A stretch of DNA of 52,909 bases from Alphaproteobacteria bacterium (GCA_020632925.1 JACKER010000007.1:1-52909); one strand, 5' to 3'; shown: positions 1 through 52,909, counted from the stretch's first letter. Notes: a model not told the origin generated them from the sequence alone. Translations and numbers: made by a program.

Positions 1-62
1 CTTGGCGTCTGCGTTGCTCGAAAGCGCCGCCAGGAGGGCGACCGCGGTAGCGTTCTTCTTCA
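1..62 (-). CDS. 5' end (first ~20 codons) of a secreted protein; the gene continues beyond the window start
   Basis: Minus-strand ATG at 60-62 reads MKKNATAVALLAALSSNADAK (signal-peptide-like) with a GGAGA RBS upstream. The gene is truncated by the window edge. Confidence 0.3.
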
Positions 63-141
63 TGGCTGTTTCTCCGTCGTTCACCTGGAATCTAGGAAAA
101 CGAGGGAGGATGGACCATGGGGGTTCCTGTGGAAGACCTGC

Positions 142-615
142 CTATTCCTGCCGGGCTTCGATTCGCACCCGAAGCTCGCCCGCGGTGAGGAGCGCGTCGA
201 CGGGCCCGTCGATGGCCCCGAGGCGGACCAGTCCATCCGCGCGGCGAAAGTCCCGGTAGAAGATCGCCAGGTTGCCCCAGGGCGCGTAGTACGTCAGGTC
301 GCCGACCTTGGCAGCGTAGGCCGACGGTGCACCGGTCGTGTCGAGCTTCTTCGGTAGCTGCGCCACCTTCTCGGTGTGCGCGTAGTCCGTCAGGGTGAGC
401 TCGAGCGGCAACACGGCCGCGAAGTCGCGGGCGGCGGCCGAGTTGTCGAGGGTGGCAGGCAGCTTCTGGTCGCCGATCACCAGCTGGATGTGGATCACGT
501 CGGACTCCTTGGCCGGGGCCTCGGCGGCGTCCGGCGGCTGTGGGGGCTCGGCAGCGAGCGTGCTCGAGGCGACCAGTGCCATGCACAGAGCCGTCGCGAG
601 GCTGATCCCGCGCAT
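142..615 (-). CDS. cyclophilin-like superfamily secreted protein (157 aa)
   Basis: ATG at 613-615 reads MRGISLATALCMALVASSTLAAEP..., a signal peptide. It is the C-terminal 157 aa of track ORF 142..1593 and sits 2 nt downstream of the AraC gene stop. The sequence pattern resembles secreted cyclophilin-like DUF proteins; the assignment is a recollection, not a search. Confidence 0.55.
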   Translation of the reverse strand: MRGISLATALCMALVASSTLAAEPPQPPDAAEAPAKESDVIHIQLVIGDQKLPATLDNSAAARDFAAVLPLELTLTDYAHTEKVAQLPKKLDTTGAPSAYAAKVGDLTYYAPWGNLAIFYRDFRRADGLVRLGAIDGPVDALLTAGELRVRIEARQE

Positions 616-617
616 GA

Positions 618-1544
618 TCAGACTGCCGCCAGACCCGGCTGGAGCGTGTCGCTGTAGGGCAGTGACTGCGCCGCCGAAGGCGAGACCGAGAAGTAGCGCT
701 TGAACTCCCGGCTGAACTGCGACGGGCTCGCGTAGCCGACCTCGTAGGCCGCCTCCTCGACCCGCTTGCCCTCGTACACGAGCAGGCTCTTGGCCTTCAG
801 CAGTCGCACCTTCTTCAGGTACTGGAGCGGCGTCTCGCCGGTGACCTCCTTGAAAGCGCGGTGGAACGACGAGACCCCCATCGCCGCCTCGTGGGCGAGG
901 TCCTCGACCGTCAGCGCGCTCGCGAAGTCCCCGTGGATGAGCTCGAGCGACTGCGCGATGTTCGCGTAGGGCGTCTGGTGGCGGGTCAGGGCGTACAGGA
1001 CCCGCCCGTGCTCGGAGCGGAGGATGCGGTAGACGATCTCCTCGACGGCCGCGGGGCCCAAGACCGATCGGTCCATCGGGTCGGTGAGGCACTGGAGCAG
1101 TCGGCTGACCGCGGCGAGCAGCGGGCCGTCCATCTCGAGCGGCTCGACGGCGCTGTGGACGCCCGTCGCGCCGCGGTGTTCGAGTCCCAGCTTGCCCCCG
1201 AAGCGGGCGACCAGGCTGTGGAGCAAGCCCAGGTCCACGTCCAGGCGGATGCCGAGCAGTGGCTTCTCCGGCGTGCCGTAGGAGGCGCACTCGAAGGGCA
1301 CGGGCACGCCGAGCACCAGGCAGCTGTCCTCGCCGTAGCGGAACTGTCGACCGCCGAGGAAGCCCTCCTTGTAGCCCTGGCCGACGATGACGATGCCGGT
1401 GTCGTAGAGCAGCGGGGACCGAGGGGTGTCCCGGTCGATCCAGAAGAAGGTGACGCCCGGAACCCCGGTCTCGGCGACCCCCGTCACGTCCGTCGATGGG
1501 ATCGTGGCTCGATAGGCGGTGAGCAGTGGGGCGAGGGCAGCCAT
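618..1544 (-). CDS. AraC-family transcriptional regulator
   Basis: 308 aa. The C-terminal block (HEAAMGVSSFHRAFKEVTGETPLQYLKKVRLLKAKSLL...VGYASPSQFSREFKRYFSVSP) is a dual AraC-type HTH, and the N-terminus is a ligand-binding domain. Confidence 0.8.
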   Translation of the reverse strand: MAALAPLLTAYRATIPSTDVTGVAETGVPGVTFFWIDRDTPRSPLLYDTGIVIVGQGYKEGFLGGRQFRYGEDSCLVLGVPVPFECASYGTPEKPLLGIRLDVDLGLLHSLVARFGGKLGLEHRGATGVHSAVEPLEMDGPLLAAVSRLLQCLTDPMDRSVLGPAAVEEIVYRILRSEHGRVLYALTRHQTPYANIAQSLELIHGDFASALTVEDLAHEAAMGVSSFHRAFKEVTGETPLQYLKKVRLLKAKSLLVYEGKRVEEAAYEVGYASPSQFSREFKRYFSVSPSAAQSLPYSDTLQPGLAAV

Positions 1545-1766
1545 CTGGGCCTCCAGGCTTCGGTATCCAGATAATGCGCTTGGGGTGGGCCACGGGTGCT
1601 CATTTGGGCCAGATTCTTGCCTATTCCTGCCAGAGGGCGCTGACAGCTACTCCACGAGCAACGGAGGAGGCCAGAGCTGGGCCTGCAGGGTGAGGGCTCG
1701 CTCCCGCAGCACCCTCGAGTGGCACGCCAGTCCACGTCAGGCGTCCGATGGACGGCCCTCCGCTGT

Positions 1767-2240
1767 TCAGCTCGAACGCGTCGGGGCGGGCAGCATTCGC
1801 GCAGAGGAAGCGTCCGCCCCAATCCCGCGCTCGACCAGGTCGAGGAACGCCTCTCCGATCTCGAGCAGCTTGGAGGTCTCGATGTCGTTCCATCCGCCGT
1901 TCTGGTGGCCGAGGAGATTCAACGGTCCCCGGTCCAGCACGGGTGGCGCCCGCCGAAGTGCAGTGATGAGGGAGCGGATTCCGGCCATCACCACGCGGCG
2001 CCCCTCGTCGTCCTGCACGGCTTCGCCGAGGCAGACTGGTACGCATCCGTTGAAGTGGACCTTCGATATCAGCAACCACTGGTCGCGGGTCTTGAGCACC
2101 GGTGAACCTCGCCGCTGGTCGAGGCCGGGCTCCTCGAGGTGGAGCGCGAGGAGGCGGAGCCATAGCTCCAGGATGCCGTCTTGCACCCAGAAGCCGCGGC
2201 CGTCGATGTCCACGAACGAGGAACCCACGTCAGCTCCCAC
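1767..2240 (-). CDS. hypothetical protein (start uncertain; GTG at 2240 proposed)
   Basis: Track ORF 1767..2510 has an Arg-rich, implausible N-terminus that overlaps the next gene, so an internal GTG start is more plausible. GC3 is high and no domain was recognised. Confidence 0.3.
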   Translation of the reverse strand: MGADVGSSFVDIDGRGFWVQDGILELWLRLLALHLEEPGLDQRRGSPVLKTRDQWLLISKVHFNGCVPVCLGEAVQDDEGRRVVMAGIRSLITALRRAPPVLDRGPLNLLGHQNGGWNDIETSKLLEIGEAFLDLVERGIGADASSARMLPAPTRSS

Positions 2241-2299
2241 GCGGCCCCTATCCTGCACCGTACGCCAACGCGCCGACGACCCGAACGTGACGAGGGGTG

Positions 2300-2629
2300 T
2301 CAGTCGGGCGTGGGGACGCCGCCGGTGACCCACACCAGGACGAGGCCCGCGAACGTCGCCCACCCCGCGAGCACCAGCGCGCCCGCGACCACGAGGCCGC
2401 ATCCGACCAAGCGATGGGCGGGCTCGCCACGCGCCGTGGCCACGACGTACGCTCCCGCGCACACTGCGAACAGGGGTCCTCCGAGCCCGCCCGTGACGAA
2501 CAGCGGCCACGGCGGAGCCCAGCGCGGGCCGAGGAAGCCTACCAGCGTGACCAGACCCACGGAGAACGCGAAGCCCCCGAGGGTCAGCGCGACGCTGGCG
2601 TGACGACGGCGCTGGGCGGTCGTGTTCAC
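2300..2629 (-). CDS. small integral membrane protein (109 aa, ~3 TM helices)
   Basis: MNTTAQRRRHASVALTLGGFAFSVGLVTLVGFLG...: hydrophobic helices and a positively charged N-terminus. Confidence 0.5.
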   Translation of the reverse strand: MNTTAQRRRHASVALTLGGFAFSVGLVTLVGFLGPRWAPPWPLFVTGGLGGPLFAVCAGAYVVATARGEPAHRLVGCGLVVAGALVLAGWATFAGLVLVWVTGGVPTPD

Positions 2630-2759
2630 GGTGCGCTCCCTCGAGCAGTTGTGCGTCGGTTGTGCGTTCGGAGCACTCTTCCCAGGTGAGCGCCGATGGT
2701 CCCCGGTCGGGGATCCCGCTCGAACCGGGACCTCCGACGGGTCGACTCGGCCGTGTCAG

Positions 2760-2776
2760 ACATTGAACCGGAAGTG
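2760..2776. repeat. attL core: 17-bp direct repeat ACATTGAACCGGAAGTG, identical to the 27029-27045 copy; encodes a duplicated ychF C-terminus (HFRFNV*)
   Basis: Exact 17-mer match on the same strand ~24.3 kb apart. The minus-strand translation here gives ...HFRFNV-stop(TGA), mimicking the ychF 3' end. Confidence 0.75.
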
Positions 2777-2852
2777 AGACGTTACGGGCTGCGAACCGAG
2801 GAAAGGACCGTGAAAGCCCTTACCCCGTCGGCGTACTTCGGTCACCGGGTCG

Positions 2853-2885
2853 GGAGGGAGGGTAGGCCGAAGATCGGCTCCCTCC
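2853..2885. terminator. two-tier GC-rich hairpin (GGAGGGAGGGTAG-GCCGA-AGA-TCGGC-TCCCTCC) just inside attL, downstream of the RHH/partner operon
   Basis: Perfect 7-8 bp outer stem plus a 5-bp inner stem. There is no obvious U-tract, so it could be a factor-independent terminator or a recombination accessory site. Confidence 0.35.
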
Positions 2886-2903
2886 GTGAGGATCCGAACT
2901 CTG

Positions 2904-2923
2904 TGTGATCCACCGTGATCCAC
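2904..2923. repeat. tandem arm-type repeats (T/C)GTGATCCAC x2, putative integrase arm-binding sites (attL side)
   Basis: The same 9-10-mer occurs twice, directly abutting, and twice again in the same orientation at 26955-26976 next to the integrase gene. Confidence 0.55.
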
Positions 2924-2965
2924 CGAGGCGCGTCGGACGAGCCTCGGATGGAGCGGCGTTCGCTG

Positions 2966-3271
2966 CTACTCGCGGGCGTCGCCGAGGAGCGCCAGCTCCT
3001 TGGCGGACAGGCGGATCTGCTTCTCGCAAGTCGCATGGCCGTCGGCGGTCTTCTTGGCGATCGTCACCTGGTACTCCCGCGACAACACCTTGCCGCTGTC
3101 GGTCTGCACCCGGCTGACCTCACGGCACTCCCAGACGAAGGCCCGGCGGCCAAAGGGGCGCGCCAGGGCGCGCTTGAGGGCCTCCCAGTTGGGGCCGGAC
3201 TCACCATGGGTCAGGACGAGACCACCGAGGTGGGTGCGGCGATTGCACGCGTAGGTGCGGCGATTGTTCAC
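2966..3271 (-). CDS. uncharacterised 101-aa protein, second gene of an RHH-led two-gene operon (putative toxin-like partner; family not recognised)
   Basis: The GTG start at 3269-3271 overlaps the upstream RHH stop as GTGA, a translational-coupling arrangement. GC3 is strong. There are three Cys and no RelE/ParE, PIN or HEPN motifs that I can see. Confidence 0.55.
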   Translation of the reverse strand: MNNRRTYACNRRTHLGGLVLTHGESGPNWEALKRALARPFGRRAFVWECREVSRVQTDSGKVLSREYQVTIAKKTADGHATCEKQIRLSAKELALLGDARE

Positions 3272-3447
3272 GACGCACCTCCGATCGACGCCTTGTGGGC
3301 GTGGACGTACCCTTCCACGGCCTGCCGAAGGACGGCACGAGCGTGCTCACCACGAAGGGCGAGAACCGCGCGGAACTGGCGGTGCAGGTCTGCGGGCAAC
3401 GGGATGGTGATGGCGACGGACGGGCCGTCGGTCTTGCTGATGTTCAT
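3268..3447 (-). CDS. ribbon-helix-helix (CopG/Arc/MetJ-like) DNA-binding protein, antitoxin-like (59 aa)
   Basis: MNISKTDGPSVAITIPLPADLHRQFRAVLALRGEHARAVLRQAVEGYVHAHKASIGGAS: a beta-strand (AITIPLP) followed by two helices, typical of RHH. It is not in the ORF track; I translated it manually. Confidence 0.65.
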   Translation of the reverse strand: MNISKTDGPSVAITIPLPADLHRQFRAVLALRGEHARAVLRQAVEGYVHAHKASIGGAS

Positions 3448-3510
3448 GTCGGACTCCGAGCACCCCGGCGAGAATGCCGAGATTGAAACGTAGTTGTGTT
3501 TCAGTGCGCT

Positions 3511-4921
3511 CTAGCAGGGTGCTGCAGAACCCCCTCGGGCCGACGCTCGCCGAGCCGCAGGACTCCGCAGTGGGGTCTCGGCGACCCGGGTGAGGCGTCC
3601 TCGGCCTCTGGTCTGGGCCCGCATCGCGGGCTCGGCGGCGGTTCGCCCGGCTCCGGACGCTACCCCGCGAGCTCCAGTCGGGCGATCCTCATCAGGTCGT
3701 AGGCGGCGGCTTGGAACGTGAACGCGGCATCCGTGCGGGCTCTCCCGCGGAATCGTGATCGTCGCATGCCTCCGACCGTCTTCCCCCACCCGAAGATCTT
3801 CTCGATGAGCATCCGGCACCGCTGGCTGGCGCTGTAGCCAGCGTGGCGTGTCGACCGGCCGTCGATGCCCGACCCGCGGCGGGTCGTGATGTTCCGGGCG
3901 ACGTGCGGGGTGACGCGGAGCCCGCGGCACTGCCGGATGAAGTCGCGCACGTCGTAGGCCTTGTCGCAGCCGACGGTCACGCGCCGGGGCATTGCGGCCG
4001 CTGCGCGCTGTCGCAGCCGCCGGAGCATGGCCAGCGCGCCCGTGCGCTCCGCGAAGCCGCTCGCGGTCTCCAGCTCGGTGTCGATGATGAGCCCGTTCCG
4101 GTTCTCCATGAGCACGTTCCCGACGTAGCAGAGCTTCGACTCCCGGCCGCGGCCCTTGCGGAGCAGCTTCGCCTCGGGGTCCGTCTTCGACTCGTGCGTG
4201 TCGTTGCTGCGCTTCGTGCCCTTGAAGTCGCCGAACCCGTTGTTGTCGTTCGAGTCGTCGTCCTTCGGCCGGAAGCTCTTCATCGAGGCCCACGCCTCGA
4301 TGAGCGTGCCGTCTACCGAGAAGTGTTCGTTGCTCGCCAGGTCCTGCGCCTTCGCATACGCGACGATGCGCTGGAGGAACTCGCGCGCGACCTCCTGGTT
4401 GAGCAGCCGGTCCCGGTTGTGCGTGAACCCGGTCGCGTCGAACGGGACCTCGATCAGGTCCATGTCGAGGAACCAGCGGAACAGCATGTTGTAGCGGAGC
4501 TGCTCGCACAGCATCCGCTCGCTGCGCACACTGAACAGCGCCATGAGGACCACGGCCTTCAGTAGTCGCTCGGGCGGGATGGACGGTCGCCCTACGTCGG
4601 CGTAGAGCGCGTCGAACAGCGGCGAGAGGTCCTTCAGGACTTCGTCGGTGACCCGCTTGACGGCCCGGATCGGGTGGCGTTCGGGGACCAAGCTCTCGAT
4701 GGACACGAGAGCCAGCATGGACGGCTGCTTCGGCTGGGATCCGCGCATAGTCCGAGCAGATCACAACCTCCGCCCCGTGTCGATCCCGTCCGCGGACCCG
4801 CTCGGGGCGAACCTCCAGCGCCCGGCGACGGGCCCGCAGTGCGTCACGCCGGCGCGCGGAGGTGCCGGACCGCGCCGCGCCAGAGCCCCGCGTGGCTCTG
4901 GGTTCTGCAGCACCCTGCTAG
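3511..4921. mobile_element. complete IS5-family insertion sequence (~1.4 kb): 18-bp perfect terminal inverted repeats CAGGGTGCTGCAGAACCC (3515-3532 and 4900-4917) flanked by CTAG on both sides
   Basis: The TIRs were identified by eye and each is immediately flanked by CTAG (3511-3514; 4918-4921). CTAG could be a 4-bp TSD, or the known CTAG/TA target of some IS5 subgroups. The element encloses one DDE transposase gene. Confidence 0.75.
3660..4748 (-). CDS. IS5-family DDE transposase (InsH-like N-terminal DUF772 + DDE_Tnp_1)
   Basis: 362 aa, more likely 352 aa from MLALVS at 4718. It shares the InsH architecture: LFRWFLDMDL..., DGTLIEAWASMKSF, CDKAYD, IEKIFGWGK. Confidence 0.85.
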   Translation of the reverse strand: MRGSQPKQPSMLALVSIESLVPERHPIRAVKRVTDEVLKDLSPLFDALYADVGRPSIPPERLLKAVVLMALFSVRSERMLCEQLRYNMLFRWFLDMDLIEVPFDATGFTHNRDRLLNQEVAREFLQRIVAYAKAQDLASNEHFSVDGTLIEAWASMKSFRPKDDDSNDNNGFGDFKGTKRSNDTHESKTDPEAKLLRKGRGRESKLCYVGNVLMENRNGLIIDTELETASGFAERTGALAMLRRLRQRAAAAMPRRVTVGCDKAYDVRDFIRQCRGLRVTPHVARNITTRRGSGIDGRSTRHAGYSASQRCRMLIEKIFGWGKTVGGMRRSRFRGRARTDAAFTFQAAAYDLMRIARLELAG

Positions 4922-5188
4922 GAGTGCCGATCGAGTTTGCGCCAGTTGGTACGGACGCTCGGGTGACCGCCACACGAACGTGGCGAGCAGCCACGTCGAT
5001 AGGATGATTGTGCCGCAGGGCCAGCCTGCCGTCAAGGCCACGCATGAAGAAAAACATGCCTCTAATGCGAGGTTCAGGTAGATCGAGGCGCGCGTAGTAC
5101 AACCTCGATGTCGGAATAAGCTACACAATCGTGTCGGCATGAGAACCGTCGGTAGATCTCCGATGCGCCCAGCCAGGCGGAGGCCAAG

Positions 5189-5686
5189 ATGTCTACCGCC
5201 GACTTCCTCACCGTCGAGCACCAGGTGCTCGGCCTGTTCGACACCCTCGACCGCACCTCGGAACCCAAGGACGCCGCCGGGTACGCCTCCGAGCGCCTGG
5301 CCGTGCACTACGACCTCGACCTGCTCGGCCTGGCTCGCCGTTACCCGCCGTCAACATCCGGAACACCGGAAGGCCGGGAAGCCCTCCTGCTGGAGCATTT
5401 GGGTGCCGCAGCCGGGTTGGTGGCCCTGGAGGCCCGCGTCTCGGTTGCGGTGCTGGACGCCCTGATCGACTTGCTCACCGCCGCATTGACTGCGCAGGTC
5501 GACGACAAGGCCACCGCCGTGTGGGCCTGCAACCGCGTCATCGGTGCGACCGGGATCGGCGGCGTCGTTCACGACCCGACCGACAGCAACCCGGGCGAGG
5601 CTGCCGTCCGCCACCTACGGGCGGCCAGCGTCCTCCTCGAGCGGCAGTCGTCGATCATCAGAGGGGAGGAGGACATCCCGTTCTGA
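5189..5686 (+). CDS. hypothetical protein (165 aa)
   Basis: GGAGG RBS 6 nt upstream of the ATG and high GC3. It is preceded by a relatively AT-rich promoter-like region (5040-5140). No domain was recognised. Confidence 0.5.
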   Translation: MSTADFLTVEHQVLGLFDTLDRTSEPKDAAGYASERLAVHYDLDLLGLARRYPPSTSGTPEGREALLLEHLGAAAGLVALEARVSVAVLDALIDLLTAALTAQVDDKATAVWACNRVIGATGIGGVVHDPTDSNPGEAAVRHLRAASVLLERQSSIIRGEEDIPF

Positions 5687-5700
5687 CTGGCATGGCGGCC

Positions 5701-6063
5701 TCACGCCTCACCACGGCGTCGAAGCCCGGTGGACACCCCGACCCGCCAGCCGATCTCGGCGGAACGCTCGACGTGCCCGAGCATCTCCGTCCTGCACTCT
5801 TCGAGGTGCCCGCCGAGGCCGAGACGTTCGGGGATCAGCTCCCGGAGCCGGGTCTCGATCTCCATGAGGTGTCGCGACCCTCGGTTCCATTCCGCGTCCT
5901 CCCCGAGCGCGACGCTGATCGCGTGGGTCGGGGCCGACCAGTTGCCCTGGTCGGGGTCGAGGGCGAGCCGTGCGTTGATCACGTCGTCGAGGGCGCTGTC
6001 GAGGTAGGCGGCGCAGACCTCGACGGCTCGTTCCTGGGGGGTGGTGGCTCGTCGGCGCATGAA
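5701..6063 (-). CDS. small hypothetical protein (120 aa) immediately downstream of the S8 peptidase gene; possible third operon member
   Basis: ATG at 6061-6063 with a GGAGG RBS (5-nt spacer), 44 nt after the S8 gene stop and co-oriented. It is not separately listed in the track (it lies inside spurious ORF 5701..6882). Translation: MRRRATTPQERAVEVCAAYLDSALDDVINARLALDPDQGNW... Confidence 0.4.
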   Translation of the reverse strand, partial: FMRRRATTPQERAVEVCAAYLDSALDDVINARLALDPDQGNWSAPTHAISVALGEDAEWNRGSRHLMEIETRLRELIPERLGLGGHLEECRTEMLGHVERSAEIGWRVGVSTGLRRRGEA

Positions 6064-6107
6064 GTCCTCCGCCGAGGGTACGCGCCGCCCCCGTCGCCCT
6101 GAACCCG

Positions 6108-8597
6108 TCAGGTCTCGATCTCGACCTCGGCGGCAACCTCGATCTCCACAGGTGTGTAGATGTCCACGCCCACGTCGGGGGCGTGGATGCTGATCACCAA
6201 GGAGTAGCGCATCTCCTCGTCGTACCGGTTCGCCGTCAGTCGATCCTTCCACCACCCGCCGACCGGGTACACGGCGATGTGATCGCGGGCGGCGAGGTCG
6301 ATGGCAGGGCCCGTCCAAGTGTCCGAGTGGATCGAGCCCCGATCGCGGTGAGCAGCCGTCAGGAGCCAGCCCTTCTCCGAGAAGCTGGGCACACCGCCTT
6401 CCTCGTCCTGCTCGTTCTTGGACACCCGCTTGCGGAAGTCCTCGAGCGACTCGAGCGGGTTCCTCATCGCGAAGCGTAGCCCCGCCGACTGGTAACGACG
6501 CTTCGAGTTCCACCCCCGCCGCGCCGGGTTCGGCTCGACGAAGTACGAGAGGGTCACCCGAAGCTCGACCTGTTCGTTGTTCAGCGCCTCCAGCGCGTCC
6601 TTCGGCCACGGAAGCTGGAACAGGTGCCAGTCGCGGGTCTTCACGTCGGGCGCCTTGCCTGGCTTCCCGACGTTGTGAAACGGCTGGATCCGCCGCTGCG
6701 CCACCAGGGTCAGGGCGTTCGAGGCACTCGAAGCAGCCCGCTCGAGGTCGGGCACGCCCCAGCCGTACCGTCGAAGCAGGAGGTCGCGTTCCTTCGGCTT
6801 CGCTGTCGGCGACAACAGCGCCTTCATCCGGGGCGTCCACTGGGCGGAGTGCACCGTCAACGCCCGCACGGTCTCCGGCCACACGTCGTCCTGTTGTTCA
6901 CGCAGCCGTACCAGCAGGGACGCGGCGAACCGAGCCCCCAGGGCGGCGGCACCGCTCGTGTCCCCCGTGGTGTCGAGCAGGCGGTCGTTTGGCTTCCAGT
7001 GCGTGGAGAGCAGGCGAAGGGCGTCCGGAAGCTCGACGAGGCCGTCCGGAGCGAGCGTAGCGTTGCCGCCCTCGAACACCACGTCGGGCTTGTTCGGCCA
7101 GTTCGGCTTCCACGTCAGCGAGGTCGACGAGGCCGGGCTGAGCCCGCCGGGGCTGGCGATCACCTTGTGCCCGGGGAAGTCCTTGGTCTCGAACACCACC
7201 TTGTCGGTGAACGCCCCCACCGTGAGCGCATTCCACGCCTGACCCGGGTCGTGAACCTGGTGGGTGTCGTTTTCGGCGTCGTACCCCTGCCAGGCCGACT
7301 GCGGCACGTTGCCGCCGGAGATCACCATCAGCCGGGGCAGCTCGTCCCGCCGCCCTTCACAGAGCGCGTCGACCTCCGCCGACCACGACGAGGGCTTGCC
7401 CCGGTCGCGGTAGTCCTCTGCGGTCACCGTCATGCAGAACACCCGCTCACGCTCGGGGGCCTGCAGCTCCGACTTCGACACCGCCCGAAGGGTGAAGGCG
7501 CCCCACAGGCGCTCCTTCGTCCTCGGCTGCCCCCGTGGGGGCAACAGCACCACGGATTCGAGGCCGTAGCTGGGGGACACGGGGCCCGTTCCCGCGAGGG
7601 GTGTGGTCAGGTCTCCCCAGGCGGCCAGGCCCGCCATGAGCGTGCCGTGGCCCTTGTGGTCGGTGCGACCCCAGGCGTCGTCCACGGTGTGCAGGTCGTC
7701 AGGGGCGAGGAACGGCTCGAGCAACGGGTGGCCCCGGTTCACACCGGTGTCGAGCAGGCACAGGGCGGGGGTGTGGGCCTCCACGCGCTGGGTGCGCGAG
7801 GCCAGGTCCTTCACCCAGTCGCCTTGCTCTCTTGGGGTGAGGCCCATGAAGAACGAGGCGAGTTCCTTCGCCCGTCGCAGCTCGGCGACGCAGTCCAGCA
7901 ACTCCACGGACGAGGTGAGCTGCTCCAACGAGCCGAACGCGAGCACCACGATCCGGTCGAGGAACTCGATGGAGTCGTCGTCGACGTCGAGGTGCCGAGC
8001 CGCAGCGAGGGCGCGAAAGTCCGACATCGCGGTCGGTGTCTTCCGCAGCCACACCTCCCACCAGAGAGTCTCGGTTGCGACGGGGAGATCCCCGTCGTCT
8101 GTCCACAACGTCTCGACAGCAGCCCTTCGGATCGAGGCGACCGGGGCGACCCACGCCTCGTTCTGCGGGCGACCTGACCTCGCGTGAAAGTCGGTTCGAT
8201 ACTGCTCGATCAGTCGCTCCAGAGCCGAGAGCTGTCCGTCGGGCACGAGCACCGCCGCCAGGGTGATCGGGCCCCGTTCACGGACGGAGACGACCTCGAT
8301 CTGCGGCCGCTTTCTGTCCATCTTGTCGAGGGAGAGTGCAAAGCCCGGCTCGCTCTCGAACTCGAGCAGCATCCCTCGGTCGAGTGGTACACCCACCGCC
8401 GCCCGCTCCCCATCGACCCGAGCTTCGGCGGCACGCACCGCAGCCAGGTCGGCCTTCAGCTTTGCGCCGTGGGAGCCAGGGTTCCTCGGGGGCAGCGGAG
8501 GCGGTGGGGCGACGACCGGCTTCGGGTACGTGTACCGGCGCGTGTCCGTTCGACCGTCGGGCACCCGGATGTGCGGAAGTCCCTCGCGCTTCGCCAC
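6108..8597 (-). CDS. S8-family (subtilisin-like) serine peptidase, 829 aa, with an N-terminal ~270-aa domain of unknown function; IetS-like
   Basis: Catalytic triad motifs are in order: LLDTGVNRGH (Asp), HGTLMAGLAA (His), GTSGAAALGARFAASL (Ser). GTG start with an AGGAGGGG RBS, 16 nt after the ATPase stop. Confidence 0.85.
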   Translation of the reverse strand: MAKREGLPHIRVPDGRTDTRRYTYPKPVVAPPPPLPPRNPGSHGAKLKADLAAVRAAEARVDGERAAVGVPLDRGMLLEFESEPGFALSLDKMDRKRPQIEVVSVRERGPITLAAVLVPDGQLSALERLIEQYRTDFHARSGRPQNEAWVAPVASIRRAAVETLWTDDGDLPVATETLWWEVWLRKTPTAMSDFRALAAARHLDVDDDSIEFLDRIVVLAFGSLEQLTSSVELLDCVAELRRAKELASFFMGLTPREQGDWVKDLASRTQRVEAHTPALCLLDTGVNRGHPLLEPFLAPDDLHTVDDAWGRTDHKGHGTLMAGLAAWGDLTTPLAGTGPVSPSYGLESVVLLPPRGQPRTKERLWGAFTLRAVSKSELQAPERERVFCMTVTAEDYRDRGKPSSWSAEVDALCEGRRDELPRLMVISGGNVPQSAWQGYDAENDTHQVHDPGQAWNALTVGAFTDKVVFETKDFPGHKVIASPGGLSPASSTSLTWKPNWPNKPDVVFEGGNATLAPDGLVELPDALRLLSTHWKPNDRLLDTTGDTSGAAALGARFAASLLVRLREQQDDVWPETVRALTVHSAQWTPRMKALLSPTAKPKERDLLLRRYGWGVPDLERAASSASNALTLVAQRRIQPFHNVGKPGKAPDVKTRDWHLFQLPWPKDALEALNNEQVELRVTLSYFVEPNPARRGWNSKRRYQSAGLRFAMRNPLESLEDFRKRVSKNEQDEEGGVPSFSEKGWLLTAAHRDRGSIHSDTWTGPAIDLAARDHIAVYPVGGWWKDRLTANRYDEEMRYSLVISIHAPDVGVDIYTPVEIEVAAEVEIET

Positions 8598-8612
8598 TGC
8601 CCCTCCTGCAGA

Positions 8613-9593
8613 TTAGAGACGGCGACCCCGGCGCCGATCGGACAGGGCAGCCACCATTCTCTCGGTCGAGATCGTGACGGTGTCGTCCAGCACGGCGTCC
8701 TTGGCCGCCGTGTCGCAGGCAGCGGCCACGTCCGCGTAGGACAGGCCGGTGGCGGCCTCCTTGACCTGGTTCCAGTCGAGGCCGCCGCTGTCGAAGGGCG
8801 CGAGGCGGTTCCGAACCGTCTCCTCAGCCTGCTCGGGCGTGGGGATCTGGTAGGAGACGACCACGTCGAAGCGGCGGAACAGCGCAGAGTCGAGGGCCTG
8901 GGGGTGGTTCGTGGCGGCCACGATCAGGCTGCGCGAGTCGTCCTGTTCGAGGAACTGAAGGAACGAGTTCAGCACTCGGCGGATCTCGCCCACGTCGTTG
9001 CCGGTGGCCCTCTCGGCCCCGATCGCGTCGAACTCGTCGAACAGGTAGACCCCTCGGGTCTCCCGGAGGGAGTCGAACACGAGCCGCAGCTTGGCGGCGG
9101 TCTCCCCCATGAACCGCGTGATCAGGCTGTGCAGGACGATCACGTACAGCGGGAGCCCCAACTCCCCCGCAAGCGCAGCAGCGGTCATCGTCTTGCCGGA
9201 ACCGGGCGGGCCGACGAGCAGGAGCTTCCGCGCGGGCACCAGGCCGTGCGCCAGGAGCTTCTCCGAGGCCCGCTGCTCCCGGAGCACCCGCTCGAGCTGG
9301 TCACGAAGTCCCGCGTCGAGGACCATGTCGCTCAGGTGGGTGCGGGGCAACGAGACGGCCAACAGGCCCGCCAACTCCCCTTTCGGGGTCGTGACCGCCA
9401 CGGGCCGGCTGCCGGGTCGGCTCTGGGCCTTCTTGCGGGCTTCCTCGACCAGGGCCTTGATATCGTCTGCCGCGCGACCGTGACCCTGGCGTGCGGAGTG
9501 CGCAGCGACCTGGAGGGCGAGGGCGAGAAACCGCTCGTCGTCCCGGTCGATGTGGCTCCGGATCAGGGCCTTGATGTGGTCGTTGGTCGCCAT
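8613..9593 (-). CDS. AAA+ ATPase (326 aa), IetA-like partner of the S8 peptidase
   Basis: Walker A LLVGPPGSGKTMTA, Walker B VYLFDEFDAIG, and sensor/arginine finger region ATNHPQALDSALFRRFD. Confidence 0.85.
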   Translation of the reverse strand: MATNDHIKALIRSHIDRDDERFLALALQVAAHSARQGHGRAADDIKALVEEARKKAQSRPGSRPVAVTTPKGELAGLLAVSLPRTHLSDMVLDAGLRDQLERVLREQRASEKLLAHGLVPARKLLLVGPPGSGKTMTAAALAGELGLPLYVIVLHSLITRFMGETAAKLRLVFDSLRETRGVYLFDEFDAIGAERATGNDVGEIRRVLNSFLQFLEQDDSRSLIVAATNHPQALDSALFRRFDVVVSYQIPTPEQAEETVRNRLAPFDSGGLDWNQVKEAATGLSYADVAAACDTAAKDAVLDDTVTISTERMVAALSDRRRGRRL

Positions 9594-9877
9594 GTCGTGC
9601 TCGCGCCAAGTATCTCACACCTCGATCTCGCCCTGTCCACGCCGATCCTGCGGCCCTGCGGATGTGGGCCTGGGCTCGATCGAACGAAAAGTCGATGAAG
9701 AACGCACCGACCCGCACCAGGTCGACGCCCTCGCGCGGGCACGGTCGAGGCAGGGACGGAGCAGACTACGGCGAGATGGGCTTGTCCCCCAGGTCTTCCG
9801 TGAGGTAGAGCCCCTGTCCTGGTTGGTCGACGGGGTGCCCCGGCCTCCCGCCGCTCAGAACGAGGACGTTCCCGTCG

Positions 9878-12634
9878 ATGACGAAGCTCACCCTTGGACA
9901 GCTCGAATCCTTCCTTCTCGGCGCGTGCGACCTCCTGCGCGAGGGCGGTTCGGATTCCTCCGATTTCAAGTACTACATCTTCGGAATGTTGTTCCTGAAG
10001 CGCGTGAACGACCAGTTCGAGGTGATGCGGGAGGAAAAGCGGAAGGGCCTGATCGACGACGGCCTCTCCGAGGCCGAGGCCGACGAGTCCCTCGACGACC
10101 GGGACCTGTACTCGGGCGGCTTCTACGTTCCCATGGCTGGGCGATGGGAATGGAGGGAGAAGGGCGAGGACGGCGTGGAGCGCTTCAAGGGGCTCGCCCA
10201 CGCGAAGGAGGGCGAGAACGTCGCCGCCTTGCTCGACGCGGCCCTCGACGCAATCGAGAAGGAGAACGCCAAGGTCACGCAGGGCGCCCTCCGGACCATC
10301 CGGTTCGTGACCCAGGCGCAGTCCAGGCAGCTCGAAGACAAAGTGCTGGTGGACCTGATCCACCACTTCAACGAGGTCCGCCTCCGCAACGAGGACTTCG
10401 AGTTCCCCGACCTGATGGGCGCGGCCTACGAGTACCTGCTCAAGTACTTCGCCGATGACGCCGGGAAGAAGGGCGGCGAGTTCTTTACGCCGCCATGGGT
10501 GGTGCGGCTGCTCGTCCGCATCCTGGACCCGAAGCCCGGCATGGCCGTCTACGACCCCACGGCGGGCTCGGGTGGGATGCTCATCCAGTCCTACCAGCAC
10601 GTCCAGCGGCAGACCCGAAGGGGCGAGCGCGTCAACCTCACGTTGGCCGGGCAGGAGCTCGTCGGGGGGACGTGGGCCACCTGCAAGATCAACATGATCC
10701 TCCACGGCGTCCTCGATGCCGACGTGCAGCACGGCGACACCATCCTCTCTCCGCTCCACGTCGCGGACAACCAGCTCAAGCGCTACGACCGCGTGATCGC
10801 GAATCCACCCTTCGCGCAGAACTACAGCCCCGGGAAGGAAGGGCTCAAGCTGCGCAAGGAGCGGTTCCCGGTCCTGATGCCGCAGACCGGGAAGAAGGCC
10901 GACCTGATGTTCGTCCAGCACATGGTCGCGAGCCTGAAGCGCAAGGCCAGCGGGGACGAGGTCGACGGTCGGCTTGCGGTGGTCATGCCGCACGGCGTCC
11001 TGTTTCGTGGAGGCAAGGAGAAGGAGGCCCGGGAGCACTTCCTCGCCGAGGGCTTGCTCGAGGCCGTCATCGGGCTGCCGCCGAACCTGTTCTATGGAAC
11101 GGGAATTCCGGCGTGTATCCTGGTCATGTCCCACGATGGGGCGGCCCGCCGCAAGGGGGATGACGGCAACGTCCTGTTCGTGAACGCGGATCGGGAGTAC
11201 CGCGAAGGAAAGGCCCAGAACTTCCTCCGGCCCGAGGACATCGAGAAGATCGTCCACGTCTGGTCCCACAAGGTCGAGGAGCCCGGCTACTCACGACTCG
11301 TGCCCGTCTCCGAGCTCCGGGACGCCGAGTTCAACCTCAACATCCGTCGGTTCGTCGACAACGCCCCACCACCCGAGCCGCACGACGTTCGGGCCCACCT
11401 CCACGGCGGCATCCCCGTGGTGGAGATCGACGCCCTGAACCGGTGGCTCGCGCACTACGAAGGCATGCGGGAGCGGCTGTTCGTCGTCTCCGGCGACACC
11501 TCCTATGGGAAGGTGGTCGACGGGCTGCCGCCGGGAGGCCTCGTCGAGCTGATCGCGTCGTCGCCAGGCCTCCGAGGCTGTCACGACCGTCTGCTCGCCA
11601 GCTTCGACGCCTGGTGGAAGGACGCCAGCCAACGGGTCGAAGCCCTCCCGAAGACCCACGACGTGTTCGCGTTGGAGGCGGAGCTCCTCAGGACGCTCCC
11701 GAAGGCGCTCGCTTCCCACACGCTGCTCACGGGCCATCAGGTGCGCGGCGCCTTGGCTCGGTTCTTCGTGGAGCAGGAGCCGGTGCTCAAGACCCTGGCC
11801 GCCAGCGGCTGGGTGGCAACCCTGATCCCCGCCGAAGAGATCCTGAAGTCGCAGTTCTCCGAGCTCGTGCGGGAAGCCGAGGAGCGAGGAGCGAGGATCG
11901 CCGAGCTCCAAGGCCTGTTCGCAGCCGCCAAGGAGCGGGACGCCGAGGAGGGCGAAGGAGACGCCGAGGAGGACGAAGGGGGCGTGCTGTCGCCGAAGCA
12001 GGCGAAGCGGCTTCGGGACGAGCTGAAGGAGTCGAAGGGCGAGCTCGCCTCCGTCGTGAAGGATGTCAAGGCCCGAATCACCGACCTGTTCACCCTCGGG
12101 AAGGGTGCGGGACTTGTCGACACGAAGGCCAAGAAGGGCGACTTCACTCAGGGTCTGAGCGCCGGAGACCCGGACTTCTCGCGCGCCCTGTCGATCGTGG
12201 ACAGCGTGGCGGGCGACCCTCGGGCCCAGGTCAGGGTCGCCGAGATCCGGGACTTCGTGAGCCGGGGCGAGTCGCTGCTCGAACAGGTCGCGGAGCTCGA
12301 CGAGGCCCTCGCAACGCACAAGGGGCTCGAGGCCGAGCTCAAGCGGCTCCGCGCCGAGGTCCGTGAGGTCGAGCGCAAGCAGGACAAGGTCGTGGCGGCG
12401 GCCCGCGACAAGATCGCCCCGGTGGAGGTGAGACGCATCGTGCTGGACCTGTTGCACCGGGAGCTGCGGCAGGTGTTCGAGGGCTACCTTCGGTACGAGC
12501 AGCGAACCTTCACCGCAGAGGTGATGTCGCTGACCGCCAAGTACGCCACTCCCCTCGGCGTGCTCGAGACGAACCGGAGTCGCAGGTTGTCGACTCTGAA
12601 CGACCTCCTGTTCCGCATCGGATACCACGCATGA
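9878..12634 (+). CDS. hsdM: type I restriction-modification system DNA methyltransferase subunit HsdM (918 aa, unusually long, with a C-terminal ~350-aa coiled-coil/charged extension)
   Basis: N-terminal HsdM_N (MTKLTLGQLESFLLGACDLLREG), SAM motif DPTAGSGGML, catalytic NPPF motif (VIANPPFAQNY). The C-terminus is Glu/Lys-rich and predicted coiled coil. Confidence 0.9.
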   Translation: MTKLTLGQLESFLLGACDLLREGGSDSSDFKYYIFGMLFLKRVNDQFEVMREEKRKGLIDDGLSEAEADESLDDRDLYSGGFYVPMAGRWEWREKGEDGVERFKGLAHAKEGENVAALLDAALDAIEKENAKVTQGALRTIRFVTQAQSRQLEDKVLVDLIHHFNEVRLRNEDFEFPDLMGAAYEYLLKYFADDAGKKGGEFFTPPWVVRLLVRILDPKPGMAVYDPTAGSGGMLIQSYQHVQRQTRRGERVNLTLAGQELVGGTWATCKINMILHGVLDADVQHGDTILSPLHVADNQLKRYDRVIANPPFAQNYSPGKEGLKLRKERFPVLMPQTGKKADLMFVQHMVASLKRKASGDEVDGRLAVVMPHGVLFRGGKEKEAREHFLAEGLLEAVIGLPPNLFYGTGIPACILVMSHDGAARRKGDDGNVLFVNADREYREGKAQNFLRPEDIEKIVHVWSHKVEEPGYSRLVPVSELRDAEFNLNIRRFVDNAPPPEPHDVRAHLHGGIPVVEIDALNRWLAHYEGMRERLFVVSGDTSYGKVVDGLPPGGLVELIASSPGLRGCHDRLLASFDAWWKDASQRVEALPKTHDVFALEAELLRTLPKALASHTLLTGHQVRGALARFFVEQEPVLKTLAASGWVATLIPAEEILKSQFSELVREAEERGARIAELQGLFAAAKERDAEEGEGDAEEDEGGVLSPKQAKRLRDELKESKGELASVVKDVKARITDLFTLGKGAGLVDTKAKKGDFTQGLSAGDPDFSRALSIVDSVAGDPRAQVRVAEIRDFVSRGESLLEQVAELDEALATHKGLEAELKRLRAEVREVERKQDKVVAAARDKIAPVEVRRIVLDLLHRELRQVFEGYLRYEQRTFTAEVMSLTAKYATPLGVLETNRSRRLSTLNDLLFRIGYHA

Positions 12635-13914
12635 CCTGGCCTCAAGTGCCTGTCCACGAGGTCGCCCGCATCGAGATCGGTGGAACACCGGCCCGCGCCG
12701 TGGCGAGGTACTGGAGCGAGAACGGGGAAGGGCTCCCTTGGGTGTCGATCGCCGACCTCTTGCAGCCGGTCGTGACCGAGACCTCGGAGCAGATTTCCGA
12801 GGCCGGACGCATCAACAGCAACGTCAAGCTGGTGCCCGCTGGAACGACGATGATGAGCTTCAAGCTCACCGTCGGTCGCGTCGCGGTGGCCGGGTGCGAC
12901 CTGTTCACGAACGAAGCGATCGCAGCCTTTCACGCGACGAGTCGTGCGCTTCACCCCGATTGGTTGAAGTACTCGCTTCCCGTGGCTGTCCGAAACGTGA
13001 TCGCTGACACCGCCGTCAAGGGGGTCACCCTCAACAAGAAGAGCCTCAGGACGCTCACGATCCCGTTTCCGTCTCGCCCCGAGCAGCGGGCCATCGCCCA
13101 CGTCCTCACCACCCTCGACGATCTGATCGCCGACACCGAGACCGCGATCGCCAAGCTCGAGGCCATCCGGCAGGGGTTGCTCCACGACCTGCTGACACGC
13201 GGACTCGACGAGAACGGCGAGCTCCGCCAGCCACGGGCTACGGAAGGGCTTTTCAATTGGGAGCCGCTCCCGTTTGAGTCCTATCTCCGTGGAACGCCGC
13301 AGAATGGACTTTATAAGCCGGAGTCTGCGTACACCGAGCAAGGCGATGGCGCGAAGATCGTTCGCATCGATTCGTTCAACAACGGGGATGTAGTCAAGGC
13401 AGCCTCAGCGGTCCTGAAGACCCTGCGTGTGTCTGAGTCTGATCTCAAGGTTTATGGCCTCCGTAGCGGTGATCTAATGATCAACCGCGTTAACTCCATC
13501 GACTGGGTGGGTAAGACAGCCATCGTTGATGACACAACGGGTCAGGAAGTCTTCGAATCCAACATCATGAGATGCCGCGTTCAGGAGGACCGGTTGAGGC
13601 CGATGTACGCCCTGCTGCTCCTCTCGGCACCCTGGTCCCAAAAGCACTTTCGAGCACGAGCCAAGAGCGCGATCTCGCAGGCGAGCATCAATCAAGGCGA
13701 CATCCGCTCCCTGCCGGTCGCTGTGCCAGAAGTAGATGAGCAGGATCGGGTGGTCGCGGTCGTAAGGGACCTCGACAAGTCACGGGCCGTGGCAGAGTTC
13801 TCGAGGGCAGTCCTTGGCGGTCTCACGGCTGGCATTCGGGACGAACTGCTCCTTGGACGCACCCACGTCAGCCCGGCGCTTCTGGGCCTTCCCCCGGAGG
13901 ACGGCGATGTCTGA
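12631..13914 (+). CDS. hsdS: type I R-M specificity subunit HsdS (two target-recognition domains)
   Basis: ATGA overlap with the hsdM stop, 427 aa, lower-GC TRD segments. Conserved central and C-terminal coiled-coil repeats (LDDLIADTETAIAKLEAIRQGLLHDLLTRG). Confidence 0.8.
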   Translation: MTWPQVPVHEVARIEIGGTPARAVARYWSENGEGLPWVSIADLLQPVVTETSEQISEAGRINSNVKLVPAGTTMMSFKLTVGRVAVAGCDLFTNEAIAAFHATSRALHPDWLKYSLPVAVRNVIADTAVKGVTLNKKSLRTLTIPFPSRPEQRAIAHVLTTLDDLIADTETAIAKLEAIRQGLLHDLLTRGLDENGELRQPRATEGLFNWEPLPFESYLRGTPQNGLYKPESAYTEQGDGAKIVRIDSFNNGDVVKAASAVLKTLRVSESDLKVYGLRSGDLMINRVNSIDWVGKTAIVDDTTGQEVFESNIMRCRVQEDRLRPMYALLLLSAPWSQKHFRARAKSAISQASINQGDIRSLPVAVPEVDEQDRVVAVVRDLDKSRAVAEFSRAVLGGLTAGIRDELLLGRTHVSPALLGLPPEDGDV

Positions 13915-16900
13915 GTACGCCTCGGTCGAGCGCCCCTTCCTCGAGACCCTCTCGTCCCTCGGCTGGCGGGTCATCGACCATGGCGAGGGCATCCCAAGCG
14001 ACCCCACGGTGAGCCTCCGGAGCTCCTTCTCGGACGTGGCCCTCCGCGACGTGTTCCGCGAGGCCGTTCGCCGCATCAATGTCCTCGATGACGGGCGAAC
14101 ATGGCTCACGGACGCTCAGCTCGACGGGCTCCTCGTCCGCGTCGTCGGCCGAGGCGACGGTGGGCTCGTCGAGGCCAACGAGCGCACCCACCGCCTCCTT
14201 CGGGGCGAGGTCCGCCTTCAGGAGCCGTGCGACCTGCTCGAAGGCCGCGAGCTCCCCATCACGCTGATCGACTTCACCCACCCCGAGCGGAACTCGTTCG
14301 TCGCGATCAACCAGTTCCGCATCGATCCCCCGGGGTCTGGCGAACCGATCCGGCCGGACATCGTTCTGTTCGTCAACGGGCTGCCGCTGGTGGTGGTCGA
14401 GTGCAAGGACCTCGACCCCAACACCTCGTCGCCCATCTACGACGCCGTGGAGGACCTCCGCGTGTACGCCAACCGTCGCTCGGAACAGGGCGGGACGTAT
14501 GTCGAAGGCGACGAGCGGCTGTTCGTGACGAACCTGTTCGTCGTCGCGACCTGCGGCACGGACGCCCGCGCCGGGAGCTTCACGGGCGAGGTCACGCACT
14601 ACTACTCGTGGCGGGACGTCTCCTACCCGAAGGAGATCGCTGCCGACGCCCGGGTCGTCCCTCCTCTCCCGGACGGGATCGAACAGGAGCGCGACCAGGA
14701 GCGGCTCGTGCGGGGGATGCTCCACCGGTACGTCGTGCTGGACCTGCTGCGCCACTTCACGGTGTTCATGGATGCCGGGAAGCACCGGGTGAAGGTGCTC
14801 GCCCGCTACCAGCAATACCGGGCCGTCGAGGGCATCCTCGCCAGGCTCCGCCGCCCCGGCGAGTCCGTCGAGCGATCGGGAGTGGTCTGGCACACCCAGG
14901 GCAGCGGCAAGTCGCTCACGATGGTCTTCGCGATCCGGAAGCTGCGAACCCAGGAAGACCTCAAGGACCATCGGATGGTCCTCGTCAACGACCGTCGGGA
15001 CCTTGAACGGCAGCTCACCGAGACCGCCCGCCTTTCGGGCGAGACCCCTCACGTCATCACGAAGATCAGCCAGCTCGAGCGCTTGCGGAGGCACGCCTCG
15101 GACGTGGTGCTCGTCATGGTGCACAAGTTCCAGGAGGAGCGGACCACCGGCGTGCTCGACGGGCTCCTGGCGGCAGAAGGCCCCGGTCCGACCTACGGCG
15201 CTGATGAAGACGGGGAAGTTGCGGGGGGCGCCTTCCCGACGCTCAGCGACTCGGCCCGCATCGTCGTCATGATCGACGAGGCCCACCGGACGCAGAGCTC
15301 CGCGAACGACGAGGAGCGAGCCACTTTGGGCGACAACCTCGTCCAGGCGTTCCCCAACGCTGCCAGAATCGCGTTCACGGGAACGCCGCTCCGAGCGAAG
15401 AAGTACGAGAAGAAGGGGACGAGGACCATCGACCGCTTCGGCGGGTACATCGACAAGTACCTGTTCCAGCAGTCGATCGCGGACCGGGCCACCCTCCCGA
15501 TCACCTACATCGGTCGCACGGTGAACGTGGAGTTGGCCAAGGGTGCCGAGCTCGACCAGTCGCTCCTGGACGAGGCGCGCCTTCGCGCCGAGAGGGAGCT
15601 CGCCAACGACGGGAAGGCTTTCCCCGACCTGATCGCTGCTCGCACGGACGCCCAGATCGAACGCATCAAACGGCTTTACGGCACGTCGACCGACATCTTC
15701 GAGGCGGACGCCCGCATCGCGGATGTCGCCAAGGAGATCGTCAACCACTACGTGCAGGAGGTGCTGCCGAACGGGTTCAAGGCCCAGGTCGTGTGCAGCA
15801 GCCAGCTCGCGGCGGCCCGGTACAAGAAGCACCTCGACAAGGTCCTCGACCTGAAGCGGTCCGAGCTCGCAGCCGCACCGGACACCGCTCCGATCCTCCT
15901 GGCACGGCTCGCGATGCTCCGGACGGCCGTGGTGCTGTCCGATGCCGACAAGCAGACCCTGAAGGAGGTGAAGGAGGCCCGGCAGGCGACGACCGCCGAG
16001 ATCGGCACGGTGAAGGACTGCATCGACTGGTTCAAGGCGGACTTCGAGGACGACAAGCCGAAGTCGGGGCTCGGGATCGTCATCGTCTGCGACATGCTGT
16101 TGACGGGCTTCGACGCCCCGATCGAGCAGGTCATGTACCTCGACAAGGTGCTGAAGGAGCACAACCTCTTGCAGACCATTGCCCGCGTCAACCGCGTGCG
16201 GAGCGGCAAGGACTGCGGCTACATCGTGGACTTCGTTGGGTTGATGAGTCACCTGGAGCAGGCGTTCGAGATCTACGGCGAGGACCGCAAGGACCTCGAC
16301 GGTGTGGTGGAGAGCCTCGACAAGGAGCTCGCACGCCTGGATGAGCACGAGGAGAAGCTGATCGCCTTTTTCGAGGCCCGCGACCACGAGACCCTACGGG
16401 AGTTCATCGCGGGCACGCTCGAGGAGGGGAGCCACCGGCCGTGCGTGGAGGAAGCGGTCGGGCTGCTGAAGGAGCCGAAGGTGCGGGCCGAGTTCGAGGT
16501 CCTGTTCGAGGACTTCCTTCGGAGCTTGAACATCTGCTACGCGCTGAAGGCCGCTCGAGCCCACGTCCCGGCGGCCCAGCGGTTCGGTGAGATTCAGCGG
16601 ACGGCACGGGAGGTCTACCGAGACCGCTCGCTGGACGTGCGGTGGGCGGCGGCCAAGATCCGCTCGCTCGTGAACACGCACCTCAAGAGCAAGGGCGTGG
16701 ACCCGGACGAGGCCGAGCTACCGCTGACCGATCCGGACTTCCTCGAGAAACTGAAGGCGAAACGGGGCACCAAGACGGCGGCGGCCGAGATGGAACACGC
16801 GATGCGTGTCCAGATCAAGATGAACCTGATGAAGGACCCGGGCCTGTTCAAGGAGATCAGCCGCAAGCTCGAACAGGTGCTCGCCCGCCAGCGGGAAGCC

Positions 16901-17341
16901 TGGAAGGTGATCAAGGCTCGAGCCGAGGCCCAGGGCCAACCGCCCTCGGAGGAGGATCTCCTTCGAGGCGTGCTCGAAGACCTCGAAGCCCTGCGGCAGG
17001 AGCTCGTGGACCCGACTGTTGGAGCCGTCGAGGGTCTCACGAACGTGGAGGCCGCCTTTTGGAGGGCGCTGGTCGACGTCGCCTTCGGTGGCCTCGAGCC
17101 CACGTCGTCGGACGCCTCGAAGGACTTGGCCCGCACCGTGGTGGGTGAACTGCGCCAGGATCTGGTGCTCAACGGCTACTGGAGCCACCCCGACGCCGTT
17201 CGAGAGACGCGGGGCAAGCTGAAGCGCGCGCTACTGCGGTCCGGCGATCCCACCATCAAGGCGGCCCGGGAGGCGATCGTCGACGCGGTGATGGAGCTCG
17301 CCAAGGTGCGCCACTCCGAGCTCGTCGCTCCAGGTGGCTGA
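13908..17341 (+). CDS. hsdR: type I restriction enzyme endonuclease/helicase subunit HsdR
   Basis: The start ATG overlaps the hsdS stop (ATGTCTGA). N-terminal MSEYASVERPFLETL..., PD-(D/E)xK region (LFVNGLPLVVVECK), SF2 helicase motifs (HTQGSGKS; DEAH-like MIDEAHR), C-terminal helical domain. Confidence 0.9.
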
Positions 17342-18062
17342 CATGGCGCCGTCGAGCTCGGTGGAGCAGAGGGTCTACCAGGGCATCCGGTACAAGCTCG
17401 TTCGAACCCGTCGGCGCAAGACGGCTGCGATCCTGATCGCCCCAGGCGGAGACGTCACCGTTCGGGTTCCTCAGGAGCTCGACGACGGCACCATCCACGG
17501 GCTGCTCGACAAGCAACACGACCGGCTGATGCAGGCTGTATCGAAGCAGGCCGGGCTTCCGGAGCCGGTGGTCCGTTCGTTTGACGAGGGCTGCACGTTT
17601 CCGTTCCTCGGGCAGGAGCACCGCCTCCACTTCGACACGGGGGCCAGCGAGGAGCTCACGCTCGGCTCCGACGGCTTCCACCTCCGATACCGCGAGGGCG
17701 TGGACGCAGAAGCTACCTACCAGGCTGCGTTTCGTAAGTTCTACACCGATCACGGGCGAACCTACCTGGCAGGTCGGGTCCACCACTTCGCTCCCGCCGT
17801 CGGGGTGTTGCCGACCGCGACCCGGGTGCTCCATCTCGGCAACCGATGGGGATCGTGCTCGCCCAAAGGGGCCGTCAACTTCCACTGGCGGGCCATGATG
17901 GCCCCCCCGAAGGTCGTGGACTACCTCGTCGTGCACGAGCTCGCCCACCTCAAGCAGCCCGACCACTCCCGCGAGTTCTGGCGGTTGGTCGAGCAGGTGA
18001 TCGCGGACCACGAGCTGTGCCACGAGTGGCTGCGCGCCCACGGCGCCGAGATGGACTTGTGA
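17334..18062 (+). CDS. DUF45/YgjP-like (SprT/WLM-like) zinc metallopeptidase commonly linked to type I R-M loci
   Basis: HExxH motif (VVHELAHL) plus downstream H/E. It overlaps the hsdR stop; the alternative start is ATG 17343. Confidence 0.75.
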   Translation: MADMAPSSSVEQRVYQGIRYKLVRTRRRKTAAILIAPGGDVTVRVPQELDDGTIHGLLDKQHDRLMQAVSKQAGLPEPVVRSFDEGCTFPFLGQEHRLHFDTGASEELTLGSDGFHLRYREGVDAEATYQAAFRKFYTDHGRTYLAGRVHHFAPAVGVLPTATRVLHLGNRWGSCSPKGAVNFHWRAMMAPPKVVDYLVVHELAHLKQPDHSREFWRLVEQVIADHELCHEWLRAHGAEMDL

Positions 18063-20012
18063 TCAGGTCTGTCCCAGTCGGGTCCTGGCCAACATCCGCG
18101 TGATCGTCTCCCTCAACCCCGGCTCACCGGGGTCACGACCAAGGACGTGAAACGTCCGCTGGATGATGGCTTCGACGACCTCTTCGCGACGCCGTCCGGC
18201 GACTCCTCCCTTGAGGACATGTGGGACGGCCGTTTGCAGGGCCGCGAGCACCTCCGCCGGGTTAGGCGGTCGCAGCGTGGTCACGGCGTCCTCGTCACGC
18301 GGCTTCGACTCGGGCGTGACCTGCACGTCAGCCTGGTCCTGAACCACCTTCTTCGGCTTCTTCGGGAGGTCGGATGCCCTGCGGGCGGTGGGCTTGGCCT
18401 CCCACTCCTCGACATCCGGGTGCTCCACGCCGAGCCGCTGGAGAAGGCTGCGCAGGCGGTCCCCGAACAGCTCCTGCACGCGGGGAACGAACTCGCCCAG
18501 GTCGTGGGCTTCACGGGGATGGGAGCGATCGGCCAAGCGCATCACGATGCCCCCGGGCGCGGCCTTGGCGTAGAAGGCGGTCTGGAGCGCTTCGGTGGCC
18601 TCGTCGATGCACGCCTCATGGATCTTGGAGGTCACGAGCCGAACGAGCTTGCGGGGGTCGGTCTCGCCGCTCGTAGGTAGGGCCACCGCCTGTTCGATGT
18701 CGACGCCGAACAGCTCCGTGAGCGAAGCGAGGATCTGGTCCGCCGTGTCCTCGGGAGCCCGGTATTGCCGCTGCTCCTCGGGAGGCACTTGCCGGGTGGG
18801 CGACAGGGCGAACTCCACCGGCTGCCACACGAGCCGGGGCGGTCCGTCGGCGGCCTCGGATCCATCCGCCATCCATGCGGGGACTACCACCTCGTACACC
18901 TGGAGGTAGTGCTGATAACGGGGGGCGGCGCGATCGAAGGTCGAAGCGGCTGAACCCGGGGCGGCGAGGTCGAAGGCGAAGTAGTCGAACGACGTTCCGG
19001 TCCGGGTGGCCATCCGCAGCCTCGGCCCCGGAGTCCGACCGGCACCCCGAGCTCCGTCTTGCTGAGGGTCCCAGAGCACGAACCGGAAGTTGGCGATGTC
19101 GCCCTGGCTCGTCCCCTCGTAGGTAGACTCCTGACCCGCTGCCTGCCGCGTGACCTTGCAGAACAGGAGCACGGGCGGGAGTGCCTTGGCGAACGCGTCC
19201 GGCCCAGCCCACACCATGGCGAGCACCCGCTCCTGCCGTTTCCGGACGACCTGCCCTTCCTCCTCTTCGTGACACTGGAGGTAGATGCTCGCTCCTTGTC
19301 GAGCCTCCTTGGCCCAGAAGTCCGGGTTCGCTGCTCCTGGTACGCTGTCCCCCGCGATGCCTACCACCACCGCGTAGCCATCGAGGTCCAGGTCGGTGGG
19401 GCGCTTGCACCGAACACGGAACCAGTCCTCGAAGATCGGCCGGTTGCTGTTCCGGGCGGGGAGACAGGCGCCAAGGCGGTAGCACGCGAGAATGTGGCGG
19501 TTCACGTTCGCACCGAGCCCGGTGCCCACACCGGAGAGGTGGTCCTCCACGAAGTCCACCTCGATCCGAAAGGAGGCCTCGGCGTTTCGGGTGGAACCGG
19601 AGCCACCCAGTGCCCGGCTGCTCCAGTTGTGGGAGCCGAGGTACACGACCGCCTTGCCGTCGGCCCTCACGACGTAGACGAGCTTCGAATGCAGCATGGA
19701 CAGGTTCGGGTCTGCGCTGTCCGGGTCTGCGATTCCAGGGTCGAGGAAGTACTTCAGGTTGGCGGGATCGCGACCGACCTGCCCTTCGAGGGCGATCAAG
19801 GGCTCGAAGCCGCAGGCGCAGGCGAGAGAGGCCACTCCGAGCGAATGCTCCTTCCGGAGGGCGGCCACCAACAGGTCTGCGCCGATCGCGTCGAGTCCGG
19901 GCGTGCTGATGTACGCCATGACGAACCGCAGCACCCGAGCGCCCTCGAGGTCGGAACGGAGGGCGGTCACGTAGTCGCTGGAGATGGGGTCGGGGCTCAA
20001 CAGGGTGGGCAT
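18063..20012 (-). CDS. phospholipase-D (HKD) superfamily nuclease-like protein, 649 aa, with a single N-terminal HKD motif and a large uncharacterised C-terminal region
   Basis: MLHSKLVYVVRADGKAVVYLGSHNWS matches the HxK...GSxN PLD/Nuc/BfiI signature, present once. It lies between the R-M module and the replicase module, divergent from the RHH-replicase operon. Confidence 0.7.
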   Translation of the reverse strand: MPTLLSPDPISSDYVTALRSDLEGARVLRFVMAYISTPGLDAIGADLLVAALRKEHSLGVASLACACGFEPLIALEGQVGRDPANLKYFLDPGIADPDSADPNLSMLHSKLVYVVRADGKAVVYLGSHNWSSRALGGSGSTRNAEASFRIEVDFVEDHLSGVGTGLGANVNRHILACYRLGACLPARNSNRPIFEDWFRVRCKRPTDLDLDGYAVVVGIAGDSVPGAANPDFWAKEARQGASIYLQCHEEEEGQVVRKRQERVLAMVWAGPDAFAKALPPVLLFCKVTRQAAGQESTYEGTSQGDIANFRFVLWDPQQDGARGAGRTPGPRLRMATRTGTSFDYFAFDLAAPGSAASTFDRAAPRYQHYLQVYEVVVPAWMADGSEAADGPPRLVWQPVEFALSPTRQVPPEEQRQYRAPEDTADQILASLTELFGVDIEQAVALPTSGETDPRKLVRLVTSKIHEACIDEATEALQTAFYAKAAPGGIVMRLADRSHPREAHDLGEFVPRVQELFGDRLRSLLQRLGVEHPDVEEWEAKPTARRASDLPKKPKKVVQDQADVQVTPESKPRDEDAVTTLRPPNPAEVLAALQTAVPHVLKGGVAGRRREEVVEAIIQRTFHVLGRDPGEPGLRETITRMLARTRLGQT

Positions 20013-20163
20013 GTTCGGTCCGTCCGCGCCGAGCTTACCGCGTCGTGAGCCCGTGGGCTGCGGGTCGAGCGCAGCGGATTCGAGGCGTCGTTCAACAACG
20101 TCGTCGGTGGCTGGGAGGCCTGCCTGGTGATCGGTCTTCGGCGAGAGTGTAGCCGTGTATGGC

Positions 20164-20273
20164 GTGTAGGGTCATACACAGAAAAACTGGCCTGAACCTA
20201 AGCAATTTTGTGGCCAATGCTCTCGGTGATCGATGCGGTTCATGCCGTCACTTCGTCACGGTGACCCTACACA
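20164..20273. promoter_or_regulatory. pair of perfect 11-bp inverted repeats (GTGTAGGGTCA ... TGACCCTACAC) bracketing an 88-bp AT-rich spacer in the divergent intergenic region upstream of the RHH-replicase operon; a TATATAGTAT -10-like element follows at ~20325
   Basis: Seen directly at 20164-20174 and 20263-20273. It is the lowest-GC segment of the intergenic region. Confidence 0.4.
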
Positions 20274-20430
20274 CCCTGCATTTCGGGCACGGTCATGCAC
20301 CACGCTCTCGGGCTGTATATAGTATGTGCGCCCGATGAGCTGACCCGTCTCGGAATGAGCTTTCGTCCTGGCTCGGCGGCACCTGACGAACCCGAACCTG
20401 TTCCGCAACCCACCTGGGGCGGAGGGCGTC

Positions 20431-20616
20431 ATGAGCCAGGACCAGCGCATCGATCCTCACCACCACGACCCGCAGGCCCGGGGCCGCGACACCCAGCGTG
20501 TCGCCGTCACGATCCCGGCGGTCATCCTCGGCGCCGCTCAGGCGGCGGCCAAGGAGAAGGGCCTGTCCCTGTCGGCCTACATCACGATGTTGTTGGCCTC
20601 GACTCGCGGCGCTTGA
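20431..20616 (+). CDS. small ribbon-helix-helix-like DNA-binding protein (61 aa)
   Basis: GGAGGG RBS. A basic N-terminus, then a beta-strand RVAVTIPAV and helices (LGAAQAAAKEKGLSLSAYITMLLAS). Confidence 0.5.
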   Translation: MSQDQRIDPHHHDPQARGRDTQRVAVTIPAVILGAAQAAAKEKGLSLSAYITMLLASTRGA

Positions 20617-20680
20617 CGTCCCTCAACGAAAGCGACCCCGGCCGCCTGGCAGCACCGGGGTCGCCTCGAAGGACATCGTC

Positions 20681-23404
20681 ATGCAGCCCGTTGATCTTAC
20701 CCGCATTTCCGTCCCGATTCACCCCCGTCTCTGGCACGAGGCGCTCGAGAACCATCGACAGACGCTCATCACCCCCGAGGACCAGGCCGCCTTCGAGCAG
20801 CACCGGATCCACCTCTGGCCGCACCTCATGCAGGCCGACGGCCGCCTGCACCCCACTTGGGATCGGTCGGCCTGGACGGGCCGCATTCACGCCCGGGGCC
20901 CGGCCGTCCAGCAGATCCCCAAGGCGCTCCGCGCGGGCATCGCCGTGCCCGGGCGGCTCATCCTCACCGCTGACATCCGGGGCTCACACCTCCGCATCCT
21001 CGCCCACCACGCCAACGACCCGCAGCTCGTAGCTGACCTCCAGGCCGGGGACGTGTACACGTTCGCGGTGGAGACGCTGCAGGAGATGGGCGTCACCGAC
21101 GACCGCACGGCCACCCGCAAGGTCGCGAAGCAGGTGGTCAACGCCACCCTCAACGGCGGCGGGGTGACGGCTGCCACCGATGCCCTGGTGCGCCTCGAGG
21201 GCGGCAAGTCCGTCGATGCGGAGGCCTTCCTCGGGCGGATCCGCTCCCGGTGGAAGGTCGCGTGGTCGTACCTCGACGGCCTGGTGGAGACGGCGCGTTC
21301 GAACGGGTGGCAGCTCGTGACGCCCGAGGGCGTCACCCTGGACATCCCCACCGAGGCCCGCGATCGTGTGCACGTCCCGGCAGGGTGGTTGCAGGCGACG
21401 GAAGCCCAGGCGCTCCTTCGACTCGTCGCGGACAGCCACCGGGTCGAGGGCAAGGGGTCGCCGATCAAGCTCATCGGCCTGATGCACGACGGCGCCGTCT
21501 GGGAGGTGATGCCGGAGGCAGCCGAGAACGCGGTGATCGCGCTCCGGAAGGCCCTCGGCAAGTACCTGTTCCCACAGGGCTCGCCTCTGGCCGAGGGCTG
21601 CGCCGAGGTGCAGGTGGGCCCGTCGTGGGGACAGCAGGACGGGTCGCTCTCGCCGCCGGTGGGAAGCCCGCGCACTCGAGTGGGGTGGGCTGGTCTCGGG
21701 GTCACAAAGGTGAAGGAGGTGGTCGCTGATCCCGAGCCGAACGCCGCCGTGCAGGAGGTGATCGCCGACCCCGAAGCCCGGTTTGCTGTCGAGGTCGCTC
21801 GCATCGACACGGAGGCCGACTTCGGGCTCGCCCTCGCGATGCTGTCGGCGAGCCGGAACGGGCGTCCGGCCGCTGCCGTCATCAAGGCCGCCGTCCGCCG
21901 GGTGAAGGGCGAGATCACGCCCTACGTCGAGCATGTCGCCAACCAGGCCCGGGCTGGAGCCCGGTTCGAGCGGGCCGACCACGTCGAGCTGGCCCTCGAA
22001 CTGCTCCGCGAGATCGGTGCGGTCGACGGCGAGGGGAACCGCACCGGTGGGGTCGTGTCCGATCGCGGCTCGATCTGGACGGCGGAGTCCGCCGCCGGGC
22101 TCTGGACGCAGCTCCCCGATGCCGACCTACGGGTGCGGGTGCAGGGGTACGCGGGTTCCACGGTCGGCCCGAAGGGGGTGCCGCTCCGGCTGGGTCACCA
22201 CGACACCAAGGCCGTGCTGCTCGCCGCCGCCGACCGTCTGGAGGCTCCCGGCTTCTTCGACGTGACGGTTCCTGCTGCTGCGTTCCGCAACGGGCTGCTG
22301 TTCGCTGACGGGCTGTTCCGGCCCCACGAACCCACTGACCGCGTGCTGGCCGACCGGGTGATGCCGGTCGCCTATCAGCCCGGCGCGAAGTGCCCTCGCT
22401 GGCTCCGGTTTCTCGGGGAGATTTACGAGGGCGAGCCTGACGTTCGAGAGCGCATCCAGCTTCTGCAGATGTTCCTCGGCGCCGTCCTGCTCGGGGTCGC
22501 GACCCGGTTCCAGCGTGCGCTGGTGCTCGTCGGCGAGGGGTCAAACGGCAAGTCTGTCACCTTGAAGACGATCGAGGGCCTGTTGAACGCGGCCTCGGTG
22601 GTGAGCATCCCGCCGCAGCAGTTCACCTCGGGTCGGGGCGAGTACTACGCGGCGCAACTCGCCACCGCTGTGATCAACGTCGTGACCGAGATGCCCGAGC
22701 GCGACCTGCTCGAGTCCGAGATCGTCAAGGCCGCCATCGCCGGGGACATCATGACGGGACGGCACCCCTACGGACGGCCCTTCCAGTTCTCTCCGGCGGC
22801 GGGCTGGCTCATCGCCACCAACCGGCTTCCCGCAGTACGGGACACGAGCCACGGCTTCTGGCGGCGGCTGATGGTGCTCGACCACAAGCGGATCTTCGGG
22901 GCGGACGCCGACCCGGACCTCACGGTGAAGCTGCAGGAGGAGTTGCCCGGCATCGCGGTCTGGGCGGTGGAGGGCGGCATCGAGTTGATGCGGCGTGGGC
23001 GGTACCCCGACCTCGCGTCCTCCCAGGCCGCCGTCGCGCGGTGGAAGTCCGACGCGGACCCGGTCTCCCGGTTCGTCGAAGATCACTTCGTCGTCGACCC
23101 CGAGGCCGAGATGCGCGCGATGCACTTCTACGGCCTGTACCGGGAGTGGTGCCGGAACACCGGTTTCCAGGCGCTCAACATCAAGAACTTCGGTGAGCGG
23201 GTGAAGCCGTTCATCCCAGCGCACCGCAAGAGCAGCGGCGTCGTGTACCGCTGCCGTCTGGCTCACGACTGGCGGCTTCCGTCCTACGTCGAACGCGCGG
23301 GAGATGATCACCGCCTGTCCCCGTTCGAGGATGCCCAGCACAAGGCGTCGATCGCGTCGATGGAGGCGCTCTTGAACGAGATCAACGGCGACTGCGAAGC
23401 CTGA
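20681..23404 (+). CDS. replication protein: family-A (PolA-like) DNA polymerase core fused to a C-terminal P4/D5-type SF3 helicase (907 aa)
   Basis: Pol A motif A (LTADIRGSHLRILAHH vs DYSQIELRILAH), motif B (TRKVAKQVVNATLNGGG vs RRxAKxxNFGxxYG), motif C (LMHDGAVWE vs VHDELVFE). SF3 Walker A (LVGEGSNGKSV) and a D5_N-like region. AAGGA RBS 8 nt upstream of the ATG at 20681; the track ORF begins earlier, at 20498, in an Arg/Pro-rich overlap. Confidence 0.75.
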   Translation: MQPVDLTRISVPIHPRLWHEALENHRQTLITPEDQAAFEQHRIHLWPHLMQADGRLHPTWDRSAWTGRIHARGPAVQQIPKALRAGIAVPGRLILTADIRGSHLRILAHHANDPQLVADLQAGDVYTFAVETLQEMGVTDDRTATRKVAKQVVNATLNGGGVTAATDALVRLEGGKSVDAEAFLGRIRSRWKVAWSYLDGLVETARSNGWQLVTPEGVTLDIPTEARDRVHVPAGWLQATEAQALLRLVADSHRVEGKGSPIKLIGLMHDGAVWEVMPEAAENAVIALRKALGKYLFPQGSPLAEGCAEVQVGPSWGQQDGSLSPPVGSPRTRVGWAGLGVTKVKEVVADPEPNAAVQEVIADPEARFAVEVARIDTEADFGLALAMLSASRNGRPAAAVIKAAVRRVKGEITPYVEHVANQARAGARFERADHVELALELLREIGAVDGEGNRTGGVVSDRGSIWTAESAAGLWTQLPDADLRVRVQGYAGSTVGPKGVPLRLGHHDTKAVLLAAADRLEAPGFFDVTVPAAAFRNGLLFADGLFRPHEPTDRVLADRVMPVAYQPGAKCPRWLRFLGEIYEGEPDVRERIQLLQMFLGAVLLGVATRFQRALVLVGEGSNGKSVTLKTIEGLLNAASVVSIPPQQFTSGRGEYYAAQLATAVINVVTEMPERDLLESEIVKAAIAGDIMTGRHPYGRPFQFSPAAGWLIATNRLPAVRDTSHGFWRRLMVLDHKRIFGADADPDLTVKLQEELPGIAVWAVEGGIELMRRGRYPDLASSQAAVARWKSDADPVSRFVEDHFVVDPEAEMRAMHFYGLYREWCRNTGFQALNIKNFGERVKPFIPAHRKSSGVVYRCRLAHDWRLPSYVERAGDDHRLSPFEDAQHKASIASMEALLNEINGDCEA

Positions 23405-23615
23405 TGTCGGCCCCGTGGGTGGGCGGGCAGCTCCGCTCACCCGCGACGGCCAGGTGCTCGAGCACGGCGTCCACGTCCTGCCGTCGGTACCTCGGGCGGC
23501 GGTGACACCCTAGGGGCTCGAGCATCCCAATGGCGCGCCATCTGGCGATGGTGCGGGTGCTGTACCTGGTGTAAGCCGCCGCCTCGTTGGGGGTGAGGAG
23601 GTCGTTGTCGTTCAT
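23382..23615 (-). CDS. AlpA/Xis-like helix-turn-helix excisionase/regulator (77 aa)
   Basis: LLTPNEAAAYTRYSTRTIARWRAIGMLEPL...RYRRQDVDAVLE, a typical AlpA-family HTH. It is convergent with the replicase gene. Confidence 0.55.
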   Translation of the reverse strand: MNDNDLLTPNEAAAYTRYSTRTIARWRAIGMLEPLGCHRRPRYRRQDVDAVLEHLAVAGERSCPPTHGADIRLRSRR

Positions 23616-23867
23616 GGACACCTTCCGCAAGATGAACGTGCGCGAGGCCGAGGGCGGCGTGCCGGACTTGCACCAGCCGGTGCCTGTCCCCGGGCGCCTC
23701 CACCTGCCACGGGTCGCCATAGGCCCCGTACCGAAACGGGGTTGCGGAGGGGTTTCGACCCCGTTGTCTTCAGGGCAGAAGTCAGGAGTTCCGGCCACGA
23801 GCCCGCCGAGTTCTGGCCCCGGCTTGTGGACCCGGTCTGCGCGGCCTCGGCGTCGGGGGACTTCTGG

Positions 23868-24713
23868 TCACGCCGGGCCCTCGGGCTCAAGAACCATGAA
23901 GTGGCGTACCATGTGCTGGTCGATTCGCTTCGCGAGGTCGCGCAGGAACGCGTTTCCATCCATCGCGACTGACAAGTCGACCTCCTGAACGTTGCCATGC
24001 GCAACGTCGTTGCGCAGGTCTCGGAGCCGATCGAACTCCTTGCGCTCATCTTCGGTGAGGTCGAACATGAAGGCGTCACGAAGCAGGTCTGGGATCCCGG
24101 ATGCCCTCAACTCGCCGAGACGAGTCATCAACGCGCTGATCCCGAACGAGGCGATAAGATCGCTTGGAAACCTGAAATTGCGCAGAAGGAGATCGCGTTG
24201 AAGCCCGGCGTAGCGCTGCTCGTACCCAGCCTTGCGGCGTTCCATGAGCCGCTTTCTGGCGCGCTCTACCTCTGGTGAGTTGCTGGCCAACGACTCATAG
24301 TTGCGCGCTCGGATGCTGCCCGCCCAGTCTCCATGGAAGGCACAGACCTCCTGGCCCACGTCCTTCACGTACGCCTCAAAGTGGGAGAAGCTCGACAGAA
24401 GTACGAATCGACCTAGGGTCTTCTTGTAGGCCGACTTGAACGCCCGCAGCTTGTCGTGGCTCTGAACGACCGTGAAGTGATCGGAGTCGGGGAGCTTCGG
24501 GGCCGCTCTAGCCTCGACTGCCTTCATATATGCGTTGAGGGCTGGCACGGCATGGCACGTCAACACCGCGAAGTTGATCGTGTCCTGGGCGTTGCGGCGC
24601 AACGTGACGTAGGCGTTGGAGTGGGCCAGCATGATGTCCTTGACCGCAGGCGCGGACGCGGTAGAACTGCATCGTAGCGTCTGGTGTAGGGTCGCACACC
24701 CCCCTTCCGACAT
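23868..24713 (-). CDS. HEPN-motif protein (candidate Abi/toxin-like RNase; ~255-281 aa) in a lower-GC patch
   Basis: C-terminal LRDLRNDVAHGN contains the R-x4-H HEPN signature (RNDVAH). Local GC (~58%) is below the surroundings. The start is ambiguous (24713, or ATG at 24632). Confidence 0.5.
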   Translation of the reverse strand: MSEGGCATLHQTLRCSSTASAPAVKDIMLAHSNAYVTLRRNAQDTINFAVLTCHAVPALNAYMKAVEARAAPKLPDSDHFTVVQSHDKLRAFKSAYKKTLGRFVLLSSFSHFEAYVKDVGQEVCAFHGDWAGSIRARNYESLASNSPEVERARKRLMERRKAGYEQRYAGLQRDLLLRNFRFPSDLIASFGISALMTRLGELRASGIPDLLRDAFMFDLTEDERKEFDRLRDLRNDVAHGNVQEVDLSVAMDGNAFLRDLAKRIDQHMVRHFMVLEPEGPA

Positions 24714-24773
24714 CGCCGGATCTAGCCTCCGGCGATGTCGAAAGGGGGAGGCCCCAGTTCAACTCTGGGGGCG

Positions 24774-25391
24774 CTATCCATCTGCCAAGTGACCCGCCTC
24801 TCTGAGACGCCGCCGGAGAGTCGTGCGGGAAACCCCGAGCGCGGTCGCGATGGCCTTGACCCCGTACCCCTGCTGGAGCATCGCGACGGCGGGCCGGAGG
24901 TCGACCTCTACCTTGGGCCTGCCGCAGTGGACGCCGTTCGAGCGGGCTCGGTCACGGCCCGCCTGCGTCCTGAGCTTGATGAGATCCCGCTCGTAGGAGG
25001 AAAAGCAGGCGAGCACCTGGGTAAGCAGGCGCCCGGTCACGGTCGTGGTGTCGATTCCCGGGTCGTTCACGGACGCGAAGCCCACCCCGGCGCTCGTGAA
25101 CCCGTCGAGCAGGTTCAGCAGCCCCGACAGCGTGCGGCCCAACCGGTCGAGCTTGTACACGAGCACCACGTCGACCTTGCGAGCGTCGATGTCGGCGAGC
25201 ATACGGTCCAGGGCCGGGCGCGAGGTCTTCACGCCGGAGATGCCCTCGTCCACGTACTCACCGACGACGATCAGGCCCCTGCGATCTGCTTCCGCTCGGA
25301 GCACCTCGACCTGGACGTCGGTGGACTGGTCGGCGGTGCTCACCCGGGCGTAGAGGGCGGCGCGCATCTCGCTCGACTTTTCGGTGGCCAT
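24774..25391 (-). CDS. small serine recombinase (resolvase/invertase family) with C-terminal HTH
   Basis: ALYARVSTADQS (catalytic Ser), the conserved LDRLGR motif, and a C-terminal HTH (GYGVKAIATALGVSRTTLRRRL). Confidence 0.85.
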   Translation of the reverse strand: MATEKSSEMRAALYARVSTADQSTDVQVEVLRAEADRRGLIVVGEYVDEGISGVKTSRPALDRMLADIDARKVDVVLVYKLDRLGRTLSGLLNLLDGFTSAGVGFASVNDPGIDTTTVTGRLLTQVLACFSSYERDLIKLRTQAGRDRARSNGVHCGRPKVEVDLRPAVAMLQQGYGVKAIATALGVSRTTLRRRLREAGHLADG

Positions 25392-25602
25392 CGAGTTCCT
25401 CGGCGAGGGCCGTGAATTCCGTCCAGAACCCTCTTCCGAGTTACGCGCGGAAGCGCTCGATCTGAACCTGCGACCAGCACTGCCCCGGTCTCGAAAAACC
25501 GTCGATCTACCGTTGTTGCCGTCCCTCGCCTGGCCACAGGGGCGGATCGATTTTGCGTCGATTTTTACGCTTCGAATCTGGAAAGGGTTTGAAACCAGTT
25601 CT

Positions 25603-26898
25603 CTACTTCACCAGCCGTAGCCCCGAGCTCGGCAGTGCCTCGTCGGGCGGCGCCCCCATCCAGTTCACGGCGGGCAACGTGCGGATCGCCTCCTCGAGGT
25701 CGTTCTCGGGCGGCCCGACGTAGTGCTGCTCACGGACGCCACCTGCGTGTCCGACCAGCCAGTCGATGAGGTGCCGCTCGACACGGGCCCGCGTGAGGGC
25801 CGCCTGCAGGAACGCCCGGTAGACGTGGTTGGGCTGGTTCTTCTCCCGATTCGGCGGGCGGAACACCCCGGGCCGGACTTCACTGGCTGCGATGCACTCC
25901 TGCCACGCCTCGGAGACCCACCGGGTCGGGTTCCGGTAGCTCGGGAGCGGCTTCGTCGGGTCCTTTCGGCCGGGGAACAGCGGCCCGGCCTCTGCGGCGT
26001 GCAACCACTGCCCCAGGTCGTTCATGAGCCCCGGGTGAATCGGGATGCCGCGCTGAAGCGCGTGCTCCTGCTTCGTCTTGCCGTGGCGGACGATGAACCA
26101 GCCGTTGTCGAGGTCGAGGTCTTCGCGGTGGAGCATCGCGACCTGAAGCAGCCGCAGCCCGGTGTACCGGGCGATGATCGCCATCCGGTGGGCGTACGGG
26201 TCGCGGTGATGTCGAGATCCCCGGTGCTTCTGCACGAGACGGCGGAGCACCGCGTCCACCTCGGTGGTGTGCGCGGGCATGCTGGGGGCGGCCCAGGACA
26301 CCGTGCGCGGCAGCACGAGGGTGGAGTCTCGCGGTGGCTCGGGGCAGGACGGCCACTTCTTGATGTCCCAGGCCCACTCCCACATGGCGTGAACGGCGGC
26401 GGCGGCCTGGTAGGTCGTGGACTCCGCGTTCGTGAGGTGAAGCTGGGAGTTGGCCTCCACGAAGGCGTCGAGACCGAGTGCGGCCAGCGGGACGGGTGCG
26501 CTGTCAGGGAGACCCCGGGCAAGGCGAAGGGCGCGGAGCCACCGCCCGACTCCGTAGTGGCGGGCGTCGATGGTGGCCGAACGGAGCTTGCGGCTTCCTG
26601 AGGCCCACTTCTGCCAGGCATCGAGCACCTCGTCGATCGCGACCTCCTTCGAGGGCGCGGGCGGGGGCGGCAGGCTCGGATCGTGAGCGGGCACCAGGAA
26701 GCCCTTCTTCCGCAAGTCCTTGTTGAGCCGCAAGCTGAACTCGAGGGCCTCGTCGTTCGTCGCGAACGACCGCGACCGCTGAACCTCCCCCTTCCCGAAC
26801 TCGGCCCCTTGCCGGTCCTCACGCCACCGCACCAGCCACTGCTTCGCCCGGTTCCCCCGGAACGTAATCGAGACGCCATCAAGTCGAAGTCCGCTCAC
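25603..26898 (-). CDS. tyrosine-type site-specific integrase
   Basis: Catalytic residues in the C-terminal domain (HRMAIIARYTGLRLLQV ... HVYRAFLQAAL...LVGHAGGVREQHY: R, H-x-x-R, Y). The gene abuts attR and the arm-type repeats. Confidence 0.85.
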   Translation of the reverse strand: MSGLRLDGVSITFRGNRAKQWLVRWREDRQGAEFGKGEVQRSRSFATNDEALEFSLRLNKDLRKKGFLVPAHDPSLPPPPAPSKEVAIDEVLDAWQKWASGSRKLRSATIDARHYGVGRWLRALRLARGLPDSAPVPLAALGLDAFVEANSQLHLTNAESTTYQAAAAVHAMWEWAWDIKKWPSCPEPPRDSTLVLPRTVSWAAPSMPAHTTEVDAVLRRLVQKHRGSRHHRDPYAHRMAIIARYTGLRLLQVAMLHREDLDLDNGWFIVRHGKTKQEHALQRGIPIHPGLMNDLGQWLHAAEAGPLFPGRKDPTKPLPSYRNPTRWVSEAWQECIAASEVRPGVFRPPNREKNQPNHVYRAFLQAALTRARVERHLIDWLVGHAGGVREQHYVGPPENDLEEAIRTLPAVNWMGAPPDEALPSSGLRLVK

Positions 26899-26954
26899 CG
26901 TGACCTCCAGGTCTACCGGCTGGCTACGCGGAACGACTCACTGCTTGACCCCCC

Positions 26955-26976
26955 TGTGATCCACTTTTGTGATCCA
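26955..26976. repeat. arm-type repeats TGTGATCCAC / TGTGATCCA (attR side), same orientation as the 2904-2923 copies
   Basis: Two copies separated by 3 nt, located between the integrase start (26898) and the attR core. Confidence 0.55.
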
Positions 26977-27024
26977 GAGGGAACGGCTCTCGAAGATCAA
27001 GTCGTAATGCTGGTTTACGACGGG

Positions 27025-28116
27025 CTACACATTGAACCGGAAGTGCATGACGTCGCCGTCCTGCACCACGTACTCCTTGCCCTCGATGCGGAGCTTCCCG
27101 GCCGAGCGCATGGCCGCCTCGCTCTTGAGCTCGAGCAGGTCGCGGATGGCGTACACCTCGGCCTTGATGAACCCGCGCTCGAAGTCCGTGTGGATCACGC
27201 CGGCCGCCTGCGGCGCCTTCGCGCCCAGCGGGATCGTCCACGCGCGGATCTCCTTGGGGCCGGCGGTGAAGTACGTCTGCAGCCCGAGCAGGCGGTACGT
27301 CTCGCGGGCGAGCGTGGCCAGGCCGGGCTCCTCGAGCCCGAGGTCCGCCAGGAAGCCCGCGCGGTCCTCCTCGTCGAGCTCCGCGATCTCGGACTCCACC
27401 TTCGCGCTGATCAGCACGACGCCGGCCTTCTCCTCCGTCGCCCGCGCGCGGACCCGGTCCACCAGCGCGTTCCCGTGCAGGCCCGCCTCGTCCACGTTGC
27501 ACACGTAGAGGACGGGCTTGGCGGTGATCATCTGCGCCGCCATCACGCTCGCGAGCTCGTCGTCGGTCCAGTCGCCGGCGAGCGCGGGCTTGCCCTCGTT
27601 GAACAGGGCGCACAGCTTGTCCGCGACGTTCGCGTGCAGCAACGCCTCCTTGTCGCCGCCCTTGCTCTGCTTGCGGTACTTGTCGGCGCGCTTCTCGGCC
27701 GACTGCATGTCCGCCAGGATCAGCTCGAGCTGGATGATCTCGATGTCCCGGATCGGGTCGATCGAGTTCTCGACGTGCGTCACGTCGCCGTCCTCGAAGC
27801 AGCGCACGACGTGCAGGATCGCGTCGACCGAGCGGATGTGCCCCAGGAACTGGTTGCCCAGACCCTCGCCCTTGGACGCGCCGCGGACGAGGCCCGCGAT
27901 GTCCACGATCTCCACCGACGCCGGGATGATCTTCTCGCTCGCGATCACGCCGCGGATCTGCTCGAGCCGCGCGTCCGGCACCGGCACCACGCCGACGTTC
28001 GGCTCGATCGTGCAGAACGGGTAGTTCGCGGCCTCCGCGCCCGCCGCCGTCAACGCGTTGAACAGCGTGCTCTTCCCAACGTTCGGCAGCCCCACGATGC
28101 CCGCCTGCAGCGCCAT
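27025..28116 (-). CDS. ychF: ribosome-binding ATPase YchF (Obg-like GTPase family)
   Basis: [23 protein letters not shown] (G1/P-loop), a TGS-like C-terminus ending ...[10 protein letters not shown] as in E. coli YchF. Confidence 0.95.
27029..27045. repeat. attR core: 17-bp direct repeat ACATTGAACCGGAAGTG overlapping the last codons of ychF
   Basis: Identical to 2760-2776. Here the sequence is the genuine ychF 3' end (..HFRFNV, TAG stop at 27025-27027). Confidence 0.75.
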
Positions 28117-28319
28117 CTCACCCTCCTCCGAGGGCGCCCCCTTAATCGATCCCGCTTCGTTGGGCCTTCGTTCGGCACTTGTCGTTCATTCACGTCGATG
28201 AAGGCTTCATGGGTGCCCACGAAGATCAAATGCGCGGAGATTTAATGTCCGTGTGCTGGACGGCGTGCGTCCGGCGTGACAGAAGGGCGCGTCACCCCAT
28301 CCGTGACCTGGAGGGACGC

Positions 28320-29747
28320 ATGCTTCGCGATTTCCTGGAGATCCCGTACGACGAGCTGGAGGCCCGCAACCTCGAGGCCAAGCAGCAGCGCCTCGATCGG
28401 GTCGACCCGGACAAGATCCGCGCCCAGCGCGAGAAGATGCTGGCCGACACCAAGCAGCTCAAGGCCGTCACCGTGTGCTTCACCGACCTCGAGGGCCGGA
28501 TGCACATGCTGGACTACGACAAGAAGTTCCTGCTGAAGTCCGCCGACAACCTGACCTTCGACGGCAGCTCCATCCGCGGCTTCTCGGCCCAGGAGGAGTC
28601 CGACCTCCGCCTCGTCATCGACTGGGGCGCGTTCTACCACCTGCCCGCCGACGTGTTCGGCCCGGGCAAGGTGCTGACCTTCGCGAACATCCTCTCCCGC
28701 GACGGCACGCCCTACGCCGCCGACTTCCGCGGCCGGCTCCAGGCCTTCACCGCCGACCTGTACAAGTCGCAGAAGCTCACCTGCAACGTCGCCAACGAGA
28801 TCGAGGGCTTCGTGTTCCGCGGCAAGAACGCCGAGCGGCGGTACCACGAGACCCGCTCGTTCGAGTTCCTGTCGACCGGCGGGTACTACCACTCGCTGCC
28901 CGGCGACGAGCTGCGCCTGTTCATCGACCGCGCGGCCGAGGCCCAGCGCGCGATGGGCTTCGAGAACGAGAAGGACCACCCCGAGGTGGCGCCGTCGCAG
29001 TTCGAGATGAACTACTCGTACACCGAGGCGCTCGTCTCGGCCGACCAGATCCAGCTCTACAAGCTGCTCTGCCGCCAGATCGCGCAGTCGATGGACATGA
29101 CCGCGAGCTTCCTGCCCAAGCCGGTCGCGGGCGTGAACGGCAACGGCATGCACACGAACATGAGCCTCGGAAAGGGCAAGAAGAACCTGTTCTGGGACCC
29201 GAAGGGCCCGGACAACCTCTCCGAGATGGGCTGGGAGTTCGTCGACCGGATCCTCAACAGCGCCAACGACATCTGCCTGGTGCTGAACAGCTCGGTGAAC
29301 AGCTACCGCAGGCTCGACCCGCACTTCGAGGCGCCGAACCAGATCAAGGCGAGCGCGAACAACCGCGGCGCCATGGTCCGCATCCCCTACGGCAACGAGC
29401 GCTCCGCCCGCGTCGAGGTCCGCTCGGTCGCGCCGGACGCCAACCCGTACATGGCGCTGTACACGCTGTTCAAGACCGGCATCGAGGGCCCCCTGCCCGA
29501 GAACCGCGAGGAGGCGCGCTCCGGCCGCACCCGCTTCCTGCCGGGCTCGATCTACGACGCCCTCGGGAAGTTCAAGAGCAGCAAGGTGGCCAAGGAGCTG
29601 CTGGGCGACCTGGTGCACGACAAGTTCGCCGAGCTGAAGCAGGCCTCCGCCGACCGCTGCCCGCGCGCGTTGGGCTCGATGGTGAAGGCCTCGGAGGTGC
29701 AGTTCCACCACGAGGTGACGAACCAGTACCTCTGGAACCAATTCTAG
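28320..29747 (+). CDS. glnA: glutamine synthetase (GS catalytic domain family; 475 aa from ATG 28320)
   Basis: Beta-grasp (VCFTDLEGRMHMLDY), ATP-binding KPVAGVNGNGMHTNMSL, NRGAMVRIP. GGAGGG RBS before 28320; the track ORF starts earlier, at 28179. Confidence 0.85.
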   Translation: MLRDFLEIPYDELEARNLEAKQQRLDRVDPDKIRAQREKMLADTKQLKAVTVCFTDLEGRMHMLDYDKKFLLKSADNLTFDGSSIRGFSAQEESDLRLVIDWGAFYHLPADVFGPGKVLTFANILSRDGTPYAADFRGRLQAFTADLYKSQKLTCNVANEIEGFVFRGKNAERRYHETRSFEFLSTGGYYHSLPGDELRLFIDRAAEAQRAMGFENEKDHPEVAPSQFEMNYSYTEALVSADQIQLYKLLCRQIAQSMDMTASFLPKPVAGVNGNGMHTNMSLGKGKKNLFWDPKGPDNLSEMGWEFVDRILNSANDICLVLNSSVNSYRRLDPHFEAPNQIKASANNRGAMVRIPYGNERSARVEVRSVAPDANPYMALYTLFKTGIEGPLPENREEARSGRTRFLPGSIYDALGKFKSSKVAKELLGDLVHDKFAELKQASADRCPRALGSMVKASEVQFHHEVTNQYLWNQF

Positions 29748-29748
29748 G

Positions 29749-30055
29749 CGAGGCGCAGCCGAGCCTCCCTGCCCGTGCCCGTGCCCGTGCCCGTGCCCGA
29801 AGCGGCGCTCGCACGGGCACGACGGCTCTCCATGGGAGGGCGGGCGGTCCAGCTGTCAGCCTTCAGCTGTCAGCGTTCAGTGATAGCAGGGGTCGTAGCA
29901 TCGCTATCGTCCGTGCTTGGTCCGCGAGGCGCAGCGGAGCCTCCGTGCCCGTTCCCGTGCCCGAAGCGGCGCTCGCACTGGCACGACGGCTCTCACAGGA
30001 GGGCGGTGGGTCGGCGGAGCTGTCAGCCTTCAGCCGTCAGTGTTCAGCGGCCAGC
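29749..30055. repeat. two ~130-bp tandem intergenic repeat units (29749-29887; 29927-30055), each with a (GTGCCC)n hexamer run, a 9-bp-stem hairpin (CCGTGCCCG...CGGGCACGG) and CTGTCAGC/CTTCAGC sub-repeats
   Basis: Direct sequence comparison gives ~90% identity between units. The units are separated by a short palindromic spacer (GATAGC...GCTATC). Confidence 0.6.
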
Positions 30056-30077
30056 CGGTCGCTGCGTTCCCGGCCCC

Positions 30078-30117
30078 CTCACCCCAGCCCGCTGCCCCGA
30101 TGGGGGAGAGGGGGACG
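30078..30117 (-). terminator. GC-rich imperfect hairpin (CCCCCTCACCCC...GGGGGAGAGGGGG) immediately downstream of the S41 peptidase gene
   Basis: Inverted repeat adjacent to the gene's stop. No clear U-tract. Confidence 0.3.
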
Positions 30118-31578
30118 CTACCAGGTGTCCGCGCGCTCCAGCGCCGCATCGCGCGCGCCCGTCGGATCCGGCGCGACCTGCACGTCGGGTGCGAGGCCCT
30201 GGCCCTCGACGCAGCGCCGTCGCCGGTCCCAGGTCAGCGCCGTGCTGATCGTCAGCGTCGTGTCCGGCAGGTAGCGCAGCACGCGGACCCTTCCGGAGCC
30301 GCCGCCCGTCGGCGTACCGAGCACCTGCACGTGCGGGAGCCCCTGCAGCCCGAGCAGCACGTCCTCGCTCGAGCTGTAGGTCAGCGCGTCCACCAGGAAG
30401 CGCACCCGCCCACGGAACGGGCGCGGCCCCGGCTCGCCCCAGAGCTGCTCCTCCGGACCCAACGCGCCGCCCGGCTCCGTCGTGCGCATCGTGCCGAGCA
30501 GCGTGCGCTCCCGAAGGAAGCGATCCCGAAACGCCGTCGCCGTCATCAGGTGGCCGCCACCGTTGCCCCGAAGATCGACGATCCACCGGTCGGATCCGTC
30601 CGTGATGTGCCGCACGTCGTCGAGCTCGGACGTCACGCGCGGCAGCCACGTCTTCACGCGGATCAGCGTCGCCCCCGAGGCCGTGCGTCGCGCCTCCACC
30701 ATCGGCCCCGCCAGCGGATCCACGCGGGTCTCCACCCACGCCACCCGCCGCCCGTCGGGTGCTCGCGCCTCCATCGGACGCTCCCCGGGCGGGCCCTCCA
30801 GCATCCGTCGGCCCGCCAGCCAGGGGCGCTGGTGGGGTGTGGCGCCCGTCGTCTCCCAGGCGGTCGCGAGGTCCTCGCCCAGCAGCCGCCACCCGGGACG
30901 CACACCCGCGGCGTGGGCGGCGCTCTCCGGCGGGACCCACCCGACCACAGCCTCCGTAACCGTCACCGCCACCTCGAGCGGCACGCGGTGGAGCGGCGTG
31001 CGCGAGCGGATCGCGGTGTGCGCGTCCCCGAGCTCCGCCACCCACCGTCGCAGCGCGGGCAGTCCCTCGCGGGCGGCCCGCGGCTCCCAGCGGGCACAGG
31101 TCGCGCGCCAGTCCACGCCCCGCAGCCCGAAGGAGGGCCAGGAGTCCGCGACCTCCTCCCGCAACGTGCGGATGGCGCCCGCCAGATCGAGGTCCTCCAC
31201 GCGGTGCACGCCGTCACCCATCCTCCCGAGCGCGCGCAGCTGACCGAACGTCTCGTAGACCGCGCCCAGATCGGGACCGTCCGTCACCAGGAGGCGCCGT
31301 CGCCGATCGAGCCGCAAGGTCCCCACGTCCGACGCAGGCTCGCCCGCGAGCGCCGGGTTCGCGAACGCCGGGCCGATCAGCCAGCGCGCCTGGCCCTCGG
31401 GCGCCCGGTCCACCACGCGGACGGGGGCTCCGAGCTCCCGCGCCAGCGCCGCCCCCGCGCGTGACAGCAGCTCGGGCAGGTCCACGATCCGCTGCCGGTC
31501 GATGTCGTTCATCGCGGGATGCGTCGTGGGCAGCACCACCAGCACCTCGCGCGCATCGCTGAACGGCGCTCGACTCAT
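30118..31578 (-). CDS. S41-family (C-terminal processing/tail-specific-like) peptidase
   Basis: IVDLRGNGGGH S41 signature and a PDZ-like segment upstream. The start is uncertain (31578, or ATG at 31512). Confidence 0.75.
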   Translation of the reverse strand: MSRAPFSDAREVLVVLPTTHPAMNDIDRQRIVDLPELLSRAGAALARELGAPVRVVDRAPEGQARWLIGPAFANPALAGEPASDVGTLRLDRRRRLLVTDGPDLGAVYETFGQLRALGRMGDGVHRVEDLDLAGAIRTLREEVADSWPSFGLRGVDWRATCARWEPRAAREGLPALRRWVAELGDAHTAIRSRTPLHRVPLEVAVTVTEAVVGWVPPESAAHAAGVRPGWRLLGEDLATAWETTGATPHQRPWLAGRRMLEGPPGERPMEARAPDGRRVAWVETRVDPLAGPMVEARRTASGATLIRVKTWLPRVTSELDDVRHITDGSDRWIVDLRGNGGGHLMTATAFRDRFLRERTLLGTMRTTEPGGALGPEEQLWGEPGPRPFRGRVRFLVDALTYSSSEDVLLGLQGLPHVQVLGTPTGGGSGRVRVLRYLPDTTLTISTALTWDRRRRCVEGQGLAPDVQVAPDPTGARDAALERADTW

Positions 31579-31637
31579 GCGTGGAGCATGGACCCTGCCG
31601 TCCCCGATGTCGATAGAAGGAGGGCTCCGGAGGTCCC

Positions 31638-32531
31638 TTGTCCAGCTTCTCCACGCCGCTGTCCCGCCGCCTCGGCCTGCGGTACCCGCTCGTCGCCGCC
31701 CCCATGTTCCTCGTGTCCAACGCCGAGATGCTGATCGCGGCCGCGGAGGCCGGCATCCTCGGCGCCATGCCGAGCCTCAACGCCCGCACGCCCGAGGCCT
31801 TCGAGGAGATCCTCCGCCAGGTCCGCGCGAAGACCGACAAGCCCTTCGCCATCAACCTCACCATCGGGTTGACCGAGCCCGGCCGCCTGCAGCGCGACGT
31901 CGAGCTGTGCCTCGAGTACGAGGTGCCCGCGCTGATCACGAGCTACGGCAACCCCACGCCCATCGTCGCCGCCGCGAAGACCAGGGGGATCTTCGTCATG
32001 CACGACGTGATCCAGCTGCAGCACGCGAAGAAGGCCGTGGCCGCCGGCGTGGACGCGATCATCGGGGTCAGCCAGGGCGCGGGCGGGCACGCGGGCACGG
32101 TGAACCCGTACGTCCTGATCCCCTACCTGCGTCGCCACCTGCCCGTCCCCATCGTGGCCGCCGGCTGCATCGGGGGAGGGGAGCAGGTCGCCGCGTCGTT
32201 CGCGCTCGGAGCCGAGCTGGCCTACATGGGCACCCGCTTCGTCGCCTGCGCGGAGGCCGGGGCCCCCGAAGCGTACAAGCAGATGCTCGTCGACGCCACC
32301 CACGACGACATCGTGTACACCGACGAGGTCTCGGGGATCCACGCCAACTTCCTCAAGCAGACGCTGCCGTCCGAGCGCATCGGTTCTCGCGACGACGCGC
32401 CCAAGCGCTGGAAGGAGATCTGGAGCGCTGGGCAGGGCGTGTCGCTCATCGACGAGGTCAAGCCCATGGGCGCCATCGTCGAGGACATCGTCCGCGAGTA
32501 CCACGACGCCGTGGCGCGCCTCAGGGGCTGA
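31638..32531 (+). CDS. nitronate monooxygenase / 2-nitropropane dioxygenase family (FabK-like FMN oxidoreductase)
   Basis: TTG start. LGLRYPLVAAPM (the GIxxPIIQGGM-like motif), TIM-barrel FMN motifs (GVSQGAGGHAG), 297 aa. Confidence 0.8.
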   Translation: MSSFSTPLSRRLGLRYPLVAAPMFLVSNAEMLIAAAEAGILGAMPSLNARTPEAFEEILRQVRAKTDKPFAINLTIGLTEPGRLQRDVELCLEYEVPALITSYGNPTPIVAAAKTRGIFVMHDVIQLQHAKKAVAAGVDAIIGVSQGAGGHAGTVNPYVLIPYLRRHLPVPIVAAGCIGGGEQVAASFALGAELAYMGTRFVACAEAGAPEAYKQMLVDATHDDIVYTDEVSGIHANFLKQTLPSERIGSRDDAPKRWKEIWSAGQGVSLIDEVKPMGAIVEDIVREYHDAVARLRG

Positions 32532-32790
32532 GGCCCCACACGGCCAGCAGGCCCACCGACCCCATCGCTGCGACGCCCGCCAGGAACAGCAGCGTCAGCA
32601 CGGTGCCGGCGATCACCCAGGTCGACAGGCCCTTCCTGCTCGAGGTGCGACGGACCGTGGTCCGGCCGTTGAGCTGAGGGGTGGCGTCCGAGAGGGAGTC
32701 GAGGTGCACGGGGCGTGGGGCCAGCACCTCGTCCTCTGAGGCGTCGAGGTCCCCTTCTTGAGACAGGTCGAGGTCGCTGCGAACGGACAT
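32521..32790 (-). CDS. small membrane-anchored hypothetical protein (89 aa, C-terminal TM)
   Basis: High GC3; an acidic N-terminus followed by the hydrophobic helix WVIAGTVLTLLFLAGVAAMGSVGLLAVW. Confidence 0.35.
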   Translation of the reverse strand: MSVRSDLDLSQEGDLDASEDEVLAPRPVHLDSLSDATPQLNGRTTVRRTSSRKGLSTWVIAGTVLTLLFLAGVAAMGSVGLLAVWGLSP

Positions 32791-32904
32791 GGAGTGAGGG
32801 TCTCCTGCGCCAGCATTGCACCGCGGATCGCGTCCTGGCGCAGTTACACTCCCCTTGCACCCAACGGAAGGCAGCCGGGAAGGCGGGTCCGCCGCCAGGG
32901 GGCC

Positions 32905-33867
32905 TCAGCGCGGGAGCTCGACGACCTCGCGCACGTTCGGTGCGGGGGCGAGTCTTCCCCACGCCGTCAACGGTCCGATCCACGCCAGCGGCGGCCCCCC
33001 GACGGGCTCGCCAGCCAGCGCGAGCCGCGTCGGAGGTGCGGACCGCTCGACGACCAGATCGGCGAACAGCGCGCCAGCGTCGGCGCTGGCCAGGGCGGGG
33101 TGCCCGGTGTAACCGGGGAAGGGGCGTAGAGACTGCCATCCGAGGGCGACGGCGGCGAAGTCCAGCTCGGCGGCACGCCCGGAGGCACCGAACGCGGCAG
33201 CGATGCGGCCGAGCGCGGACATGGAGCGCGACCGGGGGACGGCGGGACAGGGCGGCAGCTCGATGTGGCGCGGGGAGACCGAGGCCGGCGCCCAGTGCAG
33301 CATCAGGCTCGTCTCGAAGAAGCCCGCGTGGAAGTCGCGGCCGAGGTCGGCGAGGACCCGCTCGGCATCGGGCTCCTCGAGGTGGGCCACGGCCTGGCGT
33401 GCGCGTTCGAGGTCCAGCGGCTCGAGCAGCAGGCGCACGACCTCCTGGAAGGGCGCACACGCCGCGATGCCGCGCCGTCGCAGGTCGACCACCACCTCGT
33501 GCAGAGCGAGGTTGTGCAGCGGGGAGCCGTGGAAGGTCACGATCACGACCCGCCGGGCGCCGAGCTCCTCGACCGACCGCGCCGCGCGCGTCACCGCCTC
33601 GCGCAGGCGGGCGTAGGACACGGGCTGGCTACCAGGTCCCGGCGCGGGCTCCACGCCGAGCGGCAGATCCGCACAGAGCAGCGGCTCGCCGGGCTCGTCC
33701 AGTGCGGCGTGCAGCGCTTCGATCCACCCGAGCGACTGCAGGCGGTCCGTGTCCAGCGGCAGGTGGGGGCCGTGGTACTCGATGGGGTTGGCCGTGATCC
33801 AGGCGACCGCACCCTCGGACAGGCGGCGGCGGGCCTCGGTGTGTGGCAGGTCGAGCAGGCGGATCAC
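32905..33867 (-). CDS. creatininase (creatinine amidohydrolase) family protein
   Basis: NPIEYHGPHLPLDTD metal-binding signature. GTG start proposed at 33867 with a GGGAG RBS; the Arg/Pro-rich extension of the track ORF to 34143 is unlikely to be real. Confidence 0.65.
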   Translation of the reverse strand: MIRLLDLPHTEARRRLSEGAVAWITANPIEYHGPHLPLDTDRLQSLGWIEALHAALDEPGEPLLCADLPLGVEPAPGPGSQPVSYARLREAVTRAARSVEELGARRVVIVTFHGSPLHNLALHEVVVDLRRRGIAACAPFQEVVRLLLEPLDLERARQAVAHLEEPDAERVLADLGRDFHAGFFETSLMLHWAPASVSPRHIELPPCPAVPRSRSMSALGRIAAAFGASGRAAELDFAAVALGWQSLRPFPGYTGHPALASADAGALFADLVVERSAPPTRLALAGEPVGGPPLAWIGPLTAWGRLAPAPNVREVVELPR

Positions 33868-33926
33868 GGAGGTGGGCTCCCGGGACCCCGTAACCACCGG
33901 GGTCCTGCTACGATGGCGCCGCGAGG

Positions 33927-34343
33927 GTGTGCATGGTCCGCGCGTGGCCTGTGGTGCTGGGGACGTTGATCGGCTGCGGTGGGGGCAACGAGCTCGTCGC
34001 CGAGCTGGACGGGAGCTGGGCGGGGTCGATGGTCGATCCCGAGTCCGGCACGGTCGAGCTGGTGGCCGACTTCGAGTGGCGCGAGGACGAGGAGCTCCTG
34101 TTCGGCACGGTGGACGCCACGCCTCCCGGCCAGGCGGAGCCATGGATCTTCGCCGTCCGCCGCTGGGACACGGGCTCGGGCCTCGTGCTGCTCGACCTGA
34201 CCGACGAGGCCGACGGCACCCGCGGGCTCGACCTCGACGGCACCGTGGACGGCGGCTCCTTCTCGGGCACCGCGACCCTGTCCTACGACTGCGACGGCTC
34301 GACCTGTGGGTACGAAGGCGACTTCGAGCTCACGGCGGAGTAG
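33927..34343 (+). CDS. hypothetical lipoprotein (138 aa)
   Basis: Signal peptide plus lipobox (VVLGTLIGCGGG), then a Gly/Asp-rich mature region. Confidence 0.5.
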   Translation: MCMVRAWPVVLGTLIGCGGGNELVAELDGSWAGSMVDPESGTVELVADFEWREDEELLFGTVDATPPGQAEPWIFAVRRWDTGSGLVLLDLTDEADGTRGLDLDGTVDGGSFSGTATLSYDCDGSTCGYEGDFELTAE

Positions 34344-34344
34344 G

Positions 34345-35583
34345 TCAGAACGTCGGTTGGAACTCGATCGTGTCGCCAGGGTTGGCCGCGTGGTCCGGGC
34401 CCTGCTCCCAGTCGGTGTCGTCGCGCAGCGCCTTGAACGAGAACGGCGCGGACGGCTCGCTCAGCACGAGCTCCCAGCGATCGGCGGCGGACGGCCAGGC
34501 CCACAGCCCGCGGTACCAGTCGAGCGGGGGCGCGTCCCCGCGGAACGACACCTGCCGCCCGAAGCCCACGTCGACCCGGGCCACCAGGCGCGTGAGCGTG
34601 ACCGTGGGCGGCGTGCGGCGCGCCAGGCGCACCAGCACCCCGGGGTGGTCGGAGACCGGAGGTGAGGTGAGCACGCGTTCGGCGGCCACCGCACCCCAGC
34701 TCGCGCCGCGGTGCACCACCACGTGGTCGATGCCGTCGGCGGGCAGCGCGGACGTGGCGTCCTCGAAGCCCTGGAGGAGGGTCGCGCCGAGCGCCGGTCC
34801 GCCCACCGGGTCGTTGAAGTCGCCGCCCACCACGGTCTCGACGCCGCCGAGCACCAGCGCCGCCGCCGCCGCCTGGCTCGCCTGATCCGTGCGGGAGGCC
34901 TCGTCGAGGTCCAGGTGCACGTCCACGAAGGTCACGCCGTCGACCGTCGCCGCCAGCGCCACGCGGGGGAGCTGGCCGGGCGTGAAGAAGGCGAACGGCA
35001 CCAGCGCGCTCGGGGCCGTGCGGGACAGGACGGACACGCCCTCCTGAGCCTCGTCCGGCGTCCCCTCCCAGGCCAGGTGCGCGAAGTTCCAGCCGCCCTC
35101 CCAGGAGATGCCGGTGGCGGCCGACAGCGCGTCGTCGAGCAGCGCCGTCGCGTCCTCCGCGCCGATGCACACCTCCTGCAGCAGGAGCACGTCGACGTGC
35201 TCGGCCTCCACCAGCGCCGCCACGGCGTCGAAGCGCTCGCGGTTGGTCGCGTAGGGGGTGCCGTCGAGCTTGTTGCAGTGCAGGTTCAGCGACAGCACGA
35301 CGAGCTCGTCGTCGCCCGTGGTGGACCCGCCCGTCTCCTCGGTCGTCGTCTCACCGGTCTCGCCCGTCGGGCCGTCGGTGGGCGCGTCCGTGGGCGGGCC
35401 GTCGGTGCGGTCGTCGGTCGTCCCGCCGCCGCAGCCGAGCAGCGCGACCACCGCGATCAGGGTCGCTCCAGGGCGGCGGCATGGTGGCGCAGGTGGTCCT
35501 CCACGAAGCTCGACACGAAGTGGTAGCCGTGATCGTAGCCGTCCTGGAGGCGCATCGTCAGCGGGATCCCTGCGCGGCCGCAC
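34345..35583 (-). CDS. endonuclease/exonuclease/phosphatase (EEP) family lipoprotein with a C-terminal beta-rich (carbohydrate-binding-like) domain; start uncertain
   Basis: Lipobox ATLIAVVALLGCGGG. EEP motifs (LSLNLHC, LLLQEV, GGDFND, SDHPGV). The track ORF extends to 35691 and overlaps fghA in another frame; no conventional start sits before the signal peptide. The candidate GTG at 35583 is low confidence. Confidence 0.55.
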   Translation of the reverse strand: MRPRRDPADDAPPGRLRSRLPLRVELRGGPPAPPCRRPGATLIAVVALLGCGGGTTDDRTDGPPTDAPTDGPTGETGETTTEETGGSTTGDDELVVLSLNLHCNKLDGTPYATNRERFDAVAALVEAEHVDVLLLQEVCIGAEDATALLDDALSAATGISWEGGWNFAHLAWEGTPDEAQEGVSVLSRTAPSALVPFAFFTPGQLPRVALAATVDGVTFVDVHLDLDEASRTDQASQAAAAALVLGGVETVVGGDFNDPVGGPALGATLLQGFEDATSALPADGIDHVVVHRGASWGAVAAERVLTSPPVSDHPGVLVRLARRTPPTVTLTRLVARVDVGFGRQVSFRGDAPPLDWYRGLWAWPSAADRWELVLSEPSAPFSFKALRDDTDWEQGPDHAANPGDTIEFQPTF

Positions 35584-36295
35584 GCCTGTACGAACCGGTG
35601 CGGCTGCAGCTGCACCTCGAGGAAGCCGTCCGCCGTCCCCTGGTCCACCAGGATGGGCTGGCGCCAGCTCGTGGTCGCCGCCAGCTCGCACGCGTCCCAG
35701 GCCGCCCAGGTCGAGCGGTCCTCACCGAGGTACGCCGCGAAGGCCTTGTGGCCCCAGGGCACCTGCGTGGGCGCGACGATCGGCGCGAACGCCGACACCG
35801 AGCGGTACCGGTCCGGGTGGCGGAACGCCGTCACGAGCGCGCCGTGCCCGCCCATCGAGTGCCCGAACAGCCCGATGCGATCGAGGTCCGCGGCCGGGAA
35901 GGACGACCGCAGCAGCGCGGGGAGCTCGTCCGCCACGTAGTCCTGCATGCGGTAGTGGGCGGCCCAGGGCGCCTGGGTCGCGTTCACGTAGAACCCGGCG
36001 CCCTTGCCCAGATCCCAGCCCGGATCGTCGGCCACGTCGTCGCCGCGGGGCGAGGTGTCCGGCGCGACGAGGATCAGGCCGAGCTCGGCCGCCACCCGCT
36101 GCGCCCCGGCCTTCACGACGAAGTTGTCCTCCGTACAGGTCAGGCCGGACAGGAACATCACCACCGGACAACGTCGGCGTTCGGCGGCAGGTGGTGCATA
36201 GACCCCGAAGCGCATGTCGCAGGACAGCACGTCGGAGCGGTGCGACCAGACCTCCTGCCAGCCGCCGAAGGACCGGCTCCGGGACACGCGCTCCA

Positions 36296-36296
<1 letters not shown>
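35457..36296 (-). CDS. fghA: S-formylglutathione hydrolase (esterase D)
   Basis: 279 aa, GHSMGGHGA nucleophile elbow, C-terminal HGYHF. The ATG overlaps the frmA stop (TGATG). Confidence 0.9.
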
Positions 36297-37453
<1,157 letters not shown>

Positions 37454-39220
37454 TCAGCGAGCGAGCGATGGGAACGGCCCGAAGTACCCGGTGAACGCTC
37501 GACGATCCTCGTCGGTGATCCCGTCGGGGACGGGCTGGTCCTTCGGCATCTCCGACCACGGGTGCTGCACGACGGTGGTCAGGTAGCCGTGACCGAGCAG
37601 ATCGGGGATCCAGTGGATGCCGGTGACCTCGCCGCCCGGGGGCGCGACCAGCAGCCGCTGCTTCGAGCCGTCGCGCACGTCGACCGCCCAGAGCACGGCG
37701 TTGACGTGCCCCTTGCCCCACTTGGTGTCCTCCGCGACCATGAGCAGGTGGTGGCCCGGGAGGAACGTCAGGTTGTCCGGGTTGGCGATGCCTCCGGTGT
37801 CGCACCCGTTGCCGAGGGCGTCGATCTCCGCGAGCGGCGTCCCCTTCGTCACAGTGCCCATCGAGCCGATCACGTGCTCGCTGGCGATGGGTGCGCCGGA
37901 CGTGTCCACGACGCCGGCCCCGCTGGTCCCGCCCCAGACCGCGCCGCAGCGGTTCTCCTCGAAGCGCAGCCCGTCCTGCGGAGCGTCGGGCTCGGCGAGC
38001 ATGCGCCCGCGGATCGTGGAGACGGAGAGGAAGACGGTGCCGCTGTCCGGATCGAACGTGATCCCCTCGGTCTTCTCGAGCTCGGTGGTCGCGCCCAGCA
38101 TCGCGGCGTAACGCCGGGACTCGAGCCGGGACGCGGCGAGCGCGGGGTCGGGGACACGCTCCGACGGCGCCGCCAGCTTCAGGCACTCCCGCCCGTAGCC
38201 GTGGTCCACGAACGTGAAGCCCTCGGCGCAGGTGTGGTCGGCGGCGGGCTCCGCGACCTCGAAGATCTCGGAGAACAGCGGCTTGCGCTCGACGAGCGCG
38301 GCGATCTCCGCCTGCGTCGCGTGCCCGAGGCTCACCCACTCCGTGCGGGCCCGCTCGCCCTCGGTCGTGAAGCGCGCGGCGTAGAGCGTGCCCGCGTCGA
38401 GCGCGCCCGCCTCGTCGGCCACGAACATGAACAGGCCCACGGCCGTGCCGTCGTCGGACTGGTAGACCGTGCGGCGGTCGGGCAGCACGTAGGACAGCTC
38501 GTGCGAGAACCGGCCCATCGCGTACCGCTTCGCGGGGACCGGCGTCCCCTGGTCGTCGATGGCGAGCTCGAGCGGCCAGCCGTAGCGGTAGGGAGAGCCC
38601 GCGGCGGGGTCGGTGAGGTAGCGCGAGAAGTCCTTCCACGCGCCGTACAGGTCGCGGGTCAGCGTGCCGTCCGGCCGCCACTGGCGGGCGTCGGGCTCGT
38701 ACTCCTCCGAGCCGAGGTGCGTGCCCCAGGGGCTGACCTGCCCCGAGCACGGGAACCACACGCCGCCCCAGGCGCTCCAGTCGACGGGGCGTGGCTCGCC
38801 GCCGGGGCTCAGCGCGCCGTCGGCGGCCTGGTCGAGCGGCGTCACCCAGATGGCGCCCGGCACGCACTCGAAGTGGCTCACCAGCCAGGGTTTGCCGCCG
38901 GCCACGATCAGGCTGTCGAAGTCCTGGTCCGAGCAGACCTCACCCAGATCGGCGCCCGTCTCCGAGAACATCTCGCCGAAGCCACCGTCGCCCGTGCGGA
39001 ACAGCGTGTGGTAGCTCACGTCGAGCTCGGTCCCGCCGAGCATGGCGCGGGTCGCCCACACCGGGGCGCGCAGGGTGAGCCCGTCCGCCGGGATCTCGAT
39101 GCCCGTCACCGCCAGCGGTGGTCCCGGATCGGCGGGCGCGGGGGGCTCCGGCGCGGGCGTCTCCGGCGGGGTGTGGGAGCCGCAGGCGGCGAGGGCGAGG
39201 GCGAGGGCGAGCGTCCGCAT
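37454..39220 (-). CDS. secreted lipoprotein, PhoX/DUF839-like (predicted phosphatase family); family assignment tentative
   Basis: Lipobox LALAACG. 588 aa, beta-propeller-like repeats. The family call rests on overall composition and size, not a verified signature. Confidence 0.5.
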   Translation of the reverse strand: MRTLALALALAACGSHTPPETPAPEPPAPADPGPPLAVTGIEIPADGLTLRAPVWATRAMLGGTELDVSYHTLFRTGDGGFGEMFSETGADLGEVCSDQDFDSLIVAGGKPWLVSHFECVPGAIWVTPLDQAADGALSPGGEPRPVDWSAWGGVWFPCSGQVSPWGTHLGSEEYEPDARQWRPDGTLTRDLYGAWKDFSRYLTDPAAGSPYRYGWPLELAIDDQGTPVPAKRYAMGRFSHELSYVLPDRRTVYQSDDGTAVGLFMFVADEAGALDAGTLYAARFTTEGERARTEWVSLGHATQAEIAALVERKPLFSEIFEVAEPAADHTCAEGFTFVDHGYGRECLKLAAPSERVPDPALAASRLESRRYAAMLGATTELEKTEGITFDPDSGTVFLSVSTIRGRMLAEPDAPQDGLRFEENRCGAVWGGTSGAGVVDTSGAPIASEHVIGSMGTVTKGTPLAEIDALGNGCDTGGIANPDNLTFLPGHHLLMVAEDTKWGKGHVNAVLWAVDVRDGSKQRLLVAPPGGEVTGIHWIPDLLGHGYLTTVVQHPWSEMPKDQPVPDGITDEDRRAFTGYFGPFPSLAR

Positions 39221-39239
39221 GGCGGCCTCCGCGGGCCCG

Positions 39240-40178
39240 CTATCGAGCCTCGTCGCCGCTGTCCCCCGCCGGGCAGGTCCAGTCGTAGGTCCAGGTCTCG
39301 AGCAGCGCGTCGATCCCCGCTTCGGTCCGGATCACCTCGGCCGACGCCTCGCGCCCGGGGACCAGCCAGGTCCAGGTGGTGGTGTAGATCGCGTCCGGCT
39401 CGTGGCAGACCTCGAGCACCACGTCGTCACCGTCGAACGTCCAGTCGCAGGACCAGTCGACGACCGCGACCCCGCCCAGGTCGAGGTGGACGAGGTGGTC
39501 GCCGTCCCAGACGCTGTTGCGGACGACCTCGGAGATCCCGTCGTCGTCCCAGTCCTCGGTCACGAAGAGCTCGTGGCCCTCCTCGTCGTGCTGCCGATAG
39601 GCGAACCAGATCGGCTCGCTGTTCCCGAAGACGCGCGCCTCCTCGACCGTCCAGCCGAAGGCCTCGTGGCTCCAGAGCTCGTCGTGCCGCTCCTCGATCG
39701 CGCCGTCGCCGCCCTCGTCCCAGATCCACTGGAGCAGGTGGCCGTCGGCGTCGTACTGGTAGGCCCCGTAGCCGAGCCAGGTCGTCTCACCGTCGACCTC
39801 GGCGTCGCGGTCGAAGCGCTGGAGCAGGCCGTCGGGGCGCCAGTCGTACCGCTCGTGGATCCAGGGGCCGTGCTCCCCCTCGAGCGACGTCCGGTACGAC
39901 ACGCTCTGCGCGTGCTCCTCGCCCCAGGTGTACTGCTCCTCCAGCCGCCAGCGGCCCTCGGAGTCCCACCAGGTCGTGTCGCCGAACAGCGGCCGCCCGA
40001 GGTCGTCCCACGTGCGCGTCGAGGTCAACAGCGGCGTCCCGTCCGCCTCGAGCCGTTCCTCCACCCGCTCGCAGCCGGCCCGGGGATCGATGGGCGCGAC
40101 CTCTTCCGGTGGAGCGCACGCGGCCAGGAGGATCAGCATCCGATCATCGTGCCATCGCGGTGGTCCCGGCGCCACCAT
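39240..40178 (-). CDS. hypothetical Trp/Asp-rich lipoprotein
   Basis: Lipobox LILLAACAPP and repeated W-x-D motifs. The start is either ATG 40178 or 40139. Confidence 0.45.
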   Translation of the reverse strand: MVAPGPPRWHDDRMLILLAACAPPEEVAPIDPRAGCERVEERLEADGTPLLTSTRTWDDLGRPLFGDTTWWDSEGRWRLEEQYTWGEEHAQSVSYRTSLEGEHGPWIHERYDWRPDGLLQRFDRDAEVDGETTWLGYGAYQYDADGHLLQWIWDEGGDGAIEERHDELWSHEAFGWTVEEARVFGNSEPIWFAYRQHDEEGHELFVTEDWDDDGISEVVRNSVWDGDHLVHLDLGGVAVVDWSCDWTFDGDDVVLEVCHEPDAIYTTTWTWLVPGREASAEVIRTEAGIDALLETWTYDWTCPAGDSGDEAR

Positions 40179-40199
40179 AGGCTGGTGTCGGAGCAGGTG

Positions 40200-41226
40200 A
40201 TGACCACCTTGTCGTGGAGCTGGACCCCCGCCGATCAGCAGGCATGGGCCACGGCCCGGAGCCGCAGACGCCGATGGCAGACCGCCGCGCTGGGTGCCCT
40301 CCAGCTCGCCGAGGTCGTGGCCTGGTGCGCTCGCGGCTCGCTCCCGATGGGCACGGTGGAGCTGCTCTGCCTCTGGCTGACCTGGCACTGGTGGAAGGCG
40401 CTGCGGCGCTCCGCGATCCCGATCGACCAGCGCACCGTGCCCGCGACGCTCGAGATCCTGCCGGACAGGGTCCGCTACCGCTACGCGTCGCTGGTGTCCG
40501 AACGCGGCCGTTGCCGCCTGGTGGACGGCGTGCTGACGAGCGACGTCGCCGAGCTCGTGGTGCCGGATCGCGCCGTGCCTCCGGGCGTGGACCTGGCCGC
40601 GCTGCTCGCCGCCCTCCCCGAGGTGCTGCCGCCATCGGACGTGGGAGGGGAGCAGACGTTCCGCTTCGAGCTGACGGATCGTTCGGTCGTCGACCACGCC
40701 GAGTCCTGGGAGCCCTCGTCGATGTCCGGCGCCTGGTTCGTCGCGGCCCTGGTGGCGGCGACCTTCGCGGGTGCCGTGGGCCTGCTGGCGCCCGACCCGC
40801 TCGGGATGGCGCTCGCCTGGGTGACGGGCGGCGCGCTCGGCCTGCTCGCCATCGGATCCGCGTTGGAGCGGTGGGTCGCGCCCGAGCGCTGGGTGCGTCG
40901 GCGCCTCGTGCCGCGACTCCACGAGGCCTCGCCGCTGATGTTCGGCGAGTGGGAGGTGGGCTTCGGGCAGGACGGGTTCTCGTGGCGCAACCCCCGCGGG
41001 TCGAGCGCGATCGGATGGGAGGACGTGGCAGGCCTTCAGGTCGGAGGCCCGTTCGTGGGGGTGGTGTTCCGGTGGGGGACGCACGTCGCCATCCCGGCCG
41101 AGGTGATCGACGAGGAGACGCTGCAGTGGATCGACGCGTGGTGGGCGGCGGCCCAGGACGCACCCGAGCCCGCCACACCGTCCGATCCTCCCGACCCCTC
41201 GGACCTCGAGAACCCGTTCGCCGGTC

Positions 41227-41237
<11 letters not shown>
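40200..41237 (+). CDS. hypothetical membrane protein (345 aa)
   Basis: ATG at 40200, in frame inside track ORF 39042..41237. It has two TM helices (FVAALVAATFAGAVGLL; ALAWVTGGALGLLAIGSAL) and is divergent from the upstream lipoprotein gene. Confidence 0.45.
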
Positions 41238-42621
<1,384 letters not shown>

Positions 42622-42713
42622 CGGCCGGTCCTCCTGTGGCGGGGGCGAGGATAGGCACGGCCACGCCGCCGGGCCAGCGGACGCGGAGTCTCGTTTCGTC
42701 TACCATCGTCTCG

Positions 42714-43898
42714 ATGGACGACCGCCAGACCTTCCTGCCGCCGGCGTTGGCCCGACTGGTGGAGACCCAGTCGAGCGCCACCGACCTGGCCGCCGAGATC
42801 GCGGCGCACCTGGCCCGCGGCCGCCTGCGCGTCACCCTGGGCCTCGGGCACGAGGCGGACGTCCCGCTGCTGCCAGAGGAGCTCGTGGCCATCGAGCCCT
42901 CCCTGCGCGAGCGCGCCATGGTCGTGGCGGCGATCCGCGTGGACCACGAGGGGTACGCGGTGGAGCGTCCAGCGACCAACTTCGGGGTCTACGTCCGCCG
43001 CGACACCGTGTGGCGGAGCGTGCCCCAGGCGGGCGAGCTGCGCGGCCTGCAGCCGGGCGACGAGATCGGGCTCGGATCCACGCCCGCCGAGGCCGTGAAG
43101 CTGACGCTGCCCCACGGTCCCTGGATCGCGACCACCGCCTACCGCAGCGCTCGACACCGCGTGATCGACCAGTCGAGGCCTGCGTCTGCGGCCATGCCAC
43201 CCACCTCCGATCCCGTCGGGTCCGGGGCCCAGGCACAGGCCCCGCGCCTGCGCTGGCCCTCCGCGATGCCGCTGACCCCGCCGGGCGCCGATCGACGTCG
43301 GACGCCGCCCACGCTCAAGCCCCGCAGCCAGCGGCAAGGTCCGGATCGGCGCTACGAGGCGCGCTTCGCCCTCGCGCTGCAGCACTGGCGGTACGCGATG
43401 ATCACCTTCGGCGGCGATCCGAGGGCGGTGCTGTACCTGGAGGACCCGGCGCTGGCGCGGCTCCGCGCGGCGATCGGGCGCAACGTGGACGCGCCGGACC
43501 GGGGGTACGAGCTGTTCGTGAAGGACCCGACGCCCGACCTGTGGCTCTCGGGGCCCGGCGAGGAGCCGCGCCAGCTCTCCCGGGGGCAGGCGATCCGCAT
43601 CCGCGGTGGCGGCCACACCATCGGCTTCGGCGCCTTCGCGGTGACGCTGCCCGAGCCCGCGGAGGTGACGCCGCGCTTCGGGCCCGGACACCTTCCCACG
43701 ACCGCCGACGTCGCCGCCGTGCTCGAGCTGTCCGTGCTGGAGCTGCGCGACGAGGACCGCGTGAAGACGCGCTACCGCGAGCTCGCCCGCCGCTTCCACC
43801 CGGACCGCACCGCCAACGACCCCGGACCGACCTCTCGATTCGTCGAGCTCCAGCAGGCCTTCGAGGCCTGGAAGAGCGGGTTACCGGGAGCCTCGTGA
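42714..43898 (+). CDS. J-domain (DnaJ-like) protein with an FHA-like region
   Basis: C-terminal YRELARRFHPDR (HPD motif). The ATG at 42714 avoids overlap with degP. Confidence 0.65.
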   Translation: MDDRQTFLPPALARLVETQSSATDLAAEIAAHLARGRLRVTLGLGHEADVPLLPEELVAIEPSLRERAMVVAAIRVDHEGYAVERPATNFGVYVRRDTVWRSVPQAGELRGLQPGDEIGLGSTPAEAVKLTLPHGPWIATTAYRSARHRVIDQSRPASAAMPPTSDPVGSGAQAQAPRLRWPSAMPLTPPGADRRRTPPTLKPRSQRQGPDRRYEARFALALQHWRYAMITFGGDPRAVLYLEDPALARLRAAIGRNVDAPDRGYELFVKDPTPDLWLSGPGEEPRQLSRGQAIRIRGGGHTIGFGAFAVTLPEPAEVTPRFGPGHLPTTADVAAVLELSVLELRDEDRVKTRYRELARRFHPDRTANDPGPTSRFVELQQAFEAWKSGLPGAS

Positions 43899-45742
43899 AC
43901 CTGCTGTTCCCCGCGGGGCTGGCGCTGGGCTCGCTCGCCGTGCCCCTCGTCGCCCTGTACTTCCTGAAGCTGCGGCGGCGACGGGTGGTCGTGCCCTCCC
44001 TGCTCCCGTGGCAGGCGCTCCGGCGGAACGAGCAGCTGATGAGCCCGTTCCAGAAGTTCCGGCGCCACCTGCTGATGCTGGTCCAGCTGCTGCTCCTGGC
44101 GCTCCTGGTGCTGGCCTTCGCCCGGCCCTTCCTCGAGGGGGGCAGCAGCGACGCGCGCTCGCTCGTCGTGATCGTCGACACCACGGCGTCGATGGGGGCG
44201 ACGGATCGGTCGCCGAACCGCTTCGAGGAGGCCCGTGGGCGGGCGCGGCGCATCGTGGACGGGCTGTCGCCGAGCGACGAGGCGATGGTGGTGGCGGCGG
44301 GTGCGAGCACCGAGGTCGTCGTGCCGTTCACGCGCGACCGCTCCCCGCTGCTGGCGGGCCTGGACGGGCTCGAGCTCTCGGAGGCCGAGGGTGGGCTCGA
44401 GGACGCGCTCTCGCTGGCGTCGAGCCTGGCGCGCAGCCGTCCCGCCCTCGAGGTGGTGGTGCTGTCGGACGGCGGCGGGCGCGACCTGTCCTCGGTCCCG
44501 GTCACGGCCTCCAAGGTCCGGTTCGAGCCCATCGGCGAGAGCGCCGACAACGCGGGCATCGTCGCCCTCGATCTGCGCCGCTCCCCGAGCTCGGAGCTCG
44601 CCCGTCAGCTCTTCGTCACCGCCCGGTGGTTCGGCGACCAGCCCACGAGCGGGACGGTCTCGGTGCGCGTGGGGGCGGAGCTCGTCGGGCTGCGCAACGT
44701 CTCGCTGACGCCCGAGGAGCCGGTGTCGCTGGTGTTCGATCTCGACGGATCGAGCACCGGCGCGCTCGAGGTCACGCTCGAGGCGAAGGGTGACCAGCTC
44801 CCGGTGGACGATCGGGCCTTCGCGGTGCTGTCGCCGCTCGGGGCGCGCGAGGTGCTGTTGGTCGGCGCCGATCCGCTGGTGGCGAAGATCCTGGCCGCGG
44901 ACCCGCGGGTGCACGCCACCGTCGTCTCCCCCGGGCAGACCACGCCCGAGCTGCTGGCCGGCGCGGACTGCGTGCTGTTCGCGGGCGCCGTGCCCGACGG
45001 CGTCGACGGCCTGGACTACGCCGTGCTCGGGCCGTACCCGGGCTCGCCCGTGCGCTTCGGCGACGAGGTGGCGCACCCGCGCATCGTGGGCTGGCAGCGC
45101 TCGCACCCGATCCTCCGGTACGCCCGCATGGACGACCTGTACGTGGTGAAGAGCCGCGCGGTGGTCGACGGGGGCGGCCTCGCGCCGGTCGTGGACGGTG
45201 ACGGCGGCCCGCTGGTGCTGGCGGGGACGCGCCGCGGCGGCCGCGTGGTGCAGCTTGCGTTCGACCCGGTGGCGTCGGACCTGCCGATGCGCGTGGCCTG
45301 GCCGCTGCTGGTGCTGGACACGGTCGGCTGGCTCACGGAGGGGACGCCGGGCAGCGGCGAGTCGTCCGGCATCAAGACGGGCACGCCGGTCGTGCGCCAG
45401 CTCCCCGAGGGGCACACCGAGGCCGTCGTCCGCTCGCCCGCCGGGCGGGTGACGGTGCAGGCCGCCGACGGCACGCTGCGATTCTCGGACACCGATCGGG
45501 TGGGGCTGTACGAGATCGACGCCGGCTCGGCGCACACCTCCTTCGCGGCCAACCTGCTCTCCGAGTCCGAGTCGCGCATCCGTCCGCGAACGACGCTGGG
45601 GCTCCGCACGCGGGAGGGCGCCGACGTGGCGACCGCCGCCATCGGGTCGGGCCGTCGCGAGCTGTGGCGCCCGTTCCTGCTCGCCGCGCTCGTCGTCCTC
45701 GTCGCCGAGTGGCTGCTGTGGAACCGCCGGAGGGTGGCGTGA
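43895..45742 (+). CDS. BatA-like aerotolerance-family protein (N-terminal TM + VWA domain)
   Basis: GTG start overlapping the upstream stop (GTGA). N-terminal NLLFPAGLALGSLAVPLVALYFLKLRRRR (BatA_N-like), then a VWA MIDAS motif (VIVDTTASMGA). Confidence 0.7.
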   Translation: MNLLFPAGLALGSLAVPLVALYFLKLRRRRVVVPSLLPWQALRRNEQLMSPFQKFRRHLLMLVQLLLLALLVLAFARPFLEGGSSDARSLVVIVDTTASMGATDRSPNRFEEARGRARRIVDGLSPSDEAMVVAAGASTEVVVPFTRDRSPLLAGLDGLELSEAEGGLEDALSLASSLARSRPALEVVVLSDGGGRDLSSVPVTASKVRFEPIGESADNAGIVALDLRRSPSSELARQLFVTARWFGDQPTSGTVSVRVGAELVGLRNVSLTPEEPVSLVFDLDGSSTGALEVTLEAKGDQLPVDDRAFAVLSPLGAREVLLVGADPLVAKILAADPRVHATVVSPGQTTPELLAGADCVLFAGAVPDGVDGLDYAVLGPYPGSPVRFGDEVAHPRIVGWQRSHPILRYARMDDLYVVKSRAVVDGGGLAPVVDGDGGPLVLAGTRRGGRVVQLAFDPVASDLPMRVAWPLLVLDTVGWLTEGTPGSGESSGIKTGTPVVRQLPEGHTEAVVRSPAGRVTVQAADGTLRFSDTDRVGLYEIDAGSAHTSFAANLLSESESRIRPRTTLGLRTREGADVATAAIGSGRRELWRPFLLAALVVLVAEWLLWNRRRVA

Positions 45743-48543
45743 GCCTGTCCTTCGCGCGCCCCGAGTGGCTGTGGCTGTTGCTGGTGGTGCCGGTCGTGCT
45801 GGCGATGGCGCGCGGCTCGAAGCGCCCCCTCGCGCGACGGCGCTGGTGGCTCGTGCTGCTGCTGCGCGGGTTGGTCGTGGCCTCGCTCGTGCTGGCGCTG
45901 GCCGAGCCCGAGATCCGCCGCCAGGTCGACGATCTCGCGGTGCTCTTCGTGGTGGACGGCTCGGCCTCCGTCGGGTCGCCCGGCCAACAGCAGGCGCTGG
46001 ACTACGTGCAGGAGGCCCTGCGCAGCGCGGGCTCGCACGATCAGGCGGGGGTGGTGCTGTTCGGCGCGGACGCCGTGATCGAGCAGGCGCCCCGCGAGCG
46101 GCTGGAGGTCAACGCGTTCGAGAGCCGCCCGTCGCCGCACCAGACGGACATCGGCGCCGGGCTGCGGCTCGGGGCGGCGTTGCTCCCCGCGGACCGGACG
46201 CGGCGCGTCGTGCTGCTGACGGACGGCGAGCAGACGCGGGGGGACGCCGCCGAGCAGGCGCTCCTGGTGCGCGACCAGGACCTCGAGCTGCTCGTGGTGG
46301 CGCTCGAGGGGCACGATCAGCCCGAGGTATTGCTCGAGGACCTCCTCGCGCCGCCGCGCGTCGAGATCGGCGCGACCTACGACCTCAAGGTGGTGGCGCG
46401 GTCCGACGAGGACGTGACGGGCACGCTCCGCCTGTACGAGAACGACCGGTACCTCGGCGAGCAGCGCGTCGAGCTGGAGGCGGGTCGCTCGCGGGTGGTG
46501 ACGCTGCCGCGCGAGGCGAAGGAGCCCGGACTGTACCGGTTCCGCGCGCAGCTCGAGGTCGACCCGGCCCACGACGGGCGGCCGGAGAACAACCAGGTGG
46601 TGGCGACGGTCCAGGTGGCCGGGCGTCCCCGCGTGCTGCTCGTGGACCGCACGCCCGAGACCGCGGGCCCGCTCGTGTCCGCGCTGCGTGCCGAGGGCCT
46701 CGAGGTGGACGTGGTCTCGGCGGGCGGGCTGCCCGTGGACCTGGCCGGTCAGCGACGGTACGACGCCATCCTGCTGTCCGACATCGCCTCGTACAAGGTG
46801 CCGATGGCGGCCCAGGAGGCGCTCGAGAGCTACGTCCGCGACCTCGGGCGGGGCCTCGTCATGATCGGCGGCGACGAGAGCTTCGGCGTCGGCGGCTGGT
46901 ACCAGTCCCCCGTCGAGCGCGCCCTGCCGGTACGGACCGATCTCACGGACAAGACCCGCTTCCCGCAGCTCGGGATGGTGCTCGCGCTCGACAAGAGCTG
47001 CTCGATGGGCGGCGGCGCGGGCAGCAAGCTCGGGATGGCCAAGGAGGCGGCGATCCGGACGGCCGAGCTGCTCTCCGACCGCGACTACATGGGGCTCGTG
47101 ACCTTCGACGGCGCCGCGAGCTGGGTCACGCCGCTGGCCAAGCTCGAGGGGCGACGGCTCCAGGTCCGGTCGGACATCGCCTCCATCCGCTCGGGGGGCG
47201 GCACCGACGTCTACCCGGCGGTCGACGCCGCGGTGAACGCGCTCGCGAAGACCGACGCGGCCGTGCGGCACATCGTGCTCATCAGCGACGGCATCACCGG
47301 CGGCGGCGACTACCAGCGGCTCATCGGCGGCGCGAACAAGAACGAGCACGTGACGCTCACGGCCGTGGCCACGGGCACCGACGCCGACACGCAGACGATG
47401 CGGAACTTCGCCACCTGGGGCGGCGGCAACTACTACCTCGTGACCGACAAGACGCAGATCCCCGCGATCTTCACGCGGGAGGCCATGCTCGCGACGCGGA
47501 GCTTCCTCGTGGAGGATCCGTTCACGCCCGCCCTCTCGATGCCGTCCGAGCTGACGCGCGGCCTGTCGGCGCACGGGATGCCGGAGCTGAAGGGCTACGT
47601 GGCGACCGAGGCCAAGCCCCGGTCCGTCGTGGCGATGGTGGTCCCGGGCGAGGAACACACGGACCCGTTGCTCGCGCACGGCCGCTACGGCCTCGGCCGG
47701 TCCGTCGCGTGGACGTCGGACGCGAAGGGCCGCTGGGCGAAGGAGTTCGTCGGGACCGCCGGGTACACCCAGCTCTGGCGCCAGATCGGGCGTTGGGTCG
47801 CGTCGGGGGGCGACGCCGGCGACCTGGACGTGCAGGCGGAGATCCGCGAGGGCGAGCTGCGGCTGTCGGTCGACGCGCTCACGCCCACCGGCGGGTTCCG
47901 CAACTTCCTGCACGGCGAGGCGCGCGTCGTGGCCCCGGACCTCACCGTCCACACCATCGGCCTCGCGCAGGTCGGGCCCGGTCGGTACGAGGCCTCGCTC
48001 CCCGTCGACCAGGACGGCAGCTGGATCGCCGGCGTCCAGCTCTCGGAGGGCGACAACGTCGTCGGGCAGGCGGTCGCCGAGGCGGTGCAGCCCTACTCCC
48101 CGGAGTTCCGCCGCAAGGGCGCCGGTCGCGCGCTGCTGCAGGAGCTGTCGCGCGTCGGGCGGGCCTCGGCGCTCACGGAGCCCGCGCTCGCGTTCGCCCG
48201 ACCGCAGGTGCCGCGCGAGGTGCCCCGCCCGCTGTGGCCCGCGCTCATGGCGCTCACGGCCTTCCTGCTGTTGCTCGACATCGCCGCCCGCCGGCTCGAC
48301 GTGCGGCCCGACCCCAAGGCCACGACGACCCGGCTCACGGAGGGTGCCCCCGACGCCTCCGACCGCTGGGCCCGCGCGCGCCCCACCGACGACGCCCCGC
48401 GCGGACCTCGCGATCCGGGCGGACCCCCCGGCGACCAGGGCCCGGACGACGAGCCCCCCGCACCGCCGACGGCCCAGGTGGACCCCGAGAGCTACGCCGG
48501 GCGCCTGCTCGAGGCCCGCCGGCAGGCGCGGAAGAAGATGTAG
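45739..48543 (+). CDS. BatB-like multi-VWA-domain membrane protein (934 aa)
   Basis: GTG start overlapping the batA-like stop. N-terminal TM segments, two VWA MIDAS motifs (VVDGSASVG; ALDKSCSMGG), and a C-terminal TM helix. Confidence 0.7.
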   Translation: MSLSFARPEWLWLLLVVPVVLAMARGSKRPLARRRWWLVLLLRGLVVASLVLALAEPEIRRQVDDLAVLFVVDGSASVGSPGQQQALDYVQEALRSAGSHDQAGVVLFGADAVIEQAPRERLEVNAFESRPSPHQTDIGAGLRLGAALLPADRTRRVVLLTDGEQTRGDAAEQALLVRDQDLELLVVALEGHDQPEVLLEDLLAPPRVEIGATYDLKVVARSDEDVTGTLRLYENDRYLGEQRVELEAGRSRVVTLPREAKEPGLYRFRAQLEVDPAHDGRPENNQVVATVQVAGRPRVLLVDRTPETAGPLVSALRAEGLEVDVVSAGGLPVDLAGQRRYDAILLSDIASYKVPMAAQEALESYVRDLGRGLVMIGGDESFGVGGWYQSPVERALPVRTDLTDKTRFPQLGMVLALDKSCSMGGGAGSKLGMAKEAAIRTAELLSDRDYMGLVTFDGAASWVTPLAKLEGRRLQVRSDIASIRSGGGTDVYPAVDAAVNALAKTDAAVRHIVLISDGITGGGDYQRLIGGANKNEHVTLTAVATGTDADTQTMRNFATWGGGNYYLVTDKTQIPAIFTREAMLATRSFLVEDPFTPALSMPSELTRGLSAHGMPELKGYVATEAKPRSVVAMVVPGEEHTDPLLAHGRYGLGRSVAWTSDAKGRWAKEFVGTAGYTQLWRQIGRWVASGGDAGDLDVQAEIREGELRLSVDALTPTGGFRNFLHGEARVVAPDLTVHTIGLAQVGPGRYEASLPVDQDGSWIAGVQLSEGDNVVGQAVAEAVQPYSPEFRRKGAGRALLQELSRVGRASALTEPALAFARPQVPREVPRPLWPALMALTAFLLLLDIAARRLDVRPDPKATTTRLTEGAPDASDRWARARPTDDAPRGPRDPGGPPGDQGPDDEPPAPPTAQVDPESYAGRLLEARRQARKKM

Positions 48544-48545
48544 GC

Positions 48546-51500
48546 ATGGCGCGCGGCGACGGTGTCATCGCCCTGGTCGGTGTGGGCTGCCGCCTGCCCG
48601 GAGGGGTCGCCGATCTCCGAGGGGCCCGACGCCTGTTCGCGGAGGGGCGCGACGTGGTGGGCGAGGGTCCGGCGCGCTGGCGGGTGGCGGAGCGCACGCC
48701 CTCGGGTCGGCCGGTCCCCCGAGAGGGCGCGTTCCTGGACGAGGTCGACCGGTTCGATGCCGAGCTCTTCGGCCTCTCGGCGCGCGAGGCGACCGCGCTG
48801 GACCCGCAGCAGCGGCTGGTGCTCGAGCAGTCCTGGGCGGCGCTCGAGCACGCCGGCATCGCGCCGGACAGCCTCGACGGGGCACGCGCCTCGGTGACGT
48901 TGGGGATGGGGCTCACGGACTGGGAGCGGCGGACGCTGTCCTCGGGCGAGCCCTCGCGCCTCGACGCCTGGACGGGGACGGGCGTGTTCGACAGCGTCGC
49001 CGCGGGCCGCGTGGCGTACGCGCTGGGCCTGCGCGGGCCGGCGATGGCGGTGCACACGGCCTGCTCCTCGTCGCTCGTGGCGCTGCACCTCGCCGTCCGC
49101 CAGCTCCGCGCGGGCGAGGTGGACCTGGCGCTCGCGGGCGGCGTGAACCTGCTGCTGGCGCCCGAGCCGAGCGTCGTGTTCGCGGAGATGGGCGCCCTGT
49201 CGACGAGCGGGCGCTGCCGCACGTTCGACGCCGACGCCGACGGGTACGTGCGGGGCGAGGCCGTCGTGATGCTCGTGCTCGAGCGCCTGCACGACGCCCT
49301 GCGCCACGGACACCGCGTGCTCGCCACCGTCCTCGGCACGGCCGTCAACCAGGACGGGCGCACGCACACGCTGACGGCGCCGAGCCCGCGCGCCCAGGCG
49401 GACGTGATCCGCGAGGCGCTGCACGACGCTCGCCTGTCGCCCGACGAGGTGGGCTACGTCGAGGCGCACGGCACGGGCACGCCGCTCGGCGACCCGATCG
49501 AGATCGAGGGCCTGAGCGCGGCCTTCGCTGGCGGATCCACGCCGTTGTACGTCGGGTCTGCGAAGACGGTGTGCGGCCACACGGAGGCCGCCGCGGGCGC
49601 GGTGGGCGTCCTGCGCGCGCTCACGGCGCTCGACGGCCGGGTGCCGCCGCACCTGCACCTGCGGACGCCGAGTCCGCGGCTGGCGACAGCGGGCACGCGG
49701 CTGGTCCCCGGGGGCGGCGGGCAGGACTGGGACGCCCGGTTCGCCGGGGTGAGCAGCTTCGGGCTGTCGGGCACCAACGCACACGTCGTGCTGGGCCGTG
49801 GCACGGCGCCGGAGCACACGACGGTGCGCGGACCCGTGCTGGTGGGCCTCTCGGGGGCGACGGCCGAGGCGGTGGCCGCCCGCGCGCGCCAGGTGGCGGC
49901 AGCGGTGGACGACGGGCAGCCGCTGGTCGAGGTCGCGCGCGCGGCCACGGAGGGGCGGGCGGCGCTGCGGTACCGGGCGTTCCGGGTGGTCGAGGAGGGC
50001 GACGCGCTCGACGGCGACTGGCCGGTCACTGGGGTGCGCTCCGCGAGGCCGGTGGTGTGGGCCTTCGGGGGCCAGGGCTCCCAGGTGGCGGGCGCCGGTC
50101 GTGCGTTGCACGAGGCGTACCCGGTGTTCCGCGAGGCCGTGGAGCAGGTGGACGCGCTCGCGGTGGAGGAGGGGGCGGACGGCGTGCTGCGCGCGCTGCT
50201 GGACCCGGACGCGCCCGTCGACGAGACGTCGGTGGCCCAGCCGGCCCTCTTCGCGCTGGGCTTCGGGCTGGCGGCGCTGCTGCGCTCCTTCGGCCTCGTG
50301 CCCGACGCGGTCCTCGGCCACTCGGTGGGCGAGCTGGTGGCGGCGACCGTCGCCTCCGCCATCGACCTGCCGGACGCGGTGCGGCTGGTGGTCGCCCGTG
50401 GTCGCTTGCTGGGCGCGCTCCCCACGGGCGGCGTGATGGTGGCGCTGCGCTGCTCGGAGGACGCGCTGCGGACGGTGCTGCCGGCGGGTGCCCCGGTGGA
50501 CCTGGCGGCGGTCAACGGCCCCGAGGACGTCGTGGTCTCGGGCGCGGCGGACGCGGTGGACGCGGTGCTCCGCGCGCTGCCCGGCGTGGAGCACACCCGC
50601 CTGCGCGTGTCGCACGCGTTCCACTCGCCGCTCGTCGACGCGGCGGTGGGTCCCCTGCGCGAGGTGGCGGCGACCCTCGGCCTGCGCGCGCCCGCGGTGC
50701 CGCTGTACAGCACGCTCACGGGGGCCGCCTGCGACGCCGCGCTCGCCGATCCCGACCACTGGGCGCGCCACCTGCGGGCGCCGGTGCGCTTCGCGGACGC
50801 CGTGCGGGCGGCCACCGAGGACGGTCTGTCGGACTTCGTGGAGCTCGGAGCGCGGCGGGTCCTGGCACCCGTCGGCCTCCGGGCCGCGCCGACGAGCCGC
50901 TGGTGGACGGCCCTGCGGGAGGGGGCGGACGAGCTCCGGGGGGTGGCGGAGCTGCTGGGTGAGCTCTTCGTCGCCGGTCACCGGCCCGTCGTCGGCACAT
51001 CGTACCGCGGTGGCGCCCGTGGCGAGCTGCCCAGCTACCCCTTCGCGCGCACGCGGTACTGGCTCGAGCCGGTCGCCGCCCCCGGGGCGGTGCGGGCAGC
51101 CTTCGCGGTCGAGGAGGAGGAGCTCCCGCCGGTGCCCACGGAGCGCACCGAGGGCGTACGGGTCGTGGAGGACCCGGTCCTCGGGCAGGCGGCCGCCGGG
51201 CGCCTCGCCACCGAGCGGCTCGCGGGCGCCGCGCCTCGCCTGGTGATCGTGCCGCCCGGGGGCGACCCGCGCCCGGCCCTGGGGCTCGACGAGGACGAGG
51301 TCCGCATCGACGATGAGGGACGCATCTTGGCGCCACGGCTGGTCACCGACGGCACGCTGCTCCCGCCCGTCCGCCTGGACCCGACGCTGCCCGTCCTGGT
51401 CACGGGAGGCAGCGGGCACCTGGGTCGCGCGCTGGTGGAGGCGCTGACCCGAGCAGGTGCCGGTCGCGTCGTGGTGGCGTCGCGGTCGGGCGGGCGGCAG

Positions 51501-52909
51501 GTCGACGTGGCGGACCCCGAGGCCGTCGCGGCGCTGGCGAGCGAGCCCTGGGGAGCGGTGATCCACGCGGCGGGGCGGGTGGAGGACCCCTGGCCGGTGA
51601 AGGTGGACGCGCTGCGCGTGCTCGCGGAGCGGCTCCCGCCCGAGGTGCCGCTGGTGGCGGTGGGCAGTGTGGCCGGCTGGTGGGGGTCGCCCGGGCTCGC
51701 GGACTACGGAGCGGCCAACCGCGCGATGGAGGCGCTGATCGCGGCGCGTCGGCGAGCCGGGGGACGAGGTGCGGTGGCGGTGCTGGGGCCGATCGCCGGC
51801 GGCGGGCTCGTCTCGGCCGAGGAGCTCGCGGGCTTCGCGCGGTCCGGCGTGGGCGCGCTGCCGGTGGAGGAGGCGGCCGTCGGGGTGGTGGCGGCGCTCG
51901 GGGCGTCGCGGACGCTGGTCTTCGGGCGCTTCGACCTCGAGCGCCTGGTGCCGGTCCTGGAGGCTCGGGGTCGTCGGTCGCTGTGGGACCGGGTGCGCCC
52001 ACGGGCGCCGGTGGTGGCGCCGGCGCCGGTCGCCGACGTGCGTGCCGTCGTGGTCCGCGAGGTGCGCGCCGTGCTCGGGCGGGCGAGCGGGCCCGACCCG
52101 ACCGTGGGGCTCTTCGAGCTCGGGCTCGACAGCGTGCTCGCCGTGGAGCTCGCCGAGCGGCTGCAGCGCGCGCTCGGGCGGCCGGTCGCGCCCACGGCGG
52201 CCTTCGACCACCCGACGGTCGACGCGCTCGTGGCGGCCCTCTCGGGGGCGGTGGCGGTGCCGGAGGCGCCTCGCTCGCGGCGGGCGGACGATCCGCCGGT
52301 GGTGGTGGGTTTCGCCTGCCGGCTCCCGGGTGCCGCGGACGCTGACGCCCTGTGGGCCCTGCTGCGCGACGGCGTGGACGCGGTGGGCCCGGTCCCGTCC
52401 GATCGGTGGTCCGTGGCGGACTGGCCCGACACGCCGCGCGAGGGTGGGTTCCTCGCGGACGTGGCGGGCTTCGACGCGGCGGCCTTCGGCATGGGTCACG
52501 CGGAGGCGGCCCACCTCGACCCCCAGCAGCGGCTGTTGCTCGAGCTGGCCGAGGAGGCGCTGGGGCACGCCGGCATCGCGCCGGACACGCTGGAGGGCGA
52601 GCGCGGCGCCGTGATGGTGGGCATCGGGCGCTCCGAGTACTGGGACCGCGACCGCGACCCCGCCGCCGACGGGTACGCCTGGGCCGGGACGGGCAACGAC
52701 ACGAGCTTCGCGGCGGGGCGGCTGGCGCACGCGCTGGGCCTGCGCGGGCCTGCGATGGCGGTGAACACGGCGTGTTCCTCGTCGCTCGTCGCGCTGCACC
52801 TGGCCTCGCGCGCGCTGCGGGACGGGGAGGCCGAGCTAGCACTCGTCGGCGGGGCGAACGTGCTCGCGTCTCCGGAGGCCGGCGCCTGGTTGCGACGGGT
52901 GGGCGCGCT
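48546..52909 (+). CDS. modular type I polyketide synthase, 5' part (KS-AT-KR-ACP-KS...), continues beyond the window
   Basis: Manual in-frame translation from ATG 48546 shows no stop to the window end. KS1 (GCRLPGGV...TACSSSL...HGTGT...GHTEAAAG), AT (GHSVGE, AFHS), KR (VLVTGGSGHLGRAL; YGAAN), ACP (LGLDSV), KS2 (TACSSSLVALHLA). It is not in the ORF track because it has no stop codon in the window. Confidence 0.9.
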   Translation, partial: MARGDGVIALVGVGCRLPGGVADLRGARRLFAEGRDVVGEGPARWRVAERTPSGRPVPREGAFLDEVDRFDAELFGLSAREATALDPQQRLVLEQSWAALEHAGIAPDSLDGARASVTLGMGLTDWERRTLSSGEPSRLDAWTGTGVFDSVAAGRVAYALGLRGPAMAVHTACSSSLVALHLAVRQLRAGEVDLALAGGVNLLLAPEPSVVFAEMGALSTSGRCRTFDADADGYVRGEAVVMLVLERLHDALRHGHRVLATVLGTAVNQDGRTHTLTAPSPRAQADVIREALHDARLSPDEVGYVEAHGTGTPLGDPIEIEGLSAAFAGGSTPLYVGSAKTVCGHTEAAAGAVGVLRALTALDGRVPPHLHLRTPSPRLATAGTRLVPGGGGQDWDARFAGVSSFGLSGTNAHVVLGRGTAPEHTTVRGPVLVGLSGATAEAVAARARQVAAAVDDGQPLVEVARAATEGRAALRYRAFRVVEEGDALDGDWPVTGVRSARPVVWAFGGQGSQVAGAGRALHEAYPVFREAVEQVDALAVEEGADGVLRALLDPDAPVDETSVAQPALFALGFGLAALLRSFGLVPDAVLGHSVGELVAATVASAIDLPDAVRLVVARGRLLGALPTGGVMVALRCSEDALRTVLPAGAPVDLAAVNGPEDVVVSGAADAVDAVLRALPGVEHTRLRVSHAFHSPLVDAAVGPLREVAATLGLRAPAVPLYSTLTGAACDAALADPDHWARHLRAPVRFADAVRAATEDGLSDFVELGARRVLAPVGLRAAPTSRWWTALREGADELRGVAELLGELFVAGHRPVVGTSYRGGARGELPSYPFARTRYWLEPVAAPGAVRAAFAVEEEELPPVPTERTEGVRVVEDPVLGQAAAGRLATERLAGAAPRLVIVPPGGDPRPALGLDEDEVRIDDEGRILAPRLVTDGTLLPPVRLDPTLPVLVTGGSGHLGRALVEALTRAGAGRVVVASRSGGRQVDVADPEAVAALASEPWGAVIHAAGRVEDPWPVKVDALRVLAERLPPEVPLVAVGSVAGWWGSPGLADYGAANRAMEALIAARRRAGGRGAVAVLGPIAGGGLVSAEELAGFARSGVGALPVEEAAVGVVAALGASRTLVFGRFDLERLVPVLEARGRRSLWDRVRPRAPVVAPAPVADVRAVVVREVRAVLGRASGPDPTVGLFELGLDSVLAVELAERLQRALGRPVAPTAAFDHPTVDALVAALSGAVAVPEAPRSRRADDPPVVVGFACRLPGAADADALWALLRDGVDAVGPVPSDRWSVADWPDTPREGGFLADVAGFDAAAFGMGHAEAAHLDPQQRLLLELAEEALGHAGIAPDTLEGERGAVMVGIGRSEYWDRDRDPAADGYAWAGTGNDTSFAAGRLAHALGLRGPAMAVNTACSSSLVALHLASRALRDGEAELALVGGANVLASPEAGAWLRRVGA

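Follow-up and report, generated by a model that had tools for sequence, protein, structure and literature searches.

How did a block of defence, recombination and replication genes come to lie against the 3′ end of an intact ychF gene? The question is raised by the window analysed here, a stretch of 52,909 nucleotides from an Alphaproteobacteria bacterium (GCA_020632925.1, JACKER010000007.1:1-52909), in which a first-pass annotation had proposed an element inserted into the ychF 3′ end. We put a probability of roughly 0.9 on the reading that this block is a 24.27-kb integrative genomic island that entered by integrase-catalysed, site-specific recombination between its attP and the end of ychF. 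Its features are collected in Table 1.

Table 1. Features of the island and its target gene, with positions counted from the first letter of the window.
Feature	Position	Strand	Remarks
attL core, ychF-distal copy of the 17-bp repeat	2760..2776	.	With 2756-2759 reads HFRFNV + TGA on the minus strand
Distal arm-type repeat pair, GTGATCCAC(C) twice	2905..2923	.	Spacing 10; 128 nt inside the attL core
RHH-like protein (59 aa), then 101-aa protein, as a pair	3268-3447; 2966-3271	-	Genes called in NCBI and Logan
IS5-family insertion sequence	3511..4921	-	Perfect 22-bp terminal inverted repeats; transposase 3660-4748
165-aa protein, no assigned function	5189..5686	+	Exact protein on record
IetAS defence pair	IetS (S8 peptidase) 6108-8597; IetA (AAA+ ATPase) 8613-9593	-	PADLOC
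Type I R-M operon	hsdM 9878-12634; hsdS 12631-13914; hsdR 13814-17341	+	PADLOC: complete
YgjP-like metallopeptidase	17334-18062	+	In the type I R-M operon
PLD-like protein, 649 aa	18063..20012	-	Single HKD-type motif (HSK...GSHN) near the N-terminus
Replication protein, PolA-like + P4/D5-family primase C-terminal/SF3 helicase fusion	20498..23404	+	
Xis-like HTH_17 protein (MerR/excisionase-type), 77 aa	23382..23615	-	Conserved in L003
HEPN (RiboL-PSP) protein	23868..24713	-	Absent from L003
Small serine recombinase, resolvase/invertase type	24774..25391	-	
Tyrosine integrase, 431 aa	25603..26898	-	Catalytic R249-K274-H358-R361-H384-Y393; N-terminal three-stranded sheet + helix; lambda-Int-like fold
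Integrase-proximal arm-type repeat pair, GTGATCCAC / GTGATCCAG	26956..26977	.	Spacing 13; 51 nt from the attR core; conserved in L003
attR core, copy of the 17-bp repeat forming the last ychF codons	27029..27045	.	
ychF, target gene, 363 aa, intact	27025..28116	-	Pfam MMR_HSR1 + YchF-GTPase_C

The island is bounded by two copies of the ychF end

The 17-mer ACATTGAACCGGAAGTG occurs exactly twice in the window, once at each border of the island as the first-pass annotation had described, and no further copy appears when three mismatches are allowed. Chance matches are expected at about 0.01-0.03, and two copies were found in 0 of 100 shuffles. The right copy falls on the final codons of ychF (CAC TTC CGG TTC AAT GTG TAG), and the left copy, read with its outer flank, gives CAC TTC CGG TTC AAT GTC TGA; outside the 17 bp the two sites diverge. 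Both ends thus read HFRFNV-stop and ychF is full length despite the insertion, bearing out the earlier proposal of a 3′-end insertion that regenerates the reading frame. The HFRFNV + TGA sequence at attL is presumably the original ychF end, and the element contributes the bases next to the attR core (27025-27028; G + TAG on the minus strand).

In base composition, GC3 is 0.79-0.92 in the island's genes and 0.94-0.97 in chromosomal genes, ychF and the GS-like gene among them. The lower-GC patches noted at first sight are real: at 13-14 kb (hsdS) GC is 0.62 and at 24-25 kb (HEPN) it is 0.63, the rest of the island lying at about 0.67-0.70.

A divergent lambda-type integrase is paired with arm-type repeats

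The integrase gene starts 130 nt inside the right core, in keeping with the annotated tyrosine integrase abutting attR, and its product carries the full R-K-H-R-H-Y catalytic set, which is invariant across a 31-member alignment. As a single sequence the protein scores 23.5 bits in Pfam, under the 27.1-bit cut-off, and finds no PDB match, no curated NCBIfam family and no match among 50,697 phage records; a profile of the integrase family matches XerC/XerD and Tn1549 Int in the PDB. An AlphaFold model (pLDDT 84.7) shows strands at residues 9-14, 20-29 and 37-45 and a helix at 48-65, and in fold it comes closest to Brujita Int, to full-length lambda Int (~400 aligned columns) and to Tn1549 Int. 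The modelled N-terminal sheet and helix are predicted to form an arm-binding domain for the paired GTGATCCAC sites.

Those sites lie just inside each boundary, where tandem arm-type repeats had been annotated. The distal copies occupy 2905-2913 and 2915-2923, and the proximal copies 26956-26964 and, with one mismatch, 26969-26977. All four share one orientation, and repeats of this type are restricted to the island's two ends.

Related integrases and repeat-bounded insertions recur at ychF

In six other distinct genomic or metagenomic contexts (L004, L005/L006, L008, L009, L012 and L013), ychF is followed after 100-160 nt by a same-strand integrase 30-38% identical to that of the island; more distant relatives (L007, L010, L011, L014, L015 and L089) are not at ychF. 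In 7/7 occupied loci the best tandem repeat pair begins 49-56 nt past the ychF stop, with a spacing of 11-13, and the sequence of this proximal repeat varies between integrases. For the six integrase-bearing relatives the comparison covered proximal ends only. The ychF copy next to an integrase ends in TAG in every case, and TGA ends are found in the orphan distal copies of the window and L002 and in the ychF of L001, which shows no insertion.

Two further insertions occupy the same site without an integrase. L093 (4.7 kb) is bounded by the 14-bp repeat TTCCGGTTCAACGT, carries an IetAS pair 89% identical to that of the window and has CCCCACA twice ~118 nt from its distal core. L002 (3.5 kb) has imperfect repeats sharing TTCCGGTT, with GCTCAAC repeats in both arms, two of them ~120 nt from the distal core. 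In the window, L093 and L002, the distance between core and distal arm pair is thus 118-128 nt; L093 and L002 are integrase-less mini-islands that retain arm-type repeats. A degenerate ychF-end motif is doubled in three loci and no others, and in each of them the copies enclose foreign genes. A related element, L003 (89% nucleotide identity), shares the integrase-resolvase-Xis-replicase segment and lacks the HEPN gene, a cargo indel. These related integrases and repeat-bounded insertions strengthen the integration reading beyond what the window alone provides.

Defence genes share the island with replication and recombination functions

The cargo had been described as dominated by defence genes. 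That description holds for IetAS, the complete type I R-M system, the HEPN and PLD-like proteins and the RHH-like pair; it leaves out the IS5 element, the serine resolvase, the Xis-like gene and the primase-helicase. PADLOC identifies the AAA+/S8 pair, already listed as defence genes, as IetAS (IetA, E = 1.8e-67; IetS, E = 1.7e-27), and the 89% identity to L093 over 6082-9594 marks it as a discrete cassette. The 649-aa PLD-like protein gave a PLDc_2 score of 16.9 bits, below cut-off, and a PADLOC match to ZacB (E = 4e-5), which weakly suggest a candidate nuclease. The RHH-like pair, with no Pfam, PHROG or NCBIfam matches, is possibly a regulator or a toxin-antitoxin pair, and the 165-aa protein matched nothing in profile searches that included PADLOC, PHROG and NCBIfam. 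The IS5-family element is a secondary insertion within the island; Logan contig L091 breaks off 30 nt inside it, as a repeat would cause at k=31.

The replication protein has a family-A-polymerase-like domain at its N-terminus (the Logan gene call starts at 20681), and its helicase part finds its best PDB match in a 797-aa 'DNA primase' chain, 7ola. The HTH_17 protein, a putative Xis, matches the PHROG 'excisionase and transcriptional regulator' family. Pfam and PHROG scans of all island ORFs found no conjugation genes (T4SS, relaxase or FtsK-like Tra) of the kind that mark an ICE or AICE, and no capsid genes.

A model for integration and excision

In the model we propose, the lambda-type tyrosine integrase at the right end would recombine an attP that mimics the ychF 3′ end with the last codons of the chromosomal gene. 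The crossover would give ychF its final bases and TAG stop from the island, leaving YchF intact, and the former end of the gene (GTC TGA) would remain, orphaned, at the distal junction. The three repeat-bounded islands, when compared, suggest a strand-exchange overlap within TTCCGGTT. The central and catalytic domains of the integrase would bind the core, and its N-terminal domain the GTGATCCAC pairs, 51 nt inside the proximal and 128 nt inside the distal core, in a reconstructed attP of ~240 bp. Excision would be directed by the Xis-like HTH_17 protein; for the excised circle, replication could come from the PolA-like/P4-type primase-helicase and maintenance as a monomer from the small serine resolvase. 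IetAS, the type I R-M system, the PLD-like and HEPN proteins and the RHH-like pair would be exchangeable cargo, with the IS5 element a later arrival. The island would still be able to excise and may pass from cell to cell.

Relation to known elements

The call of an integrative element is correct and well supported; the kind of element and its target gene were already known. The first-pass annotation had seen no description of a ychF-targeting island, and this claim to novelty does not stand, as ychF is a published attB both for pipolins (PMC11551731) and in the TIGER/Islander survey, where, with 26 elements, it is one of the top 95 attB sites (Mageeney et al., 2020, Supp. Table 8; PMC7192596). 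Of the examples listed in that survey, Cur1.9.ychF (28 bp, ...gagttccggtttaatgtgta) and Gpo3.14.ychF resemble the island in placing the crossover segment in the last ychF codons and preserving the gene. Gpo3.14.ychF, from Gordonia, differs in that its recombinase is a serine integrase, and Cur1.9.ychF is in the same tree file. Ajs1.6.ychF and Asa5.4.ychF are found in a tree file made up mostly of tRNA targets, which is probably the tyrosine-integrase tree. Neither a Myxococcota example nor an arm-site architecture is described in the survey (PMC7192596).

Pipolins resemble the island as integrative, repeat-flanked, self-replicating elements in which a defence reservoir is combined with genes for an integrase, a small serine resolvase and a DNA polymerase (PMC11551731). 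Those that integrate at ychF belong to Actinomycetota and use large serine recombinases (PMC11551731), whereas the island has a tyrosine integrase, and a PolA-like domain with a P4/D5-type helicase replaces primer-independent PolB. No piPolB or other family B polymerase domain was found in any island ORF, the only polymerase-like domain being family A.

Lambda Int is heterobivalent, with an N-terminal arm-binding domain, and acts with a Xis-type factor on an attP of ~240 bp in which arm sites flank the core. By analogy, the island's two-sided arm repeats, reconstructed attP of similar length, putative Xis and integrase fold suggest a lambda-like arrangement, although the integrase sequence is very divergent. 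The element-borne ychF 3′ end recalls e14 and phage 21 at icd, where an element-borne copy replaces the 3′ end of a protein-coding gene. The island is not a phage, because no structural genes are present. CIMEs are cis-mobilisable, integrase-less elements derived from streptococcal ICEs; L093 and L002 are alike in lacking an integrase, being bounded by att-like repeats and retaining arm-type repeats. The likeness is limited to these two, since the window's island has its own integrase.

Alternative histories of the locus

We considered whether the 24 kb was accreted, or its cassettes exchanged, between several ychF-site elements instead of being acquired in one step. Such a composite origin is compatible with an integrative island, and we hold it possible though doubtful. 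The IetAS cassette recurs in the different ychF island L093, L003 differs by an indel of the HEPN gene, and the left flank (1631-2759), whose genes have low GC3, is missing beside AraC in L092. Set against this, the core has no copies beyond the two, an internal att remnant is absent even at 3 mismatches, and the arm repeats stand only at the two ends.

Integrase, Xis and a P4-family primase-helicase form the usual core of phage satellites, and Rousset and colleagues reportedly described such satellites in 2022 as hotspots for defence genes. A helper-dependent satellite of the P4-like or PICI-like kind would integrate as proposed and spread in hijacked helper-phage particles, and not under its own power or in the manner of a plasmid. 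The island shares with these satellites its integrase, putative Xis, P4-family primase C-terminal/SF3 helicase (with 7ola as the top PDB sequence match of the helicase part) and defence cargo, but it has a PolA-like domain in place of the primase N-terminal domain and exceeds the typical satellite size at 24 kb. No island ORF has a PHROG match to capsid, terminase, size-redirection or packaging genes, small unassigned ORFs remaining; the integrase is without a match in the phage records, and two IMG/VR scans (with the replicase and with the family motif from A3) did not find the element. We consider a satellite unlikely.

The first-pass annotation also expected relatives in which the AraC side joins ychF directly, and among those examined (L001 and L092) no such clean empty site was found. 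L001 has a 98.4% identical ychF with a TGA end, no integrase and other DNA downstream of the stop; L092 has an 87% identical AraC with no ychF nearby and no synteny. A metagenome scan with the left arm repeat for an attP or circular junction gave unrelated DNA only. Logan contig L090 breaks off exactly 30 nt (k-1) short of the first base specific to the island, which implies that another molecule in the sample shares the core and ychF and continues differently. L091 runs through attL unbroken, so that an attB with the exact left flank is not visible in that assembly.

These observations bear on a third history, in which the repeats are traces of an earlier integration and the element, its mobility lost, is now ordinary chromosomal DNA. 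The IS5 insertion, the passage of L091 through attL with no graph branch, and the decay of such islands seen in L093 and L002 at the same site would fit a fixed remnant. Nevertheless, none of the ORFs for integrase, Xis, resolvase and replicase is disrupted, the 17-bp repeats match perfectly, both arm pairs are preserved, and L090 ends in a graph branch exactly at the core boundary, so we judge fixation improbable.

That the repeat is a chance match or a local, integrase-independent duplication of the ychF end, an idea favoured by its shortness and nothing else, is effectively refuted by recurrence (the motif is doubled in exactly three loci, each bracketing foreign genes, and integrases lie beside ychF in six other contexts, with ~0.01 matches expected by chance) and by similarity that stops at the core, whereas a duplication requires extension.

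Possible implications for ychF-targeting elements

For the integrative island and its relatives, we tentatively suggest a wider picture that may well prove wrong in part or whole. The ychF 3′ end of Myxococcota-like genomes may be the target of its own, as yet undescribed clade of lambda-type integrases whose attP geometry is constant, with arm pairs set in from the integrase-proximal core by ~50 nt and from the distal core by ~120 nt. Integrase-less mini-islands that retain arm sites, L093 and L002, might be mobilised in trans and carry defence cassettes such as IetAS from genome to genome. Full-size elements might replicate after excision by means of an unusual replicase, with a family-A polymerase domain where a P4-type primase-helicase has its primase domain.

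Structure and gene content of the island

The island is delimited by a 17-mer, ACATTGAACCGGAAGTG, that occurs twice in the whole 52.9-kb window; no third copy was found anywhere in the window with up to three mismatches allowed, and ~0.01-0.03 matches would be expected by chance. The right copy reads CAC TTC CGG TTC AAT GTG TAG, the terminal codons of ychF, and the left copy, extended into its outer flank, gives CAC TTC CGG TTC AAT GTC TGA, likewise encoding HFRFNV-stop. Beyond the 17 bp, the two sites show no relatedness. Each end also carries a tandem pair of GTGATCCAC, and all four copies in the window point the same way. Since the window contains no tRNA gene and no Rfam match, a tRNA or tmRNA target is excluded. 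The repeats, the two HFRFNV-stop ends and the arm pairs thus stand as first stated in the first-pass annotation, and its reading of the locus as an integrative defense island at the ychF end is supported, with two corrections: its gene inventory was incomplete, overlooking the island's backbone genes, and its claim to novelty fails, the target being already on record (see below).

Features of the island and its borders, in window coordinates
Feature	Position	Strand	Details
Left core (attL)	2760-2776		17 bp
Left arm repeat pair	2905-2923		128 nt inward of left core
RHH-like gene and partner	2966-3447		59 aa and 101 aa
IS5-family IS	3511-4921		perfect 22-bp terminal inverted repeats, beginning CTAG
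165-aa gene	between IS5-family IS and IetS		no assigned function
IetS and IetA	6108-9593		PADLOC E = 1.7e-27 (IetS), 1.8e-67 (IetA)
hsdM, hsdS, hsdR and YgjP-like peptidase	9878-18062		
649-aa protein			single PLD-type HSK...GSHN motif; weak Pfam support
Replication protein	20498-23404	+	968 aa
HTH_17 Xis-like protein	between replication protein and HEPN gene		77 aa
HEPN RiboL-PSP protein	between Xis-like gene and resolvase		
Serine resolvase	between HEPN gene and integrase		205 aa
Tyrosine integrase	25603-26898		431 aa
Right arm repeat pair	26956-26977		one mismatch; 51 nt inward of right core
Right core (attR)	27029-27045		17 bp
ychF	27025-28116	-	363 aa; right core in its last codons

No conjugation or virion genes are present among the island genes. 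A related element on a JGI contig (L003; 89% DNA identity) shares the integrase, resolvase, Xis-like gene and replicase, and both proximal arm repeats are retained there. The HEPN gene is missing from it, which identifies the shared set as backbone and the HEPN gene as cargo. That gene is a clean indel (window 23872-24788) relative to L003, where the resolvase adjoins the Xis-like gene. Transposases near-identical to that of the IS5-family IS are found elsewhere in the same metagenome-assembled genome (MAG; MCB9697639.1), and deleting the IS in silico restored no convincing interrupted gene. NCBI annotates two genes as shorter than the ORFs that relatives support: the S8 peptidase (6108-8597; 639 versus 829 aa) and the integrase (409 versus 431 aa), whose longer version includes N-terminal strands conserved family-wide.

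Third-position GC is 0.79-0.92 in island genes versus 0.94-0.97 in ychF, the glutamine-synthetase-like gene and other chromosomal genes, and to the right of ychF lie ordinary chromosomal genes. Separately, overall GC in the window rises from ~0.66-0.69 to 0.73-0.79 near 30 kb, despite third-position values of 0.96-0.97 for ychF and the glutamine-synthetase-like gene. The left-flank genes also look less native (third-position GC of 0.90 for AraC and 0.84 for a 109-aa gene), and the stretch beyond the ychF 3' end may represent a variable hotspot of older date. As to the host, the window's YchF is 100% identical to MCB9683442.1, encoded on a 1.13-Mb contig of an NCBI MAG named 'Alphaproteobacteria bacterium'. 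Most named relatives recovered with YchF, AraC and the integrase family carry Myxococcota, Myxococcales or Deltaproteobacteria labels, and on these sequence affinities the alphaproteobacterial label is probably wrong.

The integrase and replication protein

On its own, the integrase scores under the Pfam cut-off and matched no curated NCBIfam family or PDB sequence. Word-indexed protein searches returned just one and three matches; a full HMMER search of 1.84 billion proteins revealed a small family of 377 representatives, in which, one 93% relative aside, the closest is 38% identical. In an alignment of 31 members, R249, K274, H358, R361, H384 and Y393 are invariant, and the family profile matches XerC/XerD and Tn1549 Int. 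An AlphaFold model (pLDDT 84.7) comprises an N-terminal three-stranded sheet and helix, a helical core-binding domain and a catalytic domain, with Brujita Int, full-length lambda Int (~400 columns) and Tn1549 Int as its top fold matches. Overall, the protein is a lambda-type tyrosine integrase. Phage records gave no match and plasmids one weak match, and viral contigs yielded a single distant integrase (L089), upstream of which no ychF mimic lies.

The replication protein contains a family-A DNA-polymerase-like domain (residues ~108-380) and, downstream, a P4/D5-family primase C-terminal/SF3 helicase region (residues ~590-910). Aligned to Taq polymerase, the first domain retains the motif A Asp and the motif C His-Asp, and it seems to stand in place of the usual primase domain. 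No relatives of this replicase were found among the viral contigs searched.

Attachment-site geometry is conserved among ychF-adjacent integrases

Integrases of this family, 30-38% identical to the window's, were found 100-160 nt 3' of ychF on the same strand. These comprise loci on a 9.4-Mb chromosome (L004; ERZ25071297 ctg7579), on a Myxococcota MAG and a Logan contig (L005/L006), and on L008, L009 (CAJBVW010000326.1), L012 (CALOBC010000014.1) and L013; in the more distant members L007, L010, L011, L014 and L015 and in viral contig L089, ychF is not adjacent. Between ychF and the integrase, the best tandem repeat begins 49-56 nt past the ychF stop in each of the seven occupied loci, with a spacing of 11 (13 in the window). 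The repeat differs from locus to locus (TGGATCACA, GGAACCA, GGTAAC, TGCCCCACA, TCACCCCACA, CTACACA and GGACACAG). Because position is fixed and sequence varies with the integrase, as expected for arm-type binding sites, we consider these repeats candidate arm-type sites. For L004, L005, L008, L009, L012 and L013, where the island exceeds 10 kb or the contig stops sooner, the distal repeat was absent within the 10 kb searched.

The ychF stop is TAG in every occupied locus, and TGA ends both the orphan distal copies (window, L002) and the ychF of L001, where no insertion is seen. This pattern fits an element that supplies the ychF stop codon.

Integrase-less insertions occupy the same site

Three loci and no others (the window, L093 and L002) contain two copies of a degenerate ychF-end motif, TTYMGNTTYAAYGTNTRR. 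L093 (1-4910; Logan SRR21979522, another sample) has 4.7 kb inserted at the 3' end of ychF, with no integrase, in the order ychF end, 281-aa gene, IetA-IetS and the 14-bp repeat TTCCGGTTCAACGT, whose context reads FRFNV-stop. Its IetAS is 89% identical in DNA to window 6082-9594. Lying ~118 nt ahead of the L093 distal core is CCCCACAtctaCCCCACA, a retained CCCCACA repeat pair whose motif is that of the integrase-proximal arm repeats of L008 and L009.

In L002 (11075-14656; JGI 3300063079), a 3.5-kb insertion without an integrase follows ychF, and none of its six genes has a Pfam match. Its ychF-end repeats are imperfect, with only TTCCGGTT exact in both copies, and GCTCAAC repeats occupy both arms, ~50 nt past the stop and ~120 nt ahead of the distal core. 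All three repeat pairs have the eight bases of TTCCGGTT in common, and we infer that strand exchange takes place there.

Search for an empty site and an excised form

No clean empty site was located among the relatives examined (L001, L092). L001 (GCA_020430605.1) has a ychF 98.4% identical in DNA that ends CGC TTC AAC GTG TGA with no integrase beside it, and the DNA after ychF (a PLD-DEAD-DUF3427 gene) bears no relation to the window's left flank. In this closest relative (1006-4870), the PLD-DEAD-helicase-DUF3427 gene is convergent with and directly after ychF, and a 155-aa gene comes next, whose last 65 nt recur 305 nt on at 85% identity (4501-4565 and 4806-4870); the duplication could be another scar of insertion or excision. 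L092, found via its AraC gene (87% DNA identity), lacks window 1631-2759 beside AraC, and was rejected as an empty site since no ychF is nearby and homology ends at window 1630. L002 was likewise rejected, its insertion having been revealed by the motif search. When metagenomes were scanned for GTGATCCACNGTGATCCAC, the repeat of the left arm, 71 loci matched and all were unrelated to the window.

Logan assemblies are built on 31-mers (PMC12424806). Contig L090 (SRR12358676_592009) is 100% identical to window 16116-27058 and starts at 27058, so that its end comprises 13 nt of ychF and the 17-nt core, exactly 30 nt before the first island-specific base. A break at this distance implies a second molecule in SRR12358676 in which the core and ychF have another continuation. 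As a control, L091 ends at window 3540, exactly 30 nt (k-1) into the IS. L091 also spans attL without a break, so this strain's attB alone, at a depth visible in the assembly, does not account for the second molecule. We regard the L090 break as suggestive, short of proof, of an alternative ychF-core molecule.

Relation to known systems and significance

The first-pass annotation knew of no description of a ychF-targeting island, but ychF is already catalogued as a target: Mageeney et al. 2020 (PMC7192596) rank it in their top 95 attB sites and list 26 elements there, and their examples place the crossover in its last codons. ychF is also named as an integration site of pipolins, for elements with large serine recombinases (PMC11551731). 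Like the island, pipolins combine an integrase, a small resolvase, a polymerase gene and defense cargo; unlike them, the island has no family B polymerase. A pneumococcal prophage differs in using a site upstream of ychF (PMC6375853) rather than its 3' end. Modestly new are the specific integrase clade, the way its attachment-site geometry is conserved, and the derivatives that lack an integrase but share IetAS.

General knowledge of how such islands work is unchanged by this finding. It provides a mobile defense island with precise limits, for which both the attachment sites and candidate arm sites are given, in a Myxococcota-like lineage not yet in culture, together with a testable search rule for further islands, namely a second ychF-end motif downstream of ychF. 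The different occupants of one site allow their cargo to be compared, and this comparison shows defense cassettes such as IetAS to be exchanged between elements.
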